In this document: piece after piece, positions 1-64,000 of the stretch
How positions within the stretch are numbered: position 1 is the stretch's first letter
Layout of the letters: every line of letters starts with the position of its first letter
Assembly: GCA_030646955.1 (NCBI GenBank)
Contig: JAUSKM010000028.1
Location: 1,065-65,064 of the forward strand
Reading direction: 5' to 3'
DNA length: 64,000 nt
Source: a bacterium
GTDB lineage: Bacteria > Patescibacteriota > Patescibacteriia > JACPHY01
The notes under the pieces: generated by a model
Database searches by the model: none
What the model saw: the letters and a program-made list of their open reading frames with translations, nothing else
Told to the model about the DNA's origin: nothing
Made by a program: the position numbers and the translations under genes

Positions 1-84
1 GCCTTCCACCTGGCTGTCCTCCAGGAGGCGGCCAAGGTGGAGCAGCGTCGCAACCTACTCCACCTCAAGGCCCGCTGCCGGTAG
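1..84 (+). CDS. 3' end of a gene truncated by the window start (…AFHLAVLQEAAKVEQRRNLLHLKARCR*)
   Basis: An open frame enters from the window edge and ends at TAG 82-84. A hairpin at 105-128 lies just downstream. Confidence 0.3.
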   Translation, partial: AFHLAVLQEAAKVEQRRNLLHLKARCR

Positions 85-104
85 TTCACCGGCGCGGTCT
101 CAAA

Positions 105-180
105 GGCCCTGCAGAATACCGCAGGGCCTCCCACCCGAGCACCGCTCATCAAGCGATACTCGGGTGGGAAAGAGAAGCGA
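105..180 (+). repeat. Bipartite hairpin element, copy A: variable hairpin 105-128, conserved hairpin CCCACCCGAG…CTCGGGTGGG 130-168, then AAAGAGAAG tail
   Basis: The sequence shows a 10-bp perfect outer stem plus an inner CGCT/AGCG stem. The same architecture recurs at 684-752 and 1152-1220. Confidence 0.6.
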
Positions 181-225
181 TCGATCATTCAACCATGCGG
201 CACACACCGCAGATAGGAAACGACA

Positions 226-435
226 ATGACCGTGCTGACCATGCTGTCCGTGTTCATCGTTGCCACCGTGGCGACGCTCGTCGCCGCCCTCATCGTTAGC
301 GCACTGGTGGAGGCGTTCGTAGATACGTGCCACTTCATCGAATACGTAGGATTTTCGGTGCCGGTCGTTCGGTGGATCGTCATGCCCATCGTGATCCTGG
401 TCACGCACTTCACCCCCGGGAGACGCTCCTGGTGA
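226..435 (+). CDS. small hydrophobic membrane peptide (69 aa)
   Basis: It is listed in the ORF track with an AGGAAA RBS-like motif upstream. It is strongly hydrophobic and sits downstream of element copy A. Confidence 0.45.
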   Translation: MTVLTMLSVFIVATVATLVAALIVSALVEAFVDTCHFIEYVGFSVPVVRWIVMPIVILVTHFTPGRRSW

Positions 436-596
436 CGAACGAGGGAGATCCGAAAGGAGATAACATGAACAGTTAGGCAGCGCGGAGCGCGCTTGCCAAC
501 GAACCTGGAGGGCTGTGCCGCCCTGGGGAATGCCCCGAAACGCCCCGGAGTCACCTGCCGAACATGTGGTGAGCCATGAGGAAGCAGATCCTCGCC

Positions 597-672
597 GGGC
601 GAGTAGCTCAGTTGGGAGAGCACCGGCTTTGCAAGCCGGGGGTCGCGGGTTCGAAACCCGTCTCGTCCACCA
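597..672 (+). tRNA. tRNA-Ala (anticodon TGC), CCA encoded
   Basis: The 7-bp acceptor stem carries a G3:U70 pair. The anticodon loop is TTTGCAA, the T-arm is GGTTCGAAACC and the 3' end is ACCA. Length is 76 nt. Confidence 0.9.
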
Positions 673-683
673 GTTCCTTCGGA

Positions 684-752
684 GCCCGATGCAATCGGGC
701 TTCCACCCGAGCACCGCTTATCAAGCGATGTTGAGGTGGGAAAGAGAAGCGG
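684..752 (+). repeat. Bipartite hairpin element, copy B (degenerate 3' arm)
   Basis: Hairpin GCCCGAT-gca-ATCGGGC is followed by CCACCCGAGCACCGCTTATCAAGCGATGTTGAGGTGGG and AAAGAGAAG. It lies immediately 3' of tRNA-Ala. Confidence 0.55.
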
Positions 753-778
753 ACGAAGATTCAACAGAGGCCTCGACC

Positions 779-1135
779 ATGGCCGAAGGAGATGACGTGA
801 CTAAGGGAAGAAAGAAAGAGCTTCTCGCTTGTTCCGCGGCTCTCGCGGGGATGCTGCTCATGGGCGGCGCGGGCGTAATTTGCGCCGTGCATGGCAAGGT
901 CCTTTGGCTTGCCTTGACGCCTACGGATCTCTTCTTTGGCGCCATCGGGCTGGGGGTCATGTCCTTGTTTGTTGCCCTTTCGGGAGGAGTTGGCCTCCTC
1001 GTGTTTTACGACTTGTACTTCCGGGTCCGCGATGAGCAGGACCAGCAGCGCCCCCGCACCAGCTTGCGCCTGGTGTACTCGCGCAAGGGTGTCTCGCCGC
1101 GAGCGCCCAACACACATCTGCGCCTGGTCGCGTAG
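779..1135 (+). CDS. small membrane protein (118 aa, 2-3 TM helices)
   Basis: It uses an in-frame ATG within ORF 515..1135. The product is hydrophobic and the gene lies downstream of element copy B. Confidence 0.45.
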   Translation: MAEGDDVTKGRKKELLACSAALAGMLLMGGAGVICAVHGKVLWLALTPTDLFFGAIGLGVMSLFVALSGGVGLLVFYDLYFRVRDEQDQQRPRTSLRLVYSRKGVSPRAPNTHLRLVA

Positions 1136-1151
1136 ATGTCGACTACAGCAG

Positions 1152-1220
1152 CCCCGAGTTATTCGGGGTCCCGCCCGAGTACCGCTCACAGAGCGATGCT
1201 CGGGTGGGAAAGAGAAGTGA
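1152..1220 (+). repeat. Bipartite hairpin element, copy C
   Basis: Hairpin CCCCGAG-ttat-TCGGGG is followed by CCCGCCCGAGTACCGCTCACAGAGCGATGCTCGGGTGGG and AAAGAGAAG. Confidence 0.6.
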
Positions 1221-1266
1221 TTGGTTCATTCATTGTCGCGGCAATGCGCCGCAAAGAGGAGTGTCC

Positions 1267-1452
1267 ATGCAGAATCTGGCAGTGTTTGCCGCGATCGGTT
1301 CGTTGTTCATCACCCCGTACGCCCTCACCGCCATCTTCGGCTGCCTGCTGGTGGCGATGGTGGTCGGCATCGGCCGCTACTTGGTGGTGGGCTACAAGGA
1401 GAGCCAGATCCAGCCAGCCCGTGATGTGTGCCCCATCATTCTCGCCTCGTAA
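1267..1452 (+). CDS. small membrane peptide (61 aa)
   Basis: An AAGAGGAG Shine-Dalgarno sits 7 nt before the ATG. There are two predicted TM segments. It lies downstream of element copy C. Confidence 0.5.
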   Translation: MQNLAVFAAIGSLFITPYALTAIFGCLLVAMVVGIGRYLVVGYKESQIQPARDVCPIILAS

Positions 1453-1543
1453 CCTGCTCCGAAAAAGGAGCAGGATCCCACATGGGTTCTGGAGGCCGCG
1501 TTACTTCGAGCAATCGGAGTACCTCCAGAACCCGTGCGGGATA
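1453..1543 (+). repeat. Bipartite hairpin element, copy D: CCTGCTCC-gaaaaa-GGAGCAGG then long hairpin ATCCCACATGGGTTCTGGAGG…CCTCCAGAACCCGTGCGGGAT
   Basis: The ~19-bp stem contains G:U pairs. The loop holds CCGCGYTAY and a GNRA-like sub-hairpin. Confidence 0.55.
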
Positions 1544-1635
1544 TCAATGATCCCTGGTCAGCGCCGGATGCCAACCGGTGCGTGTTCGTTCAACAACGTT
1601 GTCCCACGGGCGGCACCGTGGGGATTGGAGATCCG

Positions 1636-2661
1636 ATGTTCGGAATCGGTATCGGTGAAGGGTTCGGGTTGTTCAGCAAGTTCTTCACGGCGGAGGACGG
1701 CGAGAACGCGCTCGCGTCCCTCGGGGAGCATCTCTCCGCAAAGCGTGTGGTGTTCGTGGACACGTGCGCCACGCCCGTGCTGGCGGAGGTCATCGGGACG
1801 CTCGTCGCTCGCGGCGTGGAGGTCCACGTGCGCGACCACCACCGCGGCGAGGGTCGTACGCCCGAGGCCGTGGAGGCCATCGAGGCGGTGCTGGGAAAGC
1901 GGGCGCACATCGTGGCGCGCAAGGAGGCGCCCGCGTGCGCGCTGCTGCTGCGGCACGGTGAGTTCCGCGGCCCGGGCACGGTCATCGTGGCCGATCCGGA
2001 TTTGGATGGGCTCACCGCGGCGATGAAGGCCGCGGGCGTGGCGTACGAAGGCATGGATCAGGACGCCGAGATCTTCGACGTCCGGCCGCGCCAGTCCGCG
2101 GAGACGCTGACGCCGTTCGGATGGGTCCTGGTGCGGGCGCTGTCCTCGCTGCCGCTGTTCGATCCGGACCGTCCGGGCGACAGCGACCGCGCGAAGGCGG
2201 ACTTCTTCTACGGCATCGTTCGCGCGGTCATGGGTGACAGCATCGAGCGCCGCGAGTTGGAGGACCGCGCGCGGCACTACGACGCCTGCGTGGCCGAGTC
2301 GCGGCGGATGCTCAAGGAGCACATGGATAAGCCGCTGCCCGGCGTGTGTTTCGTGGACACGATGGGTGCGGCGCCGTTCGACTTCACCACCCTCACACAG
2401 GGGATGGAGCAGGCCGGTGCCGTGGTGACCGCGGTCCGCAAGGACAGCGGTCCCATCGCGCGGCTGCACGGCGGTGTCCAGTACTCGCTGGCGGTGGTGC
2501 AGCGCCACCAGCGCGAGCTGGACCTGCGTACGCTGGTGCCCGCGGGGACGCCCATCGGTCTCGAGGCCGGCCTCATTTCCAACACGCCGTTCCTGCTGCA
2601 CTGCAGCAGCGAGGTGTGGATGCAGACCATCTTCTACGCGCTCGCGATGCGCCTCAGGTAG
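1636..2661 (+). CDS. hypothetical protein (341 aa)
   Basis: A long ORF in the track has an internal ATG that follows GGAG. I could not recognise a family. It lies downstream of element D. Confidence 0.55.
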   Translation: MFGIGIGEGFGLFSKFFTAEDGENALASLGEHLSAKRVVFVDTCATPVLAEVIGTLVARGVEVHVRDHHRGEGRTPEAVEAIEAVLGKRAHIVARKEAPACALLLRHGEFRGPGTVIVADPDLDGLTAAMKAAGVAYEGMDQDAEIFDVRPRQSAETLTPFGWVLVRALSSLPLFDPDRPGDSDRAKADFFYGIVRAVMGDSIERRELEDRARHYDACVAESRRMLKEHMDKPLPGVCFVDTMGAAPFDFTTLTQGMEQAGAVVTAVRKDSGPIARLHGGVQYSLAVVQRHQRELDLRTLVPAGTPIGLEAGLISNTPFLLHCSSEVWMQTIFYALAMRLR

Positions 2662-2764
2662 TTCCTTTCCCAAGAGCCACGTGCGTGTGCATGCATGCGC
2701 ACGTGGTCCCACCCCGGCACGCGATACAGTCGCACATCGAGGTGGGAGATTCGAGCGGAGCGCT

Positions 2765-2905
2765 TGCCACATGTCATTTCGAACGGAGCGCAGCGAAGAG
2801 AGAAATCTCACGCGCCGCAAACTTTGGAGAAACTTCGGTAACTTATGGAGCGCAATCAAACGATGGGGCGTGTGAGATTTCTCACTGCGTTCGAAATGAC
2901 AGGAG
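2765..2905. repeat. Inverted-repeat pair (about 40-nt arms at 2765-2812 and 2862-2905), a variant of the GTCATTTCGA…GAAATCTCAC hairpin repeat
   Basis: The arm GTCATTTCGAACGGAGCG…AGAAATCTCAC is mirrored by GTGAGATTTCTCACTGCGTTCGAAATGAC. Confidence 0.5.
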
Positions 2906-2912
2906 TTACATG

Positions 2913-2953
2913 TTTGGCTCAATAAACATAGTAAATAGCTACATTGAGCCAAA
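2913..2953 (+). promoter_or_regulatory. Palindromic operator-like site TTTGGCTCAAT-N19-ATTGAGCCAAA abutting the -35 box
   Basis: This is a perfect 11-bp inverted repeat that ends 15 nt upstream of TTGACA. Confidence 0.4.
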
Positions 2954-2968
2954 AAGGTAAAACTGGTC

Positions 2969-2997
2969 TTGACACTTCTGACAGCGCGAGGTATAAT
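2969..2997 (+). promoter_or_regulatory. Consensus sigma70-type promoter TTGACA-N17-TATAAT
   Basis: The hexamers are exact, the spacer is 17 nt, and local GC is about 50%. Confidence 0.55.
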
Positions 2998-3004
2998 GGT
3001 TTTG

Positions 3005-3345
3005 TACAATGATTTGTGACTCTGAAGGTGCGGATTGGAGCTTCACAAACGCAGATGGATTGCGTGCGGCACAAGGCGAGTACTTGAGTGGCAAGAAATA
3101 GTGTCAACTCGCTGACATGTCGCATTCCAACGGCAGAGTATCTGCCAGAGGAGAGAGCCCGAGTGACGGGGTTACAGTCACACCGCACGTTGTTACGAAA
3201 GCAATGCACCACGCTTCCGCGTTTCCCTACCTCCAAATGCCGAGGGGGACGCGGCAGCCGCAGTGTGGAATGCTGTCGTGACAACGTTCGAAAACCATAA
3301 ACCCGAAACTCCCTCCTCGCTTGGTGCGAAGGGGGAGTTTTGATT
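3005..3345 (+). ncRNA. Candidate ~340-nt non-coding leader or sRNA from the consensus promoter, ending in an intrinsic terminator
   Basis: No credible ORF is present. The only track ORF, 3088..3300, is low-complexity. The transcript ends at terminator 3306-3341 just before the RBS and ATG of a small peptide gene. Confidence 0.3.
3306..3341 (+). terminator. Intrinsic terminator or attenuator hairpin followed by a TTTT tract
   Basis: AAACTCCCTCCTCGC-ttggt-GCGAAGGGGGAGTTTT forms a stem of about 15 bp with two bulges. Confidence 0.5.
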
Positions 3346-3356
3346 GGAGGATGCAC

Positions 3357-3491
3357 GATGAATAACCCCGCGTCTGTCGTGGCGGCCATCACCGCCGGAA
3401 TCGCGGCGGCGCACGGTCACTGGCTGGTGGTCGCGGCGCTGGTCGTTCTCGGCATCGTAGCCGAGGTCGTACATCGCCGAGGCAAACGGTG
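3357..3491 (+). CDS. small membrane peptide (44 aa; MNNPASVVAAITAGIAAAHGHWLVVAALVVLGIVAEVVHRRGKR)
   Basis: GGAGG sits 8 nt upstream of the ATG. The peptide is hydrophobic. It is absent from the ORF track because it is under 60 aa. Confidence 0.4.
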
Positions 3492-3499
3492 ACATGCAA

Positions 3500-3567
3500 A
3501 TGCCGACCCGCGTCGGCATCCCACCCGAGCGCTGCAACCCTAGTGGCCTGCAGTGCTCGGGCGGGAT
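3500..3567 (+). repeat. Bipartite hairpin element, copy H: ATGCCGAC-ccgc-GTCGGCAT then ATCCCACCCGAGCGCTGCA…TGCAGTGCTCGGGCGGGAT
   Basis: It has the same outer stem as copies A-C. Confidence 0.55.
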
Positions 3568-4586
3568 GAGGACGTTACCGTGCAAGCCGGTTGCACCCGC
3601 GGATTGCTCCGCGGAAGTTTCGTGCAAATGCAACGTTCGTTCCCCGCGACGCCGCGACGATGCGGCGTGAACAAGAAGCGGAGGTCGCCAAAGCTCACTG
3701 CGGGTTTACCGCGAGCGATGAGCGATGGGGCGATACTCCATCTCCGGCGCGGCAGCCAGCGAAGCCGTGCCTAGCCATGAGCCGAAGAAAGAGGTGCAGA
3801 TGAAGGTTTGAAAAGCGCCATGACCCAGCGCTGAAACAGAAAAGGGGTTGCGTAACGAAGTGACCGCCGTTCGTCTGGGCTGCTATCCCAGCGGCAATGC
3901 CGGTAGACCAACGGTCGGTTCGTGTGTGTGACTGCAGGGATGGGAACCTGCAGGGACCTGCATCGGAGCAAAGCGGAGGTGGTACATGAAGCCGTAGAGG
4001 CGCTGACTGGCAGCGCGAACAGAAATAAATCAGACACCGTGCGGACCCCACCGGCCGCTGCGCCCGACGATGGGAGCGGCCAAGGCAAGACTCGAACAGA
4101 GCCCAATGGAGGTGGTACATGCGGCAGTGAGTGCGCCAATGGAGCCGGCGCGGTACAAATGGGTTCCACAAGGATCGTCCGCACTCCGAGCTGCCTCTGC
4201 CGTGAGGAGCGGGGTCGGACAAACCACAACCAGGGGAACGATGCGCGGCACAACGACCTAGCCCGCGCGAAGATCGTTTCCCAAACCCACGCCTGGCGCA
4301 AGGAGGCGCCGTGACATGACGGATTGGTTTTGAGCGCCAATACAGCCACGGGTCGGCGCAAACAGAAATAGGACCCAAACGGAGGCGCCGCGCCTCTGGA
4401 GGCCACGGTTCCCGAGTACCGGACGCGCCGCGAAGCGGTGACAAAACTCGGCGGGGCTTCCCACTCGGATATGCCTCGAAGTCAGGACACGGTGCATTCG
4501 GAAGTACAGCACACGAGTGTTCCTGATGAACCGTTCCTTTCCACGTCCCCGCGCCCAGTTGTTCTCCACCTGCGCGGATGCGACGA

Positions 4587-4678
4587 GATCCCGACTGCAT
4601 GCAGTCGGGATCCCACCCGGGCCTCTTGGAGCCGCGCTACGTGCCGCAAGGCATGTACTCCAAGGGTCCGGGTGGGAT
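4587..4678 (+). repeat. Bipartite hairpin element, copy F: GATCCCGACTGCA/TGCAGTCGGGATC then ATCCCACCCGGGCCTCTTGGAG…CTCCAAGGGTCCGGGTGGGAT
   Basis: The loop is CCGCGCTACGTGCCGCAAGGCATGTA. It lies immediately upstream of the lipoprotein gene. Confidence 0.6.
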
Positions 4679-4732
4679 TGGAAGCGAAGTACCTTCAACC
4701 GTGCGGCGCATGCGCCGCGGAAAGGATCGAAC

Positions 4733-5026
4733 GTGAAGAAGTCCATCATCGGTGCCATCTTCGTTCTCCTCGGCGGCTGCAGCATCTTCGAGACCAGCGA
4801 GGAGCAGCAGCGCGCCGACGAGCGGAAGGCGGATACCCACGCCGCAGCGGAGGCCGCCTGCTCCACCGCGGGCTTTCTCCCGCCTCGGCCGGTCTGGCGC
4901 ACGTGCGCCATCATGGGTCAGAGGAAATTTTACTGCTTCTACTGCGCGGACGAGCGGGGGGTGCTCTACCCCGTGCTCTCCCCGGAGAGAAGCCCCGACC
5001 ATCTTCACGTCATCGACGAGCGCTAG
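4733..5026 (+). CDS. small lipoprotein (97 aa, GTG start, lipobox LLGGC, Cys-rich C-terminus)
   Basis: AAAGGA lies upstream of the GTG. The signal peptide plus LGGC motif indicates a lipoprotein. Confidence 0.5.
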   Translation: MKKSIIGAIFVLLGGCSIFETSEEQQRADERKADTHAAAEAACSTAGFLPPRPVWRTCAIMGQRKFYCFYCADERGVLYPVLSPERSPDHLHVIDER

Positions 5027-5039
5027 CTCTTTCCCCGTC

Positions 5040-5127
5040 CCCGCTCCGGTACAGAGCGGGATTCCACATGGGTGCTGCAGGCCGCGCTATCCGCCGCAAG
5101 GCGGGTACCTGCAACGCCCATGTGGGG
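5040..5127 (+). repeat. Bipartite hairpin element, copy E: CCCGCTC-cggtaca-GAGCGGG then CCACATGGGTGCTGCAGG…CCTGCAACGCCCATGTGG
   Basis: The loop is CCGCGCTATCCGCCGCAAGGCGGGTA. Confidence 0.55.
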
Positions 5128-5285
5128 TATAGCCCCGATGTTTCTGTCATCTCGACGAGGCTGCGAGGAGGAATCTTACCCGCTACAATAGATTGGGGTG
5201 TGTGAGATCCCTCGCGCCGCAGACGGTACTCGGGATGACGGAAGAATGTTCGATCGCAACGACGGTCGCATGATTGGCACTGCTC

Positions 5286-5372
5286 GGCAAGAAGAGGACG
5301 GGTCGTCCTGCCCGTAAGGGTCGCCGGGGTAAGCGTGGGTTCGATTCCCGCCGGTGCCACCAGCAGTACGGG
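5286..5372 (+). other. tRNA-like minihelix: 7-bp acceptor stem, T-arm GTGGG-TTCGATT-CCCGC, discriminator A and CCA, but no canonical D or anticodon arms
   Basis: The 3' end …GGGTTCGATTCCCGCCGGTGCCACCA pairs with the 5' strand GGCACTG. The internal 52 nt cannot be folded into an anticodon stem-loop. Confidence 0.3.
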
Positions 5373-5439
5373 AGGGGGACATGGTGTCCCCGTCCATCTT
5401 TCAAACCAGTGCCCCGCGACGCGGGGCAGGAGGTACGAG

Positions 5440-6030
5440 ATGTCCGGAAGGCAGATCATCCTCGTGGTCGGACCGACCACGTCCAGCGCGCCCACCAGCG
5501 CCGCCCTCGCGGAGCTGGGCCTCACGGCTTCGCAGCGGTTCGCGGAGCTGACGGCGGGCATGCCGCTCTCCGCGGAGCAGCAGGTCGTCCAGGCCCTGAT
5601 GGGCAGCATGGACGAGGTGCACGAGGCGCTCGGCCTCGACGGACGCGACCTCACGGGCTTCGTCGGGCCGGCCCTGCGGCTCCGCAGCGAGCCGTACACG
5701 CGCGTCCGCCGCAGGGCGGCGCGGCGGAGCGGGGCCGACGAGTTCATCGTCGGCCCCACCCACCGCAACTCGATGACCCTGCTCGGCGGGGACCTCGAGG
5801 AGAGCGGCGGGGTGGAGCGCCTCACCCCCGAGGCGATCCTGATCGCCCAGGAGGGGTACGAGCCGGCGCCGCGCGTGAACGAGGCGGTGGCCCCGGACGT
5901 GGCCGCGGTGCAGGCCGAGCTGGCCGCGCGGTTGGCGGAGGTCCGCCAGCGGGCCAGCGACGCCCGCTACGTGCGCGATCGTCGTAGCTACGATGCGCGC
6001 CGCAACGTGCGGACGTACGTGGCGGCCTAG
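5440..6030 (+). CDS. hypothetical protein (196 aa)
   Basis: CAGGAGG lies 6 nt upstream of the ATG. A GC hairpin sits just before the RBS. Confidence 0.5.
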   Translation: MSGRQIILVVGPTTSSAPTSAALAELGLTASQRFAELTAGMPLSAEQQVVQALMGSMDEVHEALGLDGRDLTGFVGPALRLRSEPYTRVRRRAARRSGADEFIVGPTHRNSMTLLGGDLEESGGVERLTPEAILIAQEGYEPAPRVNEAVAPDVAAVQAELAARLAEVRQRASDARYVRDRRSYDARRNVRTYVAA

Positions 6031-6273
6031 CGGCATCATCGCCGCGCACTGGGAGTGACCACCCAGCGATAACGGACCCGCGCGCGACGGATTCGCGCTA
6101 CGCAACGATCGGAGCCCCGATGCCCAAGGCACCGGAACGTTTACCCGGGCGGCTTGCGGCCGCTGCAAGCACCCATGGACAGGCGAAGCCCCAACGCCTG
6201 CCCGATCACGGGGCGCGTCACCTGCGAGAATGGTGAGCCCAGGGGAAGCAGAACCCCCACGCCGAGGAGGCAT

Positions 6274-6369
6274 GATCCCGACCGTCCGTATGAGGTCGGG
6301 ATCCCACCCGGGTACGAGAAGCCGCGCTATTGGATCGCAAGATTCAGTACTTCTCCACCCGGGTGGGAT
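6274..6369 (+). repeat. Bipartite hairpin element, copy G: GATCCCGACC…GGTCGGGATC then ATCCCACCCGGGTACGAGAAG…CTTCTCCACCCGGGTGGGAT
   Basis: The loop is CCGCGCTATTGGATCGCAAGATTCAGTA. It lies upstream of membrane protein 6434. Confidence 0.6.
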
Positions 6370-6433
6370 TGTATAAGGAGCGTTCATTCACCATCACGCA
6401 TCTGCTAGAGCGGGTGCAAGAGAGGAGTGTGCA

Positions 6434-6790
6434 ATGTTGAAGCGAGTGTTGAATCTGGTGGCGATCGTCGCGATGCTGCTCGGCACGGCCGCCGGCTTGC
6501 TCGCCGACTCTTTCGTGGCGTGGCTCGTAGCATGTGCGTTCTCCGTGGTAGCGCTCAGCGCGAAATTCGTGCTCCCTTCCGGTGCCGTGGCGCTGCTCGG
6601 CGGACTGTTCACGGCGGGTGCCTGTGTCATCTGCGGGTTCTTCTCCGCGGTGTTCCCGGAGTCCGACATCATCATGATCGGCTACGGCATCGGAGCGGTT
6701 TGCGGGCTGATGATTTTCTCCATCGGCGTCGAGCTTGCAGACCGCGAGATGGGCATCCCGCCGGGACGCTTCCTGCGCCGCTTCGCCTAG
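6434..6790 (+). CDS. small integral membrane protein (118 aa)
   Basis: AGAGGAG RBS is present and the product has about 4 predicted TM helices. Confidence 0.5.
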   Translation: MLKRVLNLVAIVAMLLGTAAGLLADSFVAWLVACAFSVVALSAKFVLPSGAVALLGGLFTAGACVICGFFSAVFPESDIIMIGYGIGAVCGLMIFSIGVELADREMGIPPGRFLRRFA

Positions 6791-7021
6791 TCCACGTCTC
6801 CGCGCGGTGACATATGGCCTTGCGCCGTTCTTCGTCGCGCAGCGCCCGCTGCATCTGACGATGTGTCACCGGTATACTGCGATAGTCCCCACAGCCTCAC
6901 CCTTGAGGTCACCGTGGGGACTCCCTCCGTTGGATTGGAACCTCGATCCAACAGAGGGAGAAAGCTCCCATTTCACAACACGAAGGGGCAATGCCCCTTC
7001 CCTCCAGAGAGAGGAGAAGCG

Positions 7022-7933
7022 ATGCGAACGTTCGTGATGATGGCCTGCCTCGCCGTGATGGCGGGCGGGTGCGGAGCAACGCAGCAGGGCGATCAGCCGG
7101 CCGCGGCCGTGCAGCCCGAAAGCCACAAGGAGACGCCGACGCAGGCCACTGCGCCGCTCGAGGACTCCAAGTACCCGCAGATCACAGAGATCATGAGGGG
7201 GGTCAGCCCCGATCAGTGCGATGAGGTGGGTATCTTCGGGCAGCTCTTGCGCGTCTTCGCAAAGATGCCCGACGAGCAGTTGCGGCGGGTGCAGCAAGAG
7301 TGCGACGTCGAGCAAGATGGGATGGTTGCAACCGCCGTACCGTGCATCATGACCGTGGCACAGGCCGTTGCGGACGCTCGTCGCGCGCCCGGCGGGCCGT
7401 GCAGCGCCACGGACCAGCGCGCCGAGGCCGAGCGGCTGACCACGGAGCTTCGTGAGTTCCCCCCGCCGCCCGAGCCCATGCCGGAGCCGATGCCGACGAA
7501 GCTCGCGCTGGAGCTGTGGACCGGCTACATGCTCATGGACCTGGAGCAGTCGCCGCCCAAGATGGTGGCGCTTGACACCGAGCACTACATCACCTGGGCG
7601 GAGGCGCTCAAGAACGGTGTCGTGCTGCAGCCCGAACCGCTTCCCGGTGGCGGATGGTGCTTCCCGGTTCCGGGAGGCGTGATCTTTCGCAGCGTCTGTT
7701 CCTCGGAGAACGGCGTGTGGGGGACCATCGTCATCGACAGCGGCAAGGACGCGGGGCACGCGTTCAACGTGCGCGCCCACAAGGTGGAATCCATGCTCGA
7801 CCCGTGTTCCCGGGGCGTCTGCGGCAAGTTCTACAAGCTCGTCGCGGACGACGTCGTCGGGTGCAGCGGCCCGCGCTGCCGCGAGTTTTGGGAGCACACC
7901 AACGACTCCTCCTCTTCCCTCAAGCAGCTTTGA
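7022..7933 (+). CDS. secreted lipoprotein with Cys-rich C-terminal domain (GGGWCFPVPG…DDVVGCSGPRCRE), paralogue of 11403..12269
   Basis: GAGGAGAAG RBS is present. The signal peptide plus MAGGC lipobox indicates a lipoprotein. The C-terminal ~100 aa are shared with the 11403 gene. Confidence 0.6.
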   Translation: MRTFVMMACLAVMAGGCGATQQGDQPAAAVQPESHKETPTQATAPLEDSKYPQITEIMRGVSPDQCDEVGIFGQLLRVFAKMPDEQLRRVQQECDVEQDGMVATAVPCIMTVAQAVADARRAPGGPCSATDQRAEAERLTTELREFPPPPEPMPEPMPTKLALELWTGYMLMDLEQSPPKMVALDTEHYITWAEALKNGVVLQPEPLPGGGWCFPVPGGVIFRSVCSSENGVWGTIVIDSGKDAGHAFNVRAHKVESMLDPCSRGVCGKFYKLVADDVVGCSGPRCREFWEHTNDSSSSLKQL

Positions 7934-8180
7934 CGCTGCACGGTGCCGAGCCACGCGCTCGGCACCTCCCCACGCAAGATGAGTCATCATCTTCCGTGGG
8001 GAGGACAGCCTCCGATTCACAATCAACCCATTCCTTCCTCGTCATTTCGACCGAGTGCTGCTGTGCGCGAGTGGAGAAATTTCTGCATGTCGCAGTTCGT
8101 GTGATGTGTGAGATTGCTTCGTCGCGTGAGGCCGCGCTTCTCGCAATGACGGGAGGGAAAGAGAAAAGAGAGGAGATCCG

Positions 8181-9437
8181 ATGCGTGTATTCGCACTGGT
8201 GCTCATCATGGCCGCGATGTTCGCGGCGTGCGACAACGAGGACGAGCAGGAGGGTGCGCCGCTGTCCACGGAGGAGTGGACCACACTCCCGCCGTCCGAG
8301 GAGGCCTGCGGCAGCACCGAGCAGGCGTTGACCGTGAGCGACCTGATCAAGTACAGGCGCAAGCACCCGGTGAAGGTGCCGGCCTGGGCCGCCCCGGAGC
8401 CGACGTGCGAGCAACCCACGCTGCGCGTGGCAAACGTCGGCCCGACGGACGATCCCGAGGGCGAGTTCCTGGGCATTGCCGCCACCGTGACCGCGGGCAA
8501 CTGCAGCGTCACGGTGGAACACATCACGTTTTCTCTGCGCATGCGCATCGACGGCGTCGCACAGGCGGTGGGCGGTCCAAGCGACCTGCTCACCGGTGTG
8601 CGGATCGCCGCAGGCGACCCGGCCGGACTGCCCGGCGGCGCTCCGCTCGCGGATGCGCTGACGGAGGAGCTGTACAGCTATCCCGTTGGCGCGTACGCGC
8701 TGGCGTGGAGCACCTACGGCTCGTACCGCGACGATGCGGTAGCGGTGCCCGCGGGTGAGAGTCGCACCATCGGATTGTTCGCATCGCTTGGCACCGCCGC
8801 TCCCGCGACGTACCTCTTCAGCGTTAGCGGCGCCTCCGTGCGCATCGGCAACGAGGAGTACCCGCGCGAGTTTGGCGGTCCGCTCTTTGGCCTCCCGTTT
8901 CGCGTGACGGAGCCGCCGCCCGCGGTCTGCAAGCAGCCGTTCGTGAGCGTGTGGCCGCTGGCGCCCGAGGACAACACCTTCGGCGTGTCGCGCAAGCTCA
9001 TCGCCGAGGTTTTCGCTCCGGACTGCGACCTGCATCTCACGCGGTTCGATGTTTCGTTCCGCCGCGTGAACGACGTGGAGGGCGATGGCGGCGAGCAGTG
9101 GGCACTCTTCTCGTGGAGCCACCTGTCGAAAGTGGAAACGCTCGACCTCGCAGTCGGACTCAATGCCGATCCGGACGAGATCACACACATCTCCGTCCAA
9201 TCGGTCGAGGGGCTTTCCGGCGCGGTGATGCGAACGTTCAGCTCATGGGAAGGAATCCACGTCCCGGCCGGCGACAGCGCGATTTTCGAGATCGCCACGT
9301 CGCTGGACGCGGACATCCTTCCCGGTGAGTACCTGCTCGCCGTCGAACGGGTGGAGGGCACCGTGCTCGACACCGACGACGACGTGCAGCTCTACGGACT
9401 GCCCGCCTTCGGCATCCCGTTCACCATCTCGGAGTAG
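8181..9437 (+). CDS. hypothetical lipoprotein (418 aa, lipobox MFAAC)
   Basis: A strong RBS GAGAGGAG is present. It has a signal peptide plus Cys and an acidic N-terminal region. Confidence 0.6.
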   Translation: MRVFALVLIMAAMFAACDNEDEQEGAPLSTEEWTTLPPSEEACGSTEQALTVSDLIKYRRKHPVKVPAWAAPEPTCEQPTLRVANVGPTDDPEGEFLGIAATVTAGNCSVTVEHITFSLRMRIDGVAQAVGGPSDLLTGVRIAAGDPAGLPGGAPLADALTEELYSYPVGAYALAWSTYGSYRDDAVAVPAGESRTIGLFASLGTAAPATYLFSVSGASVRIGNEEYPREFGGPLFGLPFRVTEPPPAVCKQPFVSVWPLAPEDNTFGVSRKLIAEVFAPDCDLHLTRFDVSFRRVNDVEGDGGEQWALFSWSHLSKVETLDLAVGLNADPDEITHISVQSVEGLSGAVMRTFSSWEGIHVPAGDSAIFEIATSLDADILPGEYLLAVERVEGTVLDTDDDVQLYGLPAFGIPFTISE

Positions 9438-9599
9438 CTCTTTCCGGTTCGATGCCGCGTGCGTACCAGCACGCGGCCCCACCTCTGCACTGGTTACACA
9501 ACCAGGATGGAGGTGGGAATGTACGGATAGCACCTTTAATCTGACGAGTCGGCTGCGTGGTGCAGCCGGGATTGTTTCGAAACGAAAGGAGAGGGAACG

Positions 9600-10547
9600 A
9601 TGCGAATGCGAAACGGTGTTCTCGTGGCGCTCTGCGTTGGACTGATCATGGGCTGCGCGGCGCGACAGCACTCGCTGGAGCCGGAGCTGTCCTACGCGCT
9701 GGATGCGGCACGCAACCCGCAGGAGGTGGCGTACGTCGGCAACAACCCGGAGCTCGCGATGCTGTTCGACGCGCTCGCGCGGCGGACCCCGAGTGCCTTC
9801 CGTGGCGTCAAGATGTCCAGCATCGCCGACGTCATGCAGGATTGCGACCCTGCGGATGGCACGCTCGCCTCCCACATCGCACCGACGCTCCACGGCATCG
9901 AGGTGACCGTGGAGGCAAGCTGCTTCGCGGGCAACACCTACGTGATGTCGAAGCGGTCAACGACCGTCGCGCTGACGACAGCGACCGTGCCGGATCCGGA
10001 CGTCGGACTGTCGGCGGAGGAGCTGCAGGAGCGATACCCGCGCATGGAGTACGAGAAGCTCCGGTCGCACAAACACAAGGATGCATGGTTCGCTCCGTTC
10101 GCGGGCGTGTATCACTTGCGGTATGCGCGCCCGCTCTCCGTGGTGCTCTCCGCCGAGAAGTTCGGCATCGAGACCGATTTCGTGCGCGCCGAGCAGCGGG
10201 TTGCGGTTACGTTTCGCCAGCGCTACGACATGCAGCTGGAGGGAAACGACTTCACGGAGGCGTCCGCAATCTACGCGGGCATCGTGGATGACTACGGCGA
10301 CGGCAACCACCTCGTCACTCCGTGGGAGTACGCGAAGTTCGAGGAGGACATCCTGCGTCTCGCGGCCATTCACCTCGGCCTCCTGGCAGATGCCGAAGTG
10401 CGTCGCATGCTGACGGAGCAGGGCGTGCGCGTCAACGAGGCGACGCAGTGGGTCGAGCGCGTCCGCGCGCTCCAGGAGACCTCGTTGGTAGTGCAGTTCC
10501 CCCCGCCCGACACGGACGCACCCGAAGACCTCAGCCGCTCCTTCTGA
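9600..10547 (+). CDS. hypothetical lipoprotein (315 aa, lipobox IMGC)
   Basis: AGGAGAGGGAACG lies upstream of the ATG, and a signal peptide is present. Confidence 0.6.
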   Translation: MRMRNGVLVALCVGLIMGCAARQHSLEPELSYALDAARNPQEVAYVGNNPELAMLFDALARRTPSAFRGVKMSSIADVMQDCDPADGTLASHIAPTLHGIEVTVEASCFAGNTYVMSKRSTTVALTTATVPDPDVGLSAEELQERYPRMEYEKLRSHKHKDAWFAPFAGVYHLRYARPLSVVLSAEKFGIETDFVRAEQRVAVTFRQRYDMQLEGNDFTEASAIYAGIVDDYGDGNHLVTPWEYAKFEEDILRLAAIHLGLLADAEVRRMLTEQGVRVNEATQWVERVRALQETSLVVQFPPPDTDAPEDLSRSF

Positions 10548-10683
10548 TCGTCCTTTTTTCCTTCCCCCGCCGCGTGCGTACCAGCACGCGGCCCCACCTC
10601 TGCACTGGTCATGGGACCAGGATGGAGGTGGGCAGTACCGATGTAAGTAGTACCTTCCAACGACGTTTGATGAAAGGAGGACC

Positions 10684-11262
10684 ATGAGCGATCAGGATCG
10701 TGCGAATGGTTCCGGTGGCGATGTGCGCAACGATTTCGATCAGTGGTTCTGGGACGTGTGCCTGCCGAACGCGATGGACGCAAAGCACGGCGCCGATACG
10801 GAACCGTACGATGCGGACGACACGTACTCCTGGGGTGACGATTTGTACCCCTGGGAGCAGGAGCAGGAGGACGCCGCCCAGGACGAGGCAGACACCATCT
10901 ACTACGATGAGCTGCAGGCGGACCTCGACAACATGGACGAGTGGCTGCGCGAGGAGGACGAGCGTAGGCAGCGCGACGAGGAAGATCGCAACGAATTCTT
11001 CATCTTCGCTCGGCAGCATCGCCTGCCCGCCCCGCTCCGCACCCAGTTCTTCACCTGCCTCGACGGCGAGCAGTGCGCTGGCATGAGCGGCGACGTGTAC
11101 CGGCGCAGCGCGAGGAATCGCAGCTGGGACCGCTACCAGCGGGACTGCAAGGACAAGACCCTCCGCTCCTGGAAGCGCTACCGCGAGCGGCAGTGGTGGC
11201 GATTCCCGTCGCGTGCGTGGATGCGGCACCACCCGGGCCTCGACGAGTGGCCGAACGTTTGA
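10684..11262 (+). CDS. hypothetical acidic protein with Arg/Trp-rich C-terminus (192 aa)
   Basis: AAAGGAGG lies 6 nt upstream. The D/E-rich N-terminal two thirds are followed by a basic C-terminus. Confidence 0.55.
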   Translation: MSDQDRANGSGGDVRNDFDQWFWDVCLPNAMDAKHGADTEPYDADDTYSWGDDLYPWEQEQEDAAQDEADTIYYDELQADLDNMDEWLREEDERRQRDEEDRNEFFIFARQHRLPAPLRTQFFTCLDGEQCAGMSGDVYRRSARNRSWDRYQRDCKDKTLRSWKRYRERQWWRFPSRAWMRHHPGLDEWPNV

Positions 11263-11402
11263 TGATCGTAGTTGCCGACCCTCATGGTCGGCAACTCCCC
11301 TGAGCCATCGCACAACGATGGTTCAGGGGAGGAAGTCCTCCGCGTTTTACAACCCCTGGCACTCACGTGCCAGCTTCAGAGGAAGAAAGAAAGGAGTTCC
11401 CG

Positions 11403-12269
11403 ATGCGAAGCATCATGGTGCTCACCCTGGCCGCGGCGCTGGCCGCGTGTGCTGGGACGCAGCAGGAGAGCATGACAACCGTAGACACCGGCAACAGCGG
11501 CATGACCGCGACGCAGTACGCCGTGGCCGAGATGGGACCGTCGGTCTGCTCGGTCGAGGATATCAGCGACGTGCTGACGCAGGCCCTCCGCACCGAGGAA
11601 GATGTGCGCGAGTTCCAGCGCGGGTGCGGCATCAATCCGAGCACGGGCGTGCTGGATGACGCAACGGGCTCGTGCATCCATTCCACCGCGAGCACGATCC
11701 TGCAGGCGCGTCGCGAGCTGGGCATGTGCAGCGAGACGCCGGAGCCGCACGGCTCGGCCGAGGATCTGGTCCGCGATCTCCGCGAGTCGCTCGCGCAGGT
11801 GCCGCCCCCGCTCGGACCGATGCCCAGCGTGTCGCCGCTTCCCGCGGAGCTCCGGTTCGCCGCGTGGAGCGGGTTCGCCATCGTGAGCCTCGATCACGCG
11901 CCGCCGCGGGCTGCGGCGCTCGATGCGAACGGCCCCATCACGCAGGACGCGTTTTCTCGGGGTGTGGAGCTCCAGGCCGAGCAGATTCCCGGCGGCGGGT
12001 GGTGCTTCCCGGTTCCCGGGAGCATGACCTTCCGCGCGATCTGCTCGTCCGATAACGGCGTGTGGGGTGAGGTCGCGGTTCGCGATAGCGAGTTTGCCGG
12101 GCATACGCTCAACGTGCGTGCGACCAAGTATCCGATGTCGGGCCTCATCGCGTGCAGCGGCGATATCTGCGGCAACGTCTACAGCCTTGCCACCGACGAT
12201 GTTGTCGGGTGCAGCGGCCCGCGCTGCCGCGAGCTGTTCGACCGGAACCTGCGACCCAAGTCCGAGTAG
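11403..12269 (+). CDS. secreted lipoprotein paralogue (288 aa) sharing the Cys-rich C-terminal domain with 7022..7933
   Basis: AAAGGAG RBS is present with lipobox LAAC. The C-terminus GGGWCFPVPGSMTFRAICSS…DDVVGCSGPRCRE matches the 7022 gene. Confidence 0.6.
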   Translation: MRSIMVLTLAAALAACAGTQQESMTTVDTGNSGMTATQYAVAEMGPSVCSVEDISDVLTQALRTEEDVREFQRGCGINPSTGVLDDATGSCIHSTASTILQARRELGMCSETPEPHGSAEDLVRDLRESLAQVPPPLGPMPSVSPLPAELRFAAWSGFAIVSLDHAPPRAAALDANGPITQDAFSRGVELQAEQIPGGGWCFPVPGSMTFRAICSSDNGVWGEVAVRDSEFAGHTLNVRATKYPMSGLIACSGDICGNVYSLATDDVVGCSGPRCRELFDRNLRPKSE

Positions 12270-12452
12270 CACCCGCCACGCTCCGAAGTTCTTTCCCGGT
12301 GCCGACCCTCATGGTCGGCACCTCCCCCCGGCACGCTATCGCATGCATGTGCAATTGCAGATAGCAGACCGAGGGGAGGGAGGTCTCCGCTTCACAATTC
12401 TTGGCGCTCACGCGCCAGCTTCAGAGGAAGAAAGAAAAGAAAGGAGTTCCCG

Positions 12453-12545
12453 ATGCGCAGCGCGCGGATCATTGGGCGCGCAAACGGGACGCGCGGCAGC
12501 AAGCGCGCAGGCACCGCGACCTCGCGTCGCGGCAGCGAGATATGA
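12453..12545 (+). pseudogene. Remnant duplication of the 5' leader, RBS and first codons of lipoprotein gene 11403 (30-codon ORF)
   Basis: Sequence 12405-12460 (CTCACGCGCCAGCTTCAGAGGAAGAAAGAAA…GGAGTTCCCGATGCG) nearly repeats 11355-11405. The ORF ends after 30 codons. Confidence 0.35.
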
Positions 12546-12639
12546 TGATGTCTGAGCAGGACATCGCAGACGAGCGGCTGCAAGCAGCACGCAAATGAAA
12601 ACTGTCAGGCCCGAGACATCGGGCCTTTCCACCAGTGAT

Positions 12640-12825
12640 GATTTCTGGCATCATTGAGGGGAGGGAAGCGAATAAAATTGCGAGTCGGAACTTGCAAGAG
12701 GGACGGGTAGGTGATGGCGGTTGTGGCGACCGTACGCAAGTCGGTTTCCAGAGCCAACTCTCTCCTCCTATCACCTACCCATCTCTGCAGAGAAGCCCCA
12801 TGGAGGGCTTCTCTGTTTTTTGTTT
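12640..12825 (+). ncRNA. Candidate small RNA: 11-bp stem GGGTAGGTGAT/ATCACCTACCC closes a ~55-nt loop, followed by a strong intrinsic terminator
   Basis: The terminator is CAGAGAAGCCC-catgga-GGGCTTCTCTG plus TTTTTTGTTTT at 12787-12825. No ORF is present. Confidence 0.35.
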
Positions 12826-13230
12826 TGGGTGAGATTGCTTCGGGTGCTCGCAATGACGAGAATGGTAGGAGTGCGTGAAATGGTATGAGAGCGAGCAGCG
12901 AGGATCCAGCAGCCAGCACCTCTCCTTGACGCCGCCGGCTGATGCGCAACGATGGAGGTGCGCGTACTCATGAACAGCAATTGTTATGGAACAGGAAACG
13001 TGCGGATCGTGTGATTGCGGGAAGGCCGCGGAGACGGGTGTATGCTGCGGCGCCGGATGCGGGGCGGCATGCGGGACAGGCCATGATGATGCGAAAGATT
13101 GCGCGTGCGATGCGCATGGAACAACAGAGGCAAGCAAGAGCGACGCGGCGGCGTAGACACGACAGCGTTCCCTGTGGGAGTGCTGCCTGTTGTACACGAG
13201 GACTCTTTCGGTTTTTCTGCCGGCGTTCAC

Positions 13231-13362
13231 CCCATCTGATCCCCTCCCTCTCCGCGTACACGGGGAGAGGGAGGGAGAGGTGGGGCGATATCGCACCATC
13301 GCACAGCCAAGCATAGCCACCTCTCCCCCCTCCCCCCACGAGTACGTACGGGGAGGGGGAGG
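13231..13362. repeat. Composite G/C-rich palindromic element (about 130 nt): CCCCTCCCTCTCCGCGTACACGGGGAGAGGGAGGG / core / CCCCCTCCCCCCACGAGTACGTACGGGGAGGGGGAGG
   Basis: It is nearly identical, in reverse orientation, to 34347-34480. Further module copies occur elsewhere in the window. Confidence 0.7.
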
Positions 13363-13415
13363 ATAAGAAGCGTGCTTGGCGACACAAAAGCCGAAAGAAC
13401 CTACACTAGGAGAGT

Positions 13416-13874
13416 ATGAACATCGTCATCGGGGCGGACTACCGCGGATACAAGCGGAAGGAAGAGCTGAAAGCGTGGCTTGCGGAGCAGGGACATGTGG
13501 TGGAGGATCTTGGCTGCGAAACGGCCGAGGAGAATTCGTTCGTGCCGTACGCGGCGGCGGTGGCGCAGCGGGTTGCGCACGATAGCAATGTGTTGGGCAT
13601 CGTGATCTGCGGCTCCGGCGCGGGCGTGACGATTGCCGCAAACAAGGTGGCGGGCGCGCGTGCTGTGCTGGCGCAATCGCCGGAGGTGGCGGAGCATGGC
13701 CGTCGCTCGGACGATATGAACATTCTTGCGCTCTCCGCGGATTTCACCTCCTTTGCGTCTTCGCGTGCTATCGTTCGTGCGTTCTTGGAAACGGAATTTG
13801 AACCCTTGGAGCGCCGGGTGCAGCGGCTGGAGCAGATCGCCGCACTGGAGCGCGGGGAATCGGCGCACTCCTAG
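13416..13874 (+). CDS. rpiB: ribose-5-phosphate isomerase B
   Basis: The product has RpiB/LacAB-family motifs (IVIGADYRGY…GIVICGSGAGVTIAANK) and is 152 aa. Confidence 0.9.
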   Translation: MNIVIGADYRGYKRKEELKAWLAEQGHVVEDLGCETAEENSFVPYAAAVAQRVAHDSNVLGIVICGSGAGVTIAANKVAGARAVLAQSPEVAEHGRRSDDMNILALSADFTSFASSRAIVRAFLETEFEPLERRVQRLEQIAALERGESAHS

Positions 13875-13980
13875 CCAGCAGTTTTTAGATGCTCGCTCTC
13901 AGGGCGTAGCGGAGGCCTTCAGGCCTCCATCCCCTTCGGAATTATGGAGACCGTAAGGTCTCCGCTACACAGGACGCATC

Positions 13981-14646
13981 ATGCGCACCCCACAGCATCC
14001 CACCATCGTTCCAACCATTCTGGTAAAAGGCGAGCGCGAGTTTCGTGATCGGGTTCGTGCGGTGGCCGGCGTTGCGCCCATCGTGCATATTGATGTTATG
14101 GACGGGGCGTTCGTGCCGCGCAGGACGTGGGCAAATCCAAAAGTTATCGCGAAGCTGCGCGGCGCTGTGCGGTTTGCGGTGCACCTCATGGTGCGCGAGC
14201 CGTCTCCAATACTTGCGGCGTGGGCGAAGATTGCGCGCGTGGAGACCATTATCGTACACGCAGGGGCAACGAAGCGGCTCCCGGAGTTGCTGGCGGATGT
14301 GCATCTCACGGGGAAACGCGTGGGGCTTGCGGTGAATCCTGAGACACCGCTCTATCAGATTCTCCCGGCGCTTCCGTATGCGGACGAAGTGCTGCTCATG
14401 GCCAACGCACCGGGATTTTCCGGGCGTCCGTTTCTGCCAAAGACGCTCGCGCGTATTGCGACACTGCGCAGCCGCGCGCCGGAGCTTGTGATCGGCGTGG
14501 ACATTGGCGTGAATCTGGAGACCGCGCCGCAGATTGCCGCAGCCGGGGCAACGTACGCAGCCGCAGGGAGTGCGATTTTTGATGCGGAGGATCCCGCAAG
14601 GGCGTACCGCGCACTGGTGCGAGCGTTTCAGGGTGGGCGAGGTTGA
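13981..14646 (+). CDS. rpe: ribulose-phosphate 3-epimerase
   Basis: The product has the Rpe motifs VHIDVMDGAFVP and HLMV and is 221 aa. Confidence 0.9.
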   Translation: MRTPQHPTIVPTILVKGEREFRDRVRAVAGVAPIVHIDVMDGAFVPRRTWANPKVIAKLRGAVRFAVHLMVREPSPILAAWAKIARVETIIVHAGATKRLPELLADVHLTGKRVGLAVNPETPLYQILPALPYADEVLLMANAPGFSGRPFLPKTLARIATLRSRAPELVIGVDIGVNLETAPQIAAAGATYAAAGSAIFDAEDPARAYRALVRAFQGGRG

Positions 14647-14671
14647 TTTCGTAAACGGAAGTATCTAATCC

Positions 14672-14752
14672 ATCTGTCATTGCGAGTCCACGAAGCAATC
14701 CCGGCGGTGCCCGACGAACATCGAGATTGCTTCGAGTACTCGCAATGACATG
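14672..14752. repeat. Two copies of the ~29-nt hairpin repeat GTCATTGCGAG…CTCGCAATGAC (GTGAGATTGCTTCGAGTACTCGCAATGAC)
   Basis: One copy reads CATTGCGAGTCCACGAAGCAATC and the other GAGATTGCTTCGAGTACTCGCAATGACA. Confidence 0.6.
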
Positions 14753-14760
14753 CGTCTTGT

Positions 14761-15333
14761 ATGTCCAAGTATCTTCTCACCGCTGCGGCGGCGATCGTAT
14801 TGCTGGGTGCGGGGTGCGTCAGATCACAGCCCGCGCCGGAGCCGGCGGCACAGCAAGAAGCCGCAACGTTCATTGATCCCTCCGCGTCGCAATTGCCAGA
14901 CCTCACGCAGGCACCGCAGGCGCCGCCTACTGCGGCAGATGCAACGCCAACGATTCCCATCCCGCCGCCCAGCGCCTCGCCCGCGTCTACGGATGCCCCG
15001 CCCATCCTGCCGCCGCTGCCGGATGACAAGGGTGACAACGTGAACGCCTCACCGCGCCCCTCCCGCACGATTGTAGTGACCGCGAAGAAGTGGGCGTTTG
15101 AGCCCGCAGAGATCCGCATCACGAAGGGCGAGACGGTAGTGCTTGAGGTCAAGAGCGTTGACGTAGACCACGGCCTCCTCATCCCCGCGCTGAACATCAA
15201 TGAGAAACTGGAGTCGGGAAAGACGGTCCGCATCGAGCTGACGCCCAACGAGGCGGGTACCTTCCCCATGATTTGCAACGTTTACTGCGGTGCGAATCAC
15301 TCCTCCATGCGTGGGACGATTATCGTGGAGTGA
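14761..15333 (+). CDS. lipoprotein with CuA-type cupredoxin domain (cytochrome c oxidase subunit II-like)
   Basis: Lipobox LGAGC is present. The C-terminus carries H…CNVYCGANHSSM, a Cys-x3-Cys-x3-His-x2-Met CuA signature. Confidence 0.7.
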   Translation: MSKYLLTAAAAIVLLGAGCVRSQPAPEPAAQQEAATFIDPSASQLPDLTQAPQAPPTAADATPTIPIPPPSASPASTDAPPILPPLPDDKGDNVNASPRPSRTIVVTAKKWAFEPAEIRITKGETVVLEVKSVDVDHGLLIPALNINEKLESGKTVRIELTPNEAGTFPMICNVYCGANHSSMRGTIIVE

Positions 15334-15430
15334 GCGCAGCGTGCGCCATCACAACATCAGGAGGCCTCCGGGCCCCCTGATGTTTGTTTGTGGACGCACC
15401 ACGCGCCATCATGCGGTACAATGGAAGCGT

Positions 15431-16276
15431 ATGACCATTCGTCAGATGGAACGGAAGGCGAACGCGATTCGGCAAGATCTCGTCACGATGCTTACCGCGG
15501 CAGGATCGGGCCACTCGGCAGGCCCCCTGGGCATGGCGGATGTGTTTACCGCGTTGTACTTTTCCGTGCTCACGCACGATCCCAAGCATCCGGACGATCC
15601 GGAACGTGATCGGCTATTCCTCTCCAACGGACACATTTGTCCAATTTGGTACACGACGCTTGCGCACGCAGGATACTTGCCGCGCCGCGAGATGCTGACG
15701 ACGCTGCGCACGATGGGCAGTCGCCTGCAGGGCCACCCGCATCGCAAGGCGCTGCCGCCCATCGAGAATCCCGCCGGGCCATTGGGGCAGGGACTCTCGC
15801 AGGCCGCGGGGTACGCGTACGCTGCGCGCATCGATCATGCAAAGTTTCAAGTGTACTGCGTGCTCTCGGACGGCGAGCACGAGGAAGGGCAGACATGGGA
15901 GGCCATCATGTTTGCGGGCAAGCACCGGTTGGCAAGCATCACCGCCATCGTGGACCGCAATAATATCCAGATTGACGGGTACACAGAGGACATCATGCCG
16001 CTGGAGCCGCTGCGCGCTAAGTACGAGGCATTCAACTGGCACGTCATCGAGGTAGACGGGCACAACATGGAGGAGATCATCGACGCATGCAGCCTGGCGA
16101 AAGCAATCGTTGAGAAGCCCGTTGCGATTCTCGCGCACACGATTCCCGGCAAGGGCGTGGACTTCATGGAGTTTGATTACGTCTGGCACGGCAAGCCCCC
16201 AAACAGCACTGAAGCCCGCGACGCCCTCCACCAACTCCGCACGCTGGGCGGGAGGATTGTGGGGGAGCATGAGTAA
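15431..16276 (+). CDS. transketolase, N-terminal (TPP-binding) subunit of a split enzyme
   Basis: SGHSAGPLGMADVF matches the Tkt thiamine-diphosphate domain. The ORF stops where the C-terminal subunit ORF begins. Confidence 0.85.
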   Translation: MTIRQMERKANAIRQDLVTMLTAAGSGHSAGPLGMADVFTALYFSVLTHDPKHPDDPERDRLFLSNGHICPIWYTTLAHAGYLPRREMLTTLRTMGSRLQGHPHRKALPPIENPAGPLGQGLSQAAGYAYAARIDHAKFQVYCVLSDGEHEEGQTWEAIMFAGKHRLASITAIVDRNNIQIDGYTEDIMPLEPLRAKYEAFNWHVIEVDGHNMEEIIDACSLAKAIVEKPVAILAHTIPGKGVDFMEFDYVWHGKPPNSTEARDALHQLRTLGGRIVGEHE

Positions 16277-17396
16277 TCCTATGCTCGTCAAGTCACTCAA
16301 CCCGAAACTCTTCCAGAAGAATGTCGCGATGATCCCCACCCGCAATGGGTATGGGGAGGGATTGGTGGAAGCGGGGAAGCGGGATGGCAATGTGGTGGTG
16401 CTGTGTTGCGATCTGACAGAGTCCACGCGGTCGCAAGCGTTTGCGGAGCAGTTCCCGGAGCGGTTTGTGCAGGTGGGGGTGGCGGAGCAGAACATGGCGG
16501 GGCTTGCCGCGGGTATGGCGGCGTATGGGAAGGTGCCGTTCACGTCGAGCTATGCGGTGTTCTCGCCGGGGCGCAATTGGGATCAGACGCGCGTGGCGAT
16601 TGCGTATGGGGAGGCGAACGTGAAGATCGCGGGCGCGCACGCGGGCATCTCCGTGGGGCCGGACGGTGCGACGCACCAGGCATTGGAGGACCTGGCAATC
16701 ATGCGCGTGCTTCCGGGGATGGTGGTGCTTGCGCCGTGCGATGCGATCGAGGCAAAGAAAGCAGTGATCGCCGCTGCGGAGCATCGCGGGCCGGTGTACT
16801 TGCGGTTCACGCGCGAGAAGACGCCGATCATCACCACGCCGCGTGCGCCGTTTTCCATTGGGCGCGCGCAGGTGCTGCGCAAGGGGACGGATGCAACCAT
16901 CATCGCGGCGGGGCCGCTGGTGTTTGAAGCGTTGCTGGCCGCGGAGGCGTTGGCGGGGAACCGCACCGCGCTCGCGCGTATTGTGGAGCGCTACCCCGCG
17001 CTCTCCAAGCGTGTGAAGACATCCGCGCTCCACGGGCACTCCATGCAGCGCGCCAAGCAGGCGGTGCGATGGACGCCCGCGAGTATCCGCGATCTCCTGG
17101 CGCATGCGGGGCGCATGGACATTGAGGTCATCAATTGCCCGTCCATCAAGCCGCTGGACCACGGTGCCATCGTGGCAAGCGCCAAAAAGACCGGCCGCGT
17201 CATCACGGTGGAGGAGCACCAGATCACCGGCGGCCTCTTTGGCGCCATCGCAGAGCTTTTGGCGCGCCATCATCCCGTGCCTATCACCCCCATCGGCATG
17301 CCAAACTCCTTTGGCGAGAGCGGCGAACCGATGGAGCTTTTGGAGAAGTACGGCATGACCGCACCGCACGTCATCGCAGCGCTCATTCAGCAGTAA
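16269..17396 (+). CDS. transketolase, C-terminal (pyrimidine-binding and C-terminal domain) subunit
   Basis: The ATG overlaps the upstream stop (ATGAGTAA). The product has the Tkt central and C-terminal domains. Confidence 0.85.
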   Translation: MSNPMLVKSLNPKLFQKNVAMIPTRNGYGEGLVEAGKRDGNVVVLCCDLTESTRSQAFAEQFPERFVQVGVAEQNMAGLAAGMAAYGKVPFTSSYAVFSPGRNWDQTRVAIAYGEANVKIAGAHAGISVGPDGATHQALEDLAIMRVLPGMVVLAPCDAIEAKKAVIAAAEHRGPVYLRFTREKTPIITTPRAPFSIGRAQVLRKGTDATIIAAGPLVFEALLAAEALAGNRTALARIVERYPALSKRVKTSALHGHSMQRAKQAVRWTPASIRDLLAHAGRMDIEVINCPSIKPLDHGAIVASAKKTGRVITVEEHQITGGLFGAIAELLARHHPVPITPIGMPNSFGESGEPMELLEKYGMTAPHVIAALIQQ

Positions 17397-17409
17397 CCCC
17401 CGCACGCAT

Positions 17410-19674
17410 ATGCGCATGTTCCGAAGTATCGGTATCATTGCCATCACCCTCGCATTCCTCGCGAGCGGGGTGCCCGCACCCGCTGCCGCATCGGTTGTGG
17501 GTGATCTCCCACCGTTTTCCGACGACCTTGTCATCAGCTCTCCCGAACTCCCGGGCGGCGCGCTCCGCGTGCTTGGCCAGCAGGATGAAGTACGCGAGTT
17601 CCCGCTCAAACACACGGACGTGGACGCGCGCATTGCGGGTCGTCTTGCGCACGTGACCGTGCGCCAGGAGTTTACGAATCCGTACGAGGAGGTCATCGAG
17701 GCCGTGTATGTCTTCCCGCTCCCCGAGGACGCCGCGGTGAACCGGATGGAGATGCACATCGGCGACCGCATCGTACGCGGAATCATCAAGACGCGCGAGG
17801 AGGCGCGCGCGACGTACGAGGAAGCGAAGCGCGAGGGGAAGCGCGCGGGGCTCCTTGAGCAGGAACGCGCAAACATCTTCACGCAGTCCGTCGCGAATAT
17901 TCAGCCCGGCGAGTCCATCACGGTGGAGATCGCGTACGTCCACGCGCTCGTGCCGAACGATGGAATTTTTACGTTCGCCTTTCCCATGGTCGTTGGCCCG
18001 CGGTACATCCCGGGCACACAGGCCGTGGGGCAAATCGGAACGGGCACGGTGCCGGACACGGACGCGGTGCCGGACGCCTCGCGCATCACCCCGCCCGTCC
18101 TCCCGCCCGGCACGCGCTCGGGCCACGACATTGCGCTCACAGCGACGCTCTCCGCAGGGTACCCCATCACCGCGCTCGACACGCCGACGCACGCCGTTGA
18201 CATCGTGCGTTCGAGCGATACGCAGGCGACGGTGGCGCTCAAGCCGTTCGACACTATCCCGAACAAGGACTTTGTCCTCCGCTGGCGCACGGATGCTGAG
18301 TCCATCGCGCCCGCGCTCCTCGCGAAGCGTGCGGAGGACGGCGACGGCGGCCACTTCCTCCTCATGGTTCAACCGCCCGCAGCACCCTCCGCCGCAAGCG
18401 TGACACCAAAGGAAATCATTTTCATTGTAGACGCGTCCGGCTCCATGAGTGGGGAGCCCATCGCGAAGCTCAAGGCGGCGATGCGCTATGCGCTCGAGCA
18501 CCTCAACTCGGACGACGCGTTCACCGTTCTCCAGTTCTCGTCCACGAACGCCTGGCTCTCGGATGTTCCGCTCCCCGCCACCTCGGAGAACATCCGACGC
18601 GGCCTACAGTACGTCAATGGCATTGAGACGAGCGGAGGGACGGAGATGTGGGGCGCAGTCAACGCTGCGCTCAACGCGCCGAAGACCGACCCAGCGCGTA
18701 TTCGTATCATCTCCCTCATGACCGATGGACTCATCGGGAACGAACGCGATGTCACGCGTCGCGTGGATGAGATCCTCGGTGACGCGCGTCTCTTCCCCTT
18801 TGGCGTCGGTTCGAGCGTCAACCGCGCACTCATCGAATCCCTCGCGCAGGCCGGCCGCGGCTACCCCACGGTTGTCACGCTCCGCGAGTCCGGAGAGGAC
18901 GCGGTGCAGCGTTTCTACAATCGCCTCGCGTCGCCGCTCCTCACGGACATTACCGTGGACTGGGGATCGCTCGTGGTGCACGACGTCACACCCGCGCGCA
19001 TCCCGGACCTCTTTGCGGGCGAACAGCTCGCTGTTGTCGGCGCGTACGACCGCGCGGGGACCGACACGATTCGCATCACGGGCAAGGTACGCGGCGCACC
19101 GACGACGTTCGTGTTGCCCGTCACGTTCCCCGCAGAGAGTAACGACACCTACGCTGCGATCCCCACGATCTGGGCGCGATGGCGCGTGCGTGGGATCACA
19201 CACGACTACGCAATGAGCGCTGGCGATCAAGAGGCAGCCGTCACCGCCCTCGGCCTCGCATATCGCATCGTCACGCCGTTCACATCGTTCGTCGCAGTAG
19301 AGGAGATTCCCTCTGCAACCCCGGGCGTCCTGCCGCGTACCGTGCCCGTGCCGGTCGAGATCCCGGAGGGCGTGAGCTACAAGGGGGTATTCGGATCGCC
19401 CGGCCTCGACGGCATGGGCGGCGGGGGCATGTACACCACGCTTGATGTTGGTCTGGGTGGCGCGTACGGAGGGCAGGAGGTATCATTCGGCGCGCGCGAT
19501 CCCGGAGCAGTACGGAGAGCGCTCATCAATCTCATCGGCGCAGCCATCCTCGCGCTCCTTGTGCTCGCGGGCATCATCTCCGCCATCGTCCATGTGGTGC
19601 GCACGCGACGGAAAGAACACGCGGGGCATCCCAAGAGTGGAGACGATGCCGCTCCACCGCCAACGATAGAGTAG
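17410..19674 (+). CDS. VIT plus von Willebrand factor A domain protein with C-terminal TM anchor (754 aa)
   Basis: An N-terminal signal peptide is followed by a vault/inter-alpha-trypsin (VIT) domain, a vWA domain with the MIDAS motif DASGSMSG, and a C-terminal hydrophobic helix. Confidence 0.8.
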   Translation: MRMFRSIGIIAITLAFLASGVPAPAAASVVGDLPPFSDDLVISSPELPGGALRVLGQQDEVREFPLKHTDVDARIAGRLAHVTVRQEFTNPYEEVIEAVYVFPLPEDAAVNRMEMHIGDRIVRGIIKTREEARATYEEAKREGKRAGLLEQERANIFTQSVANIQPGESITVEIAYVHALVPNDGIFTFAFPMVVGPRYIPGTQAVGQIGTGTVPDTDAVPDASRITPPVLPPGTRSGHDIALTATLSAGYPITALDTPTHAVDIVRSSDTQATVALKPFDTIPNKDFVLRWRTDAESIAPALLAKRAEDGDGGHFLLMVQPPAAPSAASVTPKEIIFIVDASGSMSGEPIAKLKAAMRYALEHLNSDDAFTVLQFSSTNAWLSDVPLPATSENIRRGLQYVNGIETSGGTEMWGAVNAALNAPKTDPARIRIISLMTDGLIGNERDVTRRVDEILGDARLFPFGVGSSVNRALIESLAQAGRGYPTVVTLRESGEDAVQRFYNRLASPLLTDITVDWGSLVVHDVTPARIPDLFAGEQLAVVGAYDRAGTDTIRITGKVRGAPTTFVLPVTFPAESNDTYAAIPTIWARWRVRGITHDYAMSAGDQEAAVTALGLAYRIVTPFTSFVAVEEIPSATPGVLPRTVPVPVEIPEGVSYKGVFGSPGLDGMGGGGMYTTLDVGLGGAYGGQEVSFGARDPGAVRRALINLIGAAILALLVLAGIISAIVHVVRTRRKEHAGHPKSGDDAAPPPTIE

Positions 19675-19733
19675 TGCGTGATGCTCCACACCCCTCCCGA
19701 CGCGCATCGGGTGGGGTGTGTTATGCTAAGGGT

Positions 19734-20708
19734 ATGTACGCTCTCATCACCATTGGCGACATTAAATTAGATACGTTCATCGTGCTGGATGACGCGTCGC
19801 TCCAGTGTTCGTTGGAAGAAAGTCACGCGTGCAAGCTTTGCATCGAGTACGGCGCGAAGATTCCGGTGAAGGATTTTGAACCGCAAATTGCTGGGTCTGC
19901 GCCAAACGTCGCAGTCGCGTTGTCGCGGTTGAAGCTGAAAACCGCGGTGTACTCCATCGTGGGGAGCGATCCTACTGGCATGCTTGCCTACGCACACCTG
20001 CGCAAGGAAGGGGTGCGTACGACGTACGTAAAGACCTCGCGGCACGGGCGCTCCAGCTACTCCGTGGTTATCAGCTACAAGGGTGATCGGACGATCCTGG
20101 GCGTGCTGCACCCGCGTACCTATCGGCTGCCGCGGCTTGCAGCAACTAAGTGGCTCTACCTTTCGGAAATGGGGGAGGATTTTGTATCGCTCTACGATGA
20201 TGTGGCGGCACTGCACGCGCGGACGCAGGTGAAGATCGGTTTTAATCCGGGTGCGGTGCAAATTCGCGCGGGCGCGCGTAAGCTCAAACCGCTTCTTAAG
20301 GCGACAGCGGTGTTGTTTGTGAATCGCGAAGAGGGTCATCAGCTTTTGGGGAAGAAGCATAGCCTCGATACGAAGCATCTTCTCACCGCGCTCTGGAAGT
20401 TGGGACCAGATGCCGTGGTCGTGACGGATGGTTCGGAGGGCGCGTACGCGTTTGATGGCGGCGATGGGTGGCACCTGCCCGCGTTCCCTGCGACGGTGGT
20501 GGAATCCACGGGCGCGGGGGATGGTTTCGCGGCGGGCGTGCTGGCGGGTACGATGTACGGGAAGCCACTTGCGGAGGCGCTGCGGTGGGGCGCGGCCAAC
20601 GCTGCATCGGTGGTGGGCGCCGTTGGTCCCACACCCGGGCTCCTCACCAAGACGCAAATGGACCGCGCGCTCAAGCGGCATGTGCACATGACGGCACGGG
20701 TTCTATGA
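19734..20708 (+). CDS. PfkB-family carbohydrate kinase (ribokinase-like)
   Basis: The product has the PfkB signatures (the GAGD anion hole and the C-terminal DTTGAGD-like motif) and is 324 aa. Confidence 0.8.
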   Translation: MYALITIGDIKLDTFIVLDDASLQCSLEESHACKLCIEYGAKIPVKDFEPQIAGSAPNVAVALSRLKLKTAVYSIVGSDPTGMLAYAHLRKEGVRTTYVKTSRHGRSSYSVVISYKGDRTILGVLHPRTYRLPRLAATKWLYLSEMGEDFVSLYDDVAALHARTQVKIGFNPGAVQIRAGARKLKPLLKATAVLFVNREEGHQLLGKKHSLDTKHLLTALWKLGPDAVVVTDGSEGAYAFDGGDGWHLPAFPATVVESTGAGDGFAAGVLAGTMYGKPLAEALRWGAANAASVVGAVGPTPGLLTKTQMDRALKRHVHMTARVL

Positions 20709-20980
20709 GGTCTCCAGCACCTGGCATGGTGTGTTATCCGAAGAGCATGGCGACCGCTGCTGCGTGGTTTGGGTGGACGGGGGCGGCGATGTTCCTGCTG
20801 GCGTACACGTTGGCGATTTTTGGCGTTATCAATGCAACAGCACTGTCGTACGCGATCCTCAATGGCCTTGGTGCACTTGGAGTAATCATTGAGGCGGTTG
20901 TGCATCGGACGAAACCAGTGCTTTTTCTCAATGTTGCGTGGCTTGGTATCGCGATTGCCGCATTGTTTCGTAATCTATGA
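20705..20980 (+). CDS. small membrane protein (91 aa)
   Basis: It has ATGA overlaps with both the upstream pfkB stop and the downstream fba start. Two to three TM helices are predicted. Confidence 0.5.
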   Translation: MRSPAPGMVCYPKSMATAAAWFGWTGAAMFLLAYTLAIFGVINATALSYAILNGLGALGVIIEAVVHRTKPVLFLNVAWLGIAIAALFRNL

Positions 20981-21924
20981 TCGCAAAACAACCCCTTCAG
21001 CTTCTGCAAAAAGCGTTGCGTGGCAAGTATGCCATCGGTGCGTTCAACGTGAATAATTTGGAGCTTTTGCAGGGCATTGTACGTGGTGCAGAAGCACAGC
21101 GTGCGCCGGTGATTCTGCAGACCAGCGAGGGAGCGATTGAATACGCGGGAATGGCAGAGCTGGTAGCGATGATGAGCACTGCGGCGCAGCGCGCGACGGT
21201 GCCGTGCGTTATTCACTTGGATCACGGGAAGGATTTGGACGTTGTTCGCGCGGCGATCAAGCAGGGGTACACGAGTGTTATGTACGATGGCTCATCGCTC
21301 TCGTACGACGAGAACGTGCGCAACACCGCGAAAGTGGTGCGCTGGGCGCGCGCAGCAGGGGTGATGGTGGAGGCAGAGCTGGGTGCGATCGCGGGGACAG
21401 AGGATTTGGTGTCGGTTGAAGCGCGCGAGGCGACGTATACCATCCCGGAGCAGGCGCTGGATTTTGTAGAGCGCACGGGTTGTGACAGCCTTGCCATTGC
21501 CATCGGCACGGCGCACGGGGCACACAAAGCGGCAGTGACGAATATTGTATTGGACATCCCGCGGCTCAAACGTATTCATGCGTTGGTGCAAAAAACGCCG
21601 CTGGTACTGCACGGCGCATCATCGGTGCCTGATGAGCTGGTGGGGGAGACGCGCATGTACTGCTCCATGTTGGGCGATTGTCAGCGGTTGGATGGGGCGC
21701 AAGGCATTCCCGACACGCAAGTACGGCAGGCGATCGCGAACGGCGTGTGTAAGGTGAATACCGACACAGATCTGCGCATCGCGTTCACGGCCGCAGTTCG
21801 TGAGACCATCGTAGAACAAAAAGATGTGTTCGATCCTCGCAAGCTCCTGGCCCCGGCTCGCGATGCCATCCAGCGCATCGTCACACAGCGCATCGCGGTT
21901 TTTGGGAGTAAGGGGAAGGGCTAA
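20977..21924 (+). CDS. fba: class II fructose-bisphosphate aldolase
   Basis: The product matches the FbaA/TBP aldolase family (HLDHG, GTAHG motifs) and is 315 aa. Confidence 0.9.
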   Translation: MIAKQPLQLLQKALRGKYAIGAFNVNNLELLQGIVRGAEAQRAPVILQTSEGAIEYAGMAELVAMMSTAAQRATVPCVIHLDHGKDLDVVRAAIKQGYTSVMYDGSSLSYDENVRNTAKVVRWARAAGVMVEAELGAIAGTEDLVSVEAREATYTIPEQALDFVERTGCDSLAIAIGTAHGAHKAAVTNIVLDIPRLKRIHALVQKTPLVLHGASSVPDELVGETRMYCSMLGDCQRLDGAQGIPDTQVRQAIANGVCKVNTDTDLRIAFTAAVRETIVEQKDVFDPRKLLAPARDAIQRIVTQRIAVFGSKGKG

Positions 21925-22934
21925 TGGAGTGTATGTACGACATCATGACCATCGGTGCGGCGACGCAGGATGTATTCCTGTCATCGCGGGCGTGGGAGAT
22001 TCAGAAAGATGCGACATCGCCCACGGGGTTGGAGCAGTGTCTGCCGCTGGGCGCGAAGGTGCCGGTGGAGCGATTGGCGTTTGCGGTGGGCGGCGGAGCG
22101 GCCAACGCGGCGGCAACGTGCGCGGCATTGGGACTGCGTACCGCTGCGCTCTGCCGCATTGGCGCGGATGATATCAGTGGCGCAAACGTGCTGGCCACGT
22201 TCGCCTCGCGCGGCATTGCGGCGAAGTTTGTGCAGCAGGACCGCAAACAGCACACGGCGTACTCCGTCGTGTTGCTCTCGGGTGCCGGACATCGCACCAT
22301 TTTGACGCACCGTGGTGCAGCCGCAGCCATCAATGCGAAGGATGTCTCCTGGAAGCGACTTCGGGCACGATGGTTTTACGTATCATCGTTGGGTGGCAAT
22401 CTTGCGTTGGCGCGGCGCATCTTTTCGCACGCGGCCGCGCACGGGATTGCGGTTGCATGGAATCCAGGAAGCGCAGAGCTTGCCGCAGGCATGAAAGCAC
22501 TTGCGCCGCTTATCGCAAAGACCGCGATGTTCAATGTGAATCGAGAAGAAGCAAAGGTGCTGACTGGCGTGCAAACCAATGAGCCCGCGGCCACACTTCA
22601 GAAACTTCGTGACGCAGTAGGTGGCGGCAGCATTGGCGATGCGCGGTATGTGCTCATGACCGATGGTGAACAGGGTGCCTTTATGAGTGTTGGCGGCGCA
22701 ACGTGGTTTGCACCCGCGCGTTCCGTGCGCGCGGTGAACGCAACGGGCGCGGGCGACGCGTTTGGCTCCGCGTTCGTTTCCGGTCTTGCACATGGGTGGG
22801 ATGCGCCGTCATCGTTGCGTTTGGCCATGGCGAACGCCGAGGGCGTCATCCGGAACATGGGCGCGCAGACCGGCATTCTCTCCAAACTACCCGCCCCCCA
22901 GTCACTCGCACGCTTCCGCGTGCGGAAGGTATAG
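21924..22934 (+). CDS. PfkB-family sugar kinase (second copy)
   Basis: A TAATG overlap joins it to fba. The PfkB motifs (GGGAAN, NATGAGDAF) are present. Confidence 0.8.
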   Translation: MECMYDIMTIGAATQDVFLSSRAWEIQKDATSPTGLEQCLPLGAKVPVERLAFAVGGGAANAAATCAALGLRTAALCRIGADDISGANVLATFASRGIAAKFVQQDRKQHTAYSVVLLSGAGHRTILTHRGAAAAINAKDVSWKRLRARWFYVSSLGGNLALARRIFSHAAAHGIAVAWNPGSAELAAGMKALAPLIAKTAMFNVNREEAKVLTGVQTNEPAATLQKLRDAVGGGSIGDARYVLMTDGEQGAFMSVGGATWFAPARSVRAVNATGAGDAFGSAFVSGLAHGWDAPSSLRLAMANAEGVIRNMGAQTGILSKLPAPQSLARFRVRKV

Positions 22935-22962
22935 GAGTTCTAGTTCTTCCCTTGACTGTGCG

Positions 22963-23200
22963 GGCACGTTCTCTGATTCTCCCCCCTCTCCTTGTACCCA
23001 AGGGGAGGGGGGATTGAGGGGGGAGGGGAGGTCTGACGTATGACCAGTGGGGTCAGCGGTACACGTGCCGGTGTTGCATGGTTGCGCGTACCCCATTTGA
23101 TAGCACTGTTTTCGGTCCCGCTCCATGCGCACCTCTCCCCCTCCCACTCCCCCTCTCCCCGCAGACGCGGAGAGGGGGAGGGTCAGAGACAAAAAGAAAC
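22963..23200. repeat. Partial copies of the G/C palindromic modules (CCCCCCTCTCCTTGTACCCAAGGGGAGGGGGG…; CCTCTCCCCGCAGACGCGGAGAGGG)
   Basis: These match the right and left modules of composites 13231-13362 and 34347-34480. ORF 23040..23261 is an artefact of the repeat. Confidence 0.6.
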
Positions 23201-23229
23201 GCATCCCCCGATTGGTTCGGGGGATGCTG
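23186..23229 (-). terminator. Intrinsic terminator for minus-strand gene 23267..23602
   Basis: Hairpin GCATCCCCCG-attggttc-GGGGGATGC has GTTTCTTTTTGTCTC on the minus strand. Confidence 0.5.
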
Positions 23230-23266
23230 TTGTGTATGGTGCCTACGCCTCGCGCTCGTGATTCGG

Positions 23267-23602
23267 CTACGCGATGGCGAGCAGCGCGGTGGTCACCGTG
23301 CGTGTGGTGCCTGGAAGCGATGCGGGGTATTGTCGTGTTTCGAGCGGAATGAACTGGAAGGACCGGTTCGGCCAACGACGAAACAATTCGCTCCTGCATG
23401 CAGCGAGCATTTTCGCGGCATCTGCGGCGTATATGTTCTGATCTTCTTTGAGGCCGAGGAAGCCGAGCGACACCGTGAGCGGAATTTCGGATTCGACCCG
23501 AATCGGGAGCACCATGCACTCCGCCGCGTGCGCTTGAAGCGCACCGTCACCCTTCGCTCCGCATGCAAGACACCAGAAATGATCAGCCACAGACATCGTC
23601 AT
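23267..23602 (-). CDS. hypothetical protein (111 aa)
   Basis: GGGAGGAA RBS lies 3 nt before the ATG. It is transcribed divergently from the dehydrogenase gene. Confidence 0.5.
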   Translation of the reverse strand: MTMSVADHFWCLACGAKGDGALQAHAAECMVLPIRVESEIPLTVSLGFLGLKEDQNIYAADAAKMLAACRSELFRRWPNRSFQFIPLETRQYPASLPGTTRTVTTALLAIA

Positions 23603-23731
23603 TTCCTCCCTGGGAAGTTTCCGCTGCAACCGTAGCAATGCATGTATTCCCTGTCAACATCATGCACATGGCGACGACTGTTGTTCCAGGATATGCTATT
23701 GCTAGCAGCCAGGAGTTAGTAGCCTTCTTCC

Positions 23732-24718
23732 ATGTCCACCATCTACGTCACGCGCGCCATTCCGGATGAGGGGTTGCGGTTATTGCGTGCGCGGCGGCAT
23801 GAGGTGATTGTCAATCCGGAGCAGCGCGGGATCACCAAAGATGAGCTGATCGCGGCACTGCGTGAGCATCAGCCAGAAGCATTACTATGTCTTCTGACCG
23901 ATGCCATTGATAGCGCGGTACTTGCCGCAGGTGCTCCGCACCTGAAGATCGTCGCCAACTACGCCGTCGGACATGACAATATCGATCTTGCGGCGGCGAA
24001 AGAGCACGGCATCGCAGTGACAAATACGCCGGATGTTTTGACCGACGCAGTAGCGGAGCACGCGGTCGCGCTTATGTTTGCGCTCATGCGCCGCGTGTGC
24101 GAGGCGGATCGATACGCGAAGGCGGGCAGATACAAGGGGTGGGATCCGTTCCTGTTCCTGGGGCCACAGATCAAAGGCAAGACGCTGGGTATCGTGGGGT
24201 TGGGGAGCATCGGCGCGGCAGTCGCGCAGCGCTGCGTGCAGGGCATGGGCATGCGCGTCATCTACAACGACCCCAAAACCGATGCGGCTTTTGAGCACGA
24301 GCATCACGCAGAATTTCGTGCGCTCGACGATCTTCTCCGCGAGGCAGATGTCGTCTCCATCCATGTCCCGCTCCTCCCCGCCACGCACCACCTTATCAAT
24401 GAGGAGCGCATCGCACGCATGAAGCCCACGGCGTACCTCATCAACACCTCGCGCGGGCCGGTGGTGGATGAGGAGGCGCTCATTGATGCACTGGCTATGA
24501 AGCAGCTTGCCGGCGCAGCATTGGATGTCTTTGAGTGTGAACCGTCCATTGCGTGTTTGCCGGAAGACCACCTGAAACTCAAAGCCATGCCCAACGTTAT
24601 CCTCACGCCGCACATCGCCTCTGCTACCATCGAGGCACGCCAGGCCATGTCCCGCATCGCGGCAGAAAACATCCTGGCCGTGCTCGCGGGCAAGGAGCCG
24701 CAAAATCGCGTGATGTAA
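23732..24718 (+). CDS. D-isomer-specific 2-hydroxyacid dehydrogenase (glyoxylate/hydroxypyruvate reductase family)
   Basis: The product has the NAD-binding motif GIVGLGSIG and the catalytic R/E/H triad region and is 328 aa. Confidence 0.85.
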   Translation: MSTIYVTRAIPDEGLRLLRARRHEVIVNPEQRGITKDELIAALREHQPEALLCLLTDAIDSAVLAAGAPHLKIVANYAVGHDNIDLAAAKEHGIAVTNTPDVLTDAVAEHAVALMFALMRRVCEADRYAKAGRYKGWDPFLFLGPQIKGKTLGIVGLGSIGAAVAQRCVQGMGMRVIYNDPKTDAAFEHEHHAEFRALDDLLREADVVSIHVPLLPATHHLINEERIARMKPTAYLINTSRGPVVDEEALIDALAMKQLAGAALDVFECEPSIACLPEDHLKLKAMPNVILTPHIASATIEARQAMSRIAAENILAVLAGKEPQNRVM

Positions 24719-24727
24719 GCGCATGGT

Positions 24728-24756
24728 TTGACATCAAAATCACGTCGGTGTACAGT
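24728..24756 (+). promoter_or_regulatory. Putative promoter TTGACA-N17-TACAGT upstream of typA
   Basis: The -35 box is exact and the -10 box matches 4 of 6. It lies 70 nt upstream of the typA ATG. Confidence 0.4.
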
Positions 24757-24825
24757 GAGAACGCATAGCATTTGCGCTGCGGCGCCCTTGGGGCGTCGTT
24801 TCTGGTATACGCGCCGCACACTCGT

Positions 24826-26640
24826 ATGGATATTCGCACCGTCGCCATCATCGCTCACGTAGACCACGGGAAGACCACGCTCGTCGACGCGCTCCTGAAG
24901 CAGTCGGCGGGGTTCACGTTGCACCGTGACGCGGAAGATACGCTCATCATGGACAGCAATGAGCTGGAGCGTGAGCGCGGCATCACCATTTTTGCGAAGA
25001 ACGCATCGGTACGGTACGGCGATACGAAGATTTGCATCGTGGACACGCCAGGTCACGCGGATTTTGGCGGCGAGGTGGAGCGCATCATGCGCATGGTAGA
25101 TGGCTGTCTCTTGCTGGTGGACGCAAAGGAGGGGCCGATGCCGCAGACGCGGTTCGTGCTCAAGCACGCGCTGCGCTCCGGCCATCGCGTGATCGTTGTG
25201 ATCAATAAGATTGACAAGGACGGCGCGCGGCCCGACGAAGCGCTGAACGAGACGTTCGATTTGTTCGTGGAGCTTGGCGCATCAGACGCGCAGGCGGATT
25301 TTCCCGTGGTGTACGCGTCCGGCAAGCAGGGCGTTGCAGGTCTCACAGCGGATTTGAGTACGATGACATCCGTGGAGCCGCTTTTCGCAACTATCATGCG
25401 CGAGATTCCGCCCTCGGCTGCAGACGCATCTGCGCCGGCGAAGCTTGCGGTGGTGAGCACGGCGAGCGATTCGTACAAGGGACGGCTTGCGATTGGACGG
25501 CTTTCCGCCGGGACGCTCGCGGTTGGTTCGCCGATCGTGCGTATCGCGCGCGATGGCACCATTACATCAGCGCGCGTGAGCGCGGTGATGACGTTCGAGG
25601 GGCTTGATCGTATTGCGGTGGACACCGTCACCGCCGGTGATATCGTTGCGGTTGCGGGCGTGCCGGATGTGCAGATCGGCGATACGATTTCGGATCCCGC
25701 AGATCCCACACCGTTGGCCGTGGTCACCATCGAGGAACCGACGATTGAGATGACCTTCGGCGTCAATACGTCCCCGTTTGCGGGGCGCGAGGGCAAGTAT
25801 TCTACTTCGCGCAACATTGAGGAGCGCCTCGATCATGAGCTTGAGCGGGATGTCGCGCTGCGTGTGACGCGGCTTGGCGAAGGGAAGTGGCGCGTGGCAG
25901 GCCGCGGCGAGCTGCACCTGGCGATCCTCATTGAGACGATGCGCCGCGAAGGATACGAATTGGAGGTCTCGCGTCCCAAGGTGGTAACGAAGGACGTGGA
26001 TGGCGTGCTGCAGGAACCGTACGAGCGCGTGACCATCGAGACGCCGGAGCAGTACGCGGGTGCAATCATTGAAGAGCTGGGCAAGCGCCGCGGTGAGCTG
26101 GCGGATATGCGCGCGGAGCATGGGATAACCACGCTCGAGTTCACCATCCCCACGCGCGGGCTCATCGGGTTCCGTAACACCTTCCTCACGAAGACCAAGG
26201 GATTTGGTGTCATGGCGAGCATCATAGAGGGGTATGCGCCGTGGTACGGTACATTCGAGACGCGCGGAGGCGGCTCGCTCATCGCATTCGAGGCCGGTAC
26301 GACGTGCGCGTACGGTTTGGGCAACGCACAGGAACGCGGGCAGCTGTTCTGGGGATCTGCGGTGGCGGTGTACGAGGGGATGGTGGTGGGCGCCAACGCG
26401 AAACAGGACGATATTGAGGTGAACGTCTGCAAGGAAAAGCGACTGTCCAACATGCGCTCGAAGGGCGATGGTGAGGCAGTGCGATTGGACGTGCCGCGGA
26501 CGATGGGGTTGGAGGATGCAATCGCATTCATCGGCGATGATGAGCTGGTGGAGGTGACGCCGGAGAACGTGCGCATCCGTAAGGCCATCCTTTCCTCCGC
26601 CGCGCGGAAGCGTGTCGAGCGGTCCGCGCGCACATCTTGA
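24826..26640 (+). CDS. typA: translational GTPase TypA/BipA
   Basis: AHVDHGKTTL is the G1 motif. The product has EF-G-like domains and is 604 aa. Confidence 0.9.
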   Translation: MDIRTVAIIAHVDHGKTTLVDALLKQSAGFTLHRDAEDTLIMDSNELERERGITIFAKNASVRYGDTKICIVDTPGHADFGGEVERIMRMVDGCLLLVDAKEGPMPQTRFVLKHALRSGHRVIVVINKIDKDGARPDEALNETFDLFVELGASDAQADFPVVYASGKQGVAGLTADLSTMTSVEPLFATIMREIPPSAADASAPAKLAVVSTASDSYKGRLAIGRLSAGTLAVGSPIVRIARDGTITSARVSAVMTFEGLDRIAVDTVTAGDIVAVAGVPDVQIGDTISDPADPTPLAVVTIEEPTIEMTFGVNTSPFAGREGKYSTSRNIEERLDHELERDVALRVTRLGEGKWRVAGRGELHLAILIETMRREGYELEVSRPKVVTKDVDGVLQEPYERVTIETPEQYAGAIIEELGKRRGELADMRAEHGITTLEFTIPTRGLIGFRNTFLTKTKGFGVMASIIEGYAPWYGTFETRGGGSLIAFEAGTTCAYGLGNAQERGQLFWGSAVAVYEGMVVGANAKQDDIEVNVCKEKRLSNMRSKGDGEAVRLDVPRTMGLEDAIAFIGDDELVEVTPENVRIRKAILSSAARKRVERSARTS

Positions 26641-26712
26641 CGCGCACGCGGCAGGCGGATACGCTCAAGCTAGCATTCCCGCGTTGCTTCCCCCTGCGTG
26701 CGACTCTCGCGT

Positions 26713-27273
26713 ATGTTTTCTATCAATGACATCTCGAAAGGAACGGTGCTCAAGTTCAAGGGTGGACTCTCCGTCGTGACGTACTTCCAGCACGTCAACC
26801 CCGGCAAGGGGTCCTCGTTTGTGCGCGTGCGGCTGAAGGATATCGCGTCAAGCAAGACCGTGGAGCAGACGTTCAAGGCAGGCGAGCAGGTGGAGTTTGC
26901 GGAGGTGGAGCGCCCGAAGATGCAGTTCCTCTACGCGGATCCCATGGGGTACACGTTCATGCACGGCGAGACGTTTGAGCAGGTGATGGTGTCACGCGAT
27001 CTCGTGGGTGAGGACGCAGGGTACCTGACGGAAGGATTGGAGGTGCATGTCATCCTCCACGACGGAGCGCCGATTGCCGTTGAGCTGCCCAAGAAGGTGA
27101 CGCTCGCGGTGGCGGAGGCGTACGAGGCGGCGAAGGGCGACACTGCGGGTGGCAACGTCACCAAGGAAGTGACACTCGAAACCGGCAAAACCGCGCGTGT
27201 CCCGCTCTTCATCAAGCAAGGCGAGAAGGTGATTATCAACACGGAGACCGGCGAGTACGTGGAGCGAGCGTGA
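26713..27273 (+). CDS. efp: elongation factor P
   Basis: KPGKG is present in the form NPGKGSSFVRVRLKD. The OB-fold architecture is present and the product is 186 aa. Confidence 0.9.
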   Translation: MFSINDISKGTVLKFKGGLSVVTYFQHVNPGKGSSFVRVRLKDIASSKTVEQTFKAGEQVEFAEVERPKMQFLYADPMGYTFMHGETFEQVMVSRDLVGEDAGYLTEGLEVHVILHDGAPIAVELPKKVTLAVAEAYEAAKGDTAGGNVTKEVTLETGKTARVPLFIKQGEKVIINTETGEYVERA

Positions 27274-27311
27274 CACCGGTCACGCTCGTGCCCGTCCCAG
27301 GAGGATGGCGT

Positions 27312-27938
27312 ATGACGAAATACGATCGGCCGCCGCAGCCCACGGAAGCAGGCGACGATTTCACGAACATTGACGCCGTGGATGAGGCGCTTGCGAGCGA
27401 TGATGCGAAGCGGGTAGCCGCGGTGCGCGCATGGTTGACCACGCGGGGCGGCATGACGGATCGCGAGGTGGATGCTTCCATTGCAACCGAGCGGTTGCGA
27501 CGTTCCGTGCATGATGCGATGCGGATTGAGCATGGTGCACGCATTGCGCGCGATCCGAAGCCGACACCGGAAGAATGGTCGATGGGCGCATTTGTGGAGA
27601 GCGTAGAGCCGCAAGTCCGACAGGCCGTACGTACGCTTCGTCGCAAAGGATACAACACGATGTCATCGGGATTTTGGGGATTTCACTATCAATCCACGAG
27701 ATTCGCGGAGCCCGTGCGTGATGCGTTGGACGCGGAAACGCTGCAGCGCCTTGCGGAGCTGGGTGCGGAGGTACATGAGCAGAGCATTCGATTTTCTTGT
27801 GCGCAGCAAGATCTTGCGCAGATTGCGGAGCGCTGGAATGCGATCGCGGACGTGCTCCCGGACCTGGGACGTCCCGCGTCGGATACGGATCACGGCGCTG
27901 CGCAGACGTTTCGCCAGCGGTATGGGGGCGGCGTGTAG
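27312..27938 (+). CDS. hypothetical protein (208 aa)
   Basis: GGAGG RBS is present. I could not recognise a family. Confidence 0.55.
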   Translation: MTKYDRPPQPTEAGDDFTNIDAVDEALASDDAKRVAAVRAWLTTRGGMTDREVDASIATERLRRSVHDAMRIEHGARIARDPKPTPEEWSMGAFVESVEPQVRQAVRTLRRKGYNTMSSGFWGFHYQSTRFAEPVRDALDAETLQRLAELGAEVHEQSIRFSCAQQDLAQIAERWNAIADVLPDLGRPASDTDHGAAQTFRQRYGGGV

Positions 27939-27971
27939 CGATAGTGTCATGAGTGGTAACTGGACAGAGCT

Positions 27972-28664
27972 ATGGAACGCATCCACAAATTCATCGCGCG
28001 CGCGGGTGTGGTCTCGCGGCGCAAGGCGGAAGAGCTGATCGCGGCCGGCCGCGTGACGGTCAATGGCCGCCGTGCAGCCATTGGTATGTCTGTGGATCCC
28101 GTGACAGACGTGGTGGAAGTATCCGGCAAGCGCGTCGTGTTGCCGCAGTCGTACACCTACCTCCTCTTCCACAAACCCGCGGGGTTCGTGACAACGCGGT
28201 CGGACGAGCGCGGACGTCAGACCATTTACGATCTCCTCCCCAAGCAGTACCACACGCTCCGGTACGCCGGGCGGTTGGATAAGGATTCCGAAGGTCTTCT
28301 GCTGTTGACGGATGACGGTGATTTCATCGAGCGGCTCATGCACCCGCGCAACCGCGTGGAGAAGGAGTACGTCGTCTATCCCGCGTCACGTCCCACGTAC
28401 GGACAGATCGCAGCACTCCGCGGCGGCGCGATGGTGCACGGCAAACGCCACGCGCGCCCCGACCGCGTCACCACCATTGGCGGGAACGTCCATGTGATTG
28501 TGCGCGAGGGCGCCAAGCGCGAGGTGCGCTCGCTGTGCGCCTCCGCCGGCATTGATGTCGCGCGTCTCGTCCGCATCCGCATCGGCACCATCATGCTCCC
28601 GTCCGATCTTGCACCCGGAAAATGGCGTATCACGCAACGAGAACATCTGCTGGAGCACGAGTAA
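27972..28664 (+). CDS. pseudouridine synthase, RsuA/RluB family (S4 domain plus catalytic domain)
   Basis: The product has an N-terminal S4 RNA-binding region and the RsuA-family catalytic Asp motif GRLDKDSEGLLLLTDDG. Confidence 0.8.
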   Translation: MERIHKFIARAGVVSRRKAEELIAAGRVTVNGRRAAIGMSVDPVTDVVEVSGKRVVLPQSYTYLLFHKPAGFVTTRSDERGRQTIYDLLPKQYHTLRYAGRLDKDSEGLLLLTDDGDFIERLMHPRNRVEKEYVVYPASRPTYGQIAALRGGAMVHGKRHARPDRVTTIGGNVHVIVREGAKREVRSLCASAGIDVARLVRIRIGTIMLPSDLAPGKWRITQREHLLEHE

Positions 28665-28701
28665 CCCCGCCGGAGCAATCCGGCGGGGTGTGTGGTGCGC
28701 G

Positions 28702-29076
28702 TCATGCGGCGGGCGTTGGTGGAGTTTTTCCCATCATGCGTGCGCGGATGCGTCGGCGGATGGGGTGGACGCAATATGCCTCGAACATGCTGAGGGCGAT
28801 CAGGGGCGTGCCCACGATTGGGCCGATGGCAAGCCACATCAGGGTCGGAATGACGTCCCCGTGTGCCTCGATCCACCGAATGGTTGTTCCGATCCATGTG
28901 CGCTCGACGAACGTGCCGAACGCATCGAACCATTCGAGTGGCTCGCTGTCGTCGTGCGGCGTCTTCTCGATGGAGTCCAAAACAACACCGGTGAGGCGGA
29001 GCATGACCCAGCCCAGGAGGAGCCATGCGACGGACCAGATGATGCCCTTGCCAACGAATAGGTACACGATTTCCAC
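28702..29076 (-). CDS. hypothetical membrane protein (124 aa, GTG start)
   Basis: AAAGGAG lies 6 nt upstream of the GTG. It is convergent with the pseudouridine synthase gene. Confidence 0.5.
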   Translation of the reverse strand: MEIVYLFVGKGIIWSVAWLLLGWVMLRLTGVVLDSIEKTPHDDSEPLEWFDAFGTFVERTWIGTTIRWIEAHGDVIPTLMWLAIGPIVGTPLIALSMFEAYCVHPIRRRIRARMMGKTPPTPAA

Positions 29077-29145
29077 GAGTCGCTCCTTTCAGCGGAGTGG
29101 ATGTTCAAAGTACTAGTGGAAGCGTAGCAGAAGTTGCCGCGAAGG

Positions 29146-30540
29146 TCAAGTGAACGAAATGGGTTGCCCCTCCAGTGGCCGATCCACGCGCCAAGCGGGG
29201 TGGCGCTCCGCGAGTTGGGCGGCGAATGCCGCACGCGCGTCGTCCTCGCCGTGCACCAGGACAGCATGTCGGACGCCGGGGACGCGGTCAGCCCAGGCGA
29301 GGAGTTGTGGCTGGTCTGCGTGTGCGGAGAACGCGTCGAACGCAACTACCTCGGCGCGTACGGGGTACGACTCGCCGTGGAGCGTGACCTCCTTGGCACC
29401 GTCCTGGATGCGCCGGCCGGTGGTCCCCTTGGCTTGAAAACCGGTAATGAGTACCATGTTGCGTGGATCGGCAATCGTGTGGCGCAGGTGGTGGACGATG
29501 CGGCCGTTCGTCATCATGCCGGAGGCGGAGATGATTACCATCGGTCCGCTGGCGCTGTTGAGCGCCTTGGATTCGTCACGGGTATGCGTGAAGCGGAGGT
29601 TTTCAAATGCAAGCGGGACATGCTGCGCGCCCGGGAAATCACTGCGGGACTCGGCATCGTACGCATCGCGGTATTGCGCGTACACGGTGGTGAGCTCGCT
29701 TGCAAGCGGGGAGTCCACCACGATGGGAATGCGCGGGATACGACCGGCATCCGCTAGCTGGTGGAGGAGGTAGATGAGGAGTTGCGTGCGGCCCAGTGAG
29801 AACGCGGGGATCACGATGGTACCGCCGCGTGCCGCGCCACGTGACACGGCATCCGCCAGCGCGTCCGTGGCGCCGGGGAACGAGGGGTGCGCGCGATCGC
29901 CGTACGTCGTTTCGCATAGGAGCACATCGCACGGCTCCAGAGGCACCTCGGGGTTACGCAGAATGGGGACGTCTGCCGCGCCAAGGTCGCCAGAGAAACA
30001 GAGCGTGTGATCGGGGGAGAGGCGAAGGACGGGGACCGCCGAACCCAAGATGTGGCCTGCGTCGTAACATTTGAGCGCAATGCCATCCGCGATGTCGTGC
30101 CACGCGTTGCTTTCGTGTGCGTACGGGATCGCATCCACGCGCTCCATGGCGCGTTCGACGTCCTCCGGCGTCATCGTCGGTTTCCAATCCTCGGGATCGC
30201 CCAACGCGCGCCGCTTGCGAAACAGCGCGTCCTCCGCCGCGATCATCGCCGCGTCCAAGAGAATGAGCCGCATGATATCCCGTGTGGCCGCCGTCGCGTA
30301 CACGCGCCCGCGGAATCCGTCACGGACAAGCACGGGGAGCATTCCCGTATGGTCTGCGTGGGCGTGGGAGATCACCACCGCGTCAACATCACGCGGCGAA
30401 AACGGCAGCGTGCGATTGCGCCCGTCCGCATCCGGTCCTTGGAACATGCCGCAATCGAGCAGCACCGTCGCACGTTCGGTGGTAACAAGGTGCTTGGAGC
30501 CAGTCACACCGCCAGCGGCACCGTAACAGGTGAGCGTCAT
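29146..30540 (-). CDS. MBL-fold metallo-hydrolase of the RNA-metabolising beta-CASP family
   Basis: The product has the HAHADHTG metal-binding motif and beta-CASP organisation and is 464 aa. Confidence 0.8.
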   Translation of the reverse strand: MTLTCYGAAGGVTGSKHLVTTERATVLLDCGMFQGPDADGRNRTLPFSPRDVDAVVISHAHADHTGMLPVLVRDGFRGRVYATAATRDIMRLILLDAAMIAAEDALFRKRRALGDPEDWKPTMTPEDVERAMERVDAIPYAHESNAWHDIADGIALKCYDAGHILGSAVPVLRLSPDHTLCFSGDLGAADVPILRNPEVPLEPCDVLLCETTYGDRAHPSFPGATDALADAVSRGAARGGTIVIPAFSLGRTQLLIYLLHQLADAGRIPRIPIVVDSPLASELTTVYAQYRDAYDAESRSDFPGAQHVPLAFENLRFTHTRDESKALNSASGPMVIISASGMMTNGRIVHHLRHTIADPRNMVLITGFQAKGTTGRRIQDGAKEVTLHGESYPVRAEVVAFDAFSAHADQPQLLAWADRVPGVRHAVLVHGEDDARAAFAAQLAERHPAWRVDRPLEGQPISFT

Positions 30541-30738
30541 AGAAAGGCGCGAGCTGCGATTTCCGAGCTGCAGGAAAAGTGTACAGGAATAATGCCGAGG
30601 TACTCACAGCGATCAGCGAGATGCCCGACGTTCTTCTGACTGCATCGTACCATGCCGCAGCAGCACGACGGACGTGGTATTCTCAAGGAGTGGATTCTTC
30701 ATCGTTTCTTCCGAAACAGTATGATACATTGAGCATAT

Positions 30739-31074
30739 ATGAACTTCCTCATCCAATGGATTATCTACACGATTGCGATCGGCATTGCGGCGTACGTCCT
30801 ACCAGGCGTGCGTGTTGAGGGTGCCATTGCAGCGCTCATTGCCGCGCTCATTCTGGGTATTGTGAATGCGGTTCTGCGGCCGCTCCTTGTGCTGCTGACG
30901 CTGCCGGTGACGGTGGTAACGCTGGGGCTGTTCGTCTTTGTCATCAACGCATTCCTCGTCCTGCTCGCAGCGGCAATCGTTCCAGGGTTTTATGTGGCGG
31001 GATTTGGATGGGCGCTCCTCTTCAGCATCGTCCTCATGCTCGTCCATCTCGCGCTCAAGGGGTTGGCGAAATAG
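30739..31074 (+). CDS. 4-TM membrane protein of the phage-holin family 4 (DUF360-like)
   Basis: It is 111 aa with the pattern ILGIVNAVLRPLL…TLGLF…NA typical of that family. The family assignment comes from sequence pattern alone. Confidence 0.55.
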   Translation: MNFLIQWIIYTIAIGIAAYVLPGVRVEGAIAALIAALILGIVNAVLRPLLVLLTLPVTVVTLGLFVFVINAFLVLLAAAIVPGFYVAGFGWALLFSIVLMLVHLALKGLAK

Positions 31075-31147
31075 TGCACTGCATCCATCACACGACACCA
31101 CCGGACGCGTGTCCGGTGGTGTCGTGTCGTACGGGAATTGTCTGCAA

Positions 31148-31600
31148 CTATCCTGCCATTTCCTTTCCGTTATGCATGGCTTTCGATTTCCCGCGCATGA
31201 GCGCGAACGCGCCACCGCCGGCCAATGCCAGCGCGAGCGAGATGCCAAAGAGTGCGAGCTCCAGGTCGCCCTTCGGGAGCGCGCGGCTCACCAAGAAGAA
31301 CGCGGTGGCCATCTCGATGGCGAAGAGCGCGGCGAGCGGCCGGACGAGGATGCCCAGGAGCAGCCCGATCCCTCCCGCAAACTCCAGGAGCGCAACAACC
31401 CATGCGGCAATCCCTGCGGCGGGGACGCCCAACGATCCGAAGAATCCCGTCACGCCCTCGATACCTGGCGCGCCGAAGAGCTTGCCGTACCCATGGAAGA
31501 TGAAGATCGCGGCAGCGACGACACGGAGCACGAGGAGCGCGAGATCAACGCACTTTCCGCTGCACGGGCCGCCGTGCTCGCAGGTAAACATGCTGCACAT
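31148..31600 (-). CDS. DoxX family membrane protein
   Basis: LRVVAAAIFIFHGYGKLFG is present with about 4 TM helices. The start codon is uncertain. Confidence 0.65.
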   Translation of the reverse strand: MCSMFTCEHGGPCSGKCVDLALLVLRVVAAAIFIFHGYGKLFGAPGIEGVTGFFGSLGVPAAGIAAWVVALLEFAGGIGLLLGILVRPLAALFAIEMATAFFLVSRALPKGDLELALFGISLALALAGGGAFALMRGKSKAMHNGKEMAG

Positions 31601-31692
31601 AGGGCAGATGGCTACAATGATGAATGATGGAACCAGTATAGCATGTGGTACGCTAGGAGAGCGTTGAACATTGAGCGTGCAGGAGAAACGCT

Positions 31693-31908
31693 ATGGCTAG
31701 CGAATCGCAGGAGAGTGTGGACGTTCGGCTTGATGCGCTCACGGAGAAGATTGACGAAATCCAACGGTCATTGGATCGTATGCGGCGAGCCGCGTACATT
31801 CGGCTTGTGCTCACCATTATCATCGTGGTGCTGCCGCTCATTGGGCTCGTCGCCACGCTTCCGCGGATGTTTACGATGCTATCCAACAGCGACATCCTTG
31901 GCCTCTAG
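31693..31908 (+). CDS. small protein with coiled-coil N-terminus and a C-terminal TM helix (71 aa)
   Basis: AGGAG RBS is present. It lies between DoxX and the efflux adaptor gene. Confidence 0.4.
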   Translation: MASESQESVDVRLDALTEKIDEIQRSLDRMRRAAYIRLVLTIIIVVLPLIGLVATLPRMFTMLSNSDILGL

Positions 31909-31954
31909 CCCCCGGGCTTGCTGGCGCGTATCCGTGTTGCATTATAGAGGGCAT

Positions 31955-33616
31955 ATGACGGTATGGTATCGAAAACCCTGGTTTTTTATTGCTGTCCTTG
32001 CGTGTATCGCGGGGACAGCATGGATTGTGGTAGCGCAGCGCGGGAGCGAGGCACCGGCGTACGATACGTTCTTGGTGGCGCCGCGCGATGTGGTGCGGGA
32101 GGTGGCGACGACCGGAACCGTTGAGGCCGCGGATACGGTTGCGCTTGCATTTTCAGTGAGCGGCCGCATTGCGCGGGTCGCGGTTGCTGTGGGCGATCGG
32201 GTTGCTGCCGGCGCCGTGCTGGTCACGCTGGAGCAAGCCGACCTCTTTGCGGCGCGGGCGCAGGAAGAGGCCGCTGCAGCAGCAGAACATGCGGAGCTTG
32301 CGGCGTTACGCATCGGGACACGGACGGAAGAGCTACGCGTGAAGGAGGCGAGCCGCGAGAACGCACAGCGGTCGCTTGCGGATGCCGAGGGAACGCTGGC
32401 GAACGTCATCGCAAAGGCGAATGCAGACCTCGCCGCACACTACGACAGCGCGCCGAATGTGCTACGCGATGCGTACACAAAAGCAGACGATGCGGTGCGC
32501 AAGCAGACGGACGAGCTTTTCATGAACGATGCGACGGACAATCCGCAACTCACGTTTCAAACCGCCGATATGCAGGCGGAAATTGACGCGGAGCGCGACC
32601 GGCGTGGCGTTGAGGTTGTCCTGCAACGGTGGCCGTCGCGTACGGCGACGCTTGAGAGCATTGGCGATTCTGAGTTGGATGCGATGCTCGCAATCATGAC
32701 GGCGGACGCGAGCACCATTCGTTCGTTCCTGGAGCGCGCGTCCGCTGCGGTGAATGCAGCGTCGAACATCAATCAAGCGACCATCACCGCGTATAAGGCG
32801 AACATCGGTACGGCGCGTGCGAATATTGATACGGTGCAGGCGGCAGTGGATGATCAGATCCAGGACATTGCGCTTCAGCGCGTGACGAATCACAACGCAG
32901 TCGCAGCCGCGCAGGCAGACGTGACGATCGCACGCAATGCGTTGGTGGCGGCGGATGCAGCGCTGGCGCTCGCTCGGGCAGCGGCAACGCCAGAAACGAT
33001 TGCGGTGCAGGAGGCGGCGGTTGCTGCTGCGAACGCGCGTGTGGCGCGTGTGGATGCGGACCTCGCAAAGACGGTGCTCCGTGCTCCGTTTGGAGGCGTG
33101 GCATCGGTGGTGGATGCAAACGCGGGAGCGATCGCAACCGTTGGCGCGCCGCTGGTGACTATTCTCGCAGACGCTGCATTCGAAATCACCGCGAACATTC
33201 CAGAGGTAGACCTTGCGGGTCTTGCGGTGGGGCAAATGGCGTCGGTCACGCTGGATGCGTACGGGTCGGAGGAGGTGTTTCGCACAACGCTCGTCTCGAT
33301 TGATCCCGCGGCGACACTGGTTGAAGGAGTGCCAACGTACAAAACGACGCTCGTTTTTGACGAGACGGATGATCGGATACGCGCAGGCATGACGGCGGAT
33401 GTCACGATTGCCGTGGATCAACGCATGCGCGTCCTTGCGATTCCGCAGCGCGCCATCATCCGGCGCGAGGGCATTGTACTGGTGCGTGTGCTCCGTGGTG
33501 ATTGGGTTGAGGAAGTGCCGGTTTCCGTGGGACTGCGGGGTTCAGATGGATTTATAGAAATCGTGGATGGGCTGGATGCGGGCGACACGATCGTACGCTC
33601 GTTCGACGTGGAATAG
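31955..33616 (+). CDS. efflux transporter periplasmic adaptor subunit (HlyD/MacA-like)
   Basis: The product has an N-terminal TM anchor, a long coiled coil and a beta-barrel C-terminus. A MacB-type ABC pair lies immediately downstream. Confidence 0.75.
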   Translation: MTVWYRKPWFFIAVLACIAGTAWIVVAQRGSEAPAYDTFLVAPRDVVREVATTGTVEAADTVALAFSVSGRIARVAVAVGDRVAAGAVLVTLEQADLFAARAQEEAAAAAEHAELAALRIGTRTEELRVKEASRENAQRSLADAEGTLANVIAKANADLAAHYDSAPNVLRDAYTKADDAVRKQTDELFMNDATDNPQLTFQTADMQAEIDAERDRRGVEVVLQRWPSRTATLESIGDSELDAMLAIMTADASTIRSFLERASAAVNAASNINQATITAYKANIGTARANIDTVQAAVDDQIQDIALQRVTNHNAVAAAQADVTIARNALVAADAALALARAAATPETIAVQEAAVAAANARVARVDADLAKTVLRAPFGGVASVVDANAGAIATVGAPLVTILADAAFEITANIPEVDLAGLAVGQMASVTLDAYGSEEVFRTTLVSIDPAATLVEGVPTYKTTLVFDETDDRIRAGMTADVTIAVDQRMRVLAIPQRAIIRREGIVLVRVLRGDWVEEVPVSVGLRGSDGFIEIVDGLDAGDTIVRSFDVE

Positions 33617-33618
33617 CT

Positions 33619-34332
33619 ATGGCGCTCATCCAGATCGCGGACCTCACGAAGATATACGGCGAGGGTGCAGCGGCAACCCCGGCGCTTGCCGGGGTTTCGT
33701 GCGCGGTGGAGCGCGGGGAGTATGTTGCGGTGATGGGCCCGTCGGGGTCTGGGAAATCCACATTCCTCCACATCCTCGGGCTTCTGGATCGCCCGACGAG
33801 CGGTTCGTACGTCCTGGATGGCGCATCGGTGGCGGAGCTGGACGATGATGTGTTGGCGCGATTACGCAATGAGCGCATCGGATTCATCTTCCAGCAGTTC
33901 AATCTGCTTCCGCGTGCGACCGTACGCGAGAACGTGCAGCTTCCGCTCCTCTACTCGAACGTCCCAGAGCGCGAATGGCCTGCGATTATCGAGCGTGCCG
34001 TTGCGCGCGTGGGGCTCATGCAGCGGATGGAGCACACCCGCGCACAGCTTTCCGGCGGGGAGCAGCAGCGCGTCGCCATCGCCCGCGCACTTGCGCGCGA
34101 TCCGCAGATCATCTTTGCAGATGAGCCAACAGGCAACCTCGACAGCGCCTCCGGCCGGCAGGTGATGGAGCTTCTGGAACAGCTGCATGCGGACGGGCAC
34201 ACCATCATGCTCATTACGCACGAGCAGGCCACAGCCGAGCACGCGCAGCGCATCCTGCGCCTGCATGATGGCCATCTCGAGTCCGACACGCGCGTCGCCC
34301 AGCGTCGTACCGCCGCTCAGTTCACCCGGTGA
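33619..34332 (+). CDS. ABC transporter ATP-binding protein (MacB/LolD family)
   Basis: The product has Walker A GPSGSGKST, the signature LSGGEQQR and Walker B IIFADEPTGNLD. Confidence 0.9.
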   Translation: MALIQIADLTKIYGEGAAATPALAGVSCAVERGEYVAVMGPSGSGKSTFLHILGLLDRPTSGSYVLDGASVAELDDDVLARLRNERIGFIFQQFNLLPRATVRENVQLPLLYSNVPEREWPAIIERAVARVGLMQRMEHTRAQLSGGEQQRVAIARALARDPQIIFADEPTGNLDSASGRQVMELLEQLHADGHTIMLITHEQATAEHAQRILRLHDGHLESDTRVAQRRTAAQFTR

Positions 34333-34346
34333 GCACATGTTCCTGG

Positions 34347-34480
34347 CCTCCCCCTCCCCGCTGTACCCAAGGGGGAGGGGGAGAGGTGGCTATGCATGGC
34401 TGTGCGATGGTGCGATTTCGCCCCACCCCTCCCTCCCCCCGAGGACGCGGGGAGGGAGGGGATGAGATGGGGTTATAACC
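34347..34480. repeat. Composite G/C-rich palindromic element (about 130 nt), inverted copy of 13231-13362
   Basis: The reverse complement aligns base for base with 13231-13362 apart from a few indels. It sits between the ABC ATPase and permease genes. Confidence 0.7.
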
Positions 34481-34545
34481 GACAGGAAAGTTGGAAGAAC
34501 CGCAAAGAATATCCGTGATCTCATCCGAATAGCTTGCAGCTTCCT

Positions 34546-35793
34546 ATGACCCCCTTGCGTCTTCGCCACACGTTCCGCACCGCGCTCAGTGCGCTTGCGC
34601 GGACCAAGCGCCGCACCGCGCTCACCATTCTGGGTATCGTGATCGGCGTCGCGGCGATCATGCTGGTGACCGCTGTCGGGCAAGGCGCACAGAACCTCAT
34701 CCTGGACCAGGTGAGCGCGTTTGGTGCGGAGACGATTTTCATCGAACCCGGACGCGAGCCCAAGGGACCGGCGGATTTCGCAGAGCTATTCACGGATTCT
34801 CTCACGCGGCGTGATGTCGCCGCGCTGCGACGGTCCGAGTACGTCCAGGGCATCGCGTCCGTGACACCAATGGTTGCGCACGTTGCGCCCGTGCAATACA
34901 GGAATGAGACGGTGCGCGGACAAATTCGTGGCGCGACGGAGGAGTTCGACGTGATTCTTGATGTTGCACTTGCAGAAGGATTGTTTTTCACCGCAGATGA
35001 TGTGGAGCGTCGCGCAAGCGTTGCGGTCATCGGCGCAGAGGTGCGCGATGAGCTGTTCGGGCCATCCGATGCCGTGGGCGAGCAGGTGACCATCAAGGGT
35101 CGTCCATTCCGCGTGATCGGCGTGCTTGAACGCAAAGGCGCGGCGAGTTTCATCCCGTATGATGATCTGGTAGTGGTGCCAGTCACATCTGCGCAGGCGT
35201 ATCTGCTGGGTATTAATTACTATCATTTCATTGCCGCGCGTGCAGCGCCGGGTGCGGATGTGGCCCGCGTGGCGCGGGAGATCACGCTCACGTTGCGGGA
35301 GCAGCACGACATCACGGATCCGGAGAAAGATGATTTCCATGTCATGACGCAGGATGACGCGGTGGAGCGCATCGGGGTCATCGGCACCGCACTCACCGCA
35401 CTCCTCACGTCCATTGCCGCCATCGCGCTGGTGGTGGGCGGCATCGGCATCATGAACATCATGCTCGTAGCGGTAACGGAACGCACGCGCGAAATCGGAT
35501 TGCGCAAGGCGCTGGGTGCGCGTGGGCGCGATATTCGTCTCCAGTTCCTCCTGGAGTCCATTGCGCTCACCACCATCGGCGGGGCGATCGGTGTCATCCT
35601 CGGCACGTCATTAGCATTCATCATCGCACTCGTCCTCTCGCGCACGGTCGCTGCCGGATGGACGTACCACTTCCCGCTGGGCGCGACGCTCGTTGGCCTG
35701 GCTGTCTCTGCTACGATTGGTATCGTTTTCGGTTTCTATCCCGCATCCCAAGCAGCCAAGAAGTCTCCCATGGAGGCATTGCGGGCAGAGTAG
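34546..35793 (+). CDS. ABC transporter permease (MacB/FtsX-like)
   Basis: The product has an N-terminal TM, a large periplasmic domain and a C-terminal FtsX 3-TM bundle. The ATG at 34546 is preferred over the TTG at 34534. Confidence 0.85.
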   Translation: MTPLRLRHTFRTALSALARTKRRTALTILGIVIGVAAIMLVTAVGQGAQNLILDQVSAFGAETIFIEPGREPKGPADFAELFTDSLTRRDVAALRRSEYVQGIASVTPMVAHVAPVQYRNETVRGQIRGATEEFDVILDVALAEGLFFTADDVERRASVAVIGAEVRDELFGPSDAVGEQVTIKGRPFRVIGVLERKGAASFIPYDDLVVVPVTSAQAYLLGINYYHFIAARAAPGADVARVAREITLTLREQHDITDPEKDDFHVMTQDDAVERIGVIGTALTALLTSIAAIALVVGGIGIMNIMLVAVTERTREIGLRKALGARGRDIRLQFLLESIALTTIGGAIGVILGTSLAFIIALVLSRTVAAGWTYHFPLGATLVGLAVSATIGIVFGFYPASQAAKKSPMEALRAE

Positions 35794-35799
35794 ATTGAC

Positions 35800-36726
35800 G
35801 TGGTATCGCTGCAATGGTACGGTGGCAGCGGCCTGCTGTTCCTTTCCAACGTAGGAGGTGGCGCAGTGGAAGACGGGAGTGTCGCGGGGAGTGCCCGCAG
35901 GAACGAGCGCGTGCGGCTTGAGTTCGCGCACCGTGATGTGGCGATGGCAGACCGACTGCGTGCCGCCGCGCAGCGCAAGCCGATCGCACTGGAGATCGAG
36001 CACGTCACCGTGCATACGACGACGCGGTACGCAGGCGGCATCGGGCGAGCGACACTCGACCCGGCAAACCCGCTGCAGGTGCGGCGTGTGCTGCGTTCGA
36101 ACCGTGCGTTCGACCTCGCACACCCGCCATCGTACGCACGCATGCGGCGCATGATGTTCATGTGCCCGCCGCTGTTTGTAGGGTCCGGCGACTACCTCCT
36201 CTCGTATCTCGCGCGCGGAAAGCGGCACCATCGCAGCTCATCCGATCGCTACCTCGCATGTCTCGCGCAGGTGGCGCCAGAGCTTGCGTCGGATTTGTAC
36301 CTCCGCTTGCGCATCCGGGAGGATGGCGTACGCGAGTTACTCCGCCAGAGCGAACGGTCGAACGCAAGTGACCGTGAGGTGCTCTTTGGACAACTGCGTC
36401 GCACGGATCGCCCGTTGTCGTTCGAGCGTCGCACCGTGCTCGTAGATGCGCAGGACATGGTGACGGGGCGGCATACGACGTACGATACGGAACGCCTGTA
36501 TGACGCGCACGAGCTCCACTGCGTACTCGAGCAGGCGCTCTCTACGTTGTCGTCGCGTCGCGGGGAGTACATCGTACGAGAACGTTTCTATCGAGGACGC
36601 ACGCTTGAAGAAGTTGGGCAGGACCTCGAGTTGACCAAAGAGCGCATCCGAGTGCTCGAGTCAAAGGCGCTCCGGAAGCTCCGCCACCTGGCGCACTCCC
36701 TACACCTCAAGGTGTTTGTTGAGTGA
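35800..36726 (+). CDS. sigma-70 region-4-containing protein with a divergent N-terminus (putative atypical sigma factor or regulator)
   Basis: The C-terminus RERFYRGRTLEEVGQDLELTKERIRVLESKALRKL matches the sigma70 region 4 HTH. The start codon is uncertain. Confidence 0.5.
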   Translation: MVSLQWYGGSGLLFLSNVGGGAVEDGSVAGSARRNERVRLEFAHRDVAMADRLRAAAQRKPIALEIEHVTVHTTTRYAGGIGRATLDPANPLQVRRVLRSNRAFDLAHPPSYARMRRMMFMCPPLFVGSGDYLLSYLARGKRHHRSSSDRYLACLAQVAPELASDLYLRLRIREDGVRELLRQSERSNASDREVLFGQLRRTDRPLSFERRTVLVDAQDMVTGRHTTYDTERLYDAHELHCVLEQALSTLSSRRGEYIVRERFYRGRTLEEVGQDLELTKERIRVLESKALRKLRHLAHSLHLKVFVE

Positions 36727-36763
36727 ACGTAACCGCACCACACCCGGCGTGTAATCGAGAACC

Positions 36764-36794
36764 GCAGCAGATATCCTGCTGCGATTTTCTCTTT
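36764..36794 (+). terminator. Intrinsic terminator GCAGCAG-atatc-CTGCTGC plus GATTTTCTCTTT
   Basis: A 7-bp GC stem is followed by a T-rich tract. It lies downstream of the sigma-like gene. Confidence 0.55.
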
Positions 36795-36839
36795 GTTGAG
36801 TGTATTTTTAGGCATTATGCACGCGAGGTCATGGGGGGC

Positions 36840-36867
36840 TTGACAATTCCTGTGGGTATGGTACTAT
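36840..36867 (+). promoter_or_regulatory. Putative promoter TTGACA-N16-TACTAT with extended -10 TGG, upstream of the RRM protein gene
   Basis: The -35 box is exact. The following 5' UTR is about 150 nt and contains hairpin GTTTGAC…GTCAAAC. Confidence 0.4.
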
Positions 36868-37021
36868 AGATATTCGGTACAGGTGGCACGAACGCGTGCT
36901 GATGTCCGGGCAGTAGGATATCGTGAAGCTTCTCAGTAGTGGGTGTGAAGAGTGGTCCGTCAGTTTGACGTGGCCCAGAAGTCAAACGTTAGGTCGGCCT
37001 ACTCATTAACACATCCATACT

Positions 37022-37288
37022 ATGACCAAACTCTACATTGGAAACCTTCCGTACTCCACGGGGGATAACGAGCTTCGCGCTGCTTTCGAGCAGGCAGGTT
37101 CGTCCCTCACGGCTGCGGAGGTCGTCATGGATCGCGACACGGGTCGCTCCCGCGGGTTCGGCTTCGTCTCTTTTGATGACGATGCTGACGCCCAGGCCGC
37201 TGTCTCCATGTGGGACGGCAAGGAGCTCGACGGTCGCGCTCTCAAGGTGAACGTCGCGCGCCCGCGCGAGGAACGCTCGTCCTTCTAA
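37022..37288 (+). CDS. RNA-binding protein with a single RRM (RNP-1/RNP-2) domain
   Basis: RNP-2 is KLYIGNL and RNP-1 is RGFGFVSF. The product is 88 aa. Confidence 0.85.
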   Translation: MTKLYIGNLPYSTGDNELRAAFEQAGSSLTAAEVVMDRDTGRSRGFGFVSFDDDADAQAAVSMWDGKELDGRALKVNVARPREERSSF

Positions 37289-37392
37289 GGACGGTCGAAC
37301 ACCACCACGGTATACACCCCGCTCATAACGAGCGGGGTGTCGTGGTATGTACGGAGCTGGAACAGTGCGAGCGCACCAGAATTCATACCCGA

Positions 37393-37956
37393 TCACGCGG
37401 ATGCGGTTTTTCGGGTCACGGTCTCGTGCTGTCTTCCCACTCGCATGGTGCTTGGCGGTGGTTCCTGCTGAAAATATCGCGCGACCACGCGTGTATGCAT
37501 GGGGAACGCAAGTGACGCAACGTGATTGATGACAGTGCGCTCGAGCGTTTCTGCGGTGGCAGCAAATGGCGGTAGCGTATCGGCACTCACGCGCGGCATG
37601 AGGGCGAACAGGATAACTTTCAAACCGTCTGGCGTGCTCACCGCGTCAAAGAGCGTAACGCGCTCGGGCACAACAATCATGCCGGTTTCTTCCGCAAGTT
37701 CGCGCACGGCGCCTTGCTGCCAGGTTTCGCCCCAATCGAGATACCCACCGGGCAGCGCGAGCTTGCCGCGTTCGGGCTCGATGCCGCGCCTGATGACCAG
37801 CACGCCGTCATCGATGGGCTGGATGATCACCACCACGGGAATCGGATTACGGTACGCGGTGTGCCCGCAGGCAACGCAGGTGCGCGGCCAGGTATCGGTT
37901 TCGTATTTCACGCCGCAGTTCGTGCAGTGCATTGTTCCTCCGATCAGTAGTCCCAC
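37393..37956 (-). CDS. NUDIX hydrolase with N-terminal zinc ribbon (NudC-like architecture)
   Basis: The Nudix box is GGYLDWGETWQQGAVRELAEETG. The N-terminus carries CTNCG…CVACGH. Confidence 0.75.
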   Translation of the reverse strand: MGLLIGGTMHCTNCGVKYETDTWPRTCVACGHTAYRNPIPVVVIIQPIDDGVLVIRRGIEPERGKLALPGGYLDWGETWQQGAVRELAEETGMIVVPERVTLFDAVSTPDGLKVILFALMPRVSADTLPPFAATAETLERTVINHVASLAFPMHTRVVARYFQQEPPPSTMRVGRQHETVTRKTASA

Positions 37957-38279
37957 TCAAGTTCAAGTCCTTCGATTTCGAGTGCTTTCTCTACCGCCTT
38001 ACCGTCCACATTGGTGATGCGGACATTTTGGACCCGGATGCCGCGTTTGGTTTCGCTGAGAAAGCGCTCCACGATGACATGTTCGCCGTCATGGAGGATT
38101 TCATATTTGTCCCACGGAAGCTCGACCCGTGCGTTGGTGCCTTCCTCGTACGTTGCATCCTCCGTTCCGGTGTGGAATCCGCCAGCGAAGATTTTTGGCT
38201 TGCACACCACGAGGATGCATCCGGACGGCACGGCAATCGTGGCGATATGGGTAGGATCGTCATGGCGTTGCATGGTCAC
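37944..38279 (-). CDS. hypothetical protein (111 aa)
   Basis: It overlaps the NUDIX start and has an ATGA overlap with the upstream zinc-ribbon gene. Confidence 0.5.
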   Translation of the reverse strand: MTMQRHDDPTHIATIAVPSGCILVVCKPKIFAGGFHTGTEDATYEEGTNARVELPWDKYEILHDGEHVIVERFLSETKRGIRVQNVRITNVDGKAVEKALEIEGLELEWDY

Positions 38280-38473
38280 CTTCTCCGCAGTCGCGCTTCC
38301 TTGGCGCGAATGCGTATGGTGCGGCCATCTCGTCCTTGTTGTCGTAGTTCTTCGTCGAGATGCTGTTCATGCTCCGCATCCGTCTCGTAGACGTTGTGTC
38401 CGCATGCCAGGCAGATTTCCGTGAACTGCTGGATGGGGCCTTTGTGCTTACCATTGGGGCATCGTGGGCGCAT
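38276..38473 (-). CDS. small zinc-ribbon protein (65 aa; CPNG…CLACGH)
   Basis: Its Cys motif is related to the NUDIX N-terminal ribbon. Confidence 0.5.
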   Translation of the reverse strand: MRPRCPNGKHKGPIQQFTEICLACGHNVYETDAEHEQHLDEELRQQGRDGRTIRIRAKEARLRRR

Positions 38474-38500
38474 TGGCGTTCTCCGTGATTTGTTTGGTGT

Positions 38501-38722
38501 CTACCGGCGGTAGTTGAGCCCATGCCAAAACCAGTGATCGCTGTCGTCATGTTCCCATCCAGAAGAGCCGCCGTAAGGACCTTTGGAACCAGGTGGATGC
38601 ATGATGCGGGCACTTTTATCTTGAGTGAGGTTGTGTCCGCACGCCGCACAGTGCTCCGAGTCTCCTCCGTTGCATGTGTCGAGAAGTCCTTCATGGCCAC
38701 AATTCGGACATCGTCCAAACAT
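38501..38722 (-). CDS. small zinc-ribbon protein (73 aa; CPNCGH…CAACGH)
   Basis: It is a paralogue of 38276..38473 and the first gene of the minus-strand operon. Confidence 0.5.
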   Translation of the reverse strand: MFGRCPNCGHEGLLDTCNGGDSEHCAACGHNLTQDKSARIMHPPGSKGPYGGSSGWEHDDSDHWFWHGLNYRR

Positions 38723-38883
38723 GATTTTTCTCCTGCTGTCGGTTGTGAAGGTACTATTGCCACGATACAGCGCCCGTGGCGATAGAGGGGATTGAATTGA
38801 AGAAAATTGATACGATTTTCCTGCACGCTACCAATTTTCAATTAAATATGGTTCTATTGATATATAAAAATGTGTAACGTTTT

Positions 38884-39615
38884 ATGACACAAATAGAGCC
38901 AGCAGTACTTGAACAGGCAGGACTCTCTCGGGAAGAGGGGGCGGTGTATCTTGCGCTTCTTGTCGGGGATGCGACGGTTGCGGAGATTGCGCGGCGTGCG
39001 AAGTTGCACCGTCCGCAGGTGTACCAGCTCCTCGGTACGCTTGCGGAGCGCGGATTGGTGACCCCGCTCACGAAAGGGAAGCGCACACACTATGCGGCGA
39101 GTGCGCCGGCGAGGCTCCACGAGCTATTCGTTGAGCGTGCGCAGGCATTTGAGCGCGCAGTCACCGCTCTGGAGCAGCAGCACGCGGCGAGTGGTGTCGC
39201 GCCGTCAGTGCGGGTGCTAACGGGCGCAAAAGGGCTCCGTTCCGTGCTGGAAGACCTCACTGCCAAGCTGCCGAACGGCGGCATCTTCTATCGGTACAGT
39301 TCTCGTTCACCGCGGCTTGATGCAGAGCGATTTGTTCCTAAGGAGTATCGTGCAAAGCGGACAGCGGCGAAGATTGAGCAGTTTGTTATCACGAATGCTG
39401 CGCTTCGCACCGCGCCGCATCAGCGTCGTATCGAATGCTATTCTAAGATGGTACCCAAGGGCGATGATCCATTTGAGTACAATGTTGCGCTCCTCGTGTA
39501 TGGGAACACGGTCGCCACGGTGGACTATGAAGGCGAAATCGCGCTCATCATAGAAAATGAACGTATCGCCCGTTTCCATGAGCGCATTTTTCGCCTCCTG
39601 TTTGAGCGTTTGTAG
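38884..39615 (+). CDS. TrmB-family transcriptional regulator
   Basis: The N-terminal winged HTH is LSREEGAVYLALLVGDATVAEIARRAKLHRPQVYQLLGTLAERGLV. An AT-rich promoter region lies upstream. Confidence 0.7.
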   Translation: MTQIEPAVLEQAGLSREEGAVYLALLVGDATVAEIARRAKLHRPQVYQLLGTLAERGLVTPLTKGKRTHYAASAPARLHELFVERAQAFERAVTALEQQHAASGVAPSVRVLTGAKGLRSVLEDLTAKLPNGGIFYRYSSRSPRLDAERFVPKEYRAKRTAAKIEQFVITNAALRTAPHQRRIECYSKMVPKGDDPFEYNVALLVYGNTVATVDYEGEIALIIENERIARFHERIFRLLFERL

Positions 39616-39671
39616 CGCACGAATGCAACAACAAACACCCTCCGTGTGGAGGGCGTTTGTGATGATGCTAT

Positions 39672-40775
39672 TTACGCCATTGCCTCTGCGGGCTCGAACT
39701 CCTCGGCGTTTTCCGTGCCAGTACCGGTATCGGTGCCGGAGCGGACTTTTGGCTTGTCGGGGTCGCCCTTCGCGGCGACAGCGTCCGTGAGGGCGATGCG
39801 GATTGCGCGGGTGATTGGGGGGTTTGCCATGAGGAACATGCGTGCCTGCTCGCGGCCCATGCCCAGCTTCTCCTCGCCGAACGCGTAGGAGTTGCCGCGC
39901 TTGATGACCACGTTCTCTTCCACGCCGCGATCCAGGAGATCGCCGGTGATGGACATGCCCTCGTTGTACATGATGTCGAAGGTGCACGCGCGGAACGGCG
40001 GCGCGACTTTGTTTTTGACGATTTTCACCTTCACCTGGTTTCCGATGGTGCGGTCACCCTGTTTGATCTGCGCGGATCGGCGCACTTCGACGCGAATGGA
40101 TGCGTAGAATTTTAGTGCGGTGCCGCCGGTGGTGGTTTCCGGGTTGCCGAACACCACGCCAATCTTCATGCGCGTCTGGTTGATGAAGATGACGCATGTT
40201 CCCGTTTTGGACACGAGGCCTGCGAGCTTGCGGAGCGCTTGGGACATGAGCCGCGCCTGGAGACCCATGTGGTGATCGCCCATCTCGCCCTCGATCTCCG
40301 CTTTTGGTACGAGTGCGGCAACAGAGTCGATGACGATGACGTCAATGCCAGCAGAGCGGACGAGCGTCTCTACGATATCCAGTGCTTGCTCGCCGGTGTC
40401 CGGCTGGCTGATGAGGAGCTCCTGGATGTTCACGCCGATTTTTGCTGCGTACTCCGGATCCAGCGCGTGCTCCGCATCCACGAACGCCACGATGCCGCCC
40501 ATGCGTTGCGCCTCTGCCACGACATGGAGTGAGAGCGTCGTTTTGCCAGAGGACTCCGGGCCAAACACCTCCACGATGCGCCCCCGGGGGAATCCGCCAA
40601 CGCCCAGCGCTTCGTCCAACGAGAAGCAGCCCGTGGGGATTGTCTCGATTTCCATCTTCTTGGCCTCGCCCAACTTCATGATCGCTCCGTCACCGAAACG
40701 TTCCTTGATTTGCGATATCGCTGCGAGCGCCGCCATCGAGCGCTCATTCACGGGTGTGGAGGTTGCTTTTGCCAT
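39672..40775 (-). CDS. recA: recombinase RecA
   Basis: Walker A is GPESSGKTT. The L1/L2 loops are present, followed by a C-terminal extension. The product is 367 aa. Confidence 0.95.
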
Positions 40776-40914
40776 AGATACTCACATGACACGAAAAAAG
40801 TACTCTCACTGTACCACGCGAGGACGCGCATGCTAGCCCGTACGGGTTAGCGCTTGATGTGGGTTCAGCAGTGTGCGGGTGTTCATGATCGACATGCAAT
40901 CAATGAGGAGAACA

Positions 40915-40960
40915 ATGTTAGAAATAAACCACCCCCGGACATGGTGCCCGGGGGTGGTTT
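40915..40960 (-). terminator. Bidirectional intrinsic terminator AAACCACCCCCGG…CCGGGGGTGGTTT
   Basis: A 13-bp GC stem sits between recA and the upstream minus-strand gene. Confidence 0.55.
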
Positions 40961-40972
40961 GGCGGTGCATGG

Positions 40973-41362
40973 CTACTGAAGCGCAAGCGGGGCGTTGTTG
41001 TGTTGGACGTGGATGATGCGTTCGATGCGGGCGGTGCCGCTGTGTTGGCGGCGCGCTTCAATGGTGATGGTGTTGACGCCCGGGAGGAGAACGACATCGG
41101 TTTCAAACGCGCCGTGCGTGTCCGGTGCCAGTGTGGAGCCGTTGATGAGCACGGTGGCGCCTGGTTCTGTCTGCCCCACGATGGTCACGATGCGGCTTGA
41201 AGTTGCCAGCTCATCGGCGGGCGTGACGATGGTGAGTGTTGGGGGCGTTCGCATCTCCAGAATACGGTAGCCCAGGAGCCCCAGGATGAGCGCGACGACG
41301 ATGATTGCCGTGGCGCGTCGGAATACCGTGGGCGTGTCGTAGAGCGGGAGGGGACGCTGCAT
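40973..41362 (-). CDS. membrane-anchored hypothetical protein (129 aa)
   Basis: An N-terminal TM helix is followed by a beta-rich domain. It lies directly downstream of ftsK. Confidence 0.5.
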   Translation of the reverse strand: MQRPLPLYDTPTVFRRATAIIVVALILGLLGYRILEMRTPPTLTIVTPADELATSSRIVTIVGQTEPGATVLINGSTLAPDTHGAFETDVVLLPGVNTITIEARRQHSGTARIERIIHVQHNNAPLALQ

Positions 41363-41365
41363 ACG

Positions 41366-43855
41366 TTATCGTTGCCGTGCATCTGCTTCTTCTTCATTCT
41401 CATCTTCCCATGCCGTATCGTCCTCATCAACTCCGTCCTCATCCGCGCCATCCACATCCTCTTCCTGCGTATCTTCCGCAGCATCTTCATCTTCTTCATG
41501 GGCATCCTCTTCTTCCTCCGCGTCCTCCTCATTTGCACTGCCCCTCACGTCGCCCGATGGGCTTTGCGGGGCAAACGCGGCCACCCGTTCCGATCCCCCA
41601 CGTCGCCCATCGGGCTCTGCGGGGCGGGTGTGGGTATCCGCTTGTTCCCCAAACACCTCTCGCGGTTTTGCACCATCAGCGGGGCCGATGAATCCTTGTT
41701 CCTCCAAGATATCCAGGATGCGGGCGGCGCGTGCATAGCCCACCTTGAGCCGGCGTTGGAGCAGTGATGCCGATGCTTTGCCGGCTTGCAGAATCACGTC
41801 CTTCGCGTCGGCTAGCAAATCATCCTCCGCCTCGTCCCCGCCGCCGTTCTTGAACGCGACGATCGGTTTCTCGGTCACCTCATCATCGTACTCCGCGTTG
41901 CCGCCCCGCTCTTGGAGACACTCGACGATGCGCTGGATTTCCTGATCGGAGACAAAGCAGCCCTGGAGACGCTTGGGTTTGGAGAGCTCCGCAGACGTGA
42001 AGAGCATGTCGCCACGGCCGAGGAGCCGTTCTGCACCCACGCCATCCAAGATTGTTCGCGAGTCTATGGAGGATGCCACGGCGAACGCGATGCGTGCGGT
42101 GATGTTCGCCTTGATGAGGCCAGTAATCACGTCCACGCTGGGGCGCTGCGTTGCCACGATGAGATGGATGCCCACCGCGCGCGCCATCTGCGCAAGCCGG
42201 ATGATCGCCGCCTCCACGTCGTTTGCGGCAACGGCCATGAGATCCGCCAGCTCATCAATGATGATGACGAGGTACGGGAGACGATCCTCCTCGCGGCACG
42301 CTTTGTTGTACGAGGCGAGATCGCGCTTGCGCTTGCTCGCCAGCAGCTCAAACCGGCGATCCATTTCCGCCAGCGCCCACTTGAGCGCGTGGACGGTCTT
42401 CTTCACGTCCGTGATGACCGGCGTCAGGAGGTGCGGGATGCCGTTGTAGATGGGGAACTCTACGCGCTTGGGGTCCACCAGGATGAAGCGGAGGTCATCC
42501 GGGCCGTTGCGGTAGAGAAGGGAGACGATAATCGCGTTGAGCATGACGGACTTTCCGCTGCCGGTGGCGCCAGCAACCAGGAGGTGCGGCATGCGCGCGA
42601 TGTCCGTGGCCCATGCGTGGCCGGCAACGTCCTTGCCCAGCGCGATGGGGAGCGCCAGCGATGGCTTGGTGAATTCGTCGGACTGGAGGATCTCGCGGAG
42701 CCGTACAATCGCCGCCTTCTGGTTTGGCACTTCGATACCCACCAGCGATTTGCCGGGGACCGGCGCCTCGATGCGGATGGGGTGCGCGGCCAGCGCCAGC
42801 GCGAGGTCATTCGCCAGTGCGGTGATGCGCGAGAGCTTCACGCCGTCCGCCGGGCGCAGCGTGAACTGCGTCACCGTGGGGCCCACGCGCACGTCGCCCA
42901 TCTCCACGTCAATGCGGAAATTCTTGAGCGTCTTCTGGATGATGGCCTGGGCCGCTTTGATGTCGCCGCTGGTTGGTTTGCCAACTTCACCAGAGAGCAG
43001 GTCCAGCGGGAGTTCCACGCGTGGCCGGCGGACGCGCTTGCGTGCGCGCACCGCGTTGGCGATGGCATCGTGCTTGCTCGAGGATGCGGCATCCTCGTCC
43101 TGTGCATCGGCATTTGCCTCCTCTGCTCCTTCCTCGTCCGTCTCGCCGTCATTATTTGATGTTGCTTCTGCTTCTTTTTCCGCAAGCTCGCGCTCCGCGA
43201 ACTCGGCATTGGCTGTATCATCGGCACTACTCTGCGACCGCTCTCGCGCGGTGCGCGCTGCACCGGTGATGGTGCGCCACGCGCGTCGAACGTGCTCGAG
43301 AGAAAGATGGAAGCCCAAGAAGACGCCGATGATGACGATGGCGGTGAGGAGGACGGCGGTGGCGATGGGGCCAAAGAGCTCCGCGAGCGGGGAGGAGAGC
43401 ACCAGGCCCAGGTACCCGCCGGAGACGGGGCCGCCCTTCAGGTGGAGGAGGCCGGTGAGCGCGACACCCAGGAGAAGGAATCCCAAAAGTTGGAGCGCCC
43501 CGAAGCGCGGGCGTGATGCTTCCTCGCGCACCAGCATGGCCGCCACAATAAGGAGCACGAGCGGCACGAGGAACGCGGCGGAACCAAACAGCGCGCGCAG
43601 CCCGCCCGCAATCGCCGCACCCGCATTCCCCGCGATACCGGCAAACGCGAGCGCGCCGATGATGCCAGCCGTAAAGAGTGCCACCACGACAATGCCGTGG
43701 AGGGTTTCCGGTGAGAGCGTTGGGATAGGATCGCGCTCCACCTCTTCATCTTGTTGTCCCCGCCGCGCACCCGTTCGTTTTCTCGTCGGTTTCTTCCGCG
43801 CCATACCAATGTGCATGGTGTCATTGCGAGTATTCGAAGCAATCTCGCGTCTCAA
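41366..43855 (-). CDS. ftsK: DNA translocase FtsK/SpoIIIE with a highly acidic C-terminal tail
   Basis: The product has 4 N-terminal TM helices, an ATPase domain (VATQRPSVDVITG), a gamma winged-helix, then about 70 aa of D/E-rich tail. Confidence 0.9.
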   Translation of the reverse strand: MRREIASNTRNDTMHIGMARKKPTRKRTGARRGQQDEEVERDPIPTLSPETLHGIVVVALFTAGIIGALAFAGIAGNAGAAIAGGLRALFGSAAFLVPLVLLIVAAMLVREEASRPRFGALQLLGFLLLGVALTGLLHLKGGPVSGGYLGLVLSSPLAELFGPIATAVLLTAIVIIGVFLGFHLSLEHVRRAWRTITGAARTARERSQSSADDTANAEFAERELAEKEAEATSNNDGETDEEGAEEANADAQDEDAASSSKHDAIANAVRARKRVRRPRVELPLDLLSGEVGKPTSGDIKAAQAIIQKTLKNFRIDVEMGDVRVGPTVTQFTLRPADGVKLSRITALANDLALALAAHPIRIEAPVPGKSLVGIEVPNQKAAIVRLREILQSDEFTKPSLALPIALGKDVAGHAWATDIARMPHLLVAGATGSGKSVMLNAIIVSLLYRNGPDDLRFILVDPKRVEFPIYNGIPHLLTPVITDVKKTVHALKWALAEMDRRFELLASKRKRDLASYNKACREEDRLPYLVIIIDELADLMAVAANDVEAAIIRLAQMARAVGIHLIVATQRPSVDVITGLIKANITARIAFAVASSIDSRTILDGVGAERLLGRGDMLFTSAELSKPKRLQGCFVSDQEIQRIVECLQERGGNAEYDDEVTEKPIVAFKNGGGDEAEDDLLADAKDVILQAGKASASLLQRRLKVGYARAARILDILEEQGFIGPADGAKPREVFGEQADTHTRPAEPDGRRGGSERVAAFAPQSPSGDVRGSANEEDAEEEEDAHEEDEDAAEDTQEEDVDGADEDGVDEDDTAWEDENEEEADARQR

Positions 43856-44015
43856 ATCATTGTACCAATTTTGTGCTCAACGCTCCACGGGTATCCGATG
43901 GTGTTCAAAATACTGCGTCATTGCGAGCCCGCGTCTGTGCGGGCGTGGCAATCTCGTCACTTGATCGTGCGGGATTGCCACGTCGTTCGCGGACGCACTT
44001 CTCGCAATGACGCGC
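43815..44015. repeat. Cluster of three GTCATTGCGAG…CTCGCAATGAC hairpin repeats
   Basis: Copies lie at about 43819-43850, 43915-43955 and 43990-44012, followed by hairpin ACAGCCCCCGACC…GGTCGGGGGCTGT. Confidence 0.6.
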
Positions 44016-44076
44016 AGAAAATACAAGAGTACAGCCCCCGACCGTGTGGTCGGGGGCTGTTGCAATTCGTTTGCTG

Positions 44077-44559
44077 CTACTTCTTGGGCGGGATCCCCAG
44101 CAGCTCCATGGCGCGGGCGCGCCAGGCGCCGGGTTGGGGCCGCTCCTTGTCCCTGTAGTGGGAGGCGGTCCCCACGAACTCCCGGTGGAGCCAGAGGGCG
44201 TTATGGAGCAGCTTGCCGCCGCCCATGCCACCGGAGACGGTATTGCCGTGAGTCGCGTCGTCGACGCGTGCCGAACAGCCCTTGCCTTCGTTCGTCGGCC
44301 AGGCGTACCGATCGAGCTCCTTGTGGAGCTGTCCCGCGTTGAGCGGCAGGACGGCGACCAGGTAGTCGCTCTCGCCGGTGTAGGCGTAGAGCGCGTGCGT
44401 GGGTTCCGCGGCGTCGAACCTGCGGTCGCACTCCTCGGGCGTGATGAGCTCCACGCCGGGGATGAGGGACAGGGGACAGGTCAGGTAAACCTGGCCGCCA
44501 TCATCGCCCTCGAGAACGAGCCAGAGATCGCGCAGCCGCACTGCGGGGGTTGCATCCAT
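44077..44559 (-). CDS. hypothetical protein (160 aa), family Y, with C-terminal motif WRARAMELLGI shared with 46356..46862
   Basis: GGAAGGAG RBS is present. The C-terminal similarity to 46356..46862 is visible at the nucleotide level. Confidence 0.5.
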   Translation of the reverse strand: MDATPAVRLRDLWLVLEGDDGGQVYLTCPLSLIPGVELITPEECDRRFDAAEPTHALYAYTGESDYLVAVLPLNAGQLHKELDRYAWPTNEGKGCSARVDDATHGNTVSGGMGGGKLLHNALWLHREFVGTASHYRDKERPQPGAWRARAMELLGIPPKK

Positions 44560-44655
44560 CGGGTTCTCCTTCCGGGGTTGATTCCCCACCGCTCACACCA
44601 AGCGGGCTTGGTGGGAATGGTGGGGCCGCGTCCCGGAAGGGGACGCGGCATTGGG

Positions 44656-45084
44656 CTACTTGCCCAGGAGAAGGCGGAGATCCGCCGGCATCTCGTCGAG
44701 CGATCCGTACTGGGCGAGGTGTATCGTGACAGTGCCGCCGACATTCGGATCGCGCCACATCGACCATCCGCCATCCATGTGCTCCAAGAGCACAAGGGCT
44801 CCGAATTCCGGGTAGAACTCGAAGCTATTGATGTGGCTACAACGGTGATCCGGCATCGGCTCGGTGCCATTCCACGATTCTGGCACGATTGGTTGCTGCG
44901 GCAGGAACTGCAGCTCCCTGATCGCGCTTTCGATTTCCGGAATGCAGTCGCGGTACCTCTCATCGCGCTCTGTGCCATCAAACTCGACGGCACAGAAATT
45001 CGCCGCATCGACGCCTGTCTTGAGTGCTGCGATGCGTCTCGCACGGTCGGCGACCAACTGTGGCCATTTGGTTCTAGCGTCCAT
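44656..45084 (-). CDS. hypothetical protein (142 aa)
   Basis: GGAAGAAGGAA lies upstream of the ATG. Confidence 0.5.
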   Translation of the reverse strand: MDARTKWPQLVADRARRIAALKTGVDAANFCAVEFDGTERDERYRDCIPEIESAIRELQFLPQQPIVPESWNGTEPMPDHRCSHINSFEFYPEFGALVLLEHMDGGWSMWRDPNVGGTVTIHLAQYGSLDEMPADLRLLLGK

Positions 45085-45098
45085 CACGTTCCTTCTTC

Positions 45099-45623
45099 CT
45101 ACGCCGCGAGGGCGATGAGGGTTGCAGGGTGCTCGGCGGGCTGCTCGCAGCACATCGTGTAGACCGCGATGCGATCGCCGATGGAGAGCGCGTTGAACGC
45201 GCGGAACAGCGTCCAGTCCATGACTGCGCACCGTGCATCCATGAGCCAGTGCATTGCGAACGCCAGAACCAGCGTGTCCCAGCAGCGATCGCCCTCCAGA
45301 GCGTCGTGGAACTCGGTGACTGCGTGCACGGCGTTGGAGCGGAAGCGTTCCGCGTTGGAAAGCTGCCGCACGACGCGCCAGAGATGGTCCATCATCTCCG
45401 CGGGTCCCTCGAAGATGAATCCGAGCATGCACATGTCGGTCTTGATGCTGACCGTGAGGCACGTCGTCGTGCGCGCTTCGATCGTCGCGCCGAACTGGCG
45501 GAATTCCTCCGAACCGATCAGGAGCGCGAGCGCATCCCGCAGGGTCACGGGTTCTTTCCGTGCAAGCACCTCGCACGGCCGTCTGCCGATGCGCAGCCCT
45601 TGGGTCATTGTCACCACGATCAT
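45099..45623 (-). CDS. hypothetical protein (174 aa), family X, paralogue of 46878..47405
   Basis: GAGGAGG RBS is present. MLGFIFEGPAEMMDHL resembles MLCAFFGLGVEDVETL in the paralogue. Confidence 0.5.
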   Translation of the reverse strand: MIVVTMTQGLRIGRRPCEVLARKEPVTLRDALALLIGSEEFRQFGATIEARTTTCLTVSIKTDMCMLGFIFEGPAEMMDHLWRVVRQLSNAERFRSNAVHAVTEFHDALEGDRCWDTLVLAFAMHWLMDARCAVMDWTLFRAFNALSIGDRIAVYTMCCEQPAEHPATLIALAA

Positions 45624-45771
45624 CGTATCAATCTCCTCCTCACCAGCGGGCGGCCGGTGATGTTGGGGTGTTGCCTTGAAAGAACTGCGCCCGCCGTAGG
45701 TACCGAGTATACAACTCCGTAGCTATGGTGGGGCCCCGTTGGATGCTTGCGCTATCCAACGGGGCTCGTGG

Positions 45772-46002
45772 TTACTGCTGCGGGAGGACCTGGCAGTCCT
45801 CGGCGTCGCTGGCGGTCGCGTCGCCGTTGCTGCGGCAGCCATCCTGCCGCCGCTCGTCGCGGTTCTCCTCGGTGCGGAGGTCGCCGAAGGCCGCATTGAA
45901 GCGGTTGTGGGGCGAGGGGGCGAGCTGCGGCTGCTGCACCGCGGGAGCGGCGCAGGCGGAGAGGGCGGCGAGGGCGATGGCGAGGCAAAGGGCGCGGGTC
46001 AT
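45772..46002 (-). CDS. small secreted lipoprotein (76 aa, lipobox LSAC, 3 Cys in mature part)
   Basis: AGGAGG lies 6 nt upstream. NRFNAAFGDL resembles the motif in peptide 47527..47688. Confidence 0.45.
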   Translation of the reverse strand: MTRALCLAIALAALSACAAPAVQQPQLAPSPHNRFNAAFGDLRTEENRDERRQDGCRSNGDATASDAEDCQVLPQQ

Positions 46003-46355
46003 GGGAACCTCCTGGTTTGGGTTCATCGGGCTTGGCGATTAAGCCATGCTCGAGTGCCGGGTGCGGGCGCATCGTGCGCCCATCCCCGCCGCTTCCATCA
46101 AAGCACGTTTGATGAGAGTGGTGGGGCCCCGTGCGTGCACGGGGCTATGGGTGGTAGCGCGCTGCCTTTGTCGTCACTATTCTGCGTGACGGGCAGCTCA
46201 TGGGTATCACCTTCCTTTCGTGTTGTGCATGACCACGATTCACAAATAGGTTCGCGGTCATGCTTCCCACCGCTCACGCCAAGTTTCGTTTAGCGGGAAT
46301 GGTGGGCCCACGTGAGATGGTTTGTGCCATCTCACGTGGGATGTTGATGCGGGCG

Positions 46356-46862
46356 TCAGCCGGTCTGGTCGTCGCGGATTCCCAGGAGCTCGAAGGCGCG
46401 GGTGCGCCAATGGAGCGGCGTGGGCAACTTGGGGTTGAGCCACAGCCCGCGGCGCAGCTCGTCGTGCTCGCGGCACAGGGCGCCGTGGGCGGTGACCAGC
46501 TCCGCCTCCACGGTGAGGTCGCGTCGCTGGCGGGCCGTGTTTTGGTACGCGCCAAAGTCGAGCTCGTACAGCAGCACGACCAGGGCGAGGGGACGCGTCT
46601 CGTCCCACGGCAGGTCCAGCGCGCCGTCCGCGATCTGCGTGGGCACGGCGCACTTGCGCAGCACACACAGCGGGACTGAGAGCACCGCCGTCCCGTCGCG
46701 GTGACGGATGACGACCCACGTGTCCTGCTCCAACTGCAAATGCAGCAGCCGGGCGAGGTTCACGTCGTGCGCCGGACGCTCGCTTCTCCGCTCCGCGCGG
46801 GCGGAGAGCTCCGGCGCCTCGATGCGCGCCGCGCGTGCTCGTTCGAAGTGCATCACTTCCAT
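46356..46862 (-). CDS. hypothetical protein (168 aa), family Y paralogue
   Basis: GGAAGGAGAAG RBS is present. The C-terminus LWLNPKLPTPLHWRTRAFELLGI resembles gene 44077..44559. Confidence 0.45.
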   Translation of the reverse strand: MEVMHFERARAARIEAPELSARAERRSERPAHDVNLARLLHLQLEQDTWVVIRHRDGTAVLSVPLCVLRKCAVPTQIADGALDLPWDETRPLALVVLLYELDFGAYQNTARQRRDLTVEAELVTAHGALCREHDELRRGLWLNPKLPTPLHWRTRAFELLGIRDDQTG

Positions 46863-46877
46863 CGGCTCTTCTCCTTC

Positions 46878-47405
46878 CTACGCGGCGTTGGCCGCGGTGT
46901 TGGGGGTTGCCAGGGGCGCCGCCAGCTCCAGGAGCTGCTCGATCGGGAGGTCGCGGTGCTCGTGTGCCAGCGCGAACAGCGTCACCTGATCCTGCAGCCG
47001 CAGCGCCGCGATGCTTCGGAGCGTCTCCACGTCCTCCACGCCGAGGCCGAAGAAGGCGCAGAGCATGGTGGCCTGGGCGGTGTTGCTGTGCTGGATGAGA
47101 CCCAGCACGGGGTCCTTCAGGTCGAGCATCGGCTGGCGGCGGAGCGCCAGCAGACTCACGTTGATCTCCGCGGCAACGATGCGGACGAGCGGGAGCATTG
47201 CCCACTCGGTGCCGCTGTACCACGCCTGCTCCGTCGGCAGGAAGGACTGCACGCTACCGCCCTCCTCCTCCGCCTCCTCCTTCTCCTTGCAGATCCACCC
47301 GCCGCTTGCGATGCAGGCGACGAGGGCGTCGAGCGCGGCGTGGGCCGTGGTGGTACCCATCAGCAACGCCGAGCTACCGGTGATACGCTTGACGATAGAA
47401 ATCAT
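46878..47405 (-). CDS. hypothetical protein (175 aa), family X paralogue
   Basis: AAAGGAGAG lies upstream of the ATG. Confidence 0.45.
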   Translation of the reverse strand: MISIVKRITGSSALLMGTTTAHAALDALVACIASGGWICKEKEEAEEEGGSVQSFLPTEQAWYSGTEWAMLPLVRIVAAEINVSLLALRRQPMLDLKDPVLGLIQHSNTAQATMLCAFFGLGVEDVETLRSIAALRLQDQVTLFALAHEHRDLPIEQLLELAAPLATPNTAANAA

Positions 47406-47526
47406 CAGCTCTCCTTTCCATTGGTGAAAGATCAGTCGTTTTTCTCCCACCACATGCACCGAGCGGTGCTCCGTTCATGTGGTGGGCCCCCGTGAGATGT
47501 GTGTCTTATCTCACGGGGGTTAACGG

Positions 47527-47688
47527 TCACTGGCGTGCCCGGCGGCAGTTCTCGGTGTCATCGCGGCAGATGCTGCCACCGCTGGCCAGCGCGTCGGCGA
47601 GGGCGTCGTTGAACGCCCGGCGCTGCACCGAGGCGTTGCTGCAGGCCGAGAACGCGAGAGCGAGACAGAGAAAGAGCGCGATGCGCAT
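47527..47688 (-). CDS. small secreted lipoprotein or peptide (53 aa, lipobox FSAC, 3 Cys)
   Basis: AAGGAG RBS is present. It is a paralogue of 45772..46002. Confidence 0.4.
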   Translation of the reverse strand: MRIALFLCLALAFSACSNASVQRRAFNDALADALASGGSICRDDTENCRRARQ

Positions 47689-48087
47689 TGGGATCTCCTT
47701 TTTTCGAACAGACCCCCCGATGCAGGAGCGGGAAACTCGTGCAGCGAGGGGTGTGTTCGGAACAGTGTCGTTGATGGTGATCGTTACTCGCCCCCAGCAA
47801 GGAAAACGCCGGAGAGGAGAATCATGGTGCCAAGGAGAATCATATTTTTTTTGTTTGTCATTCCGAGGTCTGCCGAGGGATCTCACACGATGCAACAACG
47901 GAGGAGCTTTTGCTCAGTGTTGAAGTGTGTGGGATTTCTCGTTGCGCTCAAATGACATGAGTATTCATGATGAAATGTTCTGTTTGTATTTTGCCTCCCA
48001 CGCGGCCCAAATTCCCGTGACAAGCGTGGATTTCAGGGCGTGTGGGAGGCCGGCGTCGGTGTTCTGACGCCGGGCTATGCCGCTCTA

Positions 48088-48225
48088 CGCGGCGTGGTGG
48101 GGGTTGGCCCGGGTGACCATCCCGCTCGCGTCTACGTGGACCACGAACGGGCGCACCCGAACCGGGAGGCGCTGCGCCGGCTTCTGGGCCGGGCGGGCGT
48201 CGTCGCGCTTCATGCGCTGCTGCAT
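48088..48225 (-). CDS. small basic peptide (46 aa; MQQRMKRDDARPAQKPAQRLPVRVRPFVVHVDASGMVTRANPHHAA)
   Basis: GAAAGGAGG RBS lies 9 nt upstream. It is under 60 aa and so absent from the ORF track. Confidence 0.35.
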
Positions 48226-48262
48226 CAATTTTCACCTCCTTTCGGTGCGGTTTGGTGTTTTG

Positions 48263-48445
48263 CTACTTCTTCTTTCCGCCGCGCACCTTGGTGCCTGTGT
48301 AGATGAACAGGCCACCAATGGCGAGGCGGGAGAGACGGAAGGCAGCGCGCGTTGCCGGGAGCTTCTTCCCGAACATGAGCGCGAAGCCGTCCGCAACGAT
48401 GAGCAGCAAGAGGATGGGCCCGATATGGGACAGCAGCCAGTCCAA
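48263..48445 (-). CDS. small membrane peptide (60 aa, probable TTG start)
   Basis: GGAAAGGAG lies upstream. The product is hydrophobic with a KK-rich C-terminus. It lies downstream of a terminator hairpin. Confidence 0.4.
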   Translation of the reverse strand: MDWLLSHIGPILLLLIVADGFALMFGKKLPATRAAFRLSRLAIGGLFIYTGTKVRGGKKK

Positions 48446-48573
48446 AGTGTCTCCTTTCCGGTGAAATGAACCCCTCGAGACACAAGTGCATGCTCGTGTG
48501 GCGAGGGGTTCAGGCGAGCGATGCTCGCCTGACTTTGAGTCGGCCCTCATGGAGGGCGAATGGGGAAGGGAAA

Positions 48574-49677
48574 CTACGTGGAGTAGACCAGGGTCGTGCG
48601 GGGCTGGTTGCTCACCGCGCGGTCCTCTCGGGCGGGGCGCTGGGGCAGGGGCGCGGGGCGGCTGTCGTGGGGGCGGGCGCCCTTGGCCTTCTGGGTCTGC
48701 ACCCAGCTGGCCCGGCGCTGCTCCGCCTCCTGCACCTCCGCGGCCGCGTTCTCGCAGTGGGAGCGGGCGATCTTCACGGCCTCCGCGAGGGAGATGCCGT
48801 TGGCCTCGGCGTAGTCGAACGTGCGCGTCTTGATGCTCGGCACGAACCCGCCGAACGCCTTGACGAGCTCGTCGAGCTCCGCGTAGGCCGCGCGGTTCAC
48901 CTTCGCCGCCGACGCCTCCTGCTCGCAGGTGGCGCGCATGCGGGCGACGGCCGCCTCCAGCTCCAGCCGCTCCTTCCGGGCCAGGTCGAACGTCCGCTTC
49001 TTGATGTCGCGGACGTCCTTCCCGTACTCGTCGACGAGCGCGTCGAGGGACGCGTGGGCCGCGAGCTGGGCCTCGACCGCGGTGAGCACCGCGAGCGAGA
49101 CGTCGGTGGGCTGGGCCTTGCGGACCCGGCGCACCACGGCGCTCCGGAACTCGCGGTCGTCGCGGCGGGCGGCCGGGATGCACTGGTTCAGCGCGTTGCG
49201 GAGCAGCGCCTCCTTCAGGGCCGCGTTGGGCGAGCAGAAGATCTGCTCCTCCGGCCGCACCTCGTGGTACGCGACCGCGCACTCGTCGCACACGTTCTGC
49301 GCGATCGAGTTTCCCGTTTTGCTGTCACGGGTGACGATGGCGTGCTCGATCCGGACCAGCGACCGCCCCTTGGGGGCACCCTGCTCGAGCCCGCAGGGCC
49401 CGCAGAGGGCGCCCGCGGCGCGCGCGTGCCACCGGTCGTGGCCGCACGCGTGGTGCTGGCGGGGGGCCGCCTTGCGGAGCGGCGTCTTCTTCGCGGGGGC
49501 GTAGGCCTTCTTCGCCGCGGGCGCCTCCGCGGACGCGGAGGGCTCCAGCGCGACCCCGGCCGGGATGGCCGGGCCGGTCGCGTCGTCGGTGTGGCGCGGG
49601 CCCATCTTGCCGACGATGGCGTCCTCGAGATTGATGGCGGGGGCGACGATGGAATCGGTCTGGGTCTGGGTCGTCAT
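48574..49677 (-). CDS. hypothetical protein (367 aa) with a Cys-cluster (CGHDRWH…CGPCG…CDEC) and an internal duplicated KxRTFDxA…A segment
   Basis: AGGAGG RBS is present. Two internal segments of about 55 aa resemble each other. Confidence 0.55.
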   Translation of the reverse strand: MTTQTQTDSIVAPAINLEDAIVGKMGPRHTDDATGPAIPAGVALEPSASAEAPAAKKAYAPAKKTPLRKAAPRQHHACGHDRWHARAAGALCGPCGLEQGAPKGRSLVRIEHAIVTRDSKTGNSIAQNVCDECAVAYHEVRPEEQIFCSPNAALKEALLRNALNQCIPAARRDDREFRSAVVRRVRKAQPTDVSLAVLTAVEAQLAAHASLDALVDEYGKDVRDIKKRTFDLARKERLELEAAVARMRATCEQEASAAKVNRAAYAELDELVKAFGGFVPSIKTRTFDYAEANGISLAEAVKIARSHCENAAAEVQEAEQRRASWVQTQKAKGARPHDSRPAPLPQRPAREDRAVSNQPRTTLVYST

Positions 49678-49859
49678 GAGAACCTCCTACCCCGGCTCTG
49701 CCGGGTATGGGTGGGGTTTTGCTCCACGCGCGTGACGTTCACGCGTCGAGCGGATCGTGGTTCATGCGTTCTCCTCCATGAAGCCCGCACGAACAGAAAC
49801 TCTGTCCGCCTCTGTTCAGACGGAACAACCGATATCTCACATGCGACGCGTTATGCGCC

Positions 49860-50280
49860 CTTCTTCCGTCATTGCGAGGTGTCCGCATCCGCCGGAGGCG
49901 GAAGTCCGCGACGTGGCAATCTCATTTGTGCAGGAGTTGCTTCCGGTGAGATTGCTTCGAGTACTCGCAATGACGGACCTTGGGGTGAGATGTCTGTTGT
50001 TCCGCCCGAATATCCCTTCCTTGTTGGAATGATCAGGGCACAACTGCCCGAGTACGGAGAGATGAAGTGGAATGGGTGCCCAACGTGGGGCTTGTAAAAT
50101 CCACCCAGCTCTCCGTGCTTGGATTGTTGTGCGGCGTGTTCGTGGCGGGGTTGGCGTTTTGTGGGGCGTGTGAGATTGCTTCGCGTACTCGCAATGACGG
50201 GCGGGGGGAGAAATGACGAGGGAAGGGGGATGGTGTGGTTTGCGTGAGATTGTTTCGTCGCGCTCGCAATGACGGGCGTG
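49860..50280. repeat. Cluster of four GTCATTGCGAG…CTCGCAATGAC hairpin repeats in a 1.5-kb non-coding region
   Basis: Copies lie at about 49869-49925, 49947-49975, 50169-50200 and 50243-50275. Confidence 0.6.
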
Positions 50281-50569
50281 GGAGCGTGCAACGGATTTGG
50301 AGGTGAGTGTTCGATGGTGATCCGGAGATCTTCTCGAACGCGGCGGATGCACTGGGGTTTGCGCAGCTTTCGCCGTGCGAACACAGATTCTCCGTCAATC
50401 TCCGCGAGGCCCGAGGGCTTTGCGGAAGGTTTCTCCTCCTCCAAGTCCGTTGCTTCGACAGGCGCCGATAAGGCCCGTCGAAGGTTGTTGGTGGGTTGGT
50501 TGGTTGCCAAGGGAACTTTCGGTTTCTCATCGTAACGATCAACTATACCATGGCCGTGTAAAGCTGTCA

Positions 50570-50720
50570 AGAGCCATTGACATTAGTGAGCTATGTTGAG
50601 CGAAAAAGTATGTATTATATGGTAAATATATTGTATATTTCTGTAAACAAAATCTGTCGTAACATATAAAATGTTGCGCGATAGTTTACACATTGAAAAC
50701 AAGGGACAAGAAACCAAGAA
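50570..50720. promoter_or_regulatory. AT-rich island (about 30% GC) in an otherwise 65% GC region, about 450 nt upstream of rpoB
   Basis: The run GCCATTGACATTAGTGAGCTATGTTGAGCGAAAAAGTATGTATTATATGG contains TTGACA…TATTAT-like hexamers. Confidence 0.35.
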
Positions 50721-50739
50721 ATAAGGGACATGGAACAAA

Positions 50740-50900
50740 TGGGGCGTCATTGCGAGACCGAGTCGGCTCTGCATCACAAATATTGTCATTTCGACCAAGC
50801 AAGTCCTCGAGCGTAGGGAGAAATCTCACACGGTTCATGGAGCGTAGTGGTTATCGTTGTTTCGTGTGAGATCTCTCGCTTCGTTCGAGATGACACGAGG
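50740..50900. repeat. Two to three further copies or variants of the hairpin repeat (GTCATTGCGAGACCGAG…; GTCATTTCGACC…GAAATCTCAC; GTGTGAGATCTCTCGCTTCGTTCGAGATGACAC)
   Basis: These flank the AT-rich island together with the 49860-50280 cluster. Confidence 0.55.
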
Positions 50901-51138
50901 AGGAGGCACAGACGGCGTGGTTGTCGTCATCTCATTTGACAGTGATTTTCCTTGGGGATACAGTAGTGAATGAATCGTTCGTGTGTGGATTTGCTTGTTT
51001 TGGTACAGGTGAGTCCTCGCTCGGGCAAGCTCTACAAAATTACGGATGGCACAAAATTTCGCTCTATTGTGCGAGCGATGTCATCCGCTTCGTCATGACG
51101 GCCGCAACCACGGTCGCCCTGTAGCAATCAAGCAAGAT

Positions 51139-51170
51139 CCTCTGTGGACAACAGAGGCGTTTTTTGTTGT
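51139..51170 (+). terminator. Terminator or attenuator-like hairpin CCTCTGT-ggaca-ACAGAGG plus CGTTTTTTGTTGT immediately upstream of rpoB
   Basis: It ends 2 nt before the proposed rpoB ATG, as a leader attenuator might. Confidence 0.4.
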
Positions 51171-51172
51171 AT

Positions 51173-54421
<3,249 letters not shown>

Positions 54422-54460
54422 TGTCCTTCGGTTCTTCTGTTCTTCAACTTTTCGTCTCGT

Positions 54461-57400
54461 ATGTACGAATCCAAGACACTCGACTTTGATGCCATCCGCT
54501 TGACGCTCGCATCGCCGGAGGCGATTCGCGGGTGGTCGCGCGGGGAAGTGACGAAGCCGGAAACCATTAACTACCGAACGCAGAAACCAGAGAAGCACGG
54601 GCTGTTCTGTGAAATGATCTTCGGGCCAACCAAGGACTGGGAGTGCTACTGCGGGAAGTACAAGAAGCTGCGCTTCAAGGGCATCGTGTGCGACAAGTGC
54701 GGCGTGGAGGTGACGCACTCGATCGTGCGGCGCGAACGCATGGGCCACATTGACCTGGCATCGCCGGTCACGCACATCTGGTTCCTCCGCTCCGTGCCGT
54801 CCAAGATTGGCCTCGTGCTGGACGTGGGCGTGCAGACCATCGAGAAGGTGGTGTACTTTGCCAACTTCATCGTGACGAACGTGGACGAGGAGCTCCGGAA
54901 GGAGACGATGGAGCAGGTGAAGCGCGAATACAAGGGGAAGGTGAAGCAGATTGATGCGGAGCACGAGCAGGCGATGCGGCGGCTCCAGGAAGGGGAGACA
55001 CCTGCCACTGCAAAGCAGCTCAAGGCGTTGGAGGAGGAGCGCGATCGCAAACGTGAGGAGTTGGACGAGGACTTCCGTATGGCGGAGGAAGAGCTGAAGG
55101 ACCTCCGACCGTTCGCCATTCTCTCCGAGCAACAGTACCAGGAGCGCTCGCTCAAGTACGGCCACATCTTCCACGCGGGTATCGGCGCGCACGCCATTCG
55201 ATCGCTCCTGGAGCGCATTGATTTGGTGAAGACCATGGAGGAGCTGGCGACAGAGCTGCTGGACGCGCAGGGGCAGAAGCGTGACCGTATCATCCGCCGT
55301 CTACGTTTGCTCCGCGCGCTTCACCTCAACCACATCAAGCCCGAGTGGATGGTGCTGACGGCCGTGCCGGTGATCCCGCCAGACCTGCGCCCGATGGTGG
55401 CGTTGGATGGTGGGCGGTTTGCAACGTCCGACCTCAACGACCTCTACCGCCGCGTGATCAACCGAAACAACCGCTTGAAGCGCCTCATCGAACTCAACGC
55501 GCCGGAAGTCATCGCGCGTAACGAGCGACGTATGCTCCAGGAGGCCGTGGACGCGCTTATTGATAACTCCGCGCGTGCGTCCAAGACCGTCATGGCTGCC
55601 ACGGGGCAGAAGCGGCAGCTCAAGTCCCTCGCGGACACGCTGAAGGGAAAGCAGGGACGGTTCCGTCAGAACCTCTTGGGCAAGCGCATCGACTACTCTG
55701 GCCGATCGGTCATCGTGGTGGGACCCAGCCTCGCGTTGGGCGAGTGCGGCATCCCGAAGCGTATGGCGTTGGAGCTCTTCAAGCCGTTCGTCATCGCCAA
55801 GCTTATCGATCGCGGCCTGGCGCACAACATTCGCGGCGCAAACCGCGTCATCGAGTCCGACCGCGCGGAGGTGTGGGACATCCTGGAAGAGATTACGAAG
55901 GACAGCCACGTGCTCCTCAACCGCGCGCCGACGCTCCACCGATTGGGCATCCAGGCGTTCCGGCCCAAGCTCATCGAGGGCAAGGCCATCCAGATTCATC
56001 CATTGGTGTGTACCGCGTACAACGCGGACTTTGATGGTGACCAGATGGCGGTGCACGTGCCGATCACGCGTGAGGCGCGTGCGGAGGCGGCAACGCGCAT
56101 GCTCGCATCGAACAACCTCCTGAAGCCGGCAACGGGCGCGCCGATCGTGACGCCGCGCATGGACATGGCGTGGGGGTGTTACCTCCTTACGATCGCGGAC
56201 GGACGAGCCGAGGACGCGCCGTGGCGGTACTTCGCAAGCCCCGCAGACGCGAAGCTTGCGGAGGCGAGCGGTGCCATTGGGCTACGCGAGTTGATGAAGG
56301 TGCGCTTCCCCGTGAACGATGTGCGCTGGGCGCCTGCGGGGTTCATCGAGACCACGGTAGGCCGGCTCCTCTTCCACGAGGTGCTCCCTGCTGGCACGAT
56401 CTTCCGCAATGCGCCGGTATCCAGCACGACGCTGGGCGACGTGGTGCGCGAGTGTCTCCACCAGTTTGGACGCGAGGCAACGGCAAAGCTCGTGGATGAT
56501 ATCAAACAGCTTGGGTTCCGCTATGCGCAGTACTTTGCGCACTCGTGGGCCATTGCGGACCTTCCGACGCTTCCGAACAAGCACGTGATCCTGGATGGGT
56601 CCCAGCGGCTGGTGGATGAAATCGAAGAACAATACGAAGAGGGCTTGCTGACCGATGACGAGCGTCACGCGCAGGTCATTCAGGTGTGGACGGATGCGAA
56701 GGAGCAGATCGTGCGCCACAGCAAAGAGGTGCTGGATCCGCTGGGTACCGTGGCTACCATGATTGAGTCCGGCGCGCGCGGCAACTGGACGCAGCTCACG
56801 CAGATGGTGGGTATGAAGGGGCTGGTGACCAACCCGGCCGGTGAAATTATCGAGCTGCCGGTGAAGGGAAGCTTCAAGGATGGATTGGATGTCATCGAGT
56901 ATTTTATCTCGACGCACGGTGCCCGGAAGGGGTTGACGGACACCGCGCTCAAGACCGCAAACGCCGGATACCTCACGCGTCGTCTTGTGGACGTTGCGCA
57001 GGACGTGGTGGTGCAGACCGAGGACTGCGGCGATACGAATGGATGGGTGGTCAGTCGTGTGGCATCGGATGAGATGGGTGTCTCGCTCCCGAAGCGCATC
57101 GCCGGTCGCGTCACGTTGGACGATATCACCGTTGGAGGCAACGTGATCGTGCGTGCGGGCGAGTACGTGTTACCGGAGCACGTGGAAGTGATCGAGCAGG
57201 AGACGCCGGAATGTATCCGTGTGCGCTCGGTCATCTCCTGCCGCATGCGTCGCGGGCTCTGCCAGGCGTGCTACGGGTGGGACCTTGCGTACAATCAGCC
57301 CGTGGAGATTGGCACTGCGGTGGGCATCATTGCCGCGCAGTCCATCGGCGAGCCGGGCACGCAGCTCACCATGCGGACGTTCCACACCGGTGGCGTAGCC

Positions 57401-58426
57401 GCGGCGGCGGACATCACGCAGGGTCTCCCGCGCGTGGAAGAGCTTTTCGAGGCGCGCGCGCCGAAGCGCAAGGCGTTCATTACGCCGGAGGATGGGACGG
57501 TGCGCATCGAAGCACGCGAGAAGGTCATTGAGGACGCGACAGGCAAGGAGATCCTCAAGGGACAGAAGGGACAGAAGATTGTTTCCATCACCTACGAAGG
57601 GTACGACGAGCAGGAGTTCATGCTCATGCGCGGCGGCGAGAAGACCACGCTCACAGCCCGCGTTGCGGACGGCGAGCGCGTGGTCGCGGGGCAGGTGCTG
57701 GCGAAGTACCGCACGGACGAGGTGACCGCGCCTGCGGACGGCATCGTGGTGGTGCGCGAGGACCGCGTGATCTTCAAGCGGCCAATGGAGAAGGTGGCTG
57801 AGGTGGTCATCCCACCGGGATTCGTGCTCAAGGTGCGCGATGCAGATCGCGTGACGCGCGGCCAGCAGCTCACGGACGGCGCAGTGGACCCGCACGAGCT
57901 CTACGAGGTGGGCGGCAAGGAGGCCGTGGCGCGTTACATCCTGAAGGAGGTGCAGTCCATCTACACGTCGCAGGGCCAGAAGCTGAACGACAAGCACGTG
58001 GAATGCATCGTGCGCCAGCTCTTCAGCCGTGTGTCCATCCATGACTCCGGCGAGACAGCGCTGCTCCCGGGCGAGATCGTAGAGCGTGCGGAGTTTGAGG
58101 AGGCCAACGAGGCCGCCAAGAAGGACAGCAGGCAGCTTGCGACCGGCGAGAATCTCTTCCTGGGCATCTCGCGCGTCTCGCTCTCCACGCGATCATTCCT
58201 CTCGTCCGCATCCTTCCAGGAGACCGCCAAGGTGCTCATCAATGCCGCGGTCACGGGTAAGGTGGACCGGCTGGACGGTCTCAAGGAGAACGTCATCATC
58301 GGCCGCCTCATCCCCGCAGGTACCGGGTTCCGCCCGTACATGCAAGCCGCGGAGGACGTGGCGTACGATGTCGTCCCCGTGGGTGAGCTTGCCAAGCCGG
58401 ATGCGGAGGGGCCGCGCAAGTGGTAG
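54461..58426 (+). CDS. rpoC: DNA-directed RNA polymerase subunit beta'
   Basis: The product has the zinc-binding [20 protein letters not shown], the NADFDGD catalytic motif and a trigger loop. It is 1321 aa. Confidence 0.95.
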
Positions 58427-58463
58427 GGGCCCACGGATGGCGCACGGATTGCACGGATAGAAA

Positions 58464-58516
58464 ATCACACCACCCAGACACATGTCTGGGTGGTGTGATG
58501 TTGTATGAATTTCTCC
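58464..58516 (+). terminator. rpoC intrinsic terminator ATCACACCACCCAGACA-catg-TCTGGGTGGTGTGAT plus T-rich tail
   Basis: The stem is 15 bp and lies 38 nt after the rpoC stop. Confidence 0.6.
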
Positions 58517-58639
58517 CCATCTTACAGGGGGGTGGCGTGTATTTCTAGTCCCTCCACTCCCGCCGGGAGGGGAGGTTAGGAGGGGTGGGCGGTGCGCGAG
58601 CGGGTATCTCTATGCCAAAAGCTTCTCCATCAACCCCCC

Positions 58640-58690
58640 TCTAGTAGGAAGGGAAAAAAAGAAAGAAGAACACCGCGCCCGGTAAGGGGC
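58640..58690 (-). terminator. Intrinsic terminator for minus-strand gene 58709..59152
   Basis: CACCGCGCCCC-ttacc-GGGCGCGGTG on the minus strand is followed by TTCTTCTTTCTTTTTTTCC. Confidence 0.6.
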
Positions 58691-58708
58691 GCGGTGCGTG
58701 TTGTCGTG

Positions 58709-59152
58709 CTATGCGCTTCCGCCGGAGTCCAGCGGTCGTCGCGGTAGGATTCTGAGGTGGCAGCGGAAGGACGAGCAGGCAACGAATGTTTCCCGATCCG
58801 GCATGGAGCACATGAGATCCCATTCGTCGTTGTCGCCGACCCAGTGTCCGGGGGCTGCGAGTAGCGCATCGATGCGCCGCTCGTTGATCATTGGCGTGCT
58901 GATGAACAGCTGCATGTCCTCCGATGTCACCGTAAAACCCGTGATGGTGCCACCGATGGACACCAAGGTGAACGCCTGCTGCTCGCTCGGGCGATACTTG
59001 ACGGTTAGACGGAACTCTCGACCAACCAGGTCGTCCGGCAGACGGAGGTCTGTGAAGACCGTTTTGACGCGTTGTTCGCTCCGTTGCACAAGTGCCAGCG
59101 GCTTCAGGTCGCCAACCGGCATGACGAGAGCCGGATCATTGTCTTCCTCCAT
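58709..59152 (-). CDS. hypothetical protein (147 aa)
   Basis: AGGAGG RBS lies 3 nt before the ATG. Confidence 0.45.
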   Translation of the reverse strand: MEEDNDPALVMPVGDLKPLALVQRSEQRVKTVFTDLRLPDDLVGREFRLTVKYRPSEQQAFTLVSIGGTITGFTVTSEDMQLFISTPMINERRIDALLAAPGHWVGDNDEWDLMCSMPDRETFVACSSFRCHLRILPRRPLDSGGSA

Positions 59153-59160
59153 GGCTCCTC

Positions 59161-59526
59161 CTACCGTTCGACATCCGCGCCGCAGTGGACGCCGGGGTTG
59201 GCGGGGGAGGCATCGTAGCCGGAGACCGTGAGCCGGTACGCGCCGGTGCGGCGACGGTCTGCGCCCATCGCCTGCCATGCGCCGTCGCGTCCGCCGCGCA
59301 GCTCGGTGATGGGCTCGCCGTCGATGGTGCCCATCACCTGGAGCGTGAGCGTACCGTCCTCCTCCAACGCGACGCCGGTGACGTTGACGCTGAGCGGCGC
59401 GGCCACGTTGTCCGCCGGTGTGATCTCCACCGTGGCGCCCGAGAGCGCCGCCGGTTCCACGCTGGCAAGGCCAGCGAGCGCCAGCGCCGTCCGCAGCGCC
59501 TGCGTATCATCATGCTTCTGGGTCAT
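59161..59526 (-). CDS. hypothetical secreted protein (121 aa, signal peptide)
   Basis: AAAGGAGG RBS is present. The signal peptide ends in an Ala-rich h-region LALAGLASV. Confidence 0.5.
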   Translation of the reverse strand: MTQKHDDTQALRTALALAGLASVEPAALSGATVEITPADNVAAPLSVNVTGVALEEDGTLTLQVMGTIDGEPITELRGGRDGAWQAMGADRRRTGAYRLTVSGYDASPANPGVHCGADVER

Positions 59527-59669
59527 CGATCCTCCTTTTCTTTCTTGATTGTTCAAAGGACGTTGTTACAATCCTGGCACAATGTTGCGTAATTGTCAAG
59601 CGCCAGGAAGGTGGGTACGGTAGGGGCGTGGATTCGTTTGGTCTCATGGGGTAGCTTGCGGCTTTTTTC

Positions 59670-60794
59670 ATGCTCTCCATTATCATTCCCGTCTTCAACG
59701 AGGCGCAATCGCTCCGGCATCTCCATGACGAGTTGCACTGGGCATGCGCGTATCTTCCTGTTCCCCTCCCTCCCCGCGTCCTCGGGGAGAGGGAGGGGAA
59801 GGGAGGGGGGGGTGGCATGGTGGCGCAGGACGAAGGCCACCTCTCCCCCCTGTATCCCCCCTCCCCCCGGGGACGCGGGGAGGGGGGAGAAAATTTTTTT
59901 GAATTCATCTACGTCGACGATGGTTCATCGGATGCATCGTGGGAAGTCATACGGGAACTGGCGGCGCGCGACCCGCGCGTGGTCGCGGTGCGATTGCGGC
60001 GTAACTGCGGGAAGGCGACGGCATACGCGGCCGGCCTGGCCCATGCTTGTGGCGAGATGATCGCGACGATCGATGCAGACCTCCAGGATGATCCGGCAGA
60101 ATTAGGGAAGCTACTTGCGCGCGTGTCTCCCCCTCCTGCTTGGAGGGGGAGACAAAGAGGGGGTGGAGCGGATGGAGGGGGGGGAAAGAGGGCGGACATG
60201 GTTGTCGGGTACAAGGAGTACCGGCAGGACGTATCTGTCAAAATTTTCTCCTCGCGTCTCTTCAATGCTGCACTCCGTGCGGTTGCCGGCACAACACTGC
60301 GTGATCATAACTCCGGTTTCCGCGTGATGACGCGCGAGGTTGCGGATGAGCTGCCACTCCGCGGAGATCTCCACCGTGTCCTCCCCGCGATTGCTGCGAT
60401 GCACGGGTACCGCGTTGCAGAGGTTGCGGTGGTGCACCGCGCGCGGCGTTTTGGCGCGTCCAAGTACGGCCGCACCGGCCTCTCGCGTGCGTTCCGCGGT
60501 CTTTTTGATCTCCTGACCATCGCGTTTCTCTACCGCTTCCGCGCCCGGCCACTCCACTTTTTTGGCGCGTTTGGCCTCGCGCTCCTGGCTCTTGGGGGTG
60601 GCATCAACGCGTACCTGACGATCGTGTGGCTCGGCGGCGCCTCCATCGGCACACGTCCGCTGCTTCTCCTGGGCGTGCTCCTGGTAGTGCTTGGGGTACA
60701 ATTTATTTCGACGGGCTTCCTTGCAGATCTCGTGGTGCTGCGCAGAGCGCAGGAGGAGCAGCTTCCTATTCGTGAGGTGGTGCGCGGCGTATGA
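59670..60794 (+). CDS. GT2-family polyprenol-phosphate glycosyltransferase (GtrB/ArnC/DPM1-like) carrying two in-frame G/C palindromic-element insertions
   Basis: GT2 motifs SIIIPVFNE…YVDDGSSD…IDADLQDDP and 2 C-terminal TM helices are present. Insertions lie at 59757-59890 (45 aa, PVPLPPRVLGEREGKGGGGG…SPRGRGEGGE) and 60121-60190. Confidence 0.8.
   Translation: MLSIIIPVFNEAQSLRHLHDELHWACAYLPVPLPPRVLGEREGKGGGGGMVAQDEGHLSPLYPPSPRGRGEGGENFFEFIYVDDGSSDASWEVIRELAARDPRVVAVRLRRNCGKATAYAAGLAHACGEMIATIDADLQDDPAELGKLLARVSPPPAWRGRQRGGGADGGGGKRADMVVGYKEYRQDVSVKIFSSRLFNAALRAVAGTTLRDHNSGFRVMTREVADELPLRGDLHRVLPAIAAMHGYRVAEVAVVHRARRFGASKYGRTGLSRAFRGLFDLLTIAFLYRFRARPLHFFGAFGLALLALGGGINAYLTIVWLGGASIGTRPLLLLGVLLVVLGVQFISTGFLADLVVLRRAQEEQLPIREVVRGV
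59757..59890. repeat. Composite G/C palindromic element (135 nt) inserted in frame inside the GT2 gene
   Basis: Its left module CCCCTCCCTCCCCGCGTCCTCGGGGAGAGGGAGGGG is nearly identical to 34347-34480. The insertion is a multiple of 3 nt and the reading frame is preserved. Confidence 0.7.
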
Positions 60795-61102
60795 TGGGCG
60801 CAATCGGCCGGTACATGGCAAGCTGGGATGCCTGGACGTGGTTTGGGTTCCTGGCGCAGGCATTCTTCTTTGGGCGGTTTGTCGTGCAATGGTGGGCGAC
60901 AGAAAAACACCGCCGGGTGGTGATCCCCGCGGCATTCTGGTGGCTCTCGCTCGTGGGCGGGACGCTCATCTTTGTGTATGCGTTGGTGCGGCGCGACCCC
61001 GTGTTCGTCGTGGGCTCTGCGCTCGCTCTGGTCATCTATGCGCGCAATGTATACTTCCACTACGGCGTGGCGCGTTCCCAGAGCGACCAGCCGTCCACAT
61101 GA
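60791..61102 (+). CDS. small 3-TM membrane protein, lipid-A-disaccharide synthase N-terminal (LAB_N)-like, coupled to the GT2 gene
   Basis: An ATGA overlap joins it to the GT2 stop. FGRFVVQWW is typical of LAB_N proteins that accompany ArnC-like GT2 enzymes. Confidence 0.55.
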   Translation: MMGAIGRYMASWDAWTWFGFLAQAFFFGRFVVQWWATEKHRRVVIPAAFWWLSLVGGTLIFVYALVRRDPVFVVGSALALVIYARNVYFHYGVARSQSDQPST

Positions 61103-62718
61103 CGCGGCGTACCGACCCGCGCGCGGAGATCCTCCGGGATCTCCGTTTCTGTTTTCGTGAGGAGCCAACTGCGTTCTTTGAGAACCAGTTTTTCGTGTGT
61201 GCGTTCAACGTCCAGCAACCCGTCCGAGATGCGCACGTCCGGCAATGCAGCGCGAAGCGTAAAGTACGCCGCGGGTTGCGTCTGCCATGCAAATCCGTAC
61301 GTGACCAACCCGTTGGCGCGGCCTTCGCGTAGCACCGCGATGATGCGCGGGAATGATGATGGAGGATACTCGCGGCGCAGGGTGTGGAACGTTTGCACGC
61401 TCGCAAGGCCCACGGTGGCGAGAAGGAGTAGGATGATAAGCCGCCGCACTCGCGTCGCACGTTGCACAATGCACGTGAGGCCTGCAATGAGCATGGCGGT
61501 TGCGGGGAAGAGGGGAAGGAGGTACCACGCGAATTTCGTCTGCGCGAACGAGTAGCCGATGAAAACGGTGAGCCACCAGATCGCCAGCAAATCCACAGTG
61601 GGCCACCGCAGCAGCTCCTCAAAGCGATCCATCGCGCGGTGCGTTTGCGGAACGTGCCGTCGCAGCAACGCGAGGAGCGGTGCAATGGGGCTGTGGCGGA
61701 CGATGAACCACTGAACATTGCGCACCATCGTCATCGCGCCGATGCCGATGAGCACCGCGAGCATCCACCAGGCGTACGGCCCCGCAGTATGTGCAAACGC
61801 GCCGATGTACCACAGCGGCCCCGCGCCCTCGTTGTGGAGCTGCGTCGTCACGCGGTGCACGACGTGCCATCCCATGTACTCCTCCCAGAAGATGCCGCCG
61901 TGCAGCAAGGTCATTGCGAGGTGCCAGGGGAGGGTGATGATAAGGAACACGGAACATGGAACAAGGAACTGCCGGAAAGAGATGCGGATCATTTTTCGAT
62001 ACAAGAACCAGTGGAGCGCGATGATGGGAAGTGGCAGCAGACCCGCGGCGGATTTGGTCATCACGGCAAGTCCCATCGCAACGCCGAAAATGGCGAGCCA
62101 AAAAGAGACACCCATCCCCCCAGAGCGGGGATGGTGGACGATTATTGTCTGATCCTCCCCCTCTCCGCGTCCGCGGGGGGAGGGGGAGCGAGAGGGGGAG
62201 GGGTGGCATGTGGTTTTCCACCACGCAAAGAGTGCCAGCAGTACAAAGAACGTCAGCATCCCATCCATCTCCCCAGTTCGGAACGCATGTTCGTGCACCG
62301 CGGGGAAGGTGGCCATGATGGCTCCCGCGAGGAACGCCGCCAGCCGTGAGCGACGCCACTCCCACGTCCACCATGCCGTGAGCAGCACGACGCCGATGCC
62401 CGCAAGCGCGGATGGCAGCCGGAGTGCCCACACGATTCCCTTCCATCCCTCCCCCTCCCCGCGTCCGCGGGGGGAGGGGTGGAATGCCATGAGTGTGCTC
62501 GTCACCCAAATCTTGAGCGGCGGTTTTCGGAAATACGGCGCGTTCGTATAGGAAGGCGCCAGGAAATTGCCCCGCTCCACCATCTCCAAGCTCACTTCGC
62601 CATGTATCGCTTCGTCAAAATTGACATACGGCCGCGCGTCCAACCGCCAGAGCATCACAAACCCCGCCAGCGCGAAAAGCGCCAGGAACCAACCGTGCGC
62701 GCGAATGATGTGATACAT
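61060..62718 (-). CDS. GT39/ArnT-like (PMT family) membrane glycosyltransferase with two in-frame palindromic-element insertions
   Basis: N-terminal FDEAIHGE (DE motif) and multiple TM helices are present. Insertions at 62150-62225 and 62440-62490 encode PSPRGRGEGEG-type peptides. Confidence 0.75.
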   Translation of the reverse strand: MYHIIRAHGWFLALFALAGFVMLWRLDARPYVNFDEAIHGEVSLEMVERGNFLAPSYTNAPYFRKPPLKIWVTSTLMAFHPSPRGRGEGEGWKGIVWALRLPSALAGIGVVLLTAWWTWEWRRSRLAAFLAGAIMATFPAVHEHAFRTGEMDGMLTFFVLLALFAWWKTTCHPSPSRSPSPRGRGEGEDQTIIVHHPRSGGMGVSFWLAIFGVAMGLAVMTKSAAGLLPLPIIALHWFLYRKMIRISFRQFLVPCSVFLIITLPWHLAMTLLHGGIFWEEYMGWHVVHRVTTQLHNEGAGPLWYIGAFAHTAGPYAWWMLAVLIGIGAMTMVRNVQWFIVRHSPIAPLLALLRRHVPQTHRAMDRFEELLRWPTVDLLAIWWLTVFIGYSFAQTKFAWYLLPLFPATAMLIAGLTCIVQRATRVRRLIILLLLATVGLASVQTFHTLRREYPPSSFPRIIAVLREGRANGLVTYGFAWQTQPAAYFTLRAALPDVRISDGLLDVERTHEKLVLKERSWLLTKTETEIPEDLRARVGTPRHVDGWSLWERATP

Positions 62719-62811
62719 ACCACTCTATCGTAGCAGGTGGGGCAGAGACTTGACGGGAGGCGGGATTCTTGATGGAGTGAATATGGCGCACGGTGCGCAG
62801 GAGGAGGACGC

Positions 62812-63045
62812 ATGGGTGATGCGACAGGAGCAGAGCTCGTGGAGGCGGCGAAGCCGCTCGATGAGGAGCGGGCGCGGCGATTCATCGCGGCGGCATGGCG
62901 GTACATCGATGGAGGTGGCACCCCCCAGGATATCCGAAAGCTGCACAATGCGATCGCGGCAGCGCAGAACGGAACGCTGGTGCTTCCGGACAGGGTAGTT
63001 CCGGAGGATATCCGGCGCTTCCTCGGCCACTGGCCCACGCGGTAG
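62812..63045 (+). CDS. hypothetical protein (77 aa)
   Basis: GGAGGAGG RBS lies 6 nt upstream. Confidence 0.45.
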   Translation: MGDATGAELVEAAKPLDEERARRFIAAAWRYIDGGGTPQDIRKLHNAIAAAQNGTLVLPDRVVPEDIRRFLGHWPTR

Positions 63046-63264
63046 CGCCCCACAACAAACCCACCCGGGAACACCGGGTGGGTTTCTCTATGGGCGTGCG
63101 TAGCAGCATCTTTTGTCAAAGGAAAGAGGGTCAAGTCCAATCATAATTCAACCGAATCGCGATCCGGCTGTGCCTAAGAGGTTGGCACGTGATCAAAGAA
63201 TTGGACTTGACCCCATTTCTGACCCATAGTGTTATGTGATGTCTCATTTTGGCGGTCTTTAGTG

Positions 63265-63666
63265 TTAGACAAACTTCTCGATAAATTCTTTAAGATACGG
63301 TGCAGCATCCAGTTGCAAAAATTCATCTTTCGTAACCCAAGCATGCTCGGAGTGTTCAGAACTTACCGTAACAGCACCAGATAAGGCGGCGCACTTATAG
63401 CCGATGAAAATAATATAATCATCTTTTTCTTGATTGTAGGCGGTTTGAATATCAAGAGGAACGATGTTTTCAATATCCAGCCCCGCTTCCTCTCTGACCT
63501 CTCTTTTGAGGGAAGCATTGTGGAGCTCGGGAAATTCAAGTGCGCCGCCGGGTAAATCCCACTTAAGCCCCTTATATGTCGCTTTTAAGACAAGGAATTT
63601 TTCCTCTTTGTTGAGTATGACTGCTTTTTGGTGAAGATGAATTTTTGCCATAGAAGTTAAAGCCAA
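63265..63666 (-). CDS. NUDIX hydrolase (133 aa) in a low-GC region
   Basis: The Nudix box is GGALEFPELHNASLKREVREEAGL. Gene GC is about 40%, against about 65% elsewhere. Confidence 0.7.
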   Translation of the reverse strand: MALTSMAKIHLHQKAVILNKEEKFLVLKATYKGLKWDLPGGALEFPELHNASLKREVREEAGLDIENIVPLDIQTAYNQEKDDYIIFIGYKCAALSGAVTVSSEHSEHAWVTKDEFLQLDAAPYLKEFIEKFV

Positions 63667-63837
63667 GATGAGATTTCACATAACGTTTGCGCATATGCAA
63701 AGTTGGCTGGCAGTATAATATAGCGCGGAGCGCTCTACTGCTAGCCAATTTGGGTGAGCGACTGTAAGGAGCGAGCTGCATATGCGCTGTTGTACGATGT
63801 GTGGCTAAATTTCCTATAAATAATCATGAAAAGCCGC

Positions 63838-64000
63838 ATTAGTAATCGCTTATTAGGATTCCGTTTAAATGATCAATTTCTTGCTGGAGAATGGCGGCCC
63901 GAGGACCAATTATGACTTCTTCACGATCATTGCCCTCAATGTTTTGATATTGAACTTTGGTCCAAAAATAACGCTTTAGGAAGTGACGCCCATTCAAACT
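63838..64000 (-). CDS. 3' fragment of a peptide deformylase-like gene (C-terminal …EGNDREEVIIGPRAAILQQEIDHLNGILISDY*), truncated by the window end
   Basis: The C-terminus aligns with PDF motif III (I-x-Q-H-E-x-D-H-L-x-G-x-L-x-x-D-Y), but the first His is Gln (QQEIDH). The gene is low in GC. Confidence 0.35.

Follow-up and report, generated by a model that had tools for sequence, protein, structure and literature searches.

Back-to-back hairpin pairs behind the genes of two orphan-gene clusters in a high-GC Patescibacteria bacterium: candidate punctuation of polycistronic RNA

The early region of phage T7 contains RNase III sites, similar hairpins with internal loops that lie between the cistrons of one transcript, and their cleavage by RNase III yields stable units with hairpin 3' ends. 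In enterobacteria, protective 3' and 5' hairpins within operons set differential decay; these stem-loops are thought to block 3' exonucleases or to protect new 5' ends (PMC5927463). Hairpins without a U-tract did not cause termination by purified mycobacterial RNA polymerase (PMC3993855). Here, we describe a family of back-to-back hairpin pairs ("modules") with at least 22 members in a stretch of 64,000 nucleotides (the window) from a high-GC Patescibacteria (CPR) bacterium.

Fifteen modules are located on the + strand (105-12381) and seven on the - strand (48531-44584). They concentrate in two long clusters of genes of unknown function, in which they follow almost every gene, while the housekeeping DNA of the window (~45 kb) contains none and a twin hairpin is present at 0 of its 26 housekeeping 3' ends. 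A module comprises 58-95 nt, in which a first, variable hairpin (hp1) is directly joined to another (hp2, usually CCCACC…GGUGGG). The linker between both is 0 nt in 21 out of 22 modules, and fold z-scores range from -4 to -12. Conserved unpaired bases form a CAC internal loop in the short type of hp2 (stems of 10 plus 4-5 bp), and a CCGCGY bulge plus a GCAA loop in the long type. The tail is conserved as well (GGGGAGG-N4-6-CCUCC-N1-3-UUCACAAC). The motif CCCACCCGRG occurs eight times (0.52 expected; 0 of 100 shuffles reach eight), CCGCGYTAY-N4-9-GCAA four times (0.05 expected), and GGTGGGAAAGAGAAG three times in exact form. Other hairpin-repeat families are also found in this genome, namely GTGAGAT/GTCATTTCGA palindromes and CCCCTCCCC hairpins, and short-read contigs end at modules.

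The original prediction comprised eight elements between 105 and 6369, each pairing a short hairpin with a longer one behind it. All eight fold accordingly, far beyond chance. A ninth copy in the same 6.4 kb, behind a 341-aa gene, had been missed (module X, 60 bits with R2), and the same architecture continues outside this region. A single outer stem does not describe all copies: module B has TCCACCCGAG/TTGAGGTGGG, C has CCCGCCCGAG and E has CTCGGGCGGG. The variant stem attributed to D and E, CCCACATGGG, is indeed present at 1453, and also at 5040, but not in E. Similarly, CCGCGCTAY with GCAA, attributed to D-G, was retrieved at 1453, 4587, 5040 and also 6274, but not at 3500. Compensatory and G:U differences between the arms had been taken as a sign of selection on RNA structure, and the compensatory changes were confirmed. 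Of the cells in the long type, 92.8% pair, and 15 out of 28 pairs are changed on both sides, which was matched in 0 of 500 shuffles; in the short type, 90% of the cells pair. An alignment of 11 sequences (A4) reaches 95.6%, with compensatory inner-helix pairs in 4/4, again matched in 0 of 500 shuffles. Two paralogous proteins (7022 and 11367; 37% identical) are flanked by modules of the same architecture with compensatory changes. The G:U argument, on the contrary, does not hold. The sense fold contains 32 G:U pairs and the antisense fold 44, the summed fold energies are -1027 and -1044 kcal/mol, respectively, and neither these energies nor the G:U versus A:C counts reveal a sense-strand bias. 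Lacking a sense-strand excess, G:U pairs alone are no argument for RNA; the hairpins would form equally in antisense RNA or single-stranded DNA. The adjoining small proteins are unrelated to one another, as had been noticed, and what is conserved is not the proteins but a structured nucleic-acid element, whose stems covary strongly.

In most modules, hp1 starts 0-28 nt past the upstream stop codon; modules also occur behind a tRNA-Ala and behind a non-coding stretch of ~1 kb. hp2 ends between 25 and 176 nt ahead of the next start codon, and this variable distance argues that the module belongs to the 3' end of the unit before it. Neighboring genes are of all sizes and kinds, including those for lipoproteins of 300-418 aa and soluble proteins of 170-418 aa, such that the association is not restricted to small membrane proteins. 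On both strands, the orientation of the module equals that of the genes (22 out of 22). As the cumulative GC skew increases monotonically over the whole window, both clusters lie in one replichore, and module orientation therefore tracks transcription, not replication.

Judged from their sequence signals, both orphan-gene clusters look like single operons. The + cluster spans ~3.0-12.8 kb, with similar content continuing upstream to the window start, and the - cluster ~50.5-44.0 kb. Each has one consensus sigma-70 promoter-like site and one canonical U-tract terminator (Table 1). The site at 2969-2997 is the only strong one in 1-13.5 kb, and no others of at least 9/12 were found between the cistrons of both clusters in a scan that covers near-consensus sigma-70 sites only; each gap may hold a non-consensus promoter. 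U-tracts are missing from the modules, whereas single hairpins with U-rich tails form the ends of the housekeeping genes in the window.

Table 1. Modules and other features in the window.
Feature	Position	Strand	Details
Module A	105..169	+	hp1 105-128, hp2 129-169, short type; tail AAGAGAAG; stop at 82-84, start 20 nt later; 0-nt linker, dG -44.9, z -7.9
tRNA-Ala(UGC)	597..672	+	embedded between cistrons; module B 11 nt after
Module B	684..741	+	hp1 684-700, hp2 701-741, short type
Module C	1152..1209	+	hp1 1152-1168, hp2 1169-1209, short type; 16 nt past stop at 1135
Module D	1453..1543	+	hp1 1453-1474, hp2 1475-1543, long type; directly abuts stop at 1452
Module D hp2	1475-1543	+	P1, P2, 6-nt bulge CCGCGU, P3 with GCAA loop
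Module X	2677..2747	+	hp1 2677-2706, hp2 2707-2747, short type; 15 nt past stop at 2661
Sigma-70 promoter-like site	2969..2997	+	TTGACA-17-TATAAT, 12/12 consensus positions
Module E	3500..3566	+	hp1 3500-3518, hp2 3519-3566; 7 nt past stop at 3492
Module F	4587..4677	+	hp1 4587-4611, hp2 4611-4677, long type; behind ~1-kb non-coding stretch 3570-4586
Module G	5040..5126	+	hp1 5040-5060, hp2 5062-5126, long type; 13 nt past stop at 5026
Module H	6274..6368	+	hp1 6274-6302, hp2 6302-6368, long type
Module I	6885..6960	+	hp1 6885-6921, hp2 6922-6960; tail ...CUCCC-AU-UUCACAAC
Module J	7942..8004	+	hp1 7942-7966, hp2 7967-8004; tail CCUCCGAUUCACAAU; 8 nt past stop at 7933
Module K	9454..9517	+	hp1 9454-9477, hp2 9478-9517; 16 nt past stop at 9437
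Module L	10569..10632	+	near-identical to K; compensatory change in apical stem
Module M	11271..11331	+	hp1 11271-11294, hp2 11295-11331
Module N	12298..12381	+	hp1 12298-12322, hp2 12323-12381
Canonical intrinsic terminator	12787..12826	+	12-bp stem then TTTTTTGTTTT; closes + cluster
Beta-CASP ribonuclease gene	29146-30540		
Canonical terminator	44024..44060	-	13-bp stem, U-rich tail; closes - cluster; also delimited as 44060-44031
Module T	44584..44648	-	hp1 then hp2, as read on - strand
Module S	45690..45765	-	
Module R	46084..46145	-	directly abuts stop of 18-codon mini-ORF
Module Q	46266..46340	-	
Module P	47446..47519	-	7 nt past stop at 47527; tail AGAAAAACG...UUUCACCAAUGG then Shine-Dalgarno sequence
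Module O	47993..48072	-	
Module U	48467..48531	-	
Near-consensus promoter-like site	50542..50570	-	TTGACA-17-(TG)TATAGT, 11/12 positions; upstream of - cluster
Canonical terminator with hp2-like stem	63057-63086		stem CCCACCCGGG/CCGGGTGGG

A related genome fragment (L202) contains nine modules, all in gene orientation (9/9), with hp1 4-37 nt past the stops. Two of them, b and k2, flank the orthologue of a lipoprotein (68% identical) exactly like J and K do in the window. The orthologue of module J is located at 1485-1543 of this fragment and that of module K at 2962-3066. A comparison of the sequences of K and k2 shows hp1 to be identical at 21 out of 24 positions, while the interiors of hp2 differ yet pair. 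The module is present in a second relative (L203) too. Rfam has no match for the module. The earlier suggestion of a lineage-specific element is supported.

We tentatively propose, at slightly less than an even chance, that these are cis-acting intercistronic RNA processing and stability modules that act as "punctuation" of long polycistronic transcripts. Each cluster would be transcribed as one RNA, and the RNA of nearly every intercistronic gap would fold into two hairpins standing base to base, a coaxial "dumbbell" that the upstream and downstream RNA would leave at its middle. Because the U-tract is missing, the dumbbell would not stop RNA polymerase efficiently; it may rather mark a boundary for processing and stability. 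Upon an endonucleolytic cut in or beside the dumbbell, hp1 and hp2 would shield the upstream cistron from 3'-to-5' exonucleases, and the downstream cistron would keep a stable hairpin at or near its 5' end, such that each cistron could have its own half-life and its own expression level. The conserved unpaired bases are probably a handle for a specific protein or nuclease, and the conserved tail may be part of the translation-initiation region of the next cistron. Besides the enterobacterial precedent, the beta-CASP ribonuclease encoded at 29146-30540 is in line with this proposal. Several observations plead against it, among them the absence of a sense-strand bias in G:U pairs and fold energies, and the non-consensus promoters that the gaps may hold. 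Housekeeping operons also need balanced expression, yet they have no modules, as would be the case if the elements moved along with accessory gene cassettes. In addition, the similarity between K and L and between F and H sets in sharply, exactly with the first base of hp1, while the flanks are unrelated, as expected of mobile or recombining units.

An unlikely, albeit credible, alternative is that the modules are non-canonical terminators or attenuators, i.e., tandem hairpins without a U-tract that would each stop all polymerases or some of them and thereby delimit per-gene units or cause a stepwise drop in expression along the cluster. Their stable, GC-rich stems stand in terminator position, past stops and even behind a tRNA, tandem or clustered hairpins have been put forward as possible terminators (PMC8355165), and an hp2-like stem is part of the canonical terminator at 63057-63086. 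Nonetheless, the purified RNA polymerases tested so far require a U-tract (PMC3993855), which 0 modules have, while the genome has canonical U-tract terminators at the cluster ends and behind housekeeping genes. The gaps are also devoid of consensus promoters to restart transcription, and a terminator needs neither conserved bulge and loop bases nor a strict 0-nt linker.

Rather improbably, the modules could be selfish or neutral REP- or MITE-like palindromes that were spread or homogenised by recombination in accessory clusters, with RNA effects that are at most incidental. A REP-like element or an RNA-binding-protein site was the fallback of the original prediction, and it comes closer to our results than the leader model discussed below. 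The modules are many-copy extragenic palindromes, and their sharp boundaries, the G:U pairs without strand bias, the other hairpin-repeat families and the contig breaks are all consistent with such repeats. However, their placement in the window is non-random with respect to genes, with a fixed post-stop position and 0-nt linker. The constant gene orientation in the window and in L202, the restriction to two clusters with none in the housekeeping DNA, and the retention at orthologous sites are unlike generic REPs, as are the covarying interiors and conserved unpaired bases. No RAYT, transposase, integrase or Nop/Tas domain was found among the window proteins scanned, and neither a conserved GTAG 5' of the hairpins nor target-site duplications were seen in the listed module flanks.

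Even less plausible are attC-like recombination sites that bound mobile gene cassettes, with the arrays being read from one upstream promoter. Orphan genes that are co-oriented, mostly small and without promoters of their own, downstream of one strong promoter, would suit such arrays. The same applies to the imperfect palindrome close behind each gene, in which the outer stems are conserved and the interior varies, and to the occurrence of identical modules (K/L) behind unrelated genes. Relatives, moreover, have other orphan genes in the syntenic spot, with repeated intergenic modules of their own. On the other hand, RYYYAAC...GTTRRRY core sites are absent at every module, there are two separate hairpins instead of one bulged hairpin, and no tyrosine recombinase was found in the window or L202. 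As modules and flanking genes are kept at orthologous positions, there is no sign of cassette turnover compared to L202.

It is very improbable that the modules are put-like RNAs, in which a nascent double hairpin modifies RNA polymerase for processive antitermination or anti-pausing. Operons with a put site have only one, shortly behind the promoter, whereas here one module is found per gene, behind stop codons. The put RNA of phage HK022 is cis-acting and, as a double hairpin of ~65 nt (PMC8632103), similar in shape and size to the modules, yet there is no sequence similarity or Rfam match, and nothing needs antitermination if the modules are the only hairpins of the operon. Finally, the original idea, in which small toxic membrane peptides would be controlled by a 5' leader or riboregulator akin to type I toxin-antitoxin systems and tied to small membrane-protein and lipoprotein genes, is hardly tenable. 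Several downstream genes do encode small proteins with 1-4 predicted transmembrane segments behind stable structures, but it is the upstream stop, rather than the downstream start, that anchors the module. Modules also adjoin genes for lipoproteins of 300-418 aa and for soluble proteins of 170-367 aa, as well as a tRNA and non-coding RNA, the clusters are long and co-oriented instead of stand-alone toxin/antisense pairs, and the opposite strand has no consensus-like promoter site (its sole match, 1574-1547, is weak with 9/12).

Among known systems, the TIGR arrays of TIGR-Tas, which are common in CPR bacteria, have variable yet consistently palindromic stems (PMC12045711). In contrast to these, the modules have no box C motifs, no Nop-domain Tas protein was found, and the units are separated by whole genes rather than by short linkers. 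HK022 put RNA corresponds in its double hairpin and differs in number per operon, position and sequence. Integron attC arrays likewise contain small, co-oriented orphan genes that lack promoters of their own and are read from one upstream promoter, and behind each gene stands a structured imperfect palindrome whose ends are conserved and whose middle varies; they differ by their R''/R' core sites, single hairpin and integrase, and by a turnover for which L202 gives no evidence. Tandem- or cluster-hairpin and TRIT-like terminators of high-GC bacteria are likewise conserved GC-rich hairpins without U-tracts downstream of genes, but the present genome also has canonical U-tract terminators at operon ends. 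The T7 RNase III sites share the repeated intercistronic hairpins with internal loops. The modules are unrelated to them in sequence and lie outside a phage context, with no PHROG matches, and the short-type stems would not be long enough for RNase III unless hp1 stacks on hp2. Lastly, the enterobacterial intercistronic stem-loops and REP/BIME elements (malE-malF, papBA type) are also GC-rich extragenic palindromes just past stops within operons, with many copies per genome. Here, no RAYT transposase was found and no GTAG was seen, and the modules always consist of two different hairpins with a 0-nt linker, are always oriented with transcription, occur only in orphan-gene clusters, have conserved unpaired bases and a long type with a bulge and GNRA loop, and are retained at orthologous sites in a relative.

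A number of 22 twin-hairpin modules, each comprising a variable first hairpin (hp1) that abuts a second one (hp2), occur in the window, 15 on the plus strand (lettered A to N and X) and seven on the minus strand (O to U). The census rests on folding every intergenic gap and gene 3' end, an approach that replaced a noisy tandem-hairpin finder that missed known copies. All modules (22/22) are confined to two clusters of orphan genes and all (22/22) lie in gene orientation. On the plus strand, they are also found after the genes ending at 6790, 7933, 9437, 10547, 11262 and 12269; in the minus-strand cluster (48.5-44.0 kb), they again run from hp1 to hp2 in the direction of the genes. A covariance-model search of the remaining ~45 kb, which is housekeeping DNA, returned nothing comparable, and a twin hairpin is present at none of the 26 housekeeping gene 3' ends, many of which carry a single hairpin with a U-rich tail. 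The window, a stretch of bacterial chromosome of ~62% GC, encodes, next to rpoB and rpoC, bipA, efp, recA, ftsK, fructose-bisphosphate aldolase, rpiB and rpe, as well as an ABC/MacB exporter and a beta-CASP ribonuclease. Named homologues of its 341-aa DHH-like protein belong to Patescibacteria or Candidatus Uhrbacteria. Genes were called from ORFs, third-position GC and Shine-Dalgarno sequences; as these calls are our own, start codons are approximate. The cluster proteins have no match (n = 0) in Pfam, PHROGs, PADLOC and NCBIfam scans.

Folding bears out the eight elements of the original prediction (105-6369), in each of which a longer hairpin comes after a short one, and adds a ninth copy at 2677-2747. 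CCCACCCGRG is observed eight times against 0.52 expected, CCGCGYTAY-N4-9-GCAA four times against 0.05 expected, and the tail GGTGGGAAAGAGAAG has three exact occurrences. The outer stem of the short type measures 10 bp and its inner stem 4-5 bp, with a small internal loop in between that bears CAC on its 5' side; 90% of the alignment cells of this type are paired. In the long type, a conserved outer stem (P1) is followed by a wholly variable yet paired P2 and by an inner part with a 6-nt 5' bulge (CCGCGY) and a P3 (UAY/GUA plus variable pairs) that is capped by GCAA. Here, 92.8% of the cells are paired, both sides have changed in 15 out of 28 pairs and none of 500 shuffles is as good, with slid controls reaching 26-49% pairing. 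The two types are related, as their covariance models detect each other at 21-32 bits. In the minimum-energy fold, the linker between the hairpin domains is 0 nt in 21 of the 22 modules, fold z-scores range from -4 to -12, and hp2 very often opens with (U)CCCACC or UCCCC and closes with GGUGGG(A) or GGGGAGG. The G:U pairs had been taken to argue for RNA, an argument that does not hold: 32 are found in sense versus 44 in antisense at equal total energy, and the asymmetry of G:U versus A:C between strands is unbiased and thus uninformative as an RNA-versus-DNA test.

Coordinates of modules, genes and neighboring elements. L196, L197, L202 and L203 are contigs of related genomes.
Feature	Sequence	Coordinates (nt)	Remark
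Short-type modules	window	105, 684, 1152, 2677, 3500	
Long-type modules	window	1453, 4587, 5040, 6274	
DHH-like protein gene	window	1636-2661	
Promoter-like site, plus-strand cluster	window	2969-2997	
Canonical terminator, plus-strand cluster	window	12787-12826	
Promoter-like site, minus-strand cluster	window	50570-50542	
Canonical terminator, minus-strand cluster	window	44060-44031	
18-codon ORF	window	46241-46146	minus strand
Stretch without credible ORF	window	3570-4586	plus strand
tRNA-like element	window	5276-5362	plus strand
Bidirectional-looking terminator	window	63045-63097	plus strand
rpoB	window	51164-54421	
rpoC	window	54461-58426	
GTGAGAT/GTCATTTCGA palindromes	window	2794-2889, 8040-8160, 14675-14750, 43931-44000, 49868-49975, 50170-50275, 50806-50889	
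GTGAGAT/GTCATTTCGA palindromes	L202	1575-1690, 4962-5050	
GTGAGAT/GTCATTTCGA palindromes	L203	1390-1520, 2135-2225	
C-rich/G-rich hairpins	window	13230-13380, 22980-23180, 34348-34473, 59754-59890, 60124-60154, 62115-62479	after housekeeping genes
243-nt repeated units	L197 (ENA contig_6623)	11039-14445	four copies
Repeated intergenic units	L196	11953-12071, 15499-15560, 16619-16686	

In most modules, hp1 begins 0-28 nt past the upstream stop codon. Module B begins 11 nt past tRNA-Ala, and module F is preceded by ~1 kb without a credible ORF. On the other side, 25-176 nt separate the end of hp2 from the following start codon; the module is therefore tied to the upstream 3' end rather than to where the next gene begins. 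Small membrane-protein and lipoprotein genes, to which the elements had been linked, are indeed among the neighbors and are, as proposed, mutually unrelated, but the association is not exclusive: modules adjoin lipoproteins of 97-418 aa, soluble proteins of 170-367 aa, an 18-codon mini-ORF, a tRNA and non-coding sequence. The mini-ORF (MSCPSRRIVTTKAARYHP) has a good Shine-Dalgarno sequence and is placed between module Q and module R, with hp1 of the latter immediately adjoining the stop codon of the mini-ORF. On the plus strand, a 38-codon ORF is possible at 6120-6236 and would put module H 37 nt past a stop.

Two further elements lie between the modules of the plus-strand cluster. The stretch that ends in module F lies downstream of the cluster's promoter-like site and, as judged by eye, contains, especially at 3780-4340, several strong Shine-Dalgarno sequences that are followed by mini-ORFs of 3-5 codons (e.g., GGAGGTGGTACATGAAGCCGTAG, GGAGGTGGTACATGCGGCAGTGA), and a motif, ...AACAGAAATA..., that recurs. 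Rfam gave no match to the stretch (E up to 5), nor did TRF report a tandem repeat of whatever length. The other element, placed after module G and ahead of the gene at 5440, is tRNA-like: its acceptor stem is 7-8 bp long, the loop of its T arm reads UUCGAUU and it has a 3' CCA. Of the Rfam tmRNA model, the two ends alone are matched (25.9 bits, E 1.6e-7, under the gathering score of 47), the whole mRNA-like and pseudoknot part being missing; the element is not called by ARAGORN, and its third acceptor pair is C:G, not G:U.

The first 13.5 kb hold a sole strong promoter-like site, a perfect TTGACA-17-TATAAT, and a sole canonical terminator; the promoter scan detects near-consensus sigma-70 sites only. 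The minus-strand cluster likewise has a promoter-like TTGACA-17-(TG)TATAGT and a canonical terminator. With one strong promoter-like site and one canonical terminator apiece, each cluster looks like one long transcription unit, with the modules at internal gene boundaries. Cumulative GC skew climbs steadily across the window and modules follow gene orientation on both strands; hence, their orientation tracks transcription, not replication. The motif UUCACAAY was rejected as a sigma-70 or ECF promoter element, as it lacks a consistent partner hexamer and lies only ~5-10 nt from the Shine-Dalgarno sequence in some modules.

At gathering score, tRNA-Ala is the sole Rfam match in the 64-kb window, and with E up to 5 on 1-7000 the elements are covered by chance microRNA-type matches only. 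A strict long-type pattern was scanned against 185,579 GTDB species genomes and JGI metagenomes, neither of which includes the source genome. The 35 and 36 singleton matches obtained compare with ~33 estimated from pattern degeneracy, and none of them fits the covariance model at E < 0.01. Viral contigs gave no match to the strict patterns and singletons only with a relaxed one, and a phage nucleotide collection had no match to 1-7000. Neither Rfam nor the large collections scanned contain the modules. They appear restricted to a small high-GC lineage.

In two related genomes, the architecture is retained. A search with the 418-aa lipoprotein led to L202, an 8.9-kb contig from another sample (67.7% GC) that encodes a protein of 68% identity. 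It contains nine twin-hairpin modules in gene orientation, with abutting hairpins 4-37 nt past stop codons, and its cluster closes with a canonical terminator. The orthologous gene is flanked by its modules b and k2 exactly as by J and K in the window; hp1 of K and k2 are identical at 21 of 24 positions, and the hp2 interiors differ in sequence but still pair. An alignment of short/K-type hp2 (11 sequences from both organisms) has 95.6% of its cells paired, with none of 500 shuffles as good and compensatory changes in all four inner-helix pairs (4/4). The J-type alignment (nine sequences) comprises both hairpins and a conserved tail, GGGGAGG-N4-6-CCUCC-N1-3-UUCACAAC, that precedes the next Shine-Dalgarno sequence. 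In a third organism (L203; GCA_030647005.1), the module is present with a ~130-nt palindromic insert nested inside hp2. Modules of the same architecture also flank the paralogous lipoproteins 7022 and 11367 of the window, which are only 37% identical. That the modules persist at orthologous and paralogous sites, with stems that covary and unpaired bases that stay conserved, speaks for purifying selection on their structure.

Other relatives were reached through the DHH-like protein. These Uhrbacteria-like genomes (58-61% identity, 44-55% GC) lack the twin-hairpin sequence motif, and at the syntenic spot they have orphan-gene arrays with lineage-specific repeated intergenic modules of their own. 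In L197, these are 243-nt units of 92-100% identity, every one of which includes a hairpin resembling a terminator and a promoter-like TTGCGG-17-TATATA; in L196, tandem hairpins stand directly after a stop codon. This suggests that the site downstream of the DHH-like gene is a conserved hotspot for accessory genes with homogenized regulatory regions.

Other hairpin families were noted alongside the modules. Long palindromes built on GTCATTTCGA(C/G).../CGTCATTGCGAG... and GTGAGAT(T/C)(T/G)CT look MITE-like; GTGAGAT is observed 19 times against seven expected. In the window and L202, they are located closely downstream of J-type modules, as well as in the long leaders of both clusters, and in L203 one is nested in hp2 of a twin-hairpin module. 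A third family has C-rich 5' arms and G-rich 3' arms (CCCCCTCCCC...GGGGAGGGGG), several members sharing the loop GTACCCAAG. The canonical bidirectional-looking terminator near the end of the window, AAACCCACCCGGG-AACA-CCGGGTGGGTTTCTCT, is built on a CCCACCCGGG stem that hp2 has in modules F and H as well, and this stem is enclosed by a second, outer one.

We tentatively favor the reading that the modules are intercistronic RNA elements that may define boundaries of RNA processing and stability within long operons of orphan genes, an interpretation drawn from sequence and predicted folds. They agree in position, stability and conservation with intercistronic protective or processing stem-loops, a functional class and not a sequence family, the polycistronic transcript being deduced from the promoter and terminator scans. 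In enterobacteria, protective 3' and 5' structures reshape operon expression (PMC5927463). Two hairpins placed base to base could stack as a dumbbell, with the upstream and downstream RNA leaving from its center. Such a dumbbell would be well suited to stopping 3' exonucleases, to leaving a hairpin at the new 5' end and to presenting conserved loops and bulges to a protein. Against this reading stand the lack of sense-strand bias in the folds, the absence of modules from housekeeping operons and the repeat boundaries of K/L and F/H, which are sharp at the first hp1 base with unrelated flanks. These three observations keep four other readings alive.

The first of these, that the modules are leaky non-canonical terminators, is unlikely but deserves to be taken seriously, as tandem or clustered hairpins have been proposed as terminators (PMC8355165). 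The modules do not resemble canonical intrinsic terminators: a terminator scan reports none of them, and hp2 is followed by purine-rich or mixed sequence, e.g., AAAGAGAAG or AUUGGAAG. Purified mycobacterial polymerase did not terminate at hairpins without a U-tract (PMC3993855), and the cluster ends in this genome carry proper U-tract terminators. We regard it as rather improbable that the modules are REP/MITE-like repeats, to which their sharp boundaries would lend themselves. Within the 64 kb, they are not dispersed in both orientations as REP/BIME (REPIN) elements are, the window proteins scanned include no transposase domain (RAYT, Y1), and no conserved GTAG is seen in the 5' flanks. Cassette recombination sites analogous to attC would likewise be compatible with sharp boundaries, but we give this reading little credence: a pattern search of both strands for the core pair RYYYAAC (R'')/GTTRRRY (R') found none overlapping a module, and no integrase domain (IntI tyrosine recombinase) was found in L202 or in the window, outside of which the start of the plus-strand array lies. 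Moreover, an integron attC is one bulged hairpin, whereas the modules are two separate ones. A put-like polymerase-modifying RNA is very improbable. Sites of the put kind lie just downstream of an operon promoter, a position that differs from that of the modules, which occur after stop codons, one per gene. In shape and size, the modules are similar to the double-hairpin put RNA of HK022 (~65 nt; PMC8632103).

The resemblance to type I toxin-antitoxin mRNAs raised by the original prediction breaks down on placement, on gene neighbors (large lipoproteins, soluble proteins and long co-oriented clusters) and on the opposite strand, where no consensus promoter-like site was found near the small genes. 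TIGR stem-loop arrays are common in CPR bacteria (PMC12045711); they were rejected because box C (RUGAUGA) is absent bar one chance match on the antisense strand of J, no Nop-domain Tas protein was found among the window proteins scanned, and whole genes lie between the module units. Group II intron domain 5, the K-turn, the 11-nt tetraloop receptor and lambda boxA/boxB were discarded by eye, with the bulge on the wrong strand or consensus bases missing.

CPR/Patescibacteria genomes are rich in orphan genes with obscure expression logic and, to our knowledge, very few cis-regulatory RNAs have been described for them. Here, one easily recognized architecture marks nearly all gene boundaries of two long clusters of orphan genes. 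If the modules are RNA processing or stability signals, they would offer a handle to define operons and expression units in uncultured episymbionts and a candidate binding site for fishing out a protein partner, and they could be compact, portable insulators between cistrons. If they are cassette boundaries, they would point to a novel route by which these bacteria put together their genes for accessory surface proteins. Two Logan short-read contigs of the same organism (L201 and L037; SRR13727527) end within repeats, namely at 713 inside module B, at 2782-2801 inside the GTCATTTCGA repeat after module X and at 9483 inside module K. As short-read assemblies break at module repeats, twin-hairpin clusters would be under-represented in MAGs.

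A more far-reaching and improbable proposal is that one Patescibacteria lineage of high GC possesses a dedicated RNA punctuation system, with the dumbbell as the putative recognition unit for a nuclease or RNA-binding protein. The partner protein would cleave the transcripts of orphan-gene operons to yield monocistronic units, and the dumbbells might be set free in the process and persist as stable small RNAs. The long type (P1, P2, the 6-nt CCGCGY bulge and P3 with GCAA) might fold back, its tetraloop docking onto a helix, and a switch between GGGGAGG, CCUCC and the Shine-Dalgarno sequence could couple processing to translation of the next cistron. The modules are similar in kind to known intercistronic palindromes, but they differ from these in being obligatorily abutting twin hairpins that are strictly oriented with transcription, in being confined to orphan-gene clusters, and in having a conserved downstream tail as well as a subtype in which a bulge and a GNRA loop are conserved.

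Follow-up and report, generated by a model that had tools for sequence, protein, structure and literature searches.

The stretch of DNA analysed here, henceforth termed the window, comprises 64,000 nucleotides from a member of the Patescibacteria (Uhrbacteria-like; 65% GC genome-wide). At the locus of interest, a DHH-type gene (1636-2661) is followed on the + strand by a sigma-70-type promoter (2969-2997), a non-coding leader or small RNA of about 340 nt (about 3004-3345), an intrinsic terminator, and a short open reading frame (ORF). An earlier note, made from the sequence alone, had described this succession of promoter, structured ORF-free leader, terminator and gene, and every one of these parts could be located. 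Its proposal that the RNA acts as a riboswitch or attenuator, or alternatively as an independent small RNA (sRNA), is taken up below. The surroundings are unusually rich in repeats and non-coding DNA.

The downstream ORF (3358-3492, + strand) encodes a hydrophobic peptide of 44 amino acids (MNNPASVVAAITAGIAAAHGHWLVVAALVVLGIVAEVVHRRGKR). Its ATG is preceded at a distance of 7 nt by a Shine-Dalgarno sequence, GGAGG (3346-3350, + strand), which itself lies 5 nt 3' of the terminator stem; the GGAGG-ATG gene reported behind the terminator is thus real, with its coordinates shifted by one base from the 3357-3491 originally given. The GC content at third codon positions (GC3; ca. 0.77 by hand count) is close to that of other small membrane genes here, and a gene caller also predicts the ORF on an identical contig in Logan. 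The peptide contains one predicted transmembrane stretch and a C-terminal HRRGKR, and searches of 5.8 billion clusters and of 1.8 billion representatives retrieved no homologue, identifying it as an orphan. Because there is no space for a promoter between the terminator and the Shine-Dalgarno sequence or start codon, the ORF is expected to be transcribed by read-through only. Since the peptide gene is conserved nowhere, we infer from geometry only that the RNA is its leader.

A consensus promoter and its upstream DNA boxes

The promoter TTGACA (2969-2974)-N17-TATAAT (2992-2997) matches the sigma-70-type consensus at 12 of 12 positions. No second perfect site occurs in the 64-kb window, where just five sites reach at least 10 of 12 and ca. 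1e-3 perfect sites would be expected from arithmetic on base composition, so that the exact and rare consensus match claimed earlier holds. Transcription would start at about position 3004.

Directly upstream, the 11-bp inverted repeat TTTGGCTCAAT (2913-2923)-N19-ATTGAGCCAAA (2943-2953) is exact, as had been stated, and the window has no further copy of its half-site; when the arms are extended to 2906-2923 and 2943-2960, complementarity is 89%. This strand-symmetric element (2913-2953) holds the sequence AGCTACATTGAGCC at 2937-2950, 18 nt 5' of the -35 hexamer, which corresponds to a box, RGCTAAAWTWAGCY, found at a fixed distance of about 19-28 nt 5' of the -35 hexamer in ca. 18 promoters of the related loci described below. 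In L013b the box lies 19 nt before the -35 hexamer, and TTTGGCTC is also present ca. 20 nt 5' of that box. The -35 hexamer and the spacing are identical across all relatives. A second box, AAATGACAGGAG (2894-2905, + strand), at the same time closes an imperfect palindrome of 130 nt (2772-2901) on its right side, and displays the element ATGACAG(G), which recurs ca. 65-75 nt 5' of the -35 hexamer in the relatives L013, L065 and L024.

The label "operator-like" given to the inverted repeat gains from its overlap with the box conserved in the relatives' promoters, and the operator role itself would follow from comparison. TrmB-family regulators bind palindromic operators, and in six of the related loci a winged-helix TrmB-domain gene lies divergently adjacent to the promoter; together with the fixed distance between palindromic box and -35 hexamer, this makes the box a candidate TrmB operator, and it is probably the binding site of a TrmB-type regulator. 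The window differs from such systems in that its half-sites are 19 nt apart instead of abutting, and its nearest TrmB homologue, with 26% identity, is encoded at 38884-39615, a distance of 36 kb. In L013, the TrmB-type protein is encoded at 2801-3616.

A structured leader with a conserved core

The GC content of 0.47-0.55 over positions 2600-3400 falls well below that of the flanks (0.62-0.73), and GC periodicity at third codon positions is absent between 2700 and 3340, compared with GC3 values of 0.85-1.0 in neighbouring genes. The leader folds with a minimum free energy (MFE) of -143 kcal/mol (z = -5.13), a value reached by none of 100 shuffled sequences, and the folding signal is stronger on the + strand. 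The description of a low-GC, ORF-free and structured leader of ca. 340 nt is therefore accurate.

The author of the note had found no resemblance by eye to tmRNA, RNase P RNA, a T-box or common riboswitches, and had suggested an Rfam search. With Rfam 15 at the gathering threshold, only tRNA-Ala (597-669) passes in the whole window, and at E <= 10 no meaningful match falls within 2650-4000. Gathering-threshold and permissive searches of 15 related loci returned only tRNAs, one hammerhead and a sub-threshold tmRNA-like match elsewhere. On the basis of these negatives in the window and in its relatives, we rejected housekeeping RNAs (tmRNA, RNase P, 6S, SRP), T-boxes, known riboswitches and large ornate RNAs, and with them a small-molecule aptamer of known class. 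Within the window, neither blastn nor nhmmer detected a second copy of the RNA.

A core of the leader, GAGAGAGCCCGAG-stem-GGGGUKAYA-stem (3151-3181), is also present in L065 and L013, two further Patescibacteria, both of which share the 13-mer GAGAGAGCCCGAG and the loop GGGGUKAYA exactly with the window. The core segments correspond to 3140-3190 of the window, 2022-2072 of L065 and 4235-4284 of L013. The core proper, CCC-GA-GUGAC-GGGG-UUACA-GUCAC (3158-3181, + strand), would form an H-type pseudoknot with stems S1 (CCC:GGG) and S2 (GUGAC:GUCAC). S2 covaries, GUGAC:GUCAC in the window being replaced by GCCU:AGGC in L065 and L013 with retention of the loop, so that the conservation and covariation in related genomes that had been proposed as a check were indeed found; with just three carrier sequences, this covariation is thin. 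A covariance model built from L065 and L013 only places its top match in 128 kb at 3140-3187 of the window, with a marginal and roughly calibrated score (14.4 bits, E 0.07). The best sub-threshold Rfam match, to the Bromovirus 3'-UTR upstream pseudoknot (RF01108; 3155-3182, 23.1 bits, E 0.046), independently suggests a stem-loop with downstream pairing in the same place. As this is a plant-virus element from an unrelated context that scores below its gathering score of 38, we take the resemblance to be one of shape only.

Between the core and the terminator, the MFE structure contains a long, imperfect, lineage-specific hairpin (3184-3290, + strand; arms 3184-3209 and 3265-3290), and relatives carry variable hairpins of unrelated sequence at the equivalent place. 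The leader ends in a predicted intrinsic terminator (3306-3345, + strand), an interrupted, GC-rich 15-bp hairpin (arms 3306-3320 and 3326-3340; -26.3 kcal/mol) directly before the U-tract UUUUGAUU, which agrees with the terminator noted earlier at ca. 3306-3341. A simple terminator scanner made no call at 3306-3345, presumably owing to the internal mismatch in the stem.

A family of GAGAG leader-like RNAs in Patescibacteria

Around 20 further loci, all from Patescibacteria, contain more diverged relatives, which include homologous and analogous RNAs. Their common architecture starts with the palindromic DNA box and a promoter close to consensus, followed by an exposed GAGAG and a terminator with CUCUC in its 5' arm or loop. 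GAGAG is invariant in every family member. Its complement is located in the terminator 5' arm or loop across the ca. 20 loci, with covarying flanks (e.g., GGAGAGCGG:CYGCUCUCC, AAGAGAGAGC:GCUCUCUCUU, GUAGAGAG:CUCUCUAC and UAGAGAGAG:CUCUUUCUA). When this pairing was compared with that to shuffled downstream sequence, most members reached p <= 0.05, with a combined value of 3e-16 to which the members do not contribute independently. In a low-GC subgroup, termed RNA-1, the alternative (antiterminator) helix, at -13 to -21 kcal/mol, exceeds in strength the mutually exclusive terminator (-7 to -11 kcal/mol), as expected of a switch and counter-productive for a constitutive terminator. If GAGAG served for pairing only, it could have changed together with its complement; its invariance amid so much divergence therefore suggests that the element is itself recognised by a factor.

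The window was connected to this family by the regular expression GAGAG(N)CGRG alone. A sequence profile of RNA-1 finds no match in the window, and homology to the low-GC subgroup is suggested by shared architecture and intermediate forms. With the whole RNA as query, nhmmer recovered only the identical Logan contig among all fetched loci, and neither IMG/VR nor the phage and plasmid collections contained a match. A metagenome scan with the RNA-1 pattern yielded three loci, and the additional DHH loci L087-L092 one further member (L089). Aligning the window to distant members with MAFFT mis-registered the promoter and gave an unreliable result. We also considered ATGCCCAAG as the start of a leader peptide in RNA-1 and rejected it on account of inconsistent ORF lengths and one member with ATA; the window lacks the small ORF MSINL of relatives.

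Conservation of the core, the upstream boxes and the architecture extends to distant genomes with GC contents up to 30% apart, and L013 contains two copies of the RNA. Relatives are usually flanked by a divergently oriented gene for a TrmB-type regulator and by a DHH/DHHA1 gene of the nanoRNase/pAp-phosphatase-like kind, and are followed by a long ORF-poor stretch instead of an adjoining gene. In the window the adjacency to DHH is kept in a different order: the DHH gene lies immediately upstream of the RNA, whereas elsewhere the RNA precedes DHH in the same orientation, with TrmB divergent. A fold search assigns the linked DHH/DHHA1 protein the fold of pAp phosphatase, GdpP and NrnA; a sequence search of the PDB with the DHH protein returned nothing, and the neighbours in the window have no Pfam match. 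A link to defence systems was discarded, PADLOC having given no matches.

In the window, the conserved single-stranded GAGAG element corresponds to GAGGAGAGAG (3148-3157, + strand), the proposed 5' strand of an antiterminator whose 3' strand, AACCCGAAACUCCCUCCUC (3300-3318, + strand), overlaps the terminator 5' arm. Positions 3148-3157 are complementary to 3309-3318 at 9 of 10 positions (GAGGAGAGAG:CUCCCUCCUC; -14.9 to -15.5 kcal/mol). When the terminator 3' arm is left out of the fold, the MFE structure pairs 3300-3318 with 3148-3173 (-122.6 kcal/mol, vs -118.1 kcal/mol for the other fold). The pairing of GAGGAGAGAG exceeds that with shuffled downstream sequence at p = 0.033, and a looser test was not significant: 23% of shuffled leaders pair equally much of the terminator arm, and 15% form an equal duplex. 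Taken alone, the antiterminator of the window is weak and not clearly above chance. GA-rich strands, CU-rich strands and U-tracts are promiscuous in their pairing, and ungapped pair counting of the GAGAG:CUCUC helix is confounded by pairing between GA and the U-tract. The S1 strands of the pseudoknot overlap the antiterminator in all three core carriers.

A candidate attenuator and competing readings

Together, the comparative data favour attenuation among the roles suggested for this RNA. With moderate confidence, we interpret it as the cis-acting transcription-attenuation leader of an RNA family of Patescibacteria (candidate phyla radiation, CPR), best read as a factor-dependent terminator/antiterminator type. 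The family is previously undescribed and was missed by Rfam 15 annotation, and our literature search found no description of a comparable leader or regulatory RNA in Patescibacteria. In the proposed mechanism, the very strong promoter, probably TrmB-controlled via the palindromic box, would drive synthesis of the structured leader, in which the exposed GAGAG beside the small pseudoknot (3148-3181) can pair with the terminator 5' arm (3300-3318). Formation of this antiterminator helix would allow polymerase to read through into downstream DNA, here the ORF for the membrane peptide. A putative effector holding the GAGAG/pseudoknot region would instead let the terminator form and release a transcript of ca. 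340 nt. Such an effector would more likely be a protein that recognises GAGAG in single-stranded form; a small ligand that binds to the pseudoknot is also possible.

A protein-responsive precedent is offered by the Bacillus pyr attenuators (RF00515), in which PyrR recognises RNA comprising ARUCCAGAGAGGYU, displayed by an anti-antiterminator hairpin in its terminal loop and upper stem (PMC7430163). Antiterminator, terminator and protein-binding hairpin overlap in both systems, the AGAGAG core is echoed in the window (CCAGAGGAGAGAG), L021 (CCAGAGAGAGC) and L065 (GUCCUAGAGAGAGCC), and RNA-1 follows the same logic, its GGAGAG lying in a hairpin loop and the hairpin competing with the antiterminator. 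Unlike in pyr attenuators, the full consensus is not kept, and the window sequence CUGCCAGAGGAGAGAGCC is located in a junction and not in a PyrR hairpin. The RF00515 model gives no match even at E <= 10. Nor are there pyr genes nearby, the neighbours in the family being the DHH/DHHA1 enzyme and the TrmB regulator and the downstream ORF of the window an orphan. Given the hairpin and the gene context, we do not class the RNA as a pyr attenuator. Generic terminator/antiterminator leaders known from surveys of premature terminators (e.g., PMC2965389) likewise combine a 5' leader, a promoter-proximal intrinsic terminator and a competing upstream helix; the invariance of GAGAG across differing subgroups and the CPR hosts set the present family apart.

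The principal competitor, which we consider possible but distinctly less probable, is a stand-alone, abundant sRNA of ca. 340 nt with its own promoter and an efficient terminator that acts in trans, for instance by titrating or guiding a GAGAG-binding factor, the ORF being incidental or expressed by leakage. The perfect promoter and the very stable terminator fit this view. At -26 kcal/mol, the terminator of the window is far more stable than the antiterminator (ca. -15 kcal/mol), so that termination may be constitutive and its product a free RNA. The two copies in L013, the ORF-poor DNA downstream of relatives, and the persistence of the DHH linkage where cis control of DHH is impossible, as in the window, point in the same direction. 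Against it stand the family-wide complementarity between the terminator 5' arm and a conserved upstream element, the RNA-1 helix that outcompetes its terminator, and the placement of the Shine-Dalgarno sequence so close behind the hairpin.

Attenuation could also be ligand-driven, a sub-variant that we regard as unlikely. Here, GAGAGAG-CCC-GA-S2-GGGG-UKAYA-S2' would be the aptamer of a small-molecule riboswitch sensing a nucleotide-derived metabolite tied to DHH/DHHA1, such as pAp, pApA, c-di-AMP or nanoRNA. Small H-type pseudoknots serve as riboswitches in the preQ1-I, SAM-II and guanidine-III classes, and the core resembles these in its size (ca. 25-35 nt), its conserved loop purines and its overlap with a terminator-ended expression platform. 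The invariant loop and S1 nucleotides, the covarying S2, the overlap of S1 with the antiterminator in every carrier, and the fold of the linked protein would agree with such a role. In contrast to those classes, the core has three known examples, no sequence or model match to a known riboswitch, and no counterpart in the rest of the GAGAG family. In riboswitches the aptamer is usually conserved and the platform variable; in the other subgroups GAGAG and the switch helix persist beside quite different neighbouring structures, and this opposite pattern counts against a riboswitch, as does the position of the window copy, which is not 5' of the DHH gene. Far less probable is a type I toxin-antitoxin-like locus, in which the peptide would be a membrane toxin and the structured 5' region would block its translation. 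The long structured RNA upstream of an orphan, fast-evolving ORF with a transmembrane stretch and a basic C-terminus would suit this reading, yet nothing resembling a promoter from which an antisense or divergent antitoxin RNA could start was found around 3300-3700, a complete terminator separates promoter and ORF, and homologous leaders are not followed by such a peptide. Least credible of all is decaying intergenic DNA with chance promoter-like and terminator-like sequences: the repeat-rich, non-coding setting would allow it, but the rarity of perfect promoters, the fold z of -5.1, and the conservation of core, boxes and architecture in distant genomes speak against it.

Under the favoured attenuation reading, the conserved module of promoter box, leader and terminator would be a testable case of RNA-based gene control in the CPR, bacteria with tiny genomes that are mostly uncultured, and the present analysis supplies a seed alignment for the new RNA family. 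A more tentative extension, which we put forward as a speculative idea, is that GAGAGAG and the H-type pseudoknot act as sensor in a new riboswitch or ribonucleoprotein switch specific to the CPR, which reports nucleotide turnover (pAp, pApA, c-di-AMP or nanoRNA) in connection with the linked DHH/DHHA1 phosphoesterase. If so, the family would amount to a small regulon, represented by at least two copies in the L013 genome, through which bacteria of minimal regulatory repertoire control long leaders and genes for small proteins. If the effector is nucleotide-derived, the family would connect the turnover of RNA or second messengers with transcription attenuation in salvage-dependent organisms.

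A predicted transcription unit without a known RNA family

The earlier note had described an exact-consensus promoter, a leader, a terminator and a small gene in series, and this arrangement proved to be a real feature that had been correctly spotted. The sigma-70-type promoter TTGACA-N17-TATAAT (2969–2997, + strand) matches the consensus at 12/12 positions and is the sole perfect site in the 64-kb window, where five sites reach 10/12. The predicted leader RNA (~3004–3345, + strand) is, as claimed, ~340 nt long, ORF-free and low in GC: GC across the region is 0.47–0.55 vs 0.62–0.73 in the flanks, and 2700–3340 lacks periodicity, with third-codon-position GC at 0.85–1.0 in neighboring genes. 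The + strand RNA folds with an MFE of −143 kcal/mol (z = −5.13; 0/100 dinucleotide shuffles as good), and comparison of the + and − strands in 200-nt windows shows the stronger folding on +.

The intrinsic terminator expected at the leader end is present as a 15-bp interrupted hairpin (arms 3306–3320 and 3326–3340, + strand; −26.3 kcal/mol) followed by UUUUGAUU; a simple terminator scan made no call for it, presumably because of the internal stem mismatch. Directly behind it, GGAGG (3346–3350) and an ATG at 3358 (+ strand) open a 44-aa ORF (3358..3492, + strand) that encodes a single hydrophobic stretch plus a basic tail and lies one base away from where the gene had previously been placed. 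Its GC3 of ~0.77 (hand count) is similar to that of other small membrane genes nearby, and it was called by the gene caller on the identical Logan contig L001 (SRR13727527). No homologues of the peptide were found, leaving it an orphan. Downstream, 3493–4732 is a ~1.2-kb stretch without coding periodicity or fold signal (z ~0) and with a purine-rich + strand.

The window RNA is not a known RNA. The Rfam search proposed earlier returned only tRNA-Ala for the window (Rfam 15), and at E ≤ 10 no meaningful match within 2650–4000, the best being a 26-nt viral pseudoknot model at 3155–3182 (23.1 bits, E 0.046). Rfam likewise matched none of the related family RNAs described below. We found no second copy in the window, no match to the RNA in phage, plasmid and viral-contig collections, no defense-system matches among neighboring proteins, and no description of a comparable element from CPR bacteria in the literature searched.

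Upstream lies a DHH gene (1636–2661) with ~100 homologues, of which the named ones belong to Patescibacteria/Candidatus Uhrbacteria and a more distant set to Melainabacteria. This taxonomy, together with a best non-self identity of just 60%, points to a high-GC (65%) CPR bacterium without a close sequenced relative. The protein itself had no Pfam match, PF01368 (DHH domain) being found in some homologues, and no PDB match by sequence. A confident AlphaFold model (pLDDT 94) matched the folds of pAp phosphatase (8a8k), the GdpP catalytic domain (5xsi), NrnA/Pde2 (8iu7) and NanoRNase A (5ipp), which identifies the protein as a two-domain DHH/DHHA1 phosphoesterase.

Relatives, promoter-proximal box and core

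Whole-sequence searches recovered no relatives; these were traced by inspecting loci around DHH homologues. A low-GC subgroup, RNA-1, comprises eight relatives of 46% GC (loci L002–L009) and two metagenome contigs (L084, L085). Before the DHH gene or its neighborhood, these carry a palindromic box, a TTGACA-N17-TAnnnT promoter and a ~170-nt RNA ending in an intrinsic terminator. Each RNA contains a hairpin AUCCCG-AAGGAGAG-CGGGAU, a variable hairpin and CYGCUCUCC, the 5' half of the terminator. A long-range helix GGAGAGCGG:CYGCUCUCC, incompatible with the small hairpin as well as with the terminator, is preferred by RNAalifold and by single-sequence folds (−13 to −21 kcal/mol vs −7 to −11 for the terminator), a classic three-structure attenuator layout. 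A regular expression (GAGAG then CGRG) and reading of loci added L010, L011, L013 (two copies), L014, L017, L018, L019, L021, L022, L024, L065 and L089, with GC contents of 36–58%. The second, paralogous L013 leader (11210–11455, + strand), ~4 kb 3' of the DHH gene, carries the box, promoter, GAGAGAGCCCUGG-UC-CAGGG and terminator, followed by ~1.4 kb without ORFs ≥ 70 aa.

Alignment of upstream DNA on the −35 hexamer revealed a 14-bp palindromic box, RGCTAAAWTWAGCY, in nearly all members, ending 19–28 nt upstream of −35. The window version, AGCTACATTGAGCC (2937–2950), lies 18 nt upstream, with TTTGGCTC ~20 nt further upstream, as in the second L013 copy; the long palindrome reported earlier thus reads as an extended family box. 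It is indeed an exact inverted repeat, TTTGGCTCAAT-N19-ATTGAGCCAAA (2913–2923 and 2943–2953), directly upstream of the promoter, and its half-site has no other occurrence in the window. ATGACAG(G) ~70 nt upstream is common to the window, L013, L065 and L024. Because a TrmB-family winged-helix regulator gene adjoins the promoter divergently in L013, L018, L022, L024, L065 and L089, the box, which the "operator-like" palindrome overlaps, is probably the operator of such a regulator. The window's TrmB homologue (38884–39615, + strand), 36 kb from the RNA, shares 26% identity with the divergently linked genes of L013 and L089; upstream of it (38640–38880) GC falls low and the box was not seen. Between DHH gene and promoter, a 130-nt imperfect palindrome (2772–2901; fold z −8.5 on the + and −6.8 on the − strand) has ends TGTCATTTCGAAC / GTTCGAAATGACA, the right end falling on a box conserved upstream of related promoters, and a further perfect palindrome occupies 2677–2706.

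The conservation and covariation sought by the earlier note were both found, as relatives in other genomes and as compensatory changes in a core stem, S2. The window core, GGAGAGAGCCCGAG-UGAC-GGGGUUACA-GUCA, recurs almost letter for letter in two members that form a window-type subgroup with it, L065 (AGAGAGAGCCCGA-GCCU-GGGGUGACA-AGGC) and L013 (GAGAGAGCCCGA-GCCU-GGGGUUAUA-AGGC), with compensatory stem changes and the loop GGGGUKAYA kept. Its order, CCC / GA / S2-5' / GGGG / UKAYA / S2-3', reads as a predicted H-type pseudoknot (3158–3181; S1, CCC:GGG) in which S2 covaries across the core carriers, three sequences in all; the viral model match at 3155–3182 agrees in shape. A covariance model from L065 and L013 alone has its best match in the whole window at 3140–3187 (14.4 bits, rough E 0.07), and recovers the second L013 copy at E 0.015.

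Further elements of the window and related loci

A tRNA-like element of 87–90 nt occurs in the window (5274–5362, + strand), L003 (7561–7650), L005, L007 and L009. Its acceptor-like stem of 8 bp differs by two compensatory pairs between window and relatives; the T-arm reads GUGGGUUCGAYUCCCRC, a G3:U70 pair is lacking, and the window copy encodes its ACCA end. It received no ARAGORN or tRNA-model call, and its sole match is a weak one to the tRNA-like domain of the tmRNA model (25.9 bits against a gathering score of 47). Intergenic hairpins of a REP-like family, based on (G)ATCCCACCCGRG ... CYCGGGTGGGAT(T), lie at ~130–178, 703–751, 1172–1215, 1470–1545, 3511–3574, 4609–4680, 5058–5137 and 6296–6372. 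At 7000–7024 (CCCUUCCCUCC-AGAGAGAGGAGAAGCG-AUG), a gene starting at 7022 has a GAGAGAG run as its ribosome-binding region, with a complementary CU-rich stretch ahead of the run.

ORF-poor stretches of 1–3.8 kb also follow the relatives' GAGAG RNAs, some with extra GAGAGAG copies (L013 ~4466, 4603, 4686). A conserved 37–38-aa ORF, MSINLxNPTFGFxPMLxHVP...APNFLTA (L002 7739–7852; L003 7372–7485; same place in L004–L009 and L085), which mostly lacks a Shine-Dalgarno sequence and precedes a conserved hairpin, CCUCUCAC-GNAA-GUGGGAGG, is absent from the window. In L010, from a Patescibacteria MAG, a type III hammerhead ribozyme lies just 3' of the DHH gene (7085–7140, + strand; 49.1 bits, gathering score 48.5). 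A conserved non-coding block, ...ACTGGCAAACGGCACAGTCT...GGAGCGTGCCGATTTGCCAGCATGTCGCTGGT...GGTAGCCAATCCG...AAAGGAG, directly 5' of the DHH start in L015 (640–780), L017 (300–440) and L020 (1770–1915) suggests a second structured element of the same leader.

The GAGAG element as a putative switch

GAGAG is invariant across the family, positioned in a loop or junction, and a CUCUC-type complement lies in the terminator 5' arm or loop. The flanks covary: AAGAGAGAGC:GCUCUCUCUU in L019 and L021, GUAGAGAG:CUCUCUAC in L014, UAGAGAGAG:CUCUUUCUA in L065, GCGAGAGA:UCUCUUGC in L013, GGAGAGAG:CUCUCUCC in L022 and, at 9/10 positions, GAGGAGAGAG:CUCCCUCCUC in the window. In a test against dinucleotide shuffles of the downstream sequence, p was ≤ 0.05 for most members (Fisher combination 3e-16, related members not being independent). 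For the window p is 0.033; GA-rich strands pair with U-tracts too, and its antiterminator taken alone is not clearly beyond chance. With the terminator 3' arm withheld, the MFE structure (−122.6 kcal/mol) pairs 3148–3173 (GAGGAGAGAG ... GGGGUU) with 3300–3318 (AACCC ... CUCCCUCCUC), with the long variable hairpin (3184–3290) in between; an alternative pairing 3014–3020 with 3174–3180 reaches −118.1 kcal/mol.

The antiterminator helix would take up the GGGG that builds pseudoknot S1, so factors stabilizing the GAGAG/pseudoknot region would favor the terminator. Of the functions proposed earlier, riboswitch or attenuator on the one hand and sRNA on the other, we lean towards cis-attenuation. A stand-alone sRNA is a less probable reading, to which the energetics lend some weight: the window terminator exceeds the antiterminator in stability by ~10 kcal/mol, and a free 340-nt RNA may therefore be the main product. 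The window RNA also follows the DHH gene instead of preceding it. A true riboswitch, as a sub-variant of cis-attenuation, appears unlikely. A ligand-binding pseudoknot tied to DHH/DHHA1 enzyme substrates is an attractive minority reading. GAGAG stays constant while neighboring structures vary among subgroups, and on this ground we favor a trans-acting factor recognizing single-stranded GAGAG over a small-molecule aptamer of the classical type. All remaining explanations together seem improbable.

Among known systems the closest parallel is PyrR, whose binding site, ARUCCAGAGAGGYU, sits in an anti-antiterminator hairpin (PMC7430163). The likeness is one of working, not membership: unlike PyrR attenuators, the window RNA does not match the PyrR model and has no pyr genes nearby. 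The window RNA belongs to a new family of leader RNAs in Patescibacteria, most likely acting by terminator/antiterminator switching, and is the first of its high-GC members to be recognized.

Follow-up and report, generated by a model that had tools for sequence, protein, structure and literature searches.

How does the same palindromic structure come to stand, in opposite orientations, at two unrelated places in one bacterial genome? The question is raised by a stretch of 64 kb of DNA, analyzed as a whole and called here the window, from an uncultured host that we judge to be a member of Candidatus Uhrbacteria (CPR/Patescibacteria) from the names of its protein homologues. Copy A (13213-13362, + strand) is intergenic, 54 nt upstream of rpiB, the gene for ribose-5-phosphate isomerase B (13416-13874, +; LacAB_rpiB, E = 1e-39). 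Copy B (34347-34489, - strand) is a composite of the same kind in the opposite orientation. It occupies the 213-nt spacer between the stop of an ABC transporter ATPase gene (33619-34332, +) and the start of a MacB/FtsX-type permease gene (34546-35793, +), the permease in its 415-aa form being identical to NCBI MDO8425473.1.

The sequence-only reading had described a near-identical palindromic pair in inverted orientation in just these contexts, and both the pair and the contexts are borne out. Local alignment of copy A with the reverse complement of 34347-34489 gives identity in 126 of 151 columns (83%), with 16 mismatches and 9 gap columns, and over the middle 67 nt the loci are 93% complementary. 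The positions given earlier stand, but the extent does not, as the likeness reaches ~18 nt further to the left than first noted. A 40-mer of the core occurs twice in the window when up to two mismatches are allowed, compared with 0.00 expected from 100 dinucleotide shuffles. Each copy has the proposed build, in which a left C-arm/G-arm hairpin is followed by a core shut by GGTGG/CCACC and then by a right hairpin. In copy A the left unit (13232-13295) and the inverted right unit (13313-13371) enclose the core GGCGATATCGCACCATCGCACAGCCAAGCATAG, shut by GAGGTGG/CCACCTC, and the termini are TCTGATCC...GGATAAGA. Folded as single-stranded DNA, A and B have a free energy of -44 kcal/mol; relative to shuffles, their z values are -6.9 and -5.2.

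The two copies have many relatives in the window. A profile search finds 10 units with E values of 1e-9 to 1e-15, together with one smaller related hairpin, a density of about one unit per 6 kb, and a 26-mer pattern for the hairpin has six matches compared with 0.00 expected. These numbers uphold the earlier proposal of a modular, dispersed element with no gene of its own, as opposed to a chance likeness. The basic unit is ~60 nt long and comprises, from the outside to the inside, a TCTGAT-like tag, an arm of C and T only, a loop that is mostly GCGTCCKC, an arm of G and A only, and a G-rich tail ending in GGTGGCATG; the complementary arms are 12-15 nt long. Tag, arms, loop and tail are all visible across the aligned units. 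Units form inverted pairs around variable cores in copies A, B, C and F, and stand alone in elements D, E and G. The unit hairpins measure 31-44 nt and the composites 142-223 nt. In the paired copies the tails pair with each other across the core, and the result is a three-way junction or else a single long hairpin. Copy F (22970-23192, with units at 22972-23033 (+) and 23125-23189 (-)) is intergenic, follows a PfkB kinase gene, and has a perfect outer inverted repeat TCTCTGA...TCAGAGA around an unrelated core of ~90 nt.

All the composites are unusually stable as folded DNA (z = -5.2 to -6.9); copy C, for example, forms a single long hairpin of -52.9 kcal/mol (z = -5.7). The pairing of the stems is preserved through compensatory C-G/T-A swaps. 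Across the aligned units 90% of the stem cells are paired and both sides have changed in 6 of the 13 pairs, values that none of 500 shuffles reached; controls in which the stem was slid were 71-83% paired. The window has 11 G-quadruplex motifs, of which eight fall in the G-rich arms and tails of the family; the repeats might therefore also have a structural or regulatory role as DNA.

Of the seven elements in the window, four lie within genes, each in-frame and free of stop codons. Two lie in a GT2 glycosyltransferase gene (59670-60794, +). Copy C (59753-59894, +; units 59753-59818 (+) and 59834-59894 (-)) has the flanking modules of A and B around a different, short core GGTGGCATGGTGGCGCAGGACGAAGGCCACC, as the sequence-only reading had recognized, and adds 44 codons (residues about 32-75). 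Element G (60124-60195, +) is a small solo hairpin, TGTCTCCCCCTCC-TGCTT-GGAGGGGGAGACA, with a G-rich tail and a net gain of 17 codons. The other two are solo insertions in the gene of a PMT/ArnT-type membrane glycosyltransferase (61060-62718, -), which has about 36 codons more in total than its orthologue in the related contig L005. Element D (62111-62225, +) consists of a unit at 62144-62209 and an accessory hairpin at 62112-62134, and is translated as ...SPSRSPSPRGRGEGEDQ..., while element E (62440-62496, +) is a single unit translated as ...HPSPRGRGEGEGWKG.... Since an arm of C and T only, or of G and A only, can contain no stop codon in any frame, survival within genes should be easy. The intragenic copies have five to six of their six frames open and the intergenic ones one to three, the background being 3.0. 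The inserts map to loops predicted to be disordered. In the AlphaFold model of GT2, residues 32-73 and 160-171 have a pLDDT below 50 and are flanked by confidently predicted GT-A strands and helices, and the Pfam GT2 match skips the copy C insert, beginning as it does at residue 76 and profile position 27.

Are these elements insertions relative to related genomes? At site B the ATPase and permease genes overlap or are 7 nt apart in two relatives (L006 and L007), in place of the 213 nt here. The region upstream of rpiB holds no family unit in L008 or L009, and the 798-nt intergenic space of copy F corresponds to 143 nt in L008 and to 56 nt in L009. All four sites in the GT2 and PMT-type genes are empty in the orthologues of L005, the reading frames being preserved in the filled genes. 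By these comparisons the copies are insertions relative to the related genomes. To this extent the mobility claimed earlier is supported, but its description as recent is not; the insertions are undated, the nearest relatives with empty sites have 62-85% protein identity, and a 99.7% identical strain (L002, an independent Logan assembly) keeps elements C and G. The latter finding led us to reject an assembly artefact. An HlyD-like gene that seemed to be 107 aa longer than its relatives has an upstream false start and not an insertion.

We conclude that A and B are members of a lineage-specific, non-autonomous family of hairpin repeats, like REP/REPINs and like the RPEs of Rickettsia, for which we infer copying in trans; we place the probability of this reading at about 0.7. 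The related contigs bear on how the copies spread. L003 and L004 also have hairpin elements at the first GT2 site, with different stems, and the elements at this site in the window, L003 and L004 each resemble the copies in their own genome or lineage and not their orthologue. Some copies may accordingly be old insertions that were homogenized by gene conversion, and not fresh transpositions. Could the whole family have spread in this way with no enzyme, through host recombination, hairpin gene conversion or template switching at stalled replication forks, as a by-product of structure-prone DNA? The resemblance within genomes is what concerted evolution would give, and neither a target-site duplication nor a transposase was seen. 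Yet gene conversion could not place copies at unrelated sites that had none before, the 7-nt operon junction being one. Moreover, the TCTGAT/TCTGTT tag recurs with a pyrimidine-first hairpin and a G-rich tail in L003, L004, L008 and L009 while the stem sequences differ, and conservation of an unpaired tag across lineages despite diverged stems suggests a sequence that is recognized. We therefore regard enzyme-free spread as unlikely.

The sequence-only reading had called the pair MITE-like, and classical MITEs would derive by internal deletion from an autonomous DDE-type insertion sequence and move, by cut-and-paste or copy-paste, via their terminal inverted repeats. The composites are indeed small (142-223 nt) and structured, and occur in several copies with differing cores. 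Their ends are inverted, whole units facing each other at both ends as seen for copies A and F, the latter bounded by its perfect TCTCTGA/TCAGAGA pair. Like the Correia, ERIC and Nezha elements they are multicopy, bounded by inverted repeats and devoid of a transposase, and like bacterial MITEs they can fuse in-frame with host open reading frames (PMC10969869). But the classical features are not borne out. No direct repeat flanks any of copies A to F, although the comparison of filled with empty sites is limited by a nucleotide identity of ~77% to the relatives. Among 50 open reading frames scanned in the 64-kb window there is no transposase domain of any kind, RAYT included, nor was a related insertion sequence found there. 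Solo half-units are frequent (D, E and G, with further examples in L008 and L003), and each supposed terminal repeat is itself an autonomous hairpin with conserved pairing. Derivation from a DDE-type element is thus quite unlikely, and the term MITE applies only loosely.

The REP/BIME-REPIN and RPE families fit the architecture better, in view of its hairpin units, which occur in inverted pairs and singly, and of the in-frame copies within genes; the definitions used here are those in PMC3733652, PMC3337134 and PMC10969869. As described in PMC3733652, PMC3337134 and PMC3116915, REPs are imperfect palindromes of 35-40 nt with an unpaired tag at one end, and REPINs are REP doublets forming hairpins for which mobilization by RAYT tyrosine transposases is proposed. 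The present hairpins of 31-44 nt, 10 units in 64 kb, likewise agree with the highly repeated imperfect palindrome of 20-40 bp. Both families occur as solo units or as inverted pairs with a spacer, here A, B, C and F, from which a larger hairpin can form. In each the copies are numerous, dispersed and non-coding, with some of them intragenic, and no target-site duplication is left. There are differences too. The two large REP super-families are defined by GTAG or CGTC tags (PMC3733652), whereas neither occurs beside the stems of the aligned units, the tag here being TCTGAT or a near variant. Each stem strictly combines a pyrimidine-only with a purine-only arm, the spacers, at 31 to about 90 nt, are longer and differ from copy to copy, four of the seven elements lie within genes, no RAYT gene is present in the window, and the CPR host lies outside the phyla in which tagged REPs have been catalogued.

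The RPEs provide a parallel for the intragenic copies. These too are palindromic repeats of ~100-150 bp, in a small, reduced genome, that lie in-frame within unrelated housekeeping genes and add a peptide compatible with the fold (PMC10969869). The likeness drawn here is one of description, and the hosts are unrelated. The present units have a much higher G+C content and are stop-free by composition and not through a conserved open reading frame; solo half-units are also inserted, and two host genes are seen compared with 44 insertions reported for R. conorii. Integron attC sites and CRISPR or TIGR repeats were dropped, as there are no arrays, cassettes or integrase, as was an intein, the inserts being low-complexity peptides with no intein domains.

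With no transposase in the 64-kb window, we can only infer the copying enzyme and its mechanism. On the REP/REPIN- and RPE-like reading, an enzyme whose gene lies elsewhere in the genome would act in trans to make new copies, most likely through recognition of a hairpin plus tag in single-stranded DNA, a route of HUH/Y1 type modelled on proposals for REP/REPINs with RAYT transposases and for IS200/IS605. Such a route would need no terminal inverted repeats and would leave no target-site duplication, which fits the lack of any seen here. Insertions would then persist solely where they do no harm, that is anywhere in intergenic DNA, and in genes only where their length is a multiple of three and they fall in surface loops.

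Two further explanations place selection on the repeats themselves. They might be cis-acting structures recruited locus by locus as terminators, structures stabilizing or attenuating mRNA, or protein-binding sites. The folds are very stable and the stem covaries, and copy B lies within an operon, a setting in which REP-like hairpins are known to alter neighbouring-gene expression (PMC3733652). However, an intrinsic terminator is a G+C-rich hairpin with a T-run, and none of the main hairpins in the window has the T-run or is called terminator-like; such calls are limited to accessory hairpins beside F (23201-23227) and D (62112-62134). Both orientations occur, the copies in coding sequence are read in different frames, and at gathering thresholds Rfam finds only a tRNA (597-669) and no family for the repeats, so that we consider this origin very unlikely. 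(Rfam matches to generic miRNA hairpins at permissive E-values lie far below threshold and were treated as chance.) Selection for the peptide PSPRGRGEG, found three times in two proteins, with the DNA palindrome incidental, can be given almost no credence, as this peptide's DNA unit also lies between genes in A, B and F, the left unit of copy C is read in another frame and orientation as PLPPRVLGEREG, the inserts are predicted to be disordered, and the 50-aa copy C peptide has no true relative among 1.84 billion representative proteins, where it matched one irrelevant repeat protein.

How widely does the hairpin repeat family extend? Exact-pattern scans of 185,579 species genomes (GTDB) with the core 20-mer and a degenerate hairpin 26-mer gave no matches, and its known spread thus comes from a few metagenomic contigs, among them L008 with one family unit by profile search (E = 4e-7). 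The 26-mer has no match in viral contigs, and BLASTN of copy A found none among plasmids and phages. The core 20-mer matched a single metagenome contig (L001), unrelated and of low G+C content, which was treated as chance. Our search of the literature found no account of such repeats in Uhrbacteria or Patescibacteria. As a tentative and rather doubtful extension, we suggest that these are long-lived, vertically evolving hairpin replicators of Uhrbacteria, which are defined by a TCTGAT tag and a pyrimidine/purine-armed stem, are copied by an unrecognised enzyme acting on single-stranded DNA, and repeatedly colonize surface loops of envelope glycosyltransferases.

The very small genomes of CPR/Patescibacteria are commonly regarded as streamlined. 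Dense selfish hairpin repeats here would be the second clear case after Rickettsia, in an unrelated lineage with reduced genomes. The repeats interrupt a transporter operon whose genes are tightly coupled, and each intragenic insertion adds 12-44 residues to a glycosyltransferase without breaking it; if the replicator reading is true, the family would supply protein insertions to genomes known otherwise for being small. The repeats explain inflated intergenic spacers in Uhrbacteria MAGs, and are probably behind contig breaks in them. They also account for an odd gene call, a near-identical GT2 in another assembly having been given a start at an internal ATG that lies within the element. The conserved combination of tag and hairpin provides a concrete handle in the search for the enzyme by which such elements are copied in CPR bacteria.

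Two near-identical palindromic elements do lie in inverted orientation 21 kb apart, as the sequence-only reading had it. In a local alignment of window 13213-13362 (+) (copy A) with the reverse complement of 34347-34489 (copy B), also inspected with MAFFT, 126 of 151 columns are identical, with 16 mismatches and 9 gap columns; over the central 67 nt the two loci show 93% complementarity. The 40-nt core occurs twice in the window at no more than two mismatches, compared with 0.00 occurrences expected. Both copies have the same architecture, in which a left and a right hairpin flank a core bounded by GAGGTGG/CCACCTC. Folded as single-stranded DNA, each forms a three-way junction of about -44 kcal/mol (z = -6.9 for A and -5.2 for B). 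The genomic contexts first described for them are also correct: A is upstream of rpiB, at a distance of 54 nt, and B lies between the ABC ATPase gene and the MacB/FtsX permease gene. The permease matches NCBI protein MDO8425473.1 at 100% identity.

Further copies of the A and B modules came to light, through repeat finding and by reading the sequence, at 22970-23192 (F), 59753-59894 (C), 60124-60195 (G), 62111-62225 (D) and 62440-62496 (E). A single plan is common to all the units. Read from outside to inside, a TCTGAT-like tag is followed by a first arm of 12-15 nt containing only C and T, a loop (GCGTCCKC in six of ten units), a complementary arm restricted to G and A, and a G-rich tail terminating in GGTGGCATG or a variant of it. 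A degenerate 26-nt pattern of the hairpin gives six matches, against 0.00 expected. Searching with a profile of the ten units adds no others in the window and yields one match in a relative, on contig L008 (15336-15396, E = 4e-7). A, B, C and F are inverted pairs of units, joined by pairing of their tails over a core that varies: it is common to A and B, 31 nt in C and ~90 nt in F. Two folds are possible for these composites, a three-way junction and a single long hairpin. D and E are solo units, together with the smaller hairpin G. Thus the suggestion that the element is modular was right, in the form of paired units around variable cores plus solo units.

Two further features accompany the units. 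An accessory hairpin of the type GCATCCCCC-loop-GGGGGATGC (repeat-finding family I1) lies just outside the right-hand unit of F (23201-23227) and just outside unit D (62112-62134), which suggests that it is a further module of the family; the copy at 23201-23227 has a terminator-like form on either strand. Of the 11 canonical G-quadruplex motifs in the 64-kb window (four runs of at least three G, with 1-7 nt spacing), eight fall within repeat elements, at 13262-13285, 23002-23028, 23137-23160, 34421-34472, 59784-59812, 62175-62203 and 62438-62460.

How well is the hairpin conserved? In an alignment of 11 units (ten from the window and one from L008), pairing holds in 90% of stem cells, and six of 13 stem pairs have undergone C-G/T-A exchange on both sides. 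These values were not reached in any of 500 shuffles, and displacing the partner by 1-3 columns lowers the pairing to 71-83%. Pairing is therefore kept through double-sided exchanges to an extent above the controls, showing that the hairpin itself is preserved, and not the sequence alone.

The window has a G+C content of ~62% and is core chromosome, carrying rpoB, rpoC, recA, ftsK, efp, typA, transketolase and fructose-bisphosphate aldolase; for three of its proteins, the best homologues with a named source belong to Candidatus Uhrbacteria. A tRNA lies at 597-669, and positions 1-12300 hold a block of paralogous ORFs without Pfam match, between which are repeated intergenic modules (repeat-finding families D4, D8, D10, D11, D13 and D14). 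A short way upstream of copy A, at 12988-13155 (+), we read a 55-codon cysteine-rich small ORF (MEQETCGSCDCGKAAETGVCCGAGCGAACGTGHDDAKDCACDAHG...) of metallothionein-like composition. At 12700-12826, and at 3283-3365 of L008, a ~90-nt hairpin precedes a terminator-like stem with its T-run; the two hairpins are ~95% identical with different flanks and no Rfam match, and this is a candidate small structured RNA. A second, unrelated family of hairpin repeats (GAGATTGCTTCG...CTCGCAATGACA; repeat-finding families D3, D6, D12, I14, I16, I24 and I25) has at least ten copies in the window, at 2864, 8106, 12815, 14675-14750 (with an inverted pair at 14675/14722), 43819, 43967, 47921, 49932, 50156 and 50858. 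L008 carries this second family as well, upstream of rpiB (3430-3590).

Are the copies insertions? Relatives were found through protein homologues and the contigs carrying them, and comparison with these shows that the family copies in the window are insertions. At site B the ATPase and permease genes have a one-base overlap in L006 (JGI Ga0637471_0000230; permease 74% identical) and are separated by 7 nt in L007 (GCA_030647005.1; 71% identical), compared with a 213-nt gap in the window, mostly taken up by element B. Going by what is known of REP elements, the copy probably breaks the stop/start coupling of the two genes, and is likely to place a very stable structure in the operon transcript. 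No unit of the family is found upstream of rpiB, the location of A, in L008 or L009 (transketolase 84 and 83% identical, respectively). The intergenic space at site F measures 143 nt in L008, 56 nt in L009 and 798 nt in the window. The 42 kb of L005, L006 and L007 contain no elements of this kind. In one relative (L009 8274-9638 and L010 4931-6295) a 23S_rRNA_IVP-family gene, along with two small ORFs, separates the two halves of the split transketolase, which in the window and in L008 lie side by side.

The most informative sites for insertion status are intragenic. The GT2 glycosyltransferase (gene at 59670-60794 +) has 374 amino acids, compared with 311-314 in orthologues that lack two segments; relative to the L005 protein there are 44 additional codons at element C and 17 at element G. 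The adjacent PMT-type glycosyltransferase (61060-62718 -) has two extra segments at D and E, together ~36 codons. The reading frame is kept in all four insertions. Of six frames, 5-6 are open in the intragenic copies and 1-3 in the intergenic ones, with an average of 3.0 for random 140-nt pieces of the window; the intragenic frames are open because an arm of C and T only, or of G and A only, can hold no TAA, TAG or TGA in any frame. The Pfam GT2 model picks up the protein only from residue 76 (profile position 27), and AlphaFold, with an alignment of 15 sequences, gives pLDDT <50 at residues 32-73 and 160-171, amid confidently predicted GT-A strands and helices. The GT2 inserts are thus predicted to be disordered loops, and the intragenic copies probably contribute segments rich in Pro, Gly, Arg and Glu, such as PSPRGRGEG. 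An assembly artefact is ruled out for C and G by the independent assembly L002 (Logan SRR13727527), which is 99.7% identical over 2.4 kb with both elements unchanged. In L002 (330-1307, corresponding to window 59817-60794) the GT2 gene was called from an ATG inside element C, giving a protein (P0001) beginning MVAQDEG..., so that the repeats mislead gene callers.

Related elements occur in other Uhrbacteria. At the first GT2 site L003 has a solo unit, TCTGGT-TCTCCCCCTC-TTCAA-GAGGGGGAG plus tail, and L004 a composite of ~120 nt, both with stems different from those of the window. L009 has two copies of its own ~80-nt composite (CCCCTCTTA-NNN-TAAGAGGGG ...), one of which lengthens the PfkB ORF and is preceded by TCTGTT. 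The tag, pyrimidine-first hairpin and G-rich tail are thus common to these lineages, while the stem sequence drifts, as expected for a repeat population evolving inside each lineage.

How might the units have spread? Copying would occur in trans, by an enzyme encoded elsewhere in the genome. We favor an HUH/Y1-type enzyme recognizing the single-stranded hairpin and its 5′ tag, to which we give a probability of about one in three. Such recognition is established for IS200/IS605, and has been proposed for REPs and REPINs with RAYTs (PMC3337134, PMC3116915, PMC6006769). It would jointly explain the unpaired tag and the stem pairing, both conserved, as well as the functional-looking solo units and the absence of target duplications. 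Spread through recombination or gene conversion alone is an alternative; gene conversion among copies would fit the shared plan with drifting stems as well. The elements could instead be a selected regulatory structure, a proposal to be set beside both the preserved hairpin and the finding that no main hairpin was called terminator-like, only the accessory one beside F and D. Another alternative is a DDE-type MITE, but there are no direct repeats flanking any copy, where the sequence-only reading had looked to target-site duplications, and no transposase or other mobility domain among 50 window ORFs scanned against Pfam. That reading stands in part: as to a non-autonomous repeat family, with dispersed units inserted relative to relatives, but not as to a strict MITE or 'recent' mobility.

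Where does the family belong? In its tagged hairpin unit, inverted doublets, solo units and lack of target duplication it resembles the REP/BIME-REPIN elements (PMC3733652), and in colonizing housekeeping genes of a small genome in-frame it resembles, by description only, the Rickettsia palindromic elements (PMC10969869). It differs from the two REP super-families in its tag, neither GTAG nor CGTC being present in the units, from REP/RAYT systems in that no RAYT was found among the scanned window ORFs, and from MITEs in its lack of target duplications. No Rfam family matches the elements. Pattern scans gave no match in 185,579 species genomes or in viral contigs, nor did BLASTN of copy A in phages and plasmids; a single metagenome match was a chance one. 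Full-text literature searches brought up nothing on repeats of this kind in Uhrbacteria or Patescibacteria. We therefore place the family among the bacterial palindromic repeats in general, as a new and lineage-specific member outside any named family.

Our analysis shows a dispersed family without coding capacity, in which the hairpin is conserved and which is tolerated in-frame within protein loops. The kind of element is known; the points of note are the host lineage, the stop-free stems of pyrimidine-only and purine-only arms, and the two neighboring glycosyltransferase genes that between them carry four in-frame insertions.

Follow-up and report, generated by a model that had tools for sequence, protein, structure and literature searches.

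Selfish in-frame palindromes are best known from Rickettsia. In yeast mitochondria, GC clusters and byps are GC-rich mobile palindromes which invade protein-coding genes, the byps being skipped by the ribosome with no need for a frame to be kept. As for the bacteria of the candidate phyla radiation (CPR), whose tiny genomes are considered poor in mobile elements, no report of in-frame palindromic repeats in them was found in the searchable literature. According to the account of Ogata et al. 2000 and 2002 given in PMC10969869, the palindromes of Rickettsia (RPEs) are found between genes and also, in frame, inside unrelated conserved genes. Intragenic REPs of the GTAG/CGTC type have been reported in several species, with different REPs lying near the same recB site in Xanthomonas (PMC3733652). 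The original prediction made for the locus described here, that in-frame palindromes were not known from a high-GC genome, is contradicted by these intragenic REPs (PMC3733652), Xanthomonas being high in GC; in-frame MITEs are also covered by a review (PMC10969869).

The analysed DNA, a stretch of 64 kb referred to below as the window, belongs, to judge from its sequence, to a MAG of the Uhrbacteria lineage (Patescibacteria/CPR), and its RpoB shares 83-84% identity with sequences from Ca. Uhrbacteria. Searched with an nhmmer profile of the modules themselves, the window was found to contain exactly 11 hairpin modules of one family (E 3e-14 to 2e-5), of which six are intergenic and form three composite elements, while the other five are inside a GT2 gene and a PMT/ArnT-like gene. 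The intergenic copies, and one weaker candidate, are the following:

13233-13370, no strand assigned: intergenic composite upstream of rpiB, 130 nt, with stops in two of the six frames
22974-23187, no strand assigned: intergenic composite with a long spacer, downstream of the pfkB kinase gene
34340-34468, no strand assigned: intergenic composite between the genes for an ABC ATPase and a MacB-type permease
58543-58585, plus strand: downstream of rpoC, weak candidate for a hairpin or a degenerate module (hairpin CCTCCACTCCCGCCGGGAGGGGAGG; nhmmer E 0.86)

The genes flanking the intergenic copies were called by GC3 and backed by Pfam. The composite at 34340-34468 corresponds to the 13233 copy in reverse complement, its central part being 93% complementary to 13269-13335, and the lengths of the three composites (130, 131 and 221 nt) are not divisible by three. 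Hairpins resembling the one at 58543-58585 also come after rpoC in L007.

The basic unit measures about 45-60 nt and is made of a polypyrimidine (poly-C/T) arm (CCCCTCCCTCCCC), a loop of 4-12 nt, the complementary polypurine (poly-G/A) arm and a tail of sequence GAGAGGTGG. In a hairpin scan, all 11 modules had arms measuring 11-14 nt, with one mismatch or none; pairing was judged for each copy by self-complementarity, the 17-module alignment changing register between subfamilies. The GC content of the elements is 66-75%. Composites consist of two inverted units flanking a spacer, about 130 nt in all, and can be folded into a single long hairpin; the window holds four such inverted doublets, in composites of 130-221 nt, plus three single or partial units. 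The 14-mer CCCTCCCCGCGTCC, searched with up to two mismatches, has 7 matches in the window vs. 1.5 expected, and 7 was obtained in none of 100 shuffles. An Rfam scan of the window matched one tRNA and no family for the repeats, a search of viral contigs for the repeat gave zero matches, and among the GTDB representative genomes a 22-base pattern of the element matched in Dyella and Rhodanobacter only.

The genic copies are found in the following region:

59670-60794, plus strand: GT2 gene, 374 aa (PF00535, E 2e-23; NCBI MDO8425495.1), host of two inserts
59755-59894, no strand assigned: GT2 site 1, composite of two inverted modules with a 19-nt spacer, in frame, residues 28-76
60124-60190, plus strand: GT2 site 2, one TCTCCCCCTCC-type module having a G-rich tail, in frame, about residues 152-176
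60791-61102, plus strand: gene for a small LAB_N (GtrA/ArnE-like) membrane protein (PF07578, E 4e-29; MDO8425496.1), without insert, between the two host genes
61060-62718, minus strand: PMT/ArnT-like GT-C glycosyltransferase gene, 552 aa (PF02366), host of two inserts
62112-62211, no strand assigned: ArnT-like site 2, a small hairpin (62112-62134) and a full module (62148-62211), about residues 172-203
62441-62495, no strand assigned: ArnT-like site 1, single module, about residues 80-93 (nhmmer E 3e-10)

The sequences and coordinates given in the original prediction were all recovered, exactly or within a few bases. At GT2 site 1, the two modules match the profile with E 3e-14 and 2e-13, and the inverted arms of 56 nt (59761-59816 and 59836-59891) are 79% complementary, with one hairpin of -112 kcal/mol (z -7) predicted for the composite. 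GT2 site 2 has a perfect 13-nt hairpin (E 2e-5), and ArnT-like site 2 has an E of 3e-14. That the same modules lie between genes, as had been claimed, holds at the nucleotide level: the in-gene sequence is, for instance, identical at 39 of 42 positions to the copy at 34415-34466, and ArnT-like site 2 at 47 of 52 to the copy at 23130-23186. Copies inside genes were seen in either orientation and in each of the three phases (0, 1 and 2). No stop is found in any of the six frames of the GT2 composite, and the intergenic composites have stops in their spacers only. The arms are stop-free in any frame on either strand because one lacks A/G and the other lacks T, and this inability to encode a stop provides a simple sequence reason for their tolerance in genes. 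Five of the 11 modules sit within 3 kb of one glycosylation operon, and the GT2 inserts contain the only two G8 runs of the 64 kb; each of these observations could indicate a selected role over passive tolerance.

Compared with the RPEs as outlined in PMC10969869, the window elements are alike in being a multi-copy palindrome of about 100-150 nt, both intergenic and in frame within genes, with functional hosts, predicted surface loops and a bacterium of small genome; in-frame insertion with the host ORF preserved was found at four sites in two genes. They differ, within that same account, by their occurrence in Uhrbacteria/CPR and by their 66-75% GC, RPEs being AT-rich, so that host lineage and GC set them apart from the RPE-1 to RPE-10 families of Rickettsia. 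Also, in contrast to RPEs, none of the six frames of their polypyrimidine/polypurine arms contains a stop, the elements do not encode one conserved peptide but are read in more than one frame, and the same loops have gained them repeatedly. Concerning REPs, BIMEs and REPINs, these are likewise short GC-rich imperfect palindromes, often in inverted doublets which form a larger hairpin (PMC3733652; PMC3116915; PMC2817692), as are the 11 modules and four doublets of the window, and both are located between co-directional genes, including within operons, the REPs with a minority in frame inside genes. The genic fraction is, however, high in the window (5/11) and no RAYT was seen there. Instead of the GTAG/CGTC end tag (PMC3733652), the modules have ends such as TCTGAT or TTTC, GTAG being absent and CGTC present only in the loop of the window subfamily. 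Like MITEs, the elements (221 nt at most) have terminal inverted repeats, the 56-nt arms of GT2 site 1, and cannot encode a transposase; MITEs are non-autonomous and some have open frames which give translational fusions on landing in a gene (ERIC/RU, PMC2759123; Coxiella QMITE, PMC5896051; PMC10969869). The single modules of 45-60 nt are nevertheless shorter than typical MITEs, and no parent IS was identified in the window. A further resemblance to the yeast GC clusters and byps is that related modules occur on low-GC contigs too, with GC down to 0.29, but the elements described here, unlike byps, always keep the frame.

The segments are, on the evidence of the orthologue alignments, insertions. 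At all four insert sites, the orthologues (45-80% identity) contain a short linker or some other repeat; among 18 GT2 orthologues the two sites are filled in some and empty in others, and the ArnT-like sites vary likewise. The GT2 linkers measure 50 and 24 residues here vs. 6 and 5 in many orthologues, the linker of ArnT-like site 1 has 18 residues vs. 6 in 10 of 13 orthologues, and that of ArnT-like site 2 has 38 vs. 13 in the sister orthologue P0122. In the closest insert-free relative (L010), both GT2 sites and ArnT-like site 1 are empty, and ArnT-like site 2 has a 13-residue linker. The GT2 site 1 element is absent from L010 and L006, and the GT2 site 2 module from L002, L003 and L010. The alignment proposed with the original prediction thus gave the expected outcome, and the outcome that would have spoken for native linkers, all orthologues sharing segments devoid of DNA similarity to the intergenic repeats, was not obtained on either count. 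Insert boundaries are blurred, filled and empty sites being too diverged for the junctions, and with them any target-site duplication, to be defined; the claim that the inserts are multiples of three consequently holds as regards the frame, which is preserved at all four sites, and not as regards lengths, which are not definable to the base.

Once linker lengths are placed on neighbour-joining trees, GT2 site 1 requires about 4-5 gains, GT2 site 2 no fewer than 4 and ArnT-like site 1 no fewer than 2. The copies at GT2 site 1 and at both ArnT-like sites are closer to copies of the same genome (39/42, 47/52) than to the modules at the orthologous sites in L002, L003 and L006. Sequence comparison thereby shows, as far as it reaches, that copy dynamics act on the DNA level with no conserved peptide, and that in related genomes the same permissive loops apparently received inserts more than once, in some cases from different repeat families. 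Repeated gain need not explain all of the patchy distribution, part of which could go back to old insertions that were later lost. Similarity among the copies of a genome could stem from gene conversion and not from fresh insertion.

As regards the host proteins, GT2 is a polyprenyl-phosphate glycosyltransferase of the ArnC/GtrB/DPMS type, with ArnC, GtrB and DPMS as best Foldseek matches (E 2e-20 to 1e-14), a GT-A domain, a DXD motif and C-terminal membrane helices; D84, D135 and D137 are invariant among its orthologues. The PMT/ArnT-like protein, 100% identical to NCBI MDO8425497.1, has a PMT domain, an Asp-Glu pair in the first loop (D35 and E36, both invariant) and a multi-helix membrane core. 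Outside the inserts, dN/dS is 0.07-0.17 among insert-bearing orthologues. By their reading frame, intact catalytic residues and purifying selection, the host genes are to all appearances still functional. The full 374-aa GT2 product is deposited at NCBI, the start being truncated only in the Logan gene call, where the caller placed it at an ATG within the element, just 3' of the G-rich arm.

In AlphaFold models the inserts are predicted to be in loops, as coils between secondary-structure elements, in agreement with the loop location first suggested: the models are confident outside the inserts, and the inserts are low-confidence coils. For GT2 (pLDDT 86), the inserts fall between helix 12-27 and strand 77-83, and between helix 142-151 and strand 177-182; residues 28-76 (site 1) are coil with pLDDT 45-54, and residues 152-176 (site 2) are coil with a mean pLDDT of ~50-77, below 50 at residues 165-169 only. 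For the PMT/ArnT-like protein (pLDDT 86.7, pTM 0.89, N-terminus all-helical), residues 80-89 of site 1 form a low-confidence coil, the block of residues 81-90 having pLDDT 61 and lying between helices 68-79 and 90-122, and residues 172-203 of site 2 a low-confidence coil with pLDDT 48-59.

The behaviour of the repeat appears to extend past the window, to orthologues of related genomes and to other gene families on metagenome contigs. Matches to the related module pattern number 87, spread over 84 metagenome contigs, counted irrespective of taxonomy, with contig GC contents of 29 to 69%. At least 16 (16-17) matches are in frame inside Pfam-verified genes, namely those for CysS, PriA, PheT, IleRS, a Mur ligase, MnmA, an RmlD-like enzyme, GT4, GT2, VKOR and a radical-SAM/GNAT protein. 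Thirty-two of the 87 matches correspond to a separate, longer repeat (~150 nt, on contigs of ~55-58% GC) and were left out of the in-gene fraction because none was verified in a gene.

The reading preferred here, with a probability of roughly 0.8, is that the segments belong to one family of short, non-autonomous palindromic repeats, REP/REPIN-, RPE- or MITE-like, in a genome of the Uhrbacteria lineage. The RPE-like character originally put forward is supported by insertion, frame retention, loop placement and intergenic homologues. A copy landing in coding DNA and adding a multiple of three bases would leave the gene open and add a peptide rich in Pro/Ser/Leu and then Gly/Glu/Arg; copies would be retained only at positions where the protein can accommodate a floppy loop. 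In GT2 such positions would be the loops that precede strands beta2 and beta5, and in the GT-C enzyme two loops between membrane helices. The inserts are probably translated and would be near-neutral passengers, and their spread may be due to recombination among the copies or to an enzyme which works on the hairpin in trans.

Spread and similarity through homologous recombination or gene conversion between hairpins, or through template switching, with no dedicated transposase, is the alternative that fares best, even if it is rather unlikely. It fits with the greater likeness of within-genome copies than of orthologous-site copies, with the lack of any transposase or RAYT among the ~50 window ORFs scanned against Pfam, with the presence of RecA in the window, and with the CGTC-type REPs reported without a dedicated transposase (PMC3733652). 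Gene conversion is nevertheless unable to seed the first copy at a new site, and the modules occupy many unrelated genes.

Co-option of the elements in the operon, either as G8 contingency loci which switch surface glycosylation by slipped strands or as mRNA structures which tune expression, seems improbable. In other bacteria, poly-G tracts commonly drive the phase variation of glycosyltransferases. The only G/C runs of at least 7 in the 64 kb are two G8 tracts (59805-59812 and 60177-60184), both in GT2 inserts, vs. 8.4 such runs expected from shuffles; runs of 7-8 are mostly inside inserts in those related loci that were examined, too, and the clustering of five modules in the 3-kb glycosylation locus points the same way. 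The tract lengths are, however, equal in both independent assemblies, and similar modules are found in essential genes (aaRS, PriA, Mur ligase), in which switching off would be lethal.

That the inserts remain untranslated, through excision from the mRNA or ribosomal bypass, is very improbable. The GC-rich byp elements of yeast mitochondria and the T4 gene 60 hop are analogues, and the GT2 composite hairpin (-112 kcal/mol) is very stable. The frame is, on the other hand, open through the element in all genic copies of the window and in the 16-17 metagenome copies, intergenic copies not being multiples of three, and no match to an intron-like or other Rfam family was obtained. Frame retention and the absence of stops argue against bypass or excision because either process would make both needless.

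Disruption of the genes (pseudogenes), or assembly chimeras formed at repeats, is hardly credible: short GC-rich repeats can mislead assemblers, and the start of GT2 in the Logan call lies inside the element, but an independent Logan assembly (run SRR13727527, contig L001) has the insert sequences identical base for base, and against it also stand the intact frame at all four sites, the dN/dS values, the invariant catalytic motifs, the confident models outside the inserts and the NCBI annotation of the full-length GT2. Finally, native low-complexity linkers rich in Pro/Gly/Arg/Glu with only coincidental likeness to intergenic DNA are the least plausible reading: low-complexity loops are indeed common in membrane glycosyltransferases and several orthologues have long linkers at the same positions, but the segments are missing from many orthologues including the nearest relative, match intergenic copies at the DNA level (nhmmer E 1e-10 to 1e-14, identities of 39/42 to 47/52), and derive from one module read in differing frames and orientations across genes.

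With the non-autonomous palindromic repeat as the preferred reading, the family is new and in a new lineage, the principle being already known from in-frame MITEs, from RPEs and from the REPs inside genes of high-GC Xanthomonas. Essential genes with related modules are found on metagenome contigs which differ widely in GC. Inserts of this kind can mislead gene callers and inflate the apparent divergence of proteins, and they create long hairpins and poly-G tracts within mRNAs. A bolder and only tentative proposal, possible rather than likely, is that stop-free hairpin modules are still-active mobile palindromes, possibly widespread in CPR, which remodel the same loops of core enzymes repeatedly (aaRS, PriA, Mur ligases, glycosyltransferases) and which here, by supplying the only long poly-G tracts of the window, could also act as phase-variation switches. 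If true, they would be a general source of lineage-specific protein insertions in reduced genomes.

As a whole, the window has a GC content of about 62%, and its RpoB, 100% identical to a protein of an NCBI MAG, shares 83-84% identity with Candidatus Uhrbacteria sequences, which places the host among the high-GC Patescibacteria (candidate phyla radiation). The rpoB and rpoC genes lie directly upstream of a three-gene locus, a neighbourhood shared by relatives, whose products (a GT2 glycosyltransferase, a small LAB_N protein and an ArnT-like enzyme; NCBI MDO8425495-497) have the look of a module for surface glycosylation via a lipid carrier. Modelled with AlphaFold, GT2 resembles ArnC, GtrB and DPMS, which are polyprenyl-phosphate glycosyltransferases. 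A profile built from the G/C-rich hairpin modules recovered exactly 11 of them in the 64 kb (E-values from 3e-14 to 2e-5), five in the GT2 and ArnT-like genes and six in intergenic DNA, the latter paired as three composites of two inverted modules and a spacer each.

Host genes and repeat modules in the window.
59670-60794, + strand: GT2 glycosyltransferase, 374 aa, PF00535
59755-59894: composite in GT2
60124-60190: single module in GT2
60791-61102, + strand: small LAB_N membrane protein
61060-62718, - strand: PMT/ArnT-like GT-C glycosyltransferase, 552 aa, PF02366
62148-62211: single module in the ArnT-like gene, preceded by a small hairpin (62112-62134)
62441-62495: single module in the ArnT-like gene
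13233-13370: intergenic composite
22974-23187: intergenic composite
34340-34468: intergenic composite

In the alignment, each module consists of TCTGAT, a C/T-rich arm, a loop (often GCGTCC), a G/A-rich arm and (GAG...)GAGAGGTGGC. The 14-mer CCCTCCCCGCGTCC, with up to two mismatches allowed, occurs seven times vs. 1.5 expected, and the hairpin scan showed, for every copy, arms 11-14 nt long and no more than one mismatch. The GT2 composite can fold as one 140-nt hairpin (-112 kcal/mol, z = -7), and a predicted peptide encoded by one of the inserts is, for example, GGGGGMVAQDEGHLSPLYPPSPR. The intergenic composites neighbour genes with Pfam support, namely rpiB, a pfkB kinase and an ABC ATPase adjoining a MacB permease. 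No Rfam family matched the repeats. An independent Logan assembly (contig L001, run SRR13727527) is identical to the window across the inserts, and the insert structures are therefore not assembly artefacts; over 2.4 kb, the sole difference is a patch at 60582-60608 (L001 1095-1121) with six mismatches and a compensating pair of 1-base indels, changing ALLALGGG to AFLIIGVS in a GT2 membrane helix. The presence of palindromic modules in both glycosyltransferase genes, as put forward in the original prediction, is thus borne out by the profile, the hairpins and the second assembly.

Comparison with orthologues shows these segments to be insertions. Across 18 aligned GT2 orthologues, the linkers at sites 1 and 2 have a baseline of 6 and 5 residues, respectively, vs. 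50 and 24 in the window, and DNA alignments revealed empty GT2 sites in two related loci, L010 (the closest relative without insert) and L006. As for the ArnT-like protein, the site 1 linker has 6 residues in 10 of the 13 orthologues vs. 18 in the window, and that of site 2 has 13 in the sister orthologue vs. 38. Neighbour-joining trees, from which the linker columns were left out, imply a single filling of GT2 site 1 in the common ancestor of the window and the orthologous proteins P0002 and P0003, plus independent fillings in three or more other branches; at site 2, the window lineage gained its insert only after it had split from P0002/P0003, and three other branches gained theirs separately. 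At least two gains are implied for ArnT-like site 1. In some lineages, quite different repeats were found in these loops: L007 has an ACGAATC/GATTCG family (10370-10480 and 7600-7660) that also includes an intergenic copy after rpoC, and AT-rich repeats encoding 'EFLISNSKF / IPNKSQISKF'-type peptides occupy ArnT-like site 2 in P0127, P0130 and P0131. Several families of elements can thus be accommodated there. The short or empty linkers in relatives support the reading of the segments as insertions akin to the Rickettsia palindromic elements (RPEs).

At the DNA level, other copies in the same genome are the best matches for the window's modules at GT2 site 1 and the two ArnT-like sites (e.g. 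39/42 to 34415-34466 and 47/52 to 23130-23186), ahead of those found at the corresponding positions in L002, L003 or L006. This is the outcome of fresh insertion or of homogenisation among copies, not of peptide conservation. The genic composite is stop-free in all six frames. Concerning the intergenic composites (130, 131 and 221 nt), stops are confined to the spacers and none of the three lengths is a multiple of three; the module arms are unable to encode stops. Across genomes, the module turns up in every reading phase (0, 1 and 2) and in either orientation.

Both host genes are probably still functional, as sequence and models suggest: dN/dS outside the inserts is 0.07-0.17 (window, L002, L003 and L010), and the DXD aspartates of GT2 are invariant, as is the Asp-Glu pair of the GT-C enzyme. 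The placement of the inserts in loops, also predicted originally, agrees with AlphaFold runs on both proteins, in which the insert stretches are poorly modelled coils. In GT2 (mean pLDDT 86, pTM 0.83), these are residues 28-76, between helix 12-27 and strand 77-83, and 152-176, between helix 142-151 and strand 177-182, so that both sites are helix-to-strand loops in the model. By analogy with the known Rossmann-like GT-A fold, they would lie on the sheet edge opposite the nucleotide-sugar site. In the ArnT-like protein (pLDDT 86.7, pTM 0.89), the coils (80-89 and 172-203) lie between membrane helices.

A pattern conserved among orthologous loci (TCTCCCCCTCY-N3-8-RGAGGGGGAG-N2-4-AGAGGGGG) had 87 matches, spread over 84 JGI metagenome contigs whose GC contents range from 0.29 to 0.69. 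Of these, 32 represent a conserved repeat of its own, about 150 nt long (...GGGTGTCCCCCTGAGCTTCTTTTCTTCTCCCCCTCTTAGGCCTAAGAGGGGGAGCTAGAGGGGGTGTTCGCCTG...), mostly on contigs of about 55-58% GC and with further C/G hairpins upstream (L011, L012, L019, L024, L025, L027, L028, L030, L031, L034 and about 20 more loci), which looks like a multi-copy element. Among the other 55, at least 16-17 are in frame inside ORFs with Pfam domains flanking or spanning them, a lower bound since many contigs are short. Their hosts are CysS, PriA (three contigs), PheT (two), IleRS (C-terminal tail), a Mur ligase (two), MnmA, an RmlD-like reductase, a GT4, GT2 (two), VKOR, a radical-SAM/GNAT protein and a weak PHP hit. 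Separately, intergenic pairs of C-arm and G-arm hairpins about 130 nt apart were seen in two Gammaproteobacteria, Dyella psychrodurans (L004 860-1040) and Rhodanobacter sp. (L005 1455-1615), with CCCCTCACCCC/GGTGAGGGG tails, the architecture of the window's composite and an exact 22-base match to a window hairpin; this likeness could reflect convergence or a wider family.

The best-supported reading is that of a non-autonomous palindromic repeat family whose base composition would leave reading frames unharmed, copies in coding DNA persisting only if the frame is kept and the location is a permissive loop. No transposase was detected in the approximately 50 window ORFs scanned, and the GTAG tag of RAYT type is absent from the module alignments. 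Junctions are blurred where filled and empty sites are aligned at the DNA level, and gene conversion between copies may contribute. Less probably, the modules would have been co-opted in the glycosylation operon, where 5 of the 11 cluster. The window has only two G or C homopolymer runs of at least 7 (shuffles expect about 8), both of them G8 tracts that lie within the GT2 inserts (59805-59812 and 60177-60184), a pattern that would suit slipped-strand switching of a surface-glycosylation gene. Inserted elements also contain most of the runs of 7-8 in those related loci that were examined (L003 1825-1859, L006 6041-6057, L009 4355-4361). However, the G8 tracts have equal lengths in both assemblies, and essential genes carry similar modules.

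Several other features of the window were recorded. A second, unrelated palindromic family (GTGAGATTGCTTCG...CTCGCAATGAC) has at least 10 copies, nearly all intergenic on the gene map and several directly upstream of genes; none was seen within coding sequence on that map, the copy at 43819-43847 overlapping the first codons of an ftsK-like ORF.

Copies of the second palindromic family.
2864-2903
8106-8168
12815-12860
14675-14750
43819-43847
43967-44029
47921-47960
49932-49975
50156-50201
50858-50897

Seven consecutive sizeable ORFs (192-418 aa) at 1534-12269 gave no Pfam hit; this region shows internal paralogy (7616-7885 with 11961-12233; 9454-9517 with 10569-10632) and conserved hairpins 3' of several ORFs (7944, 11273, 12300). 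Three copies of a 69-nt repeat that contains a hairpin (125-193, 697-765, 1165-1233) lie around tRNA-Ala (597-672) and small ORFs. GC falls to 0.54 at 62001-64000, and ORF 63265-63666 (- strand, 133 aa) may be a recent acquisition given its GC3 of 0.40 vs. 0.65-0.9 in its neighbours. In the transketolase C-terminal half (16110-17396), PF02780 is matched in two stretches; the pyrimidine-binding domain is followed by a gap of some 95 residues, which may be another lineage-specific insertion.

The window family behaves like RPEs (reviewed in PMC10969869), intragenic REPs and in-frame MITEs (PMC2759123, PMC5896051), and may belong to the MITEs, whose terminal inverted repeats it has. It does not belong to the RPE families, since lineage and base composition differ, and stands outside the GTAG/CGTC-tagged REP super-families, since the module end lacks the tag. 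Intragenic REPs are known in several species, and in Xanthomonas recB different REPs occupy about the same site (PMC3733652); the proposal that such elements had no precedent in high-GC genomes was too strong. The searchable literature, whose coverage is incomplete, contained no account of elements of this sort from Patescibacteria. The repeat family is new and so is the lineage, whereas the kind of behaviour is already known; the repeated hits on the same loops and the presence in core genes across metagenomes add interest. Concerning annotation, the GT2 start codon chosen in the Logan gene call is an ATG within the composite, directly after the G-rich arm (L001 330; window 59817), which removes the conserved N-terminal strand, and the NCBI record has the full product; composite-type elements can mislead the prediction of start codons.
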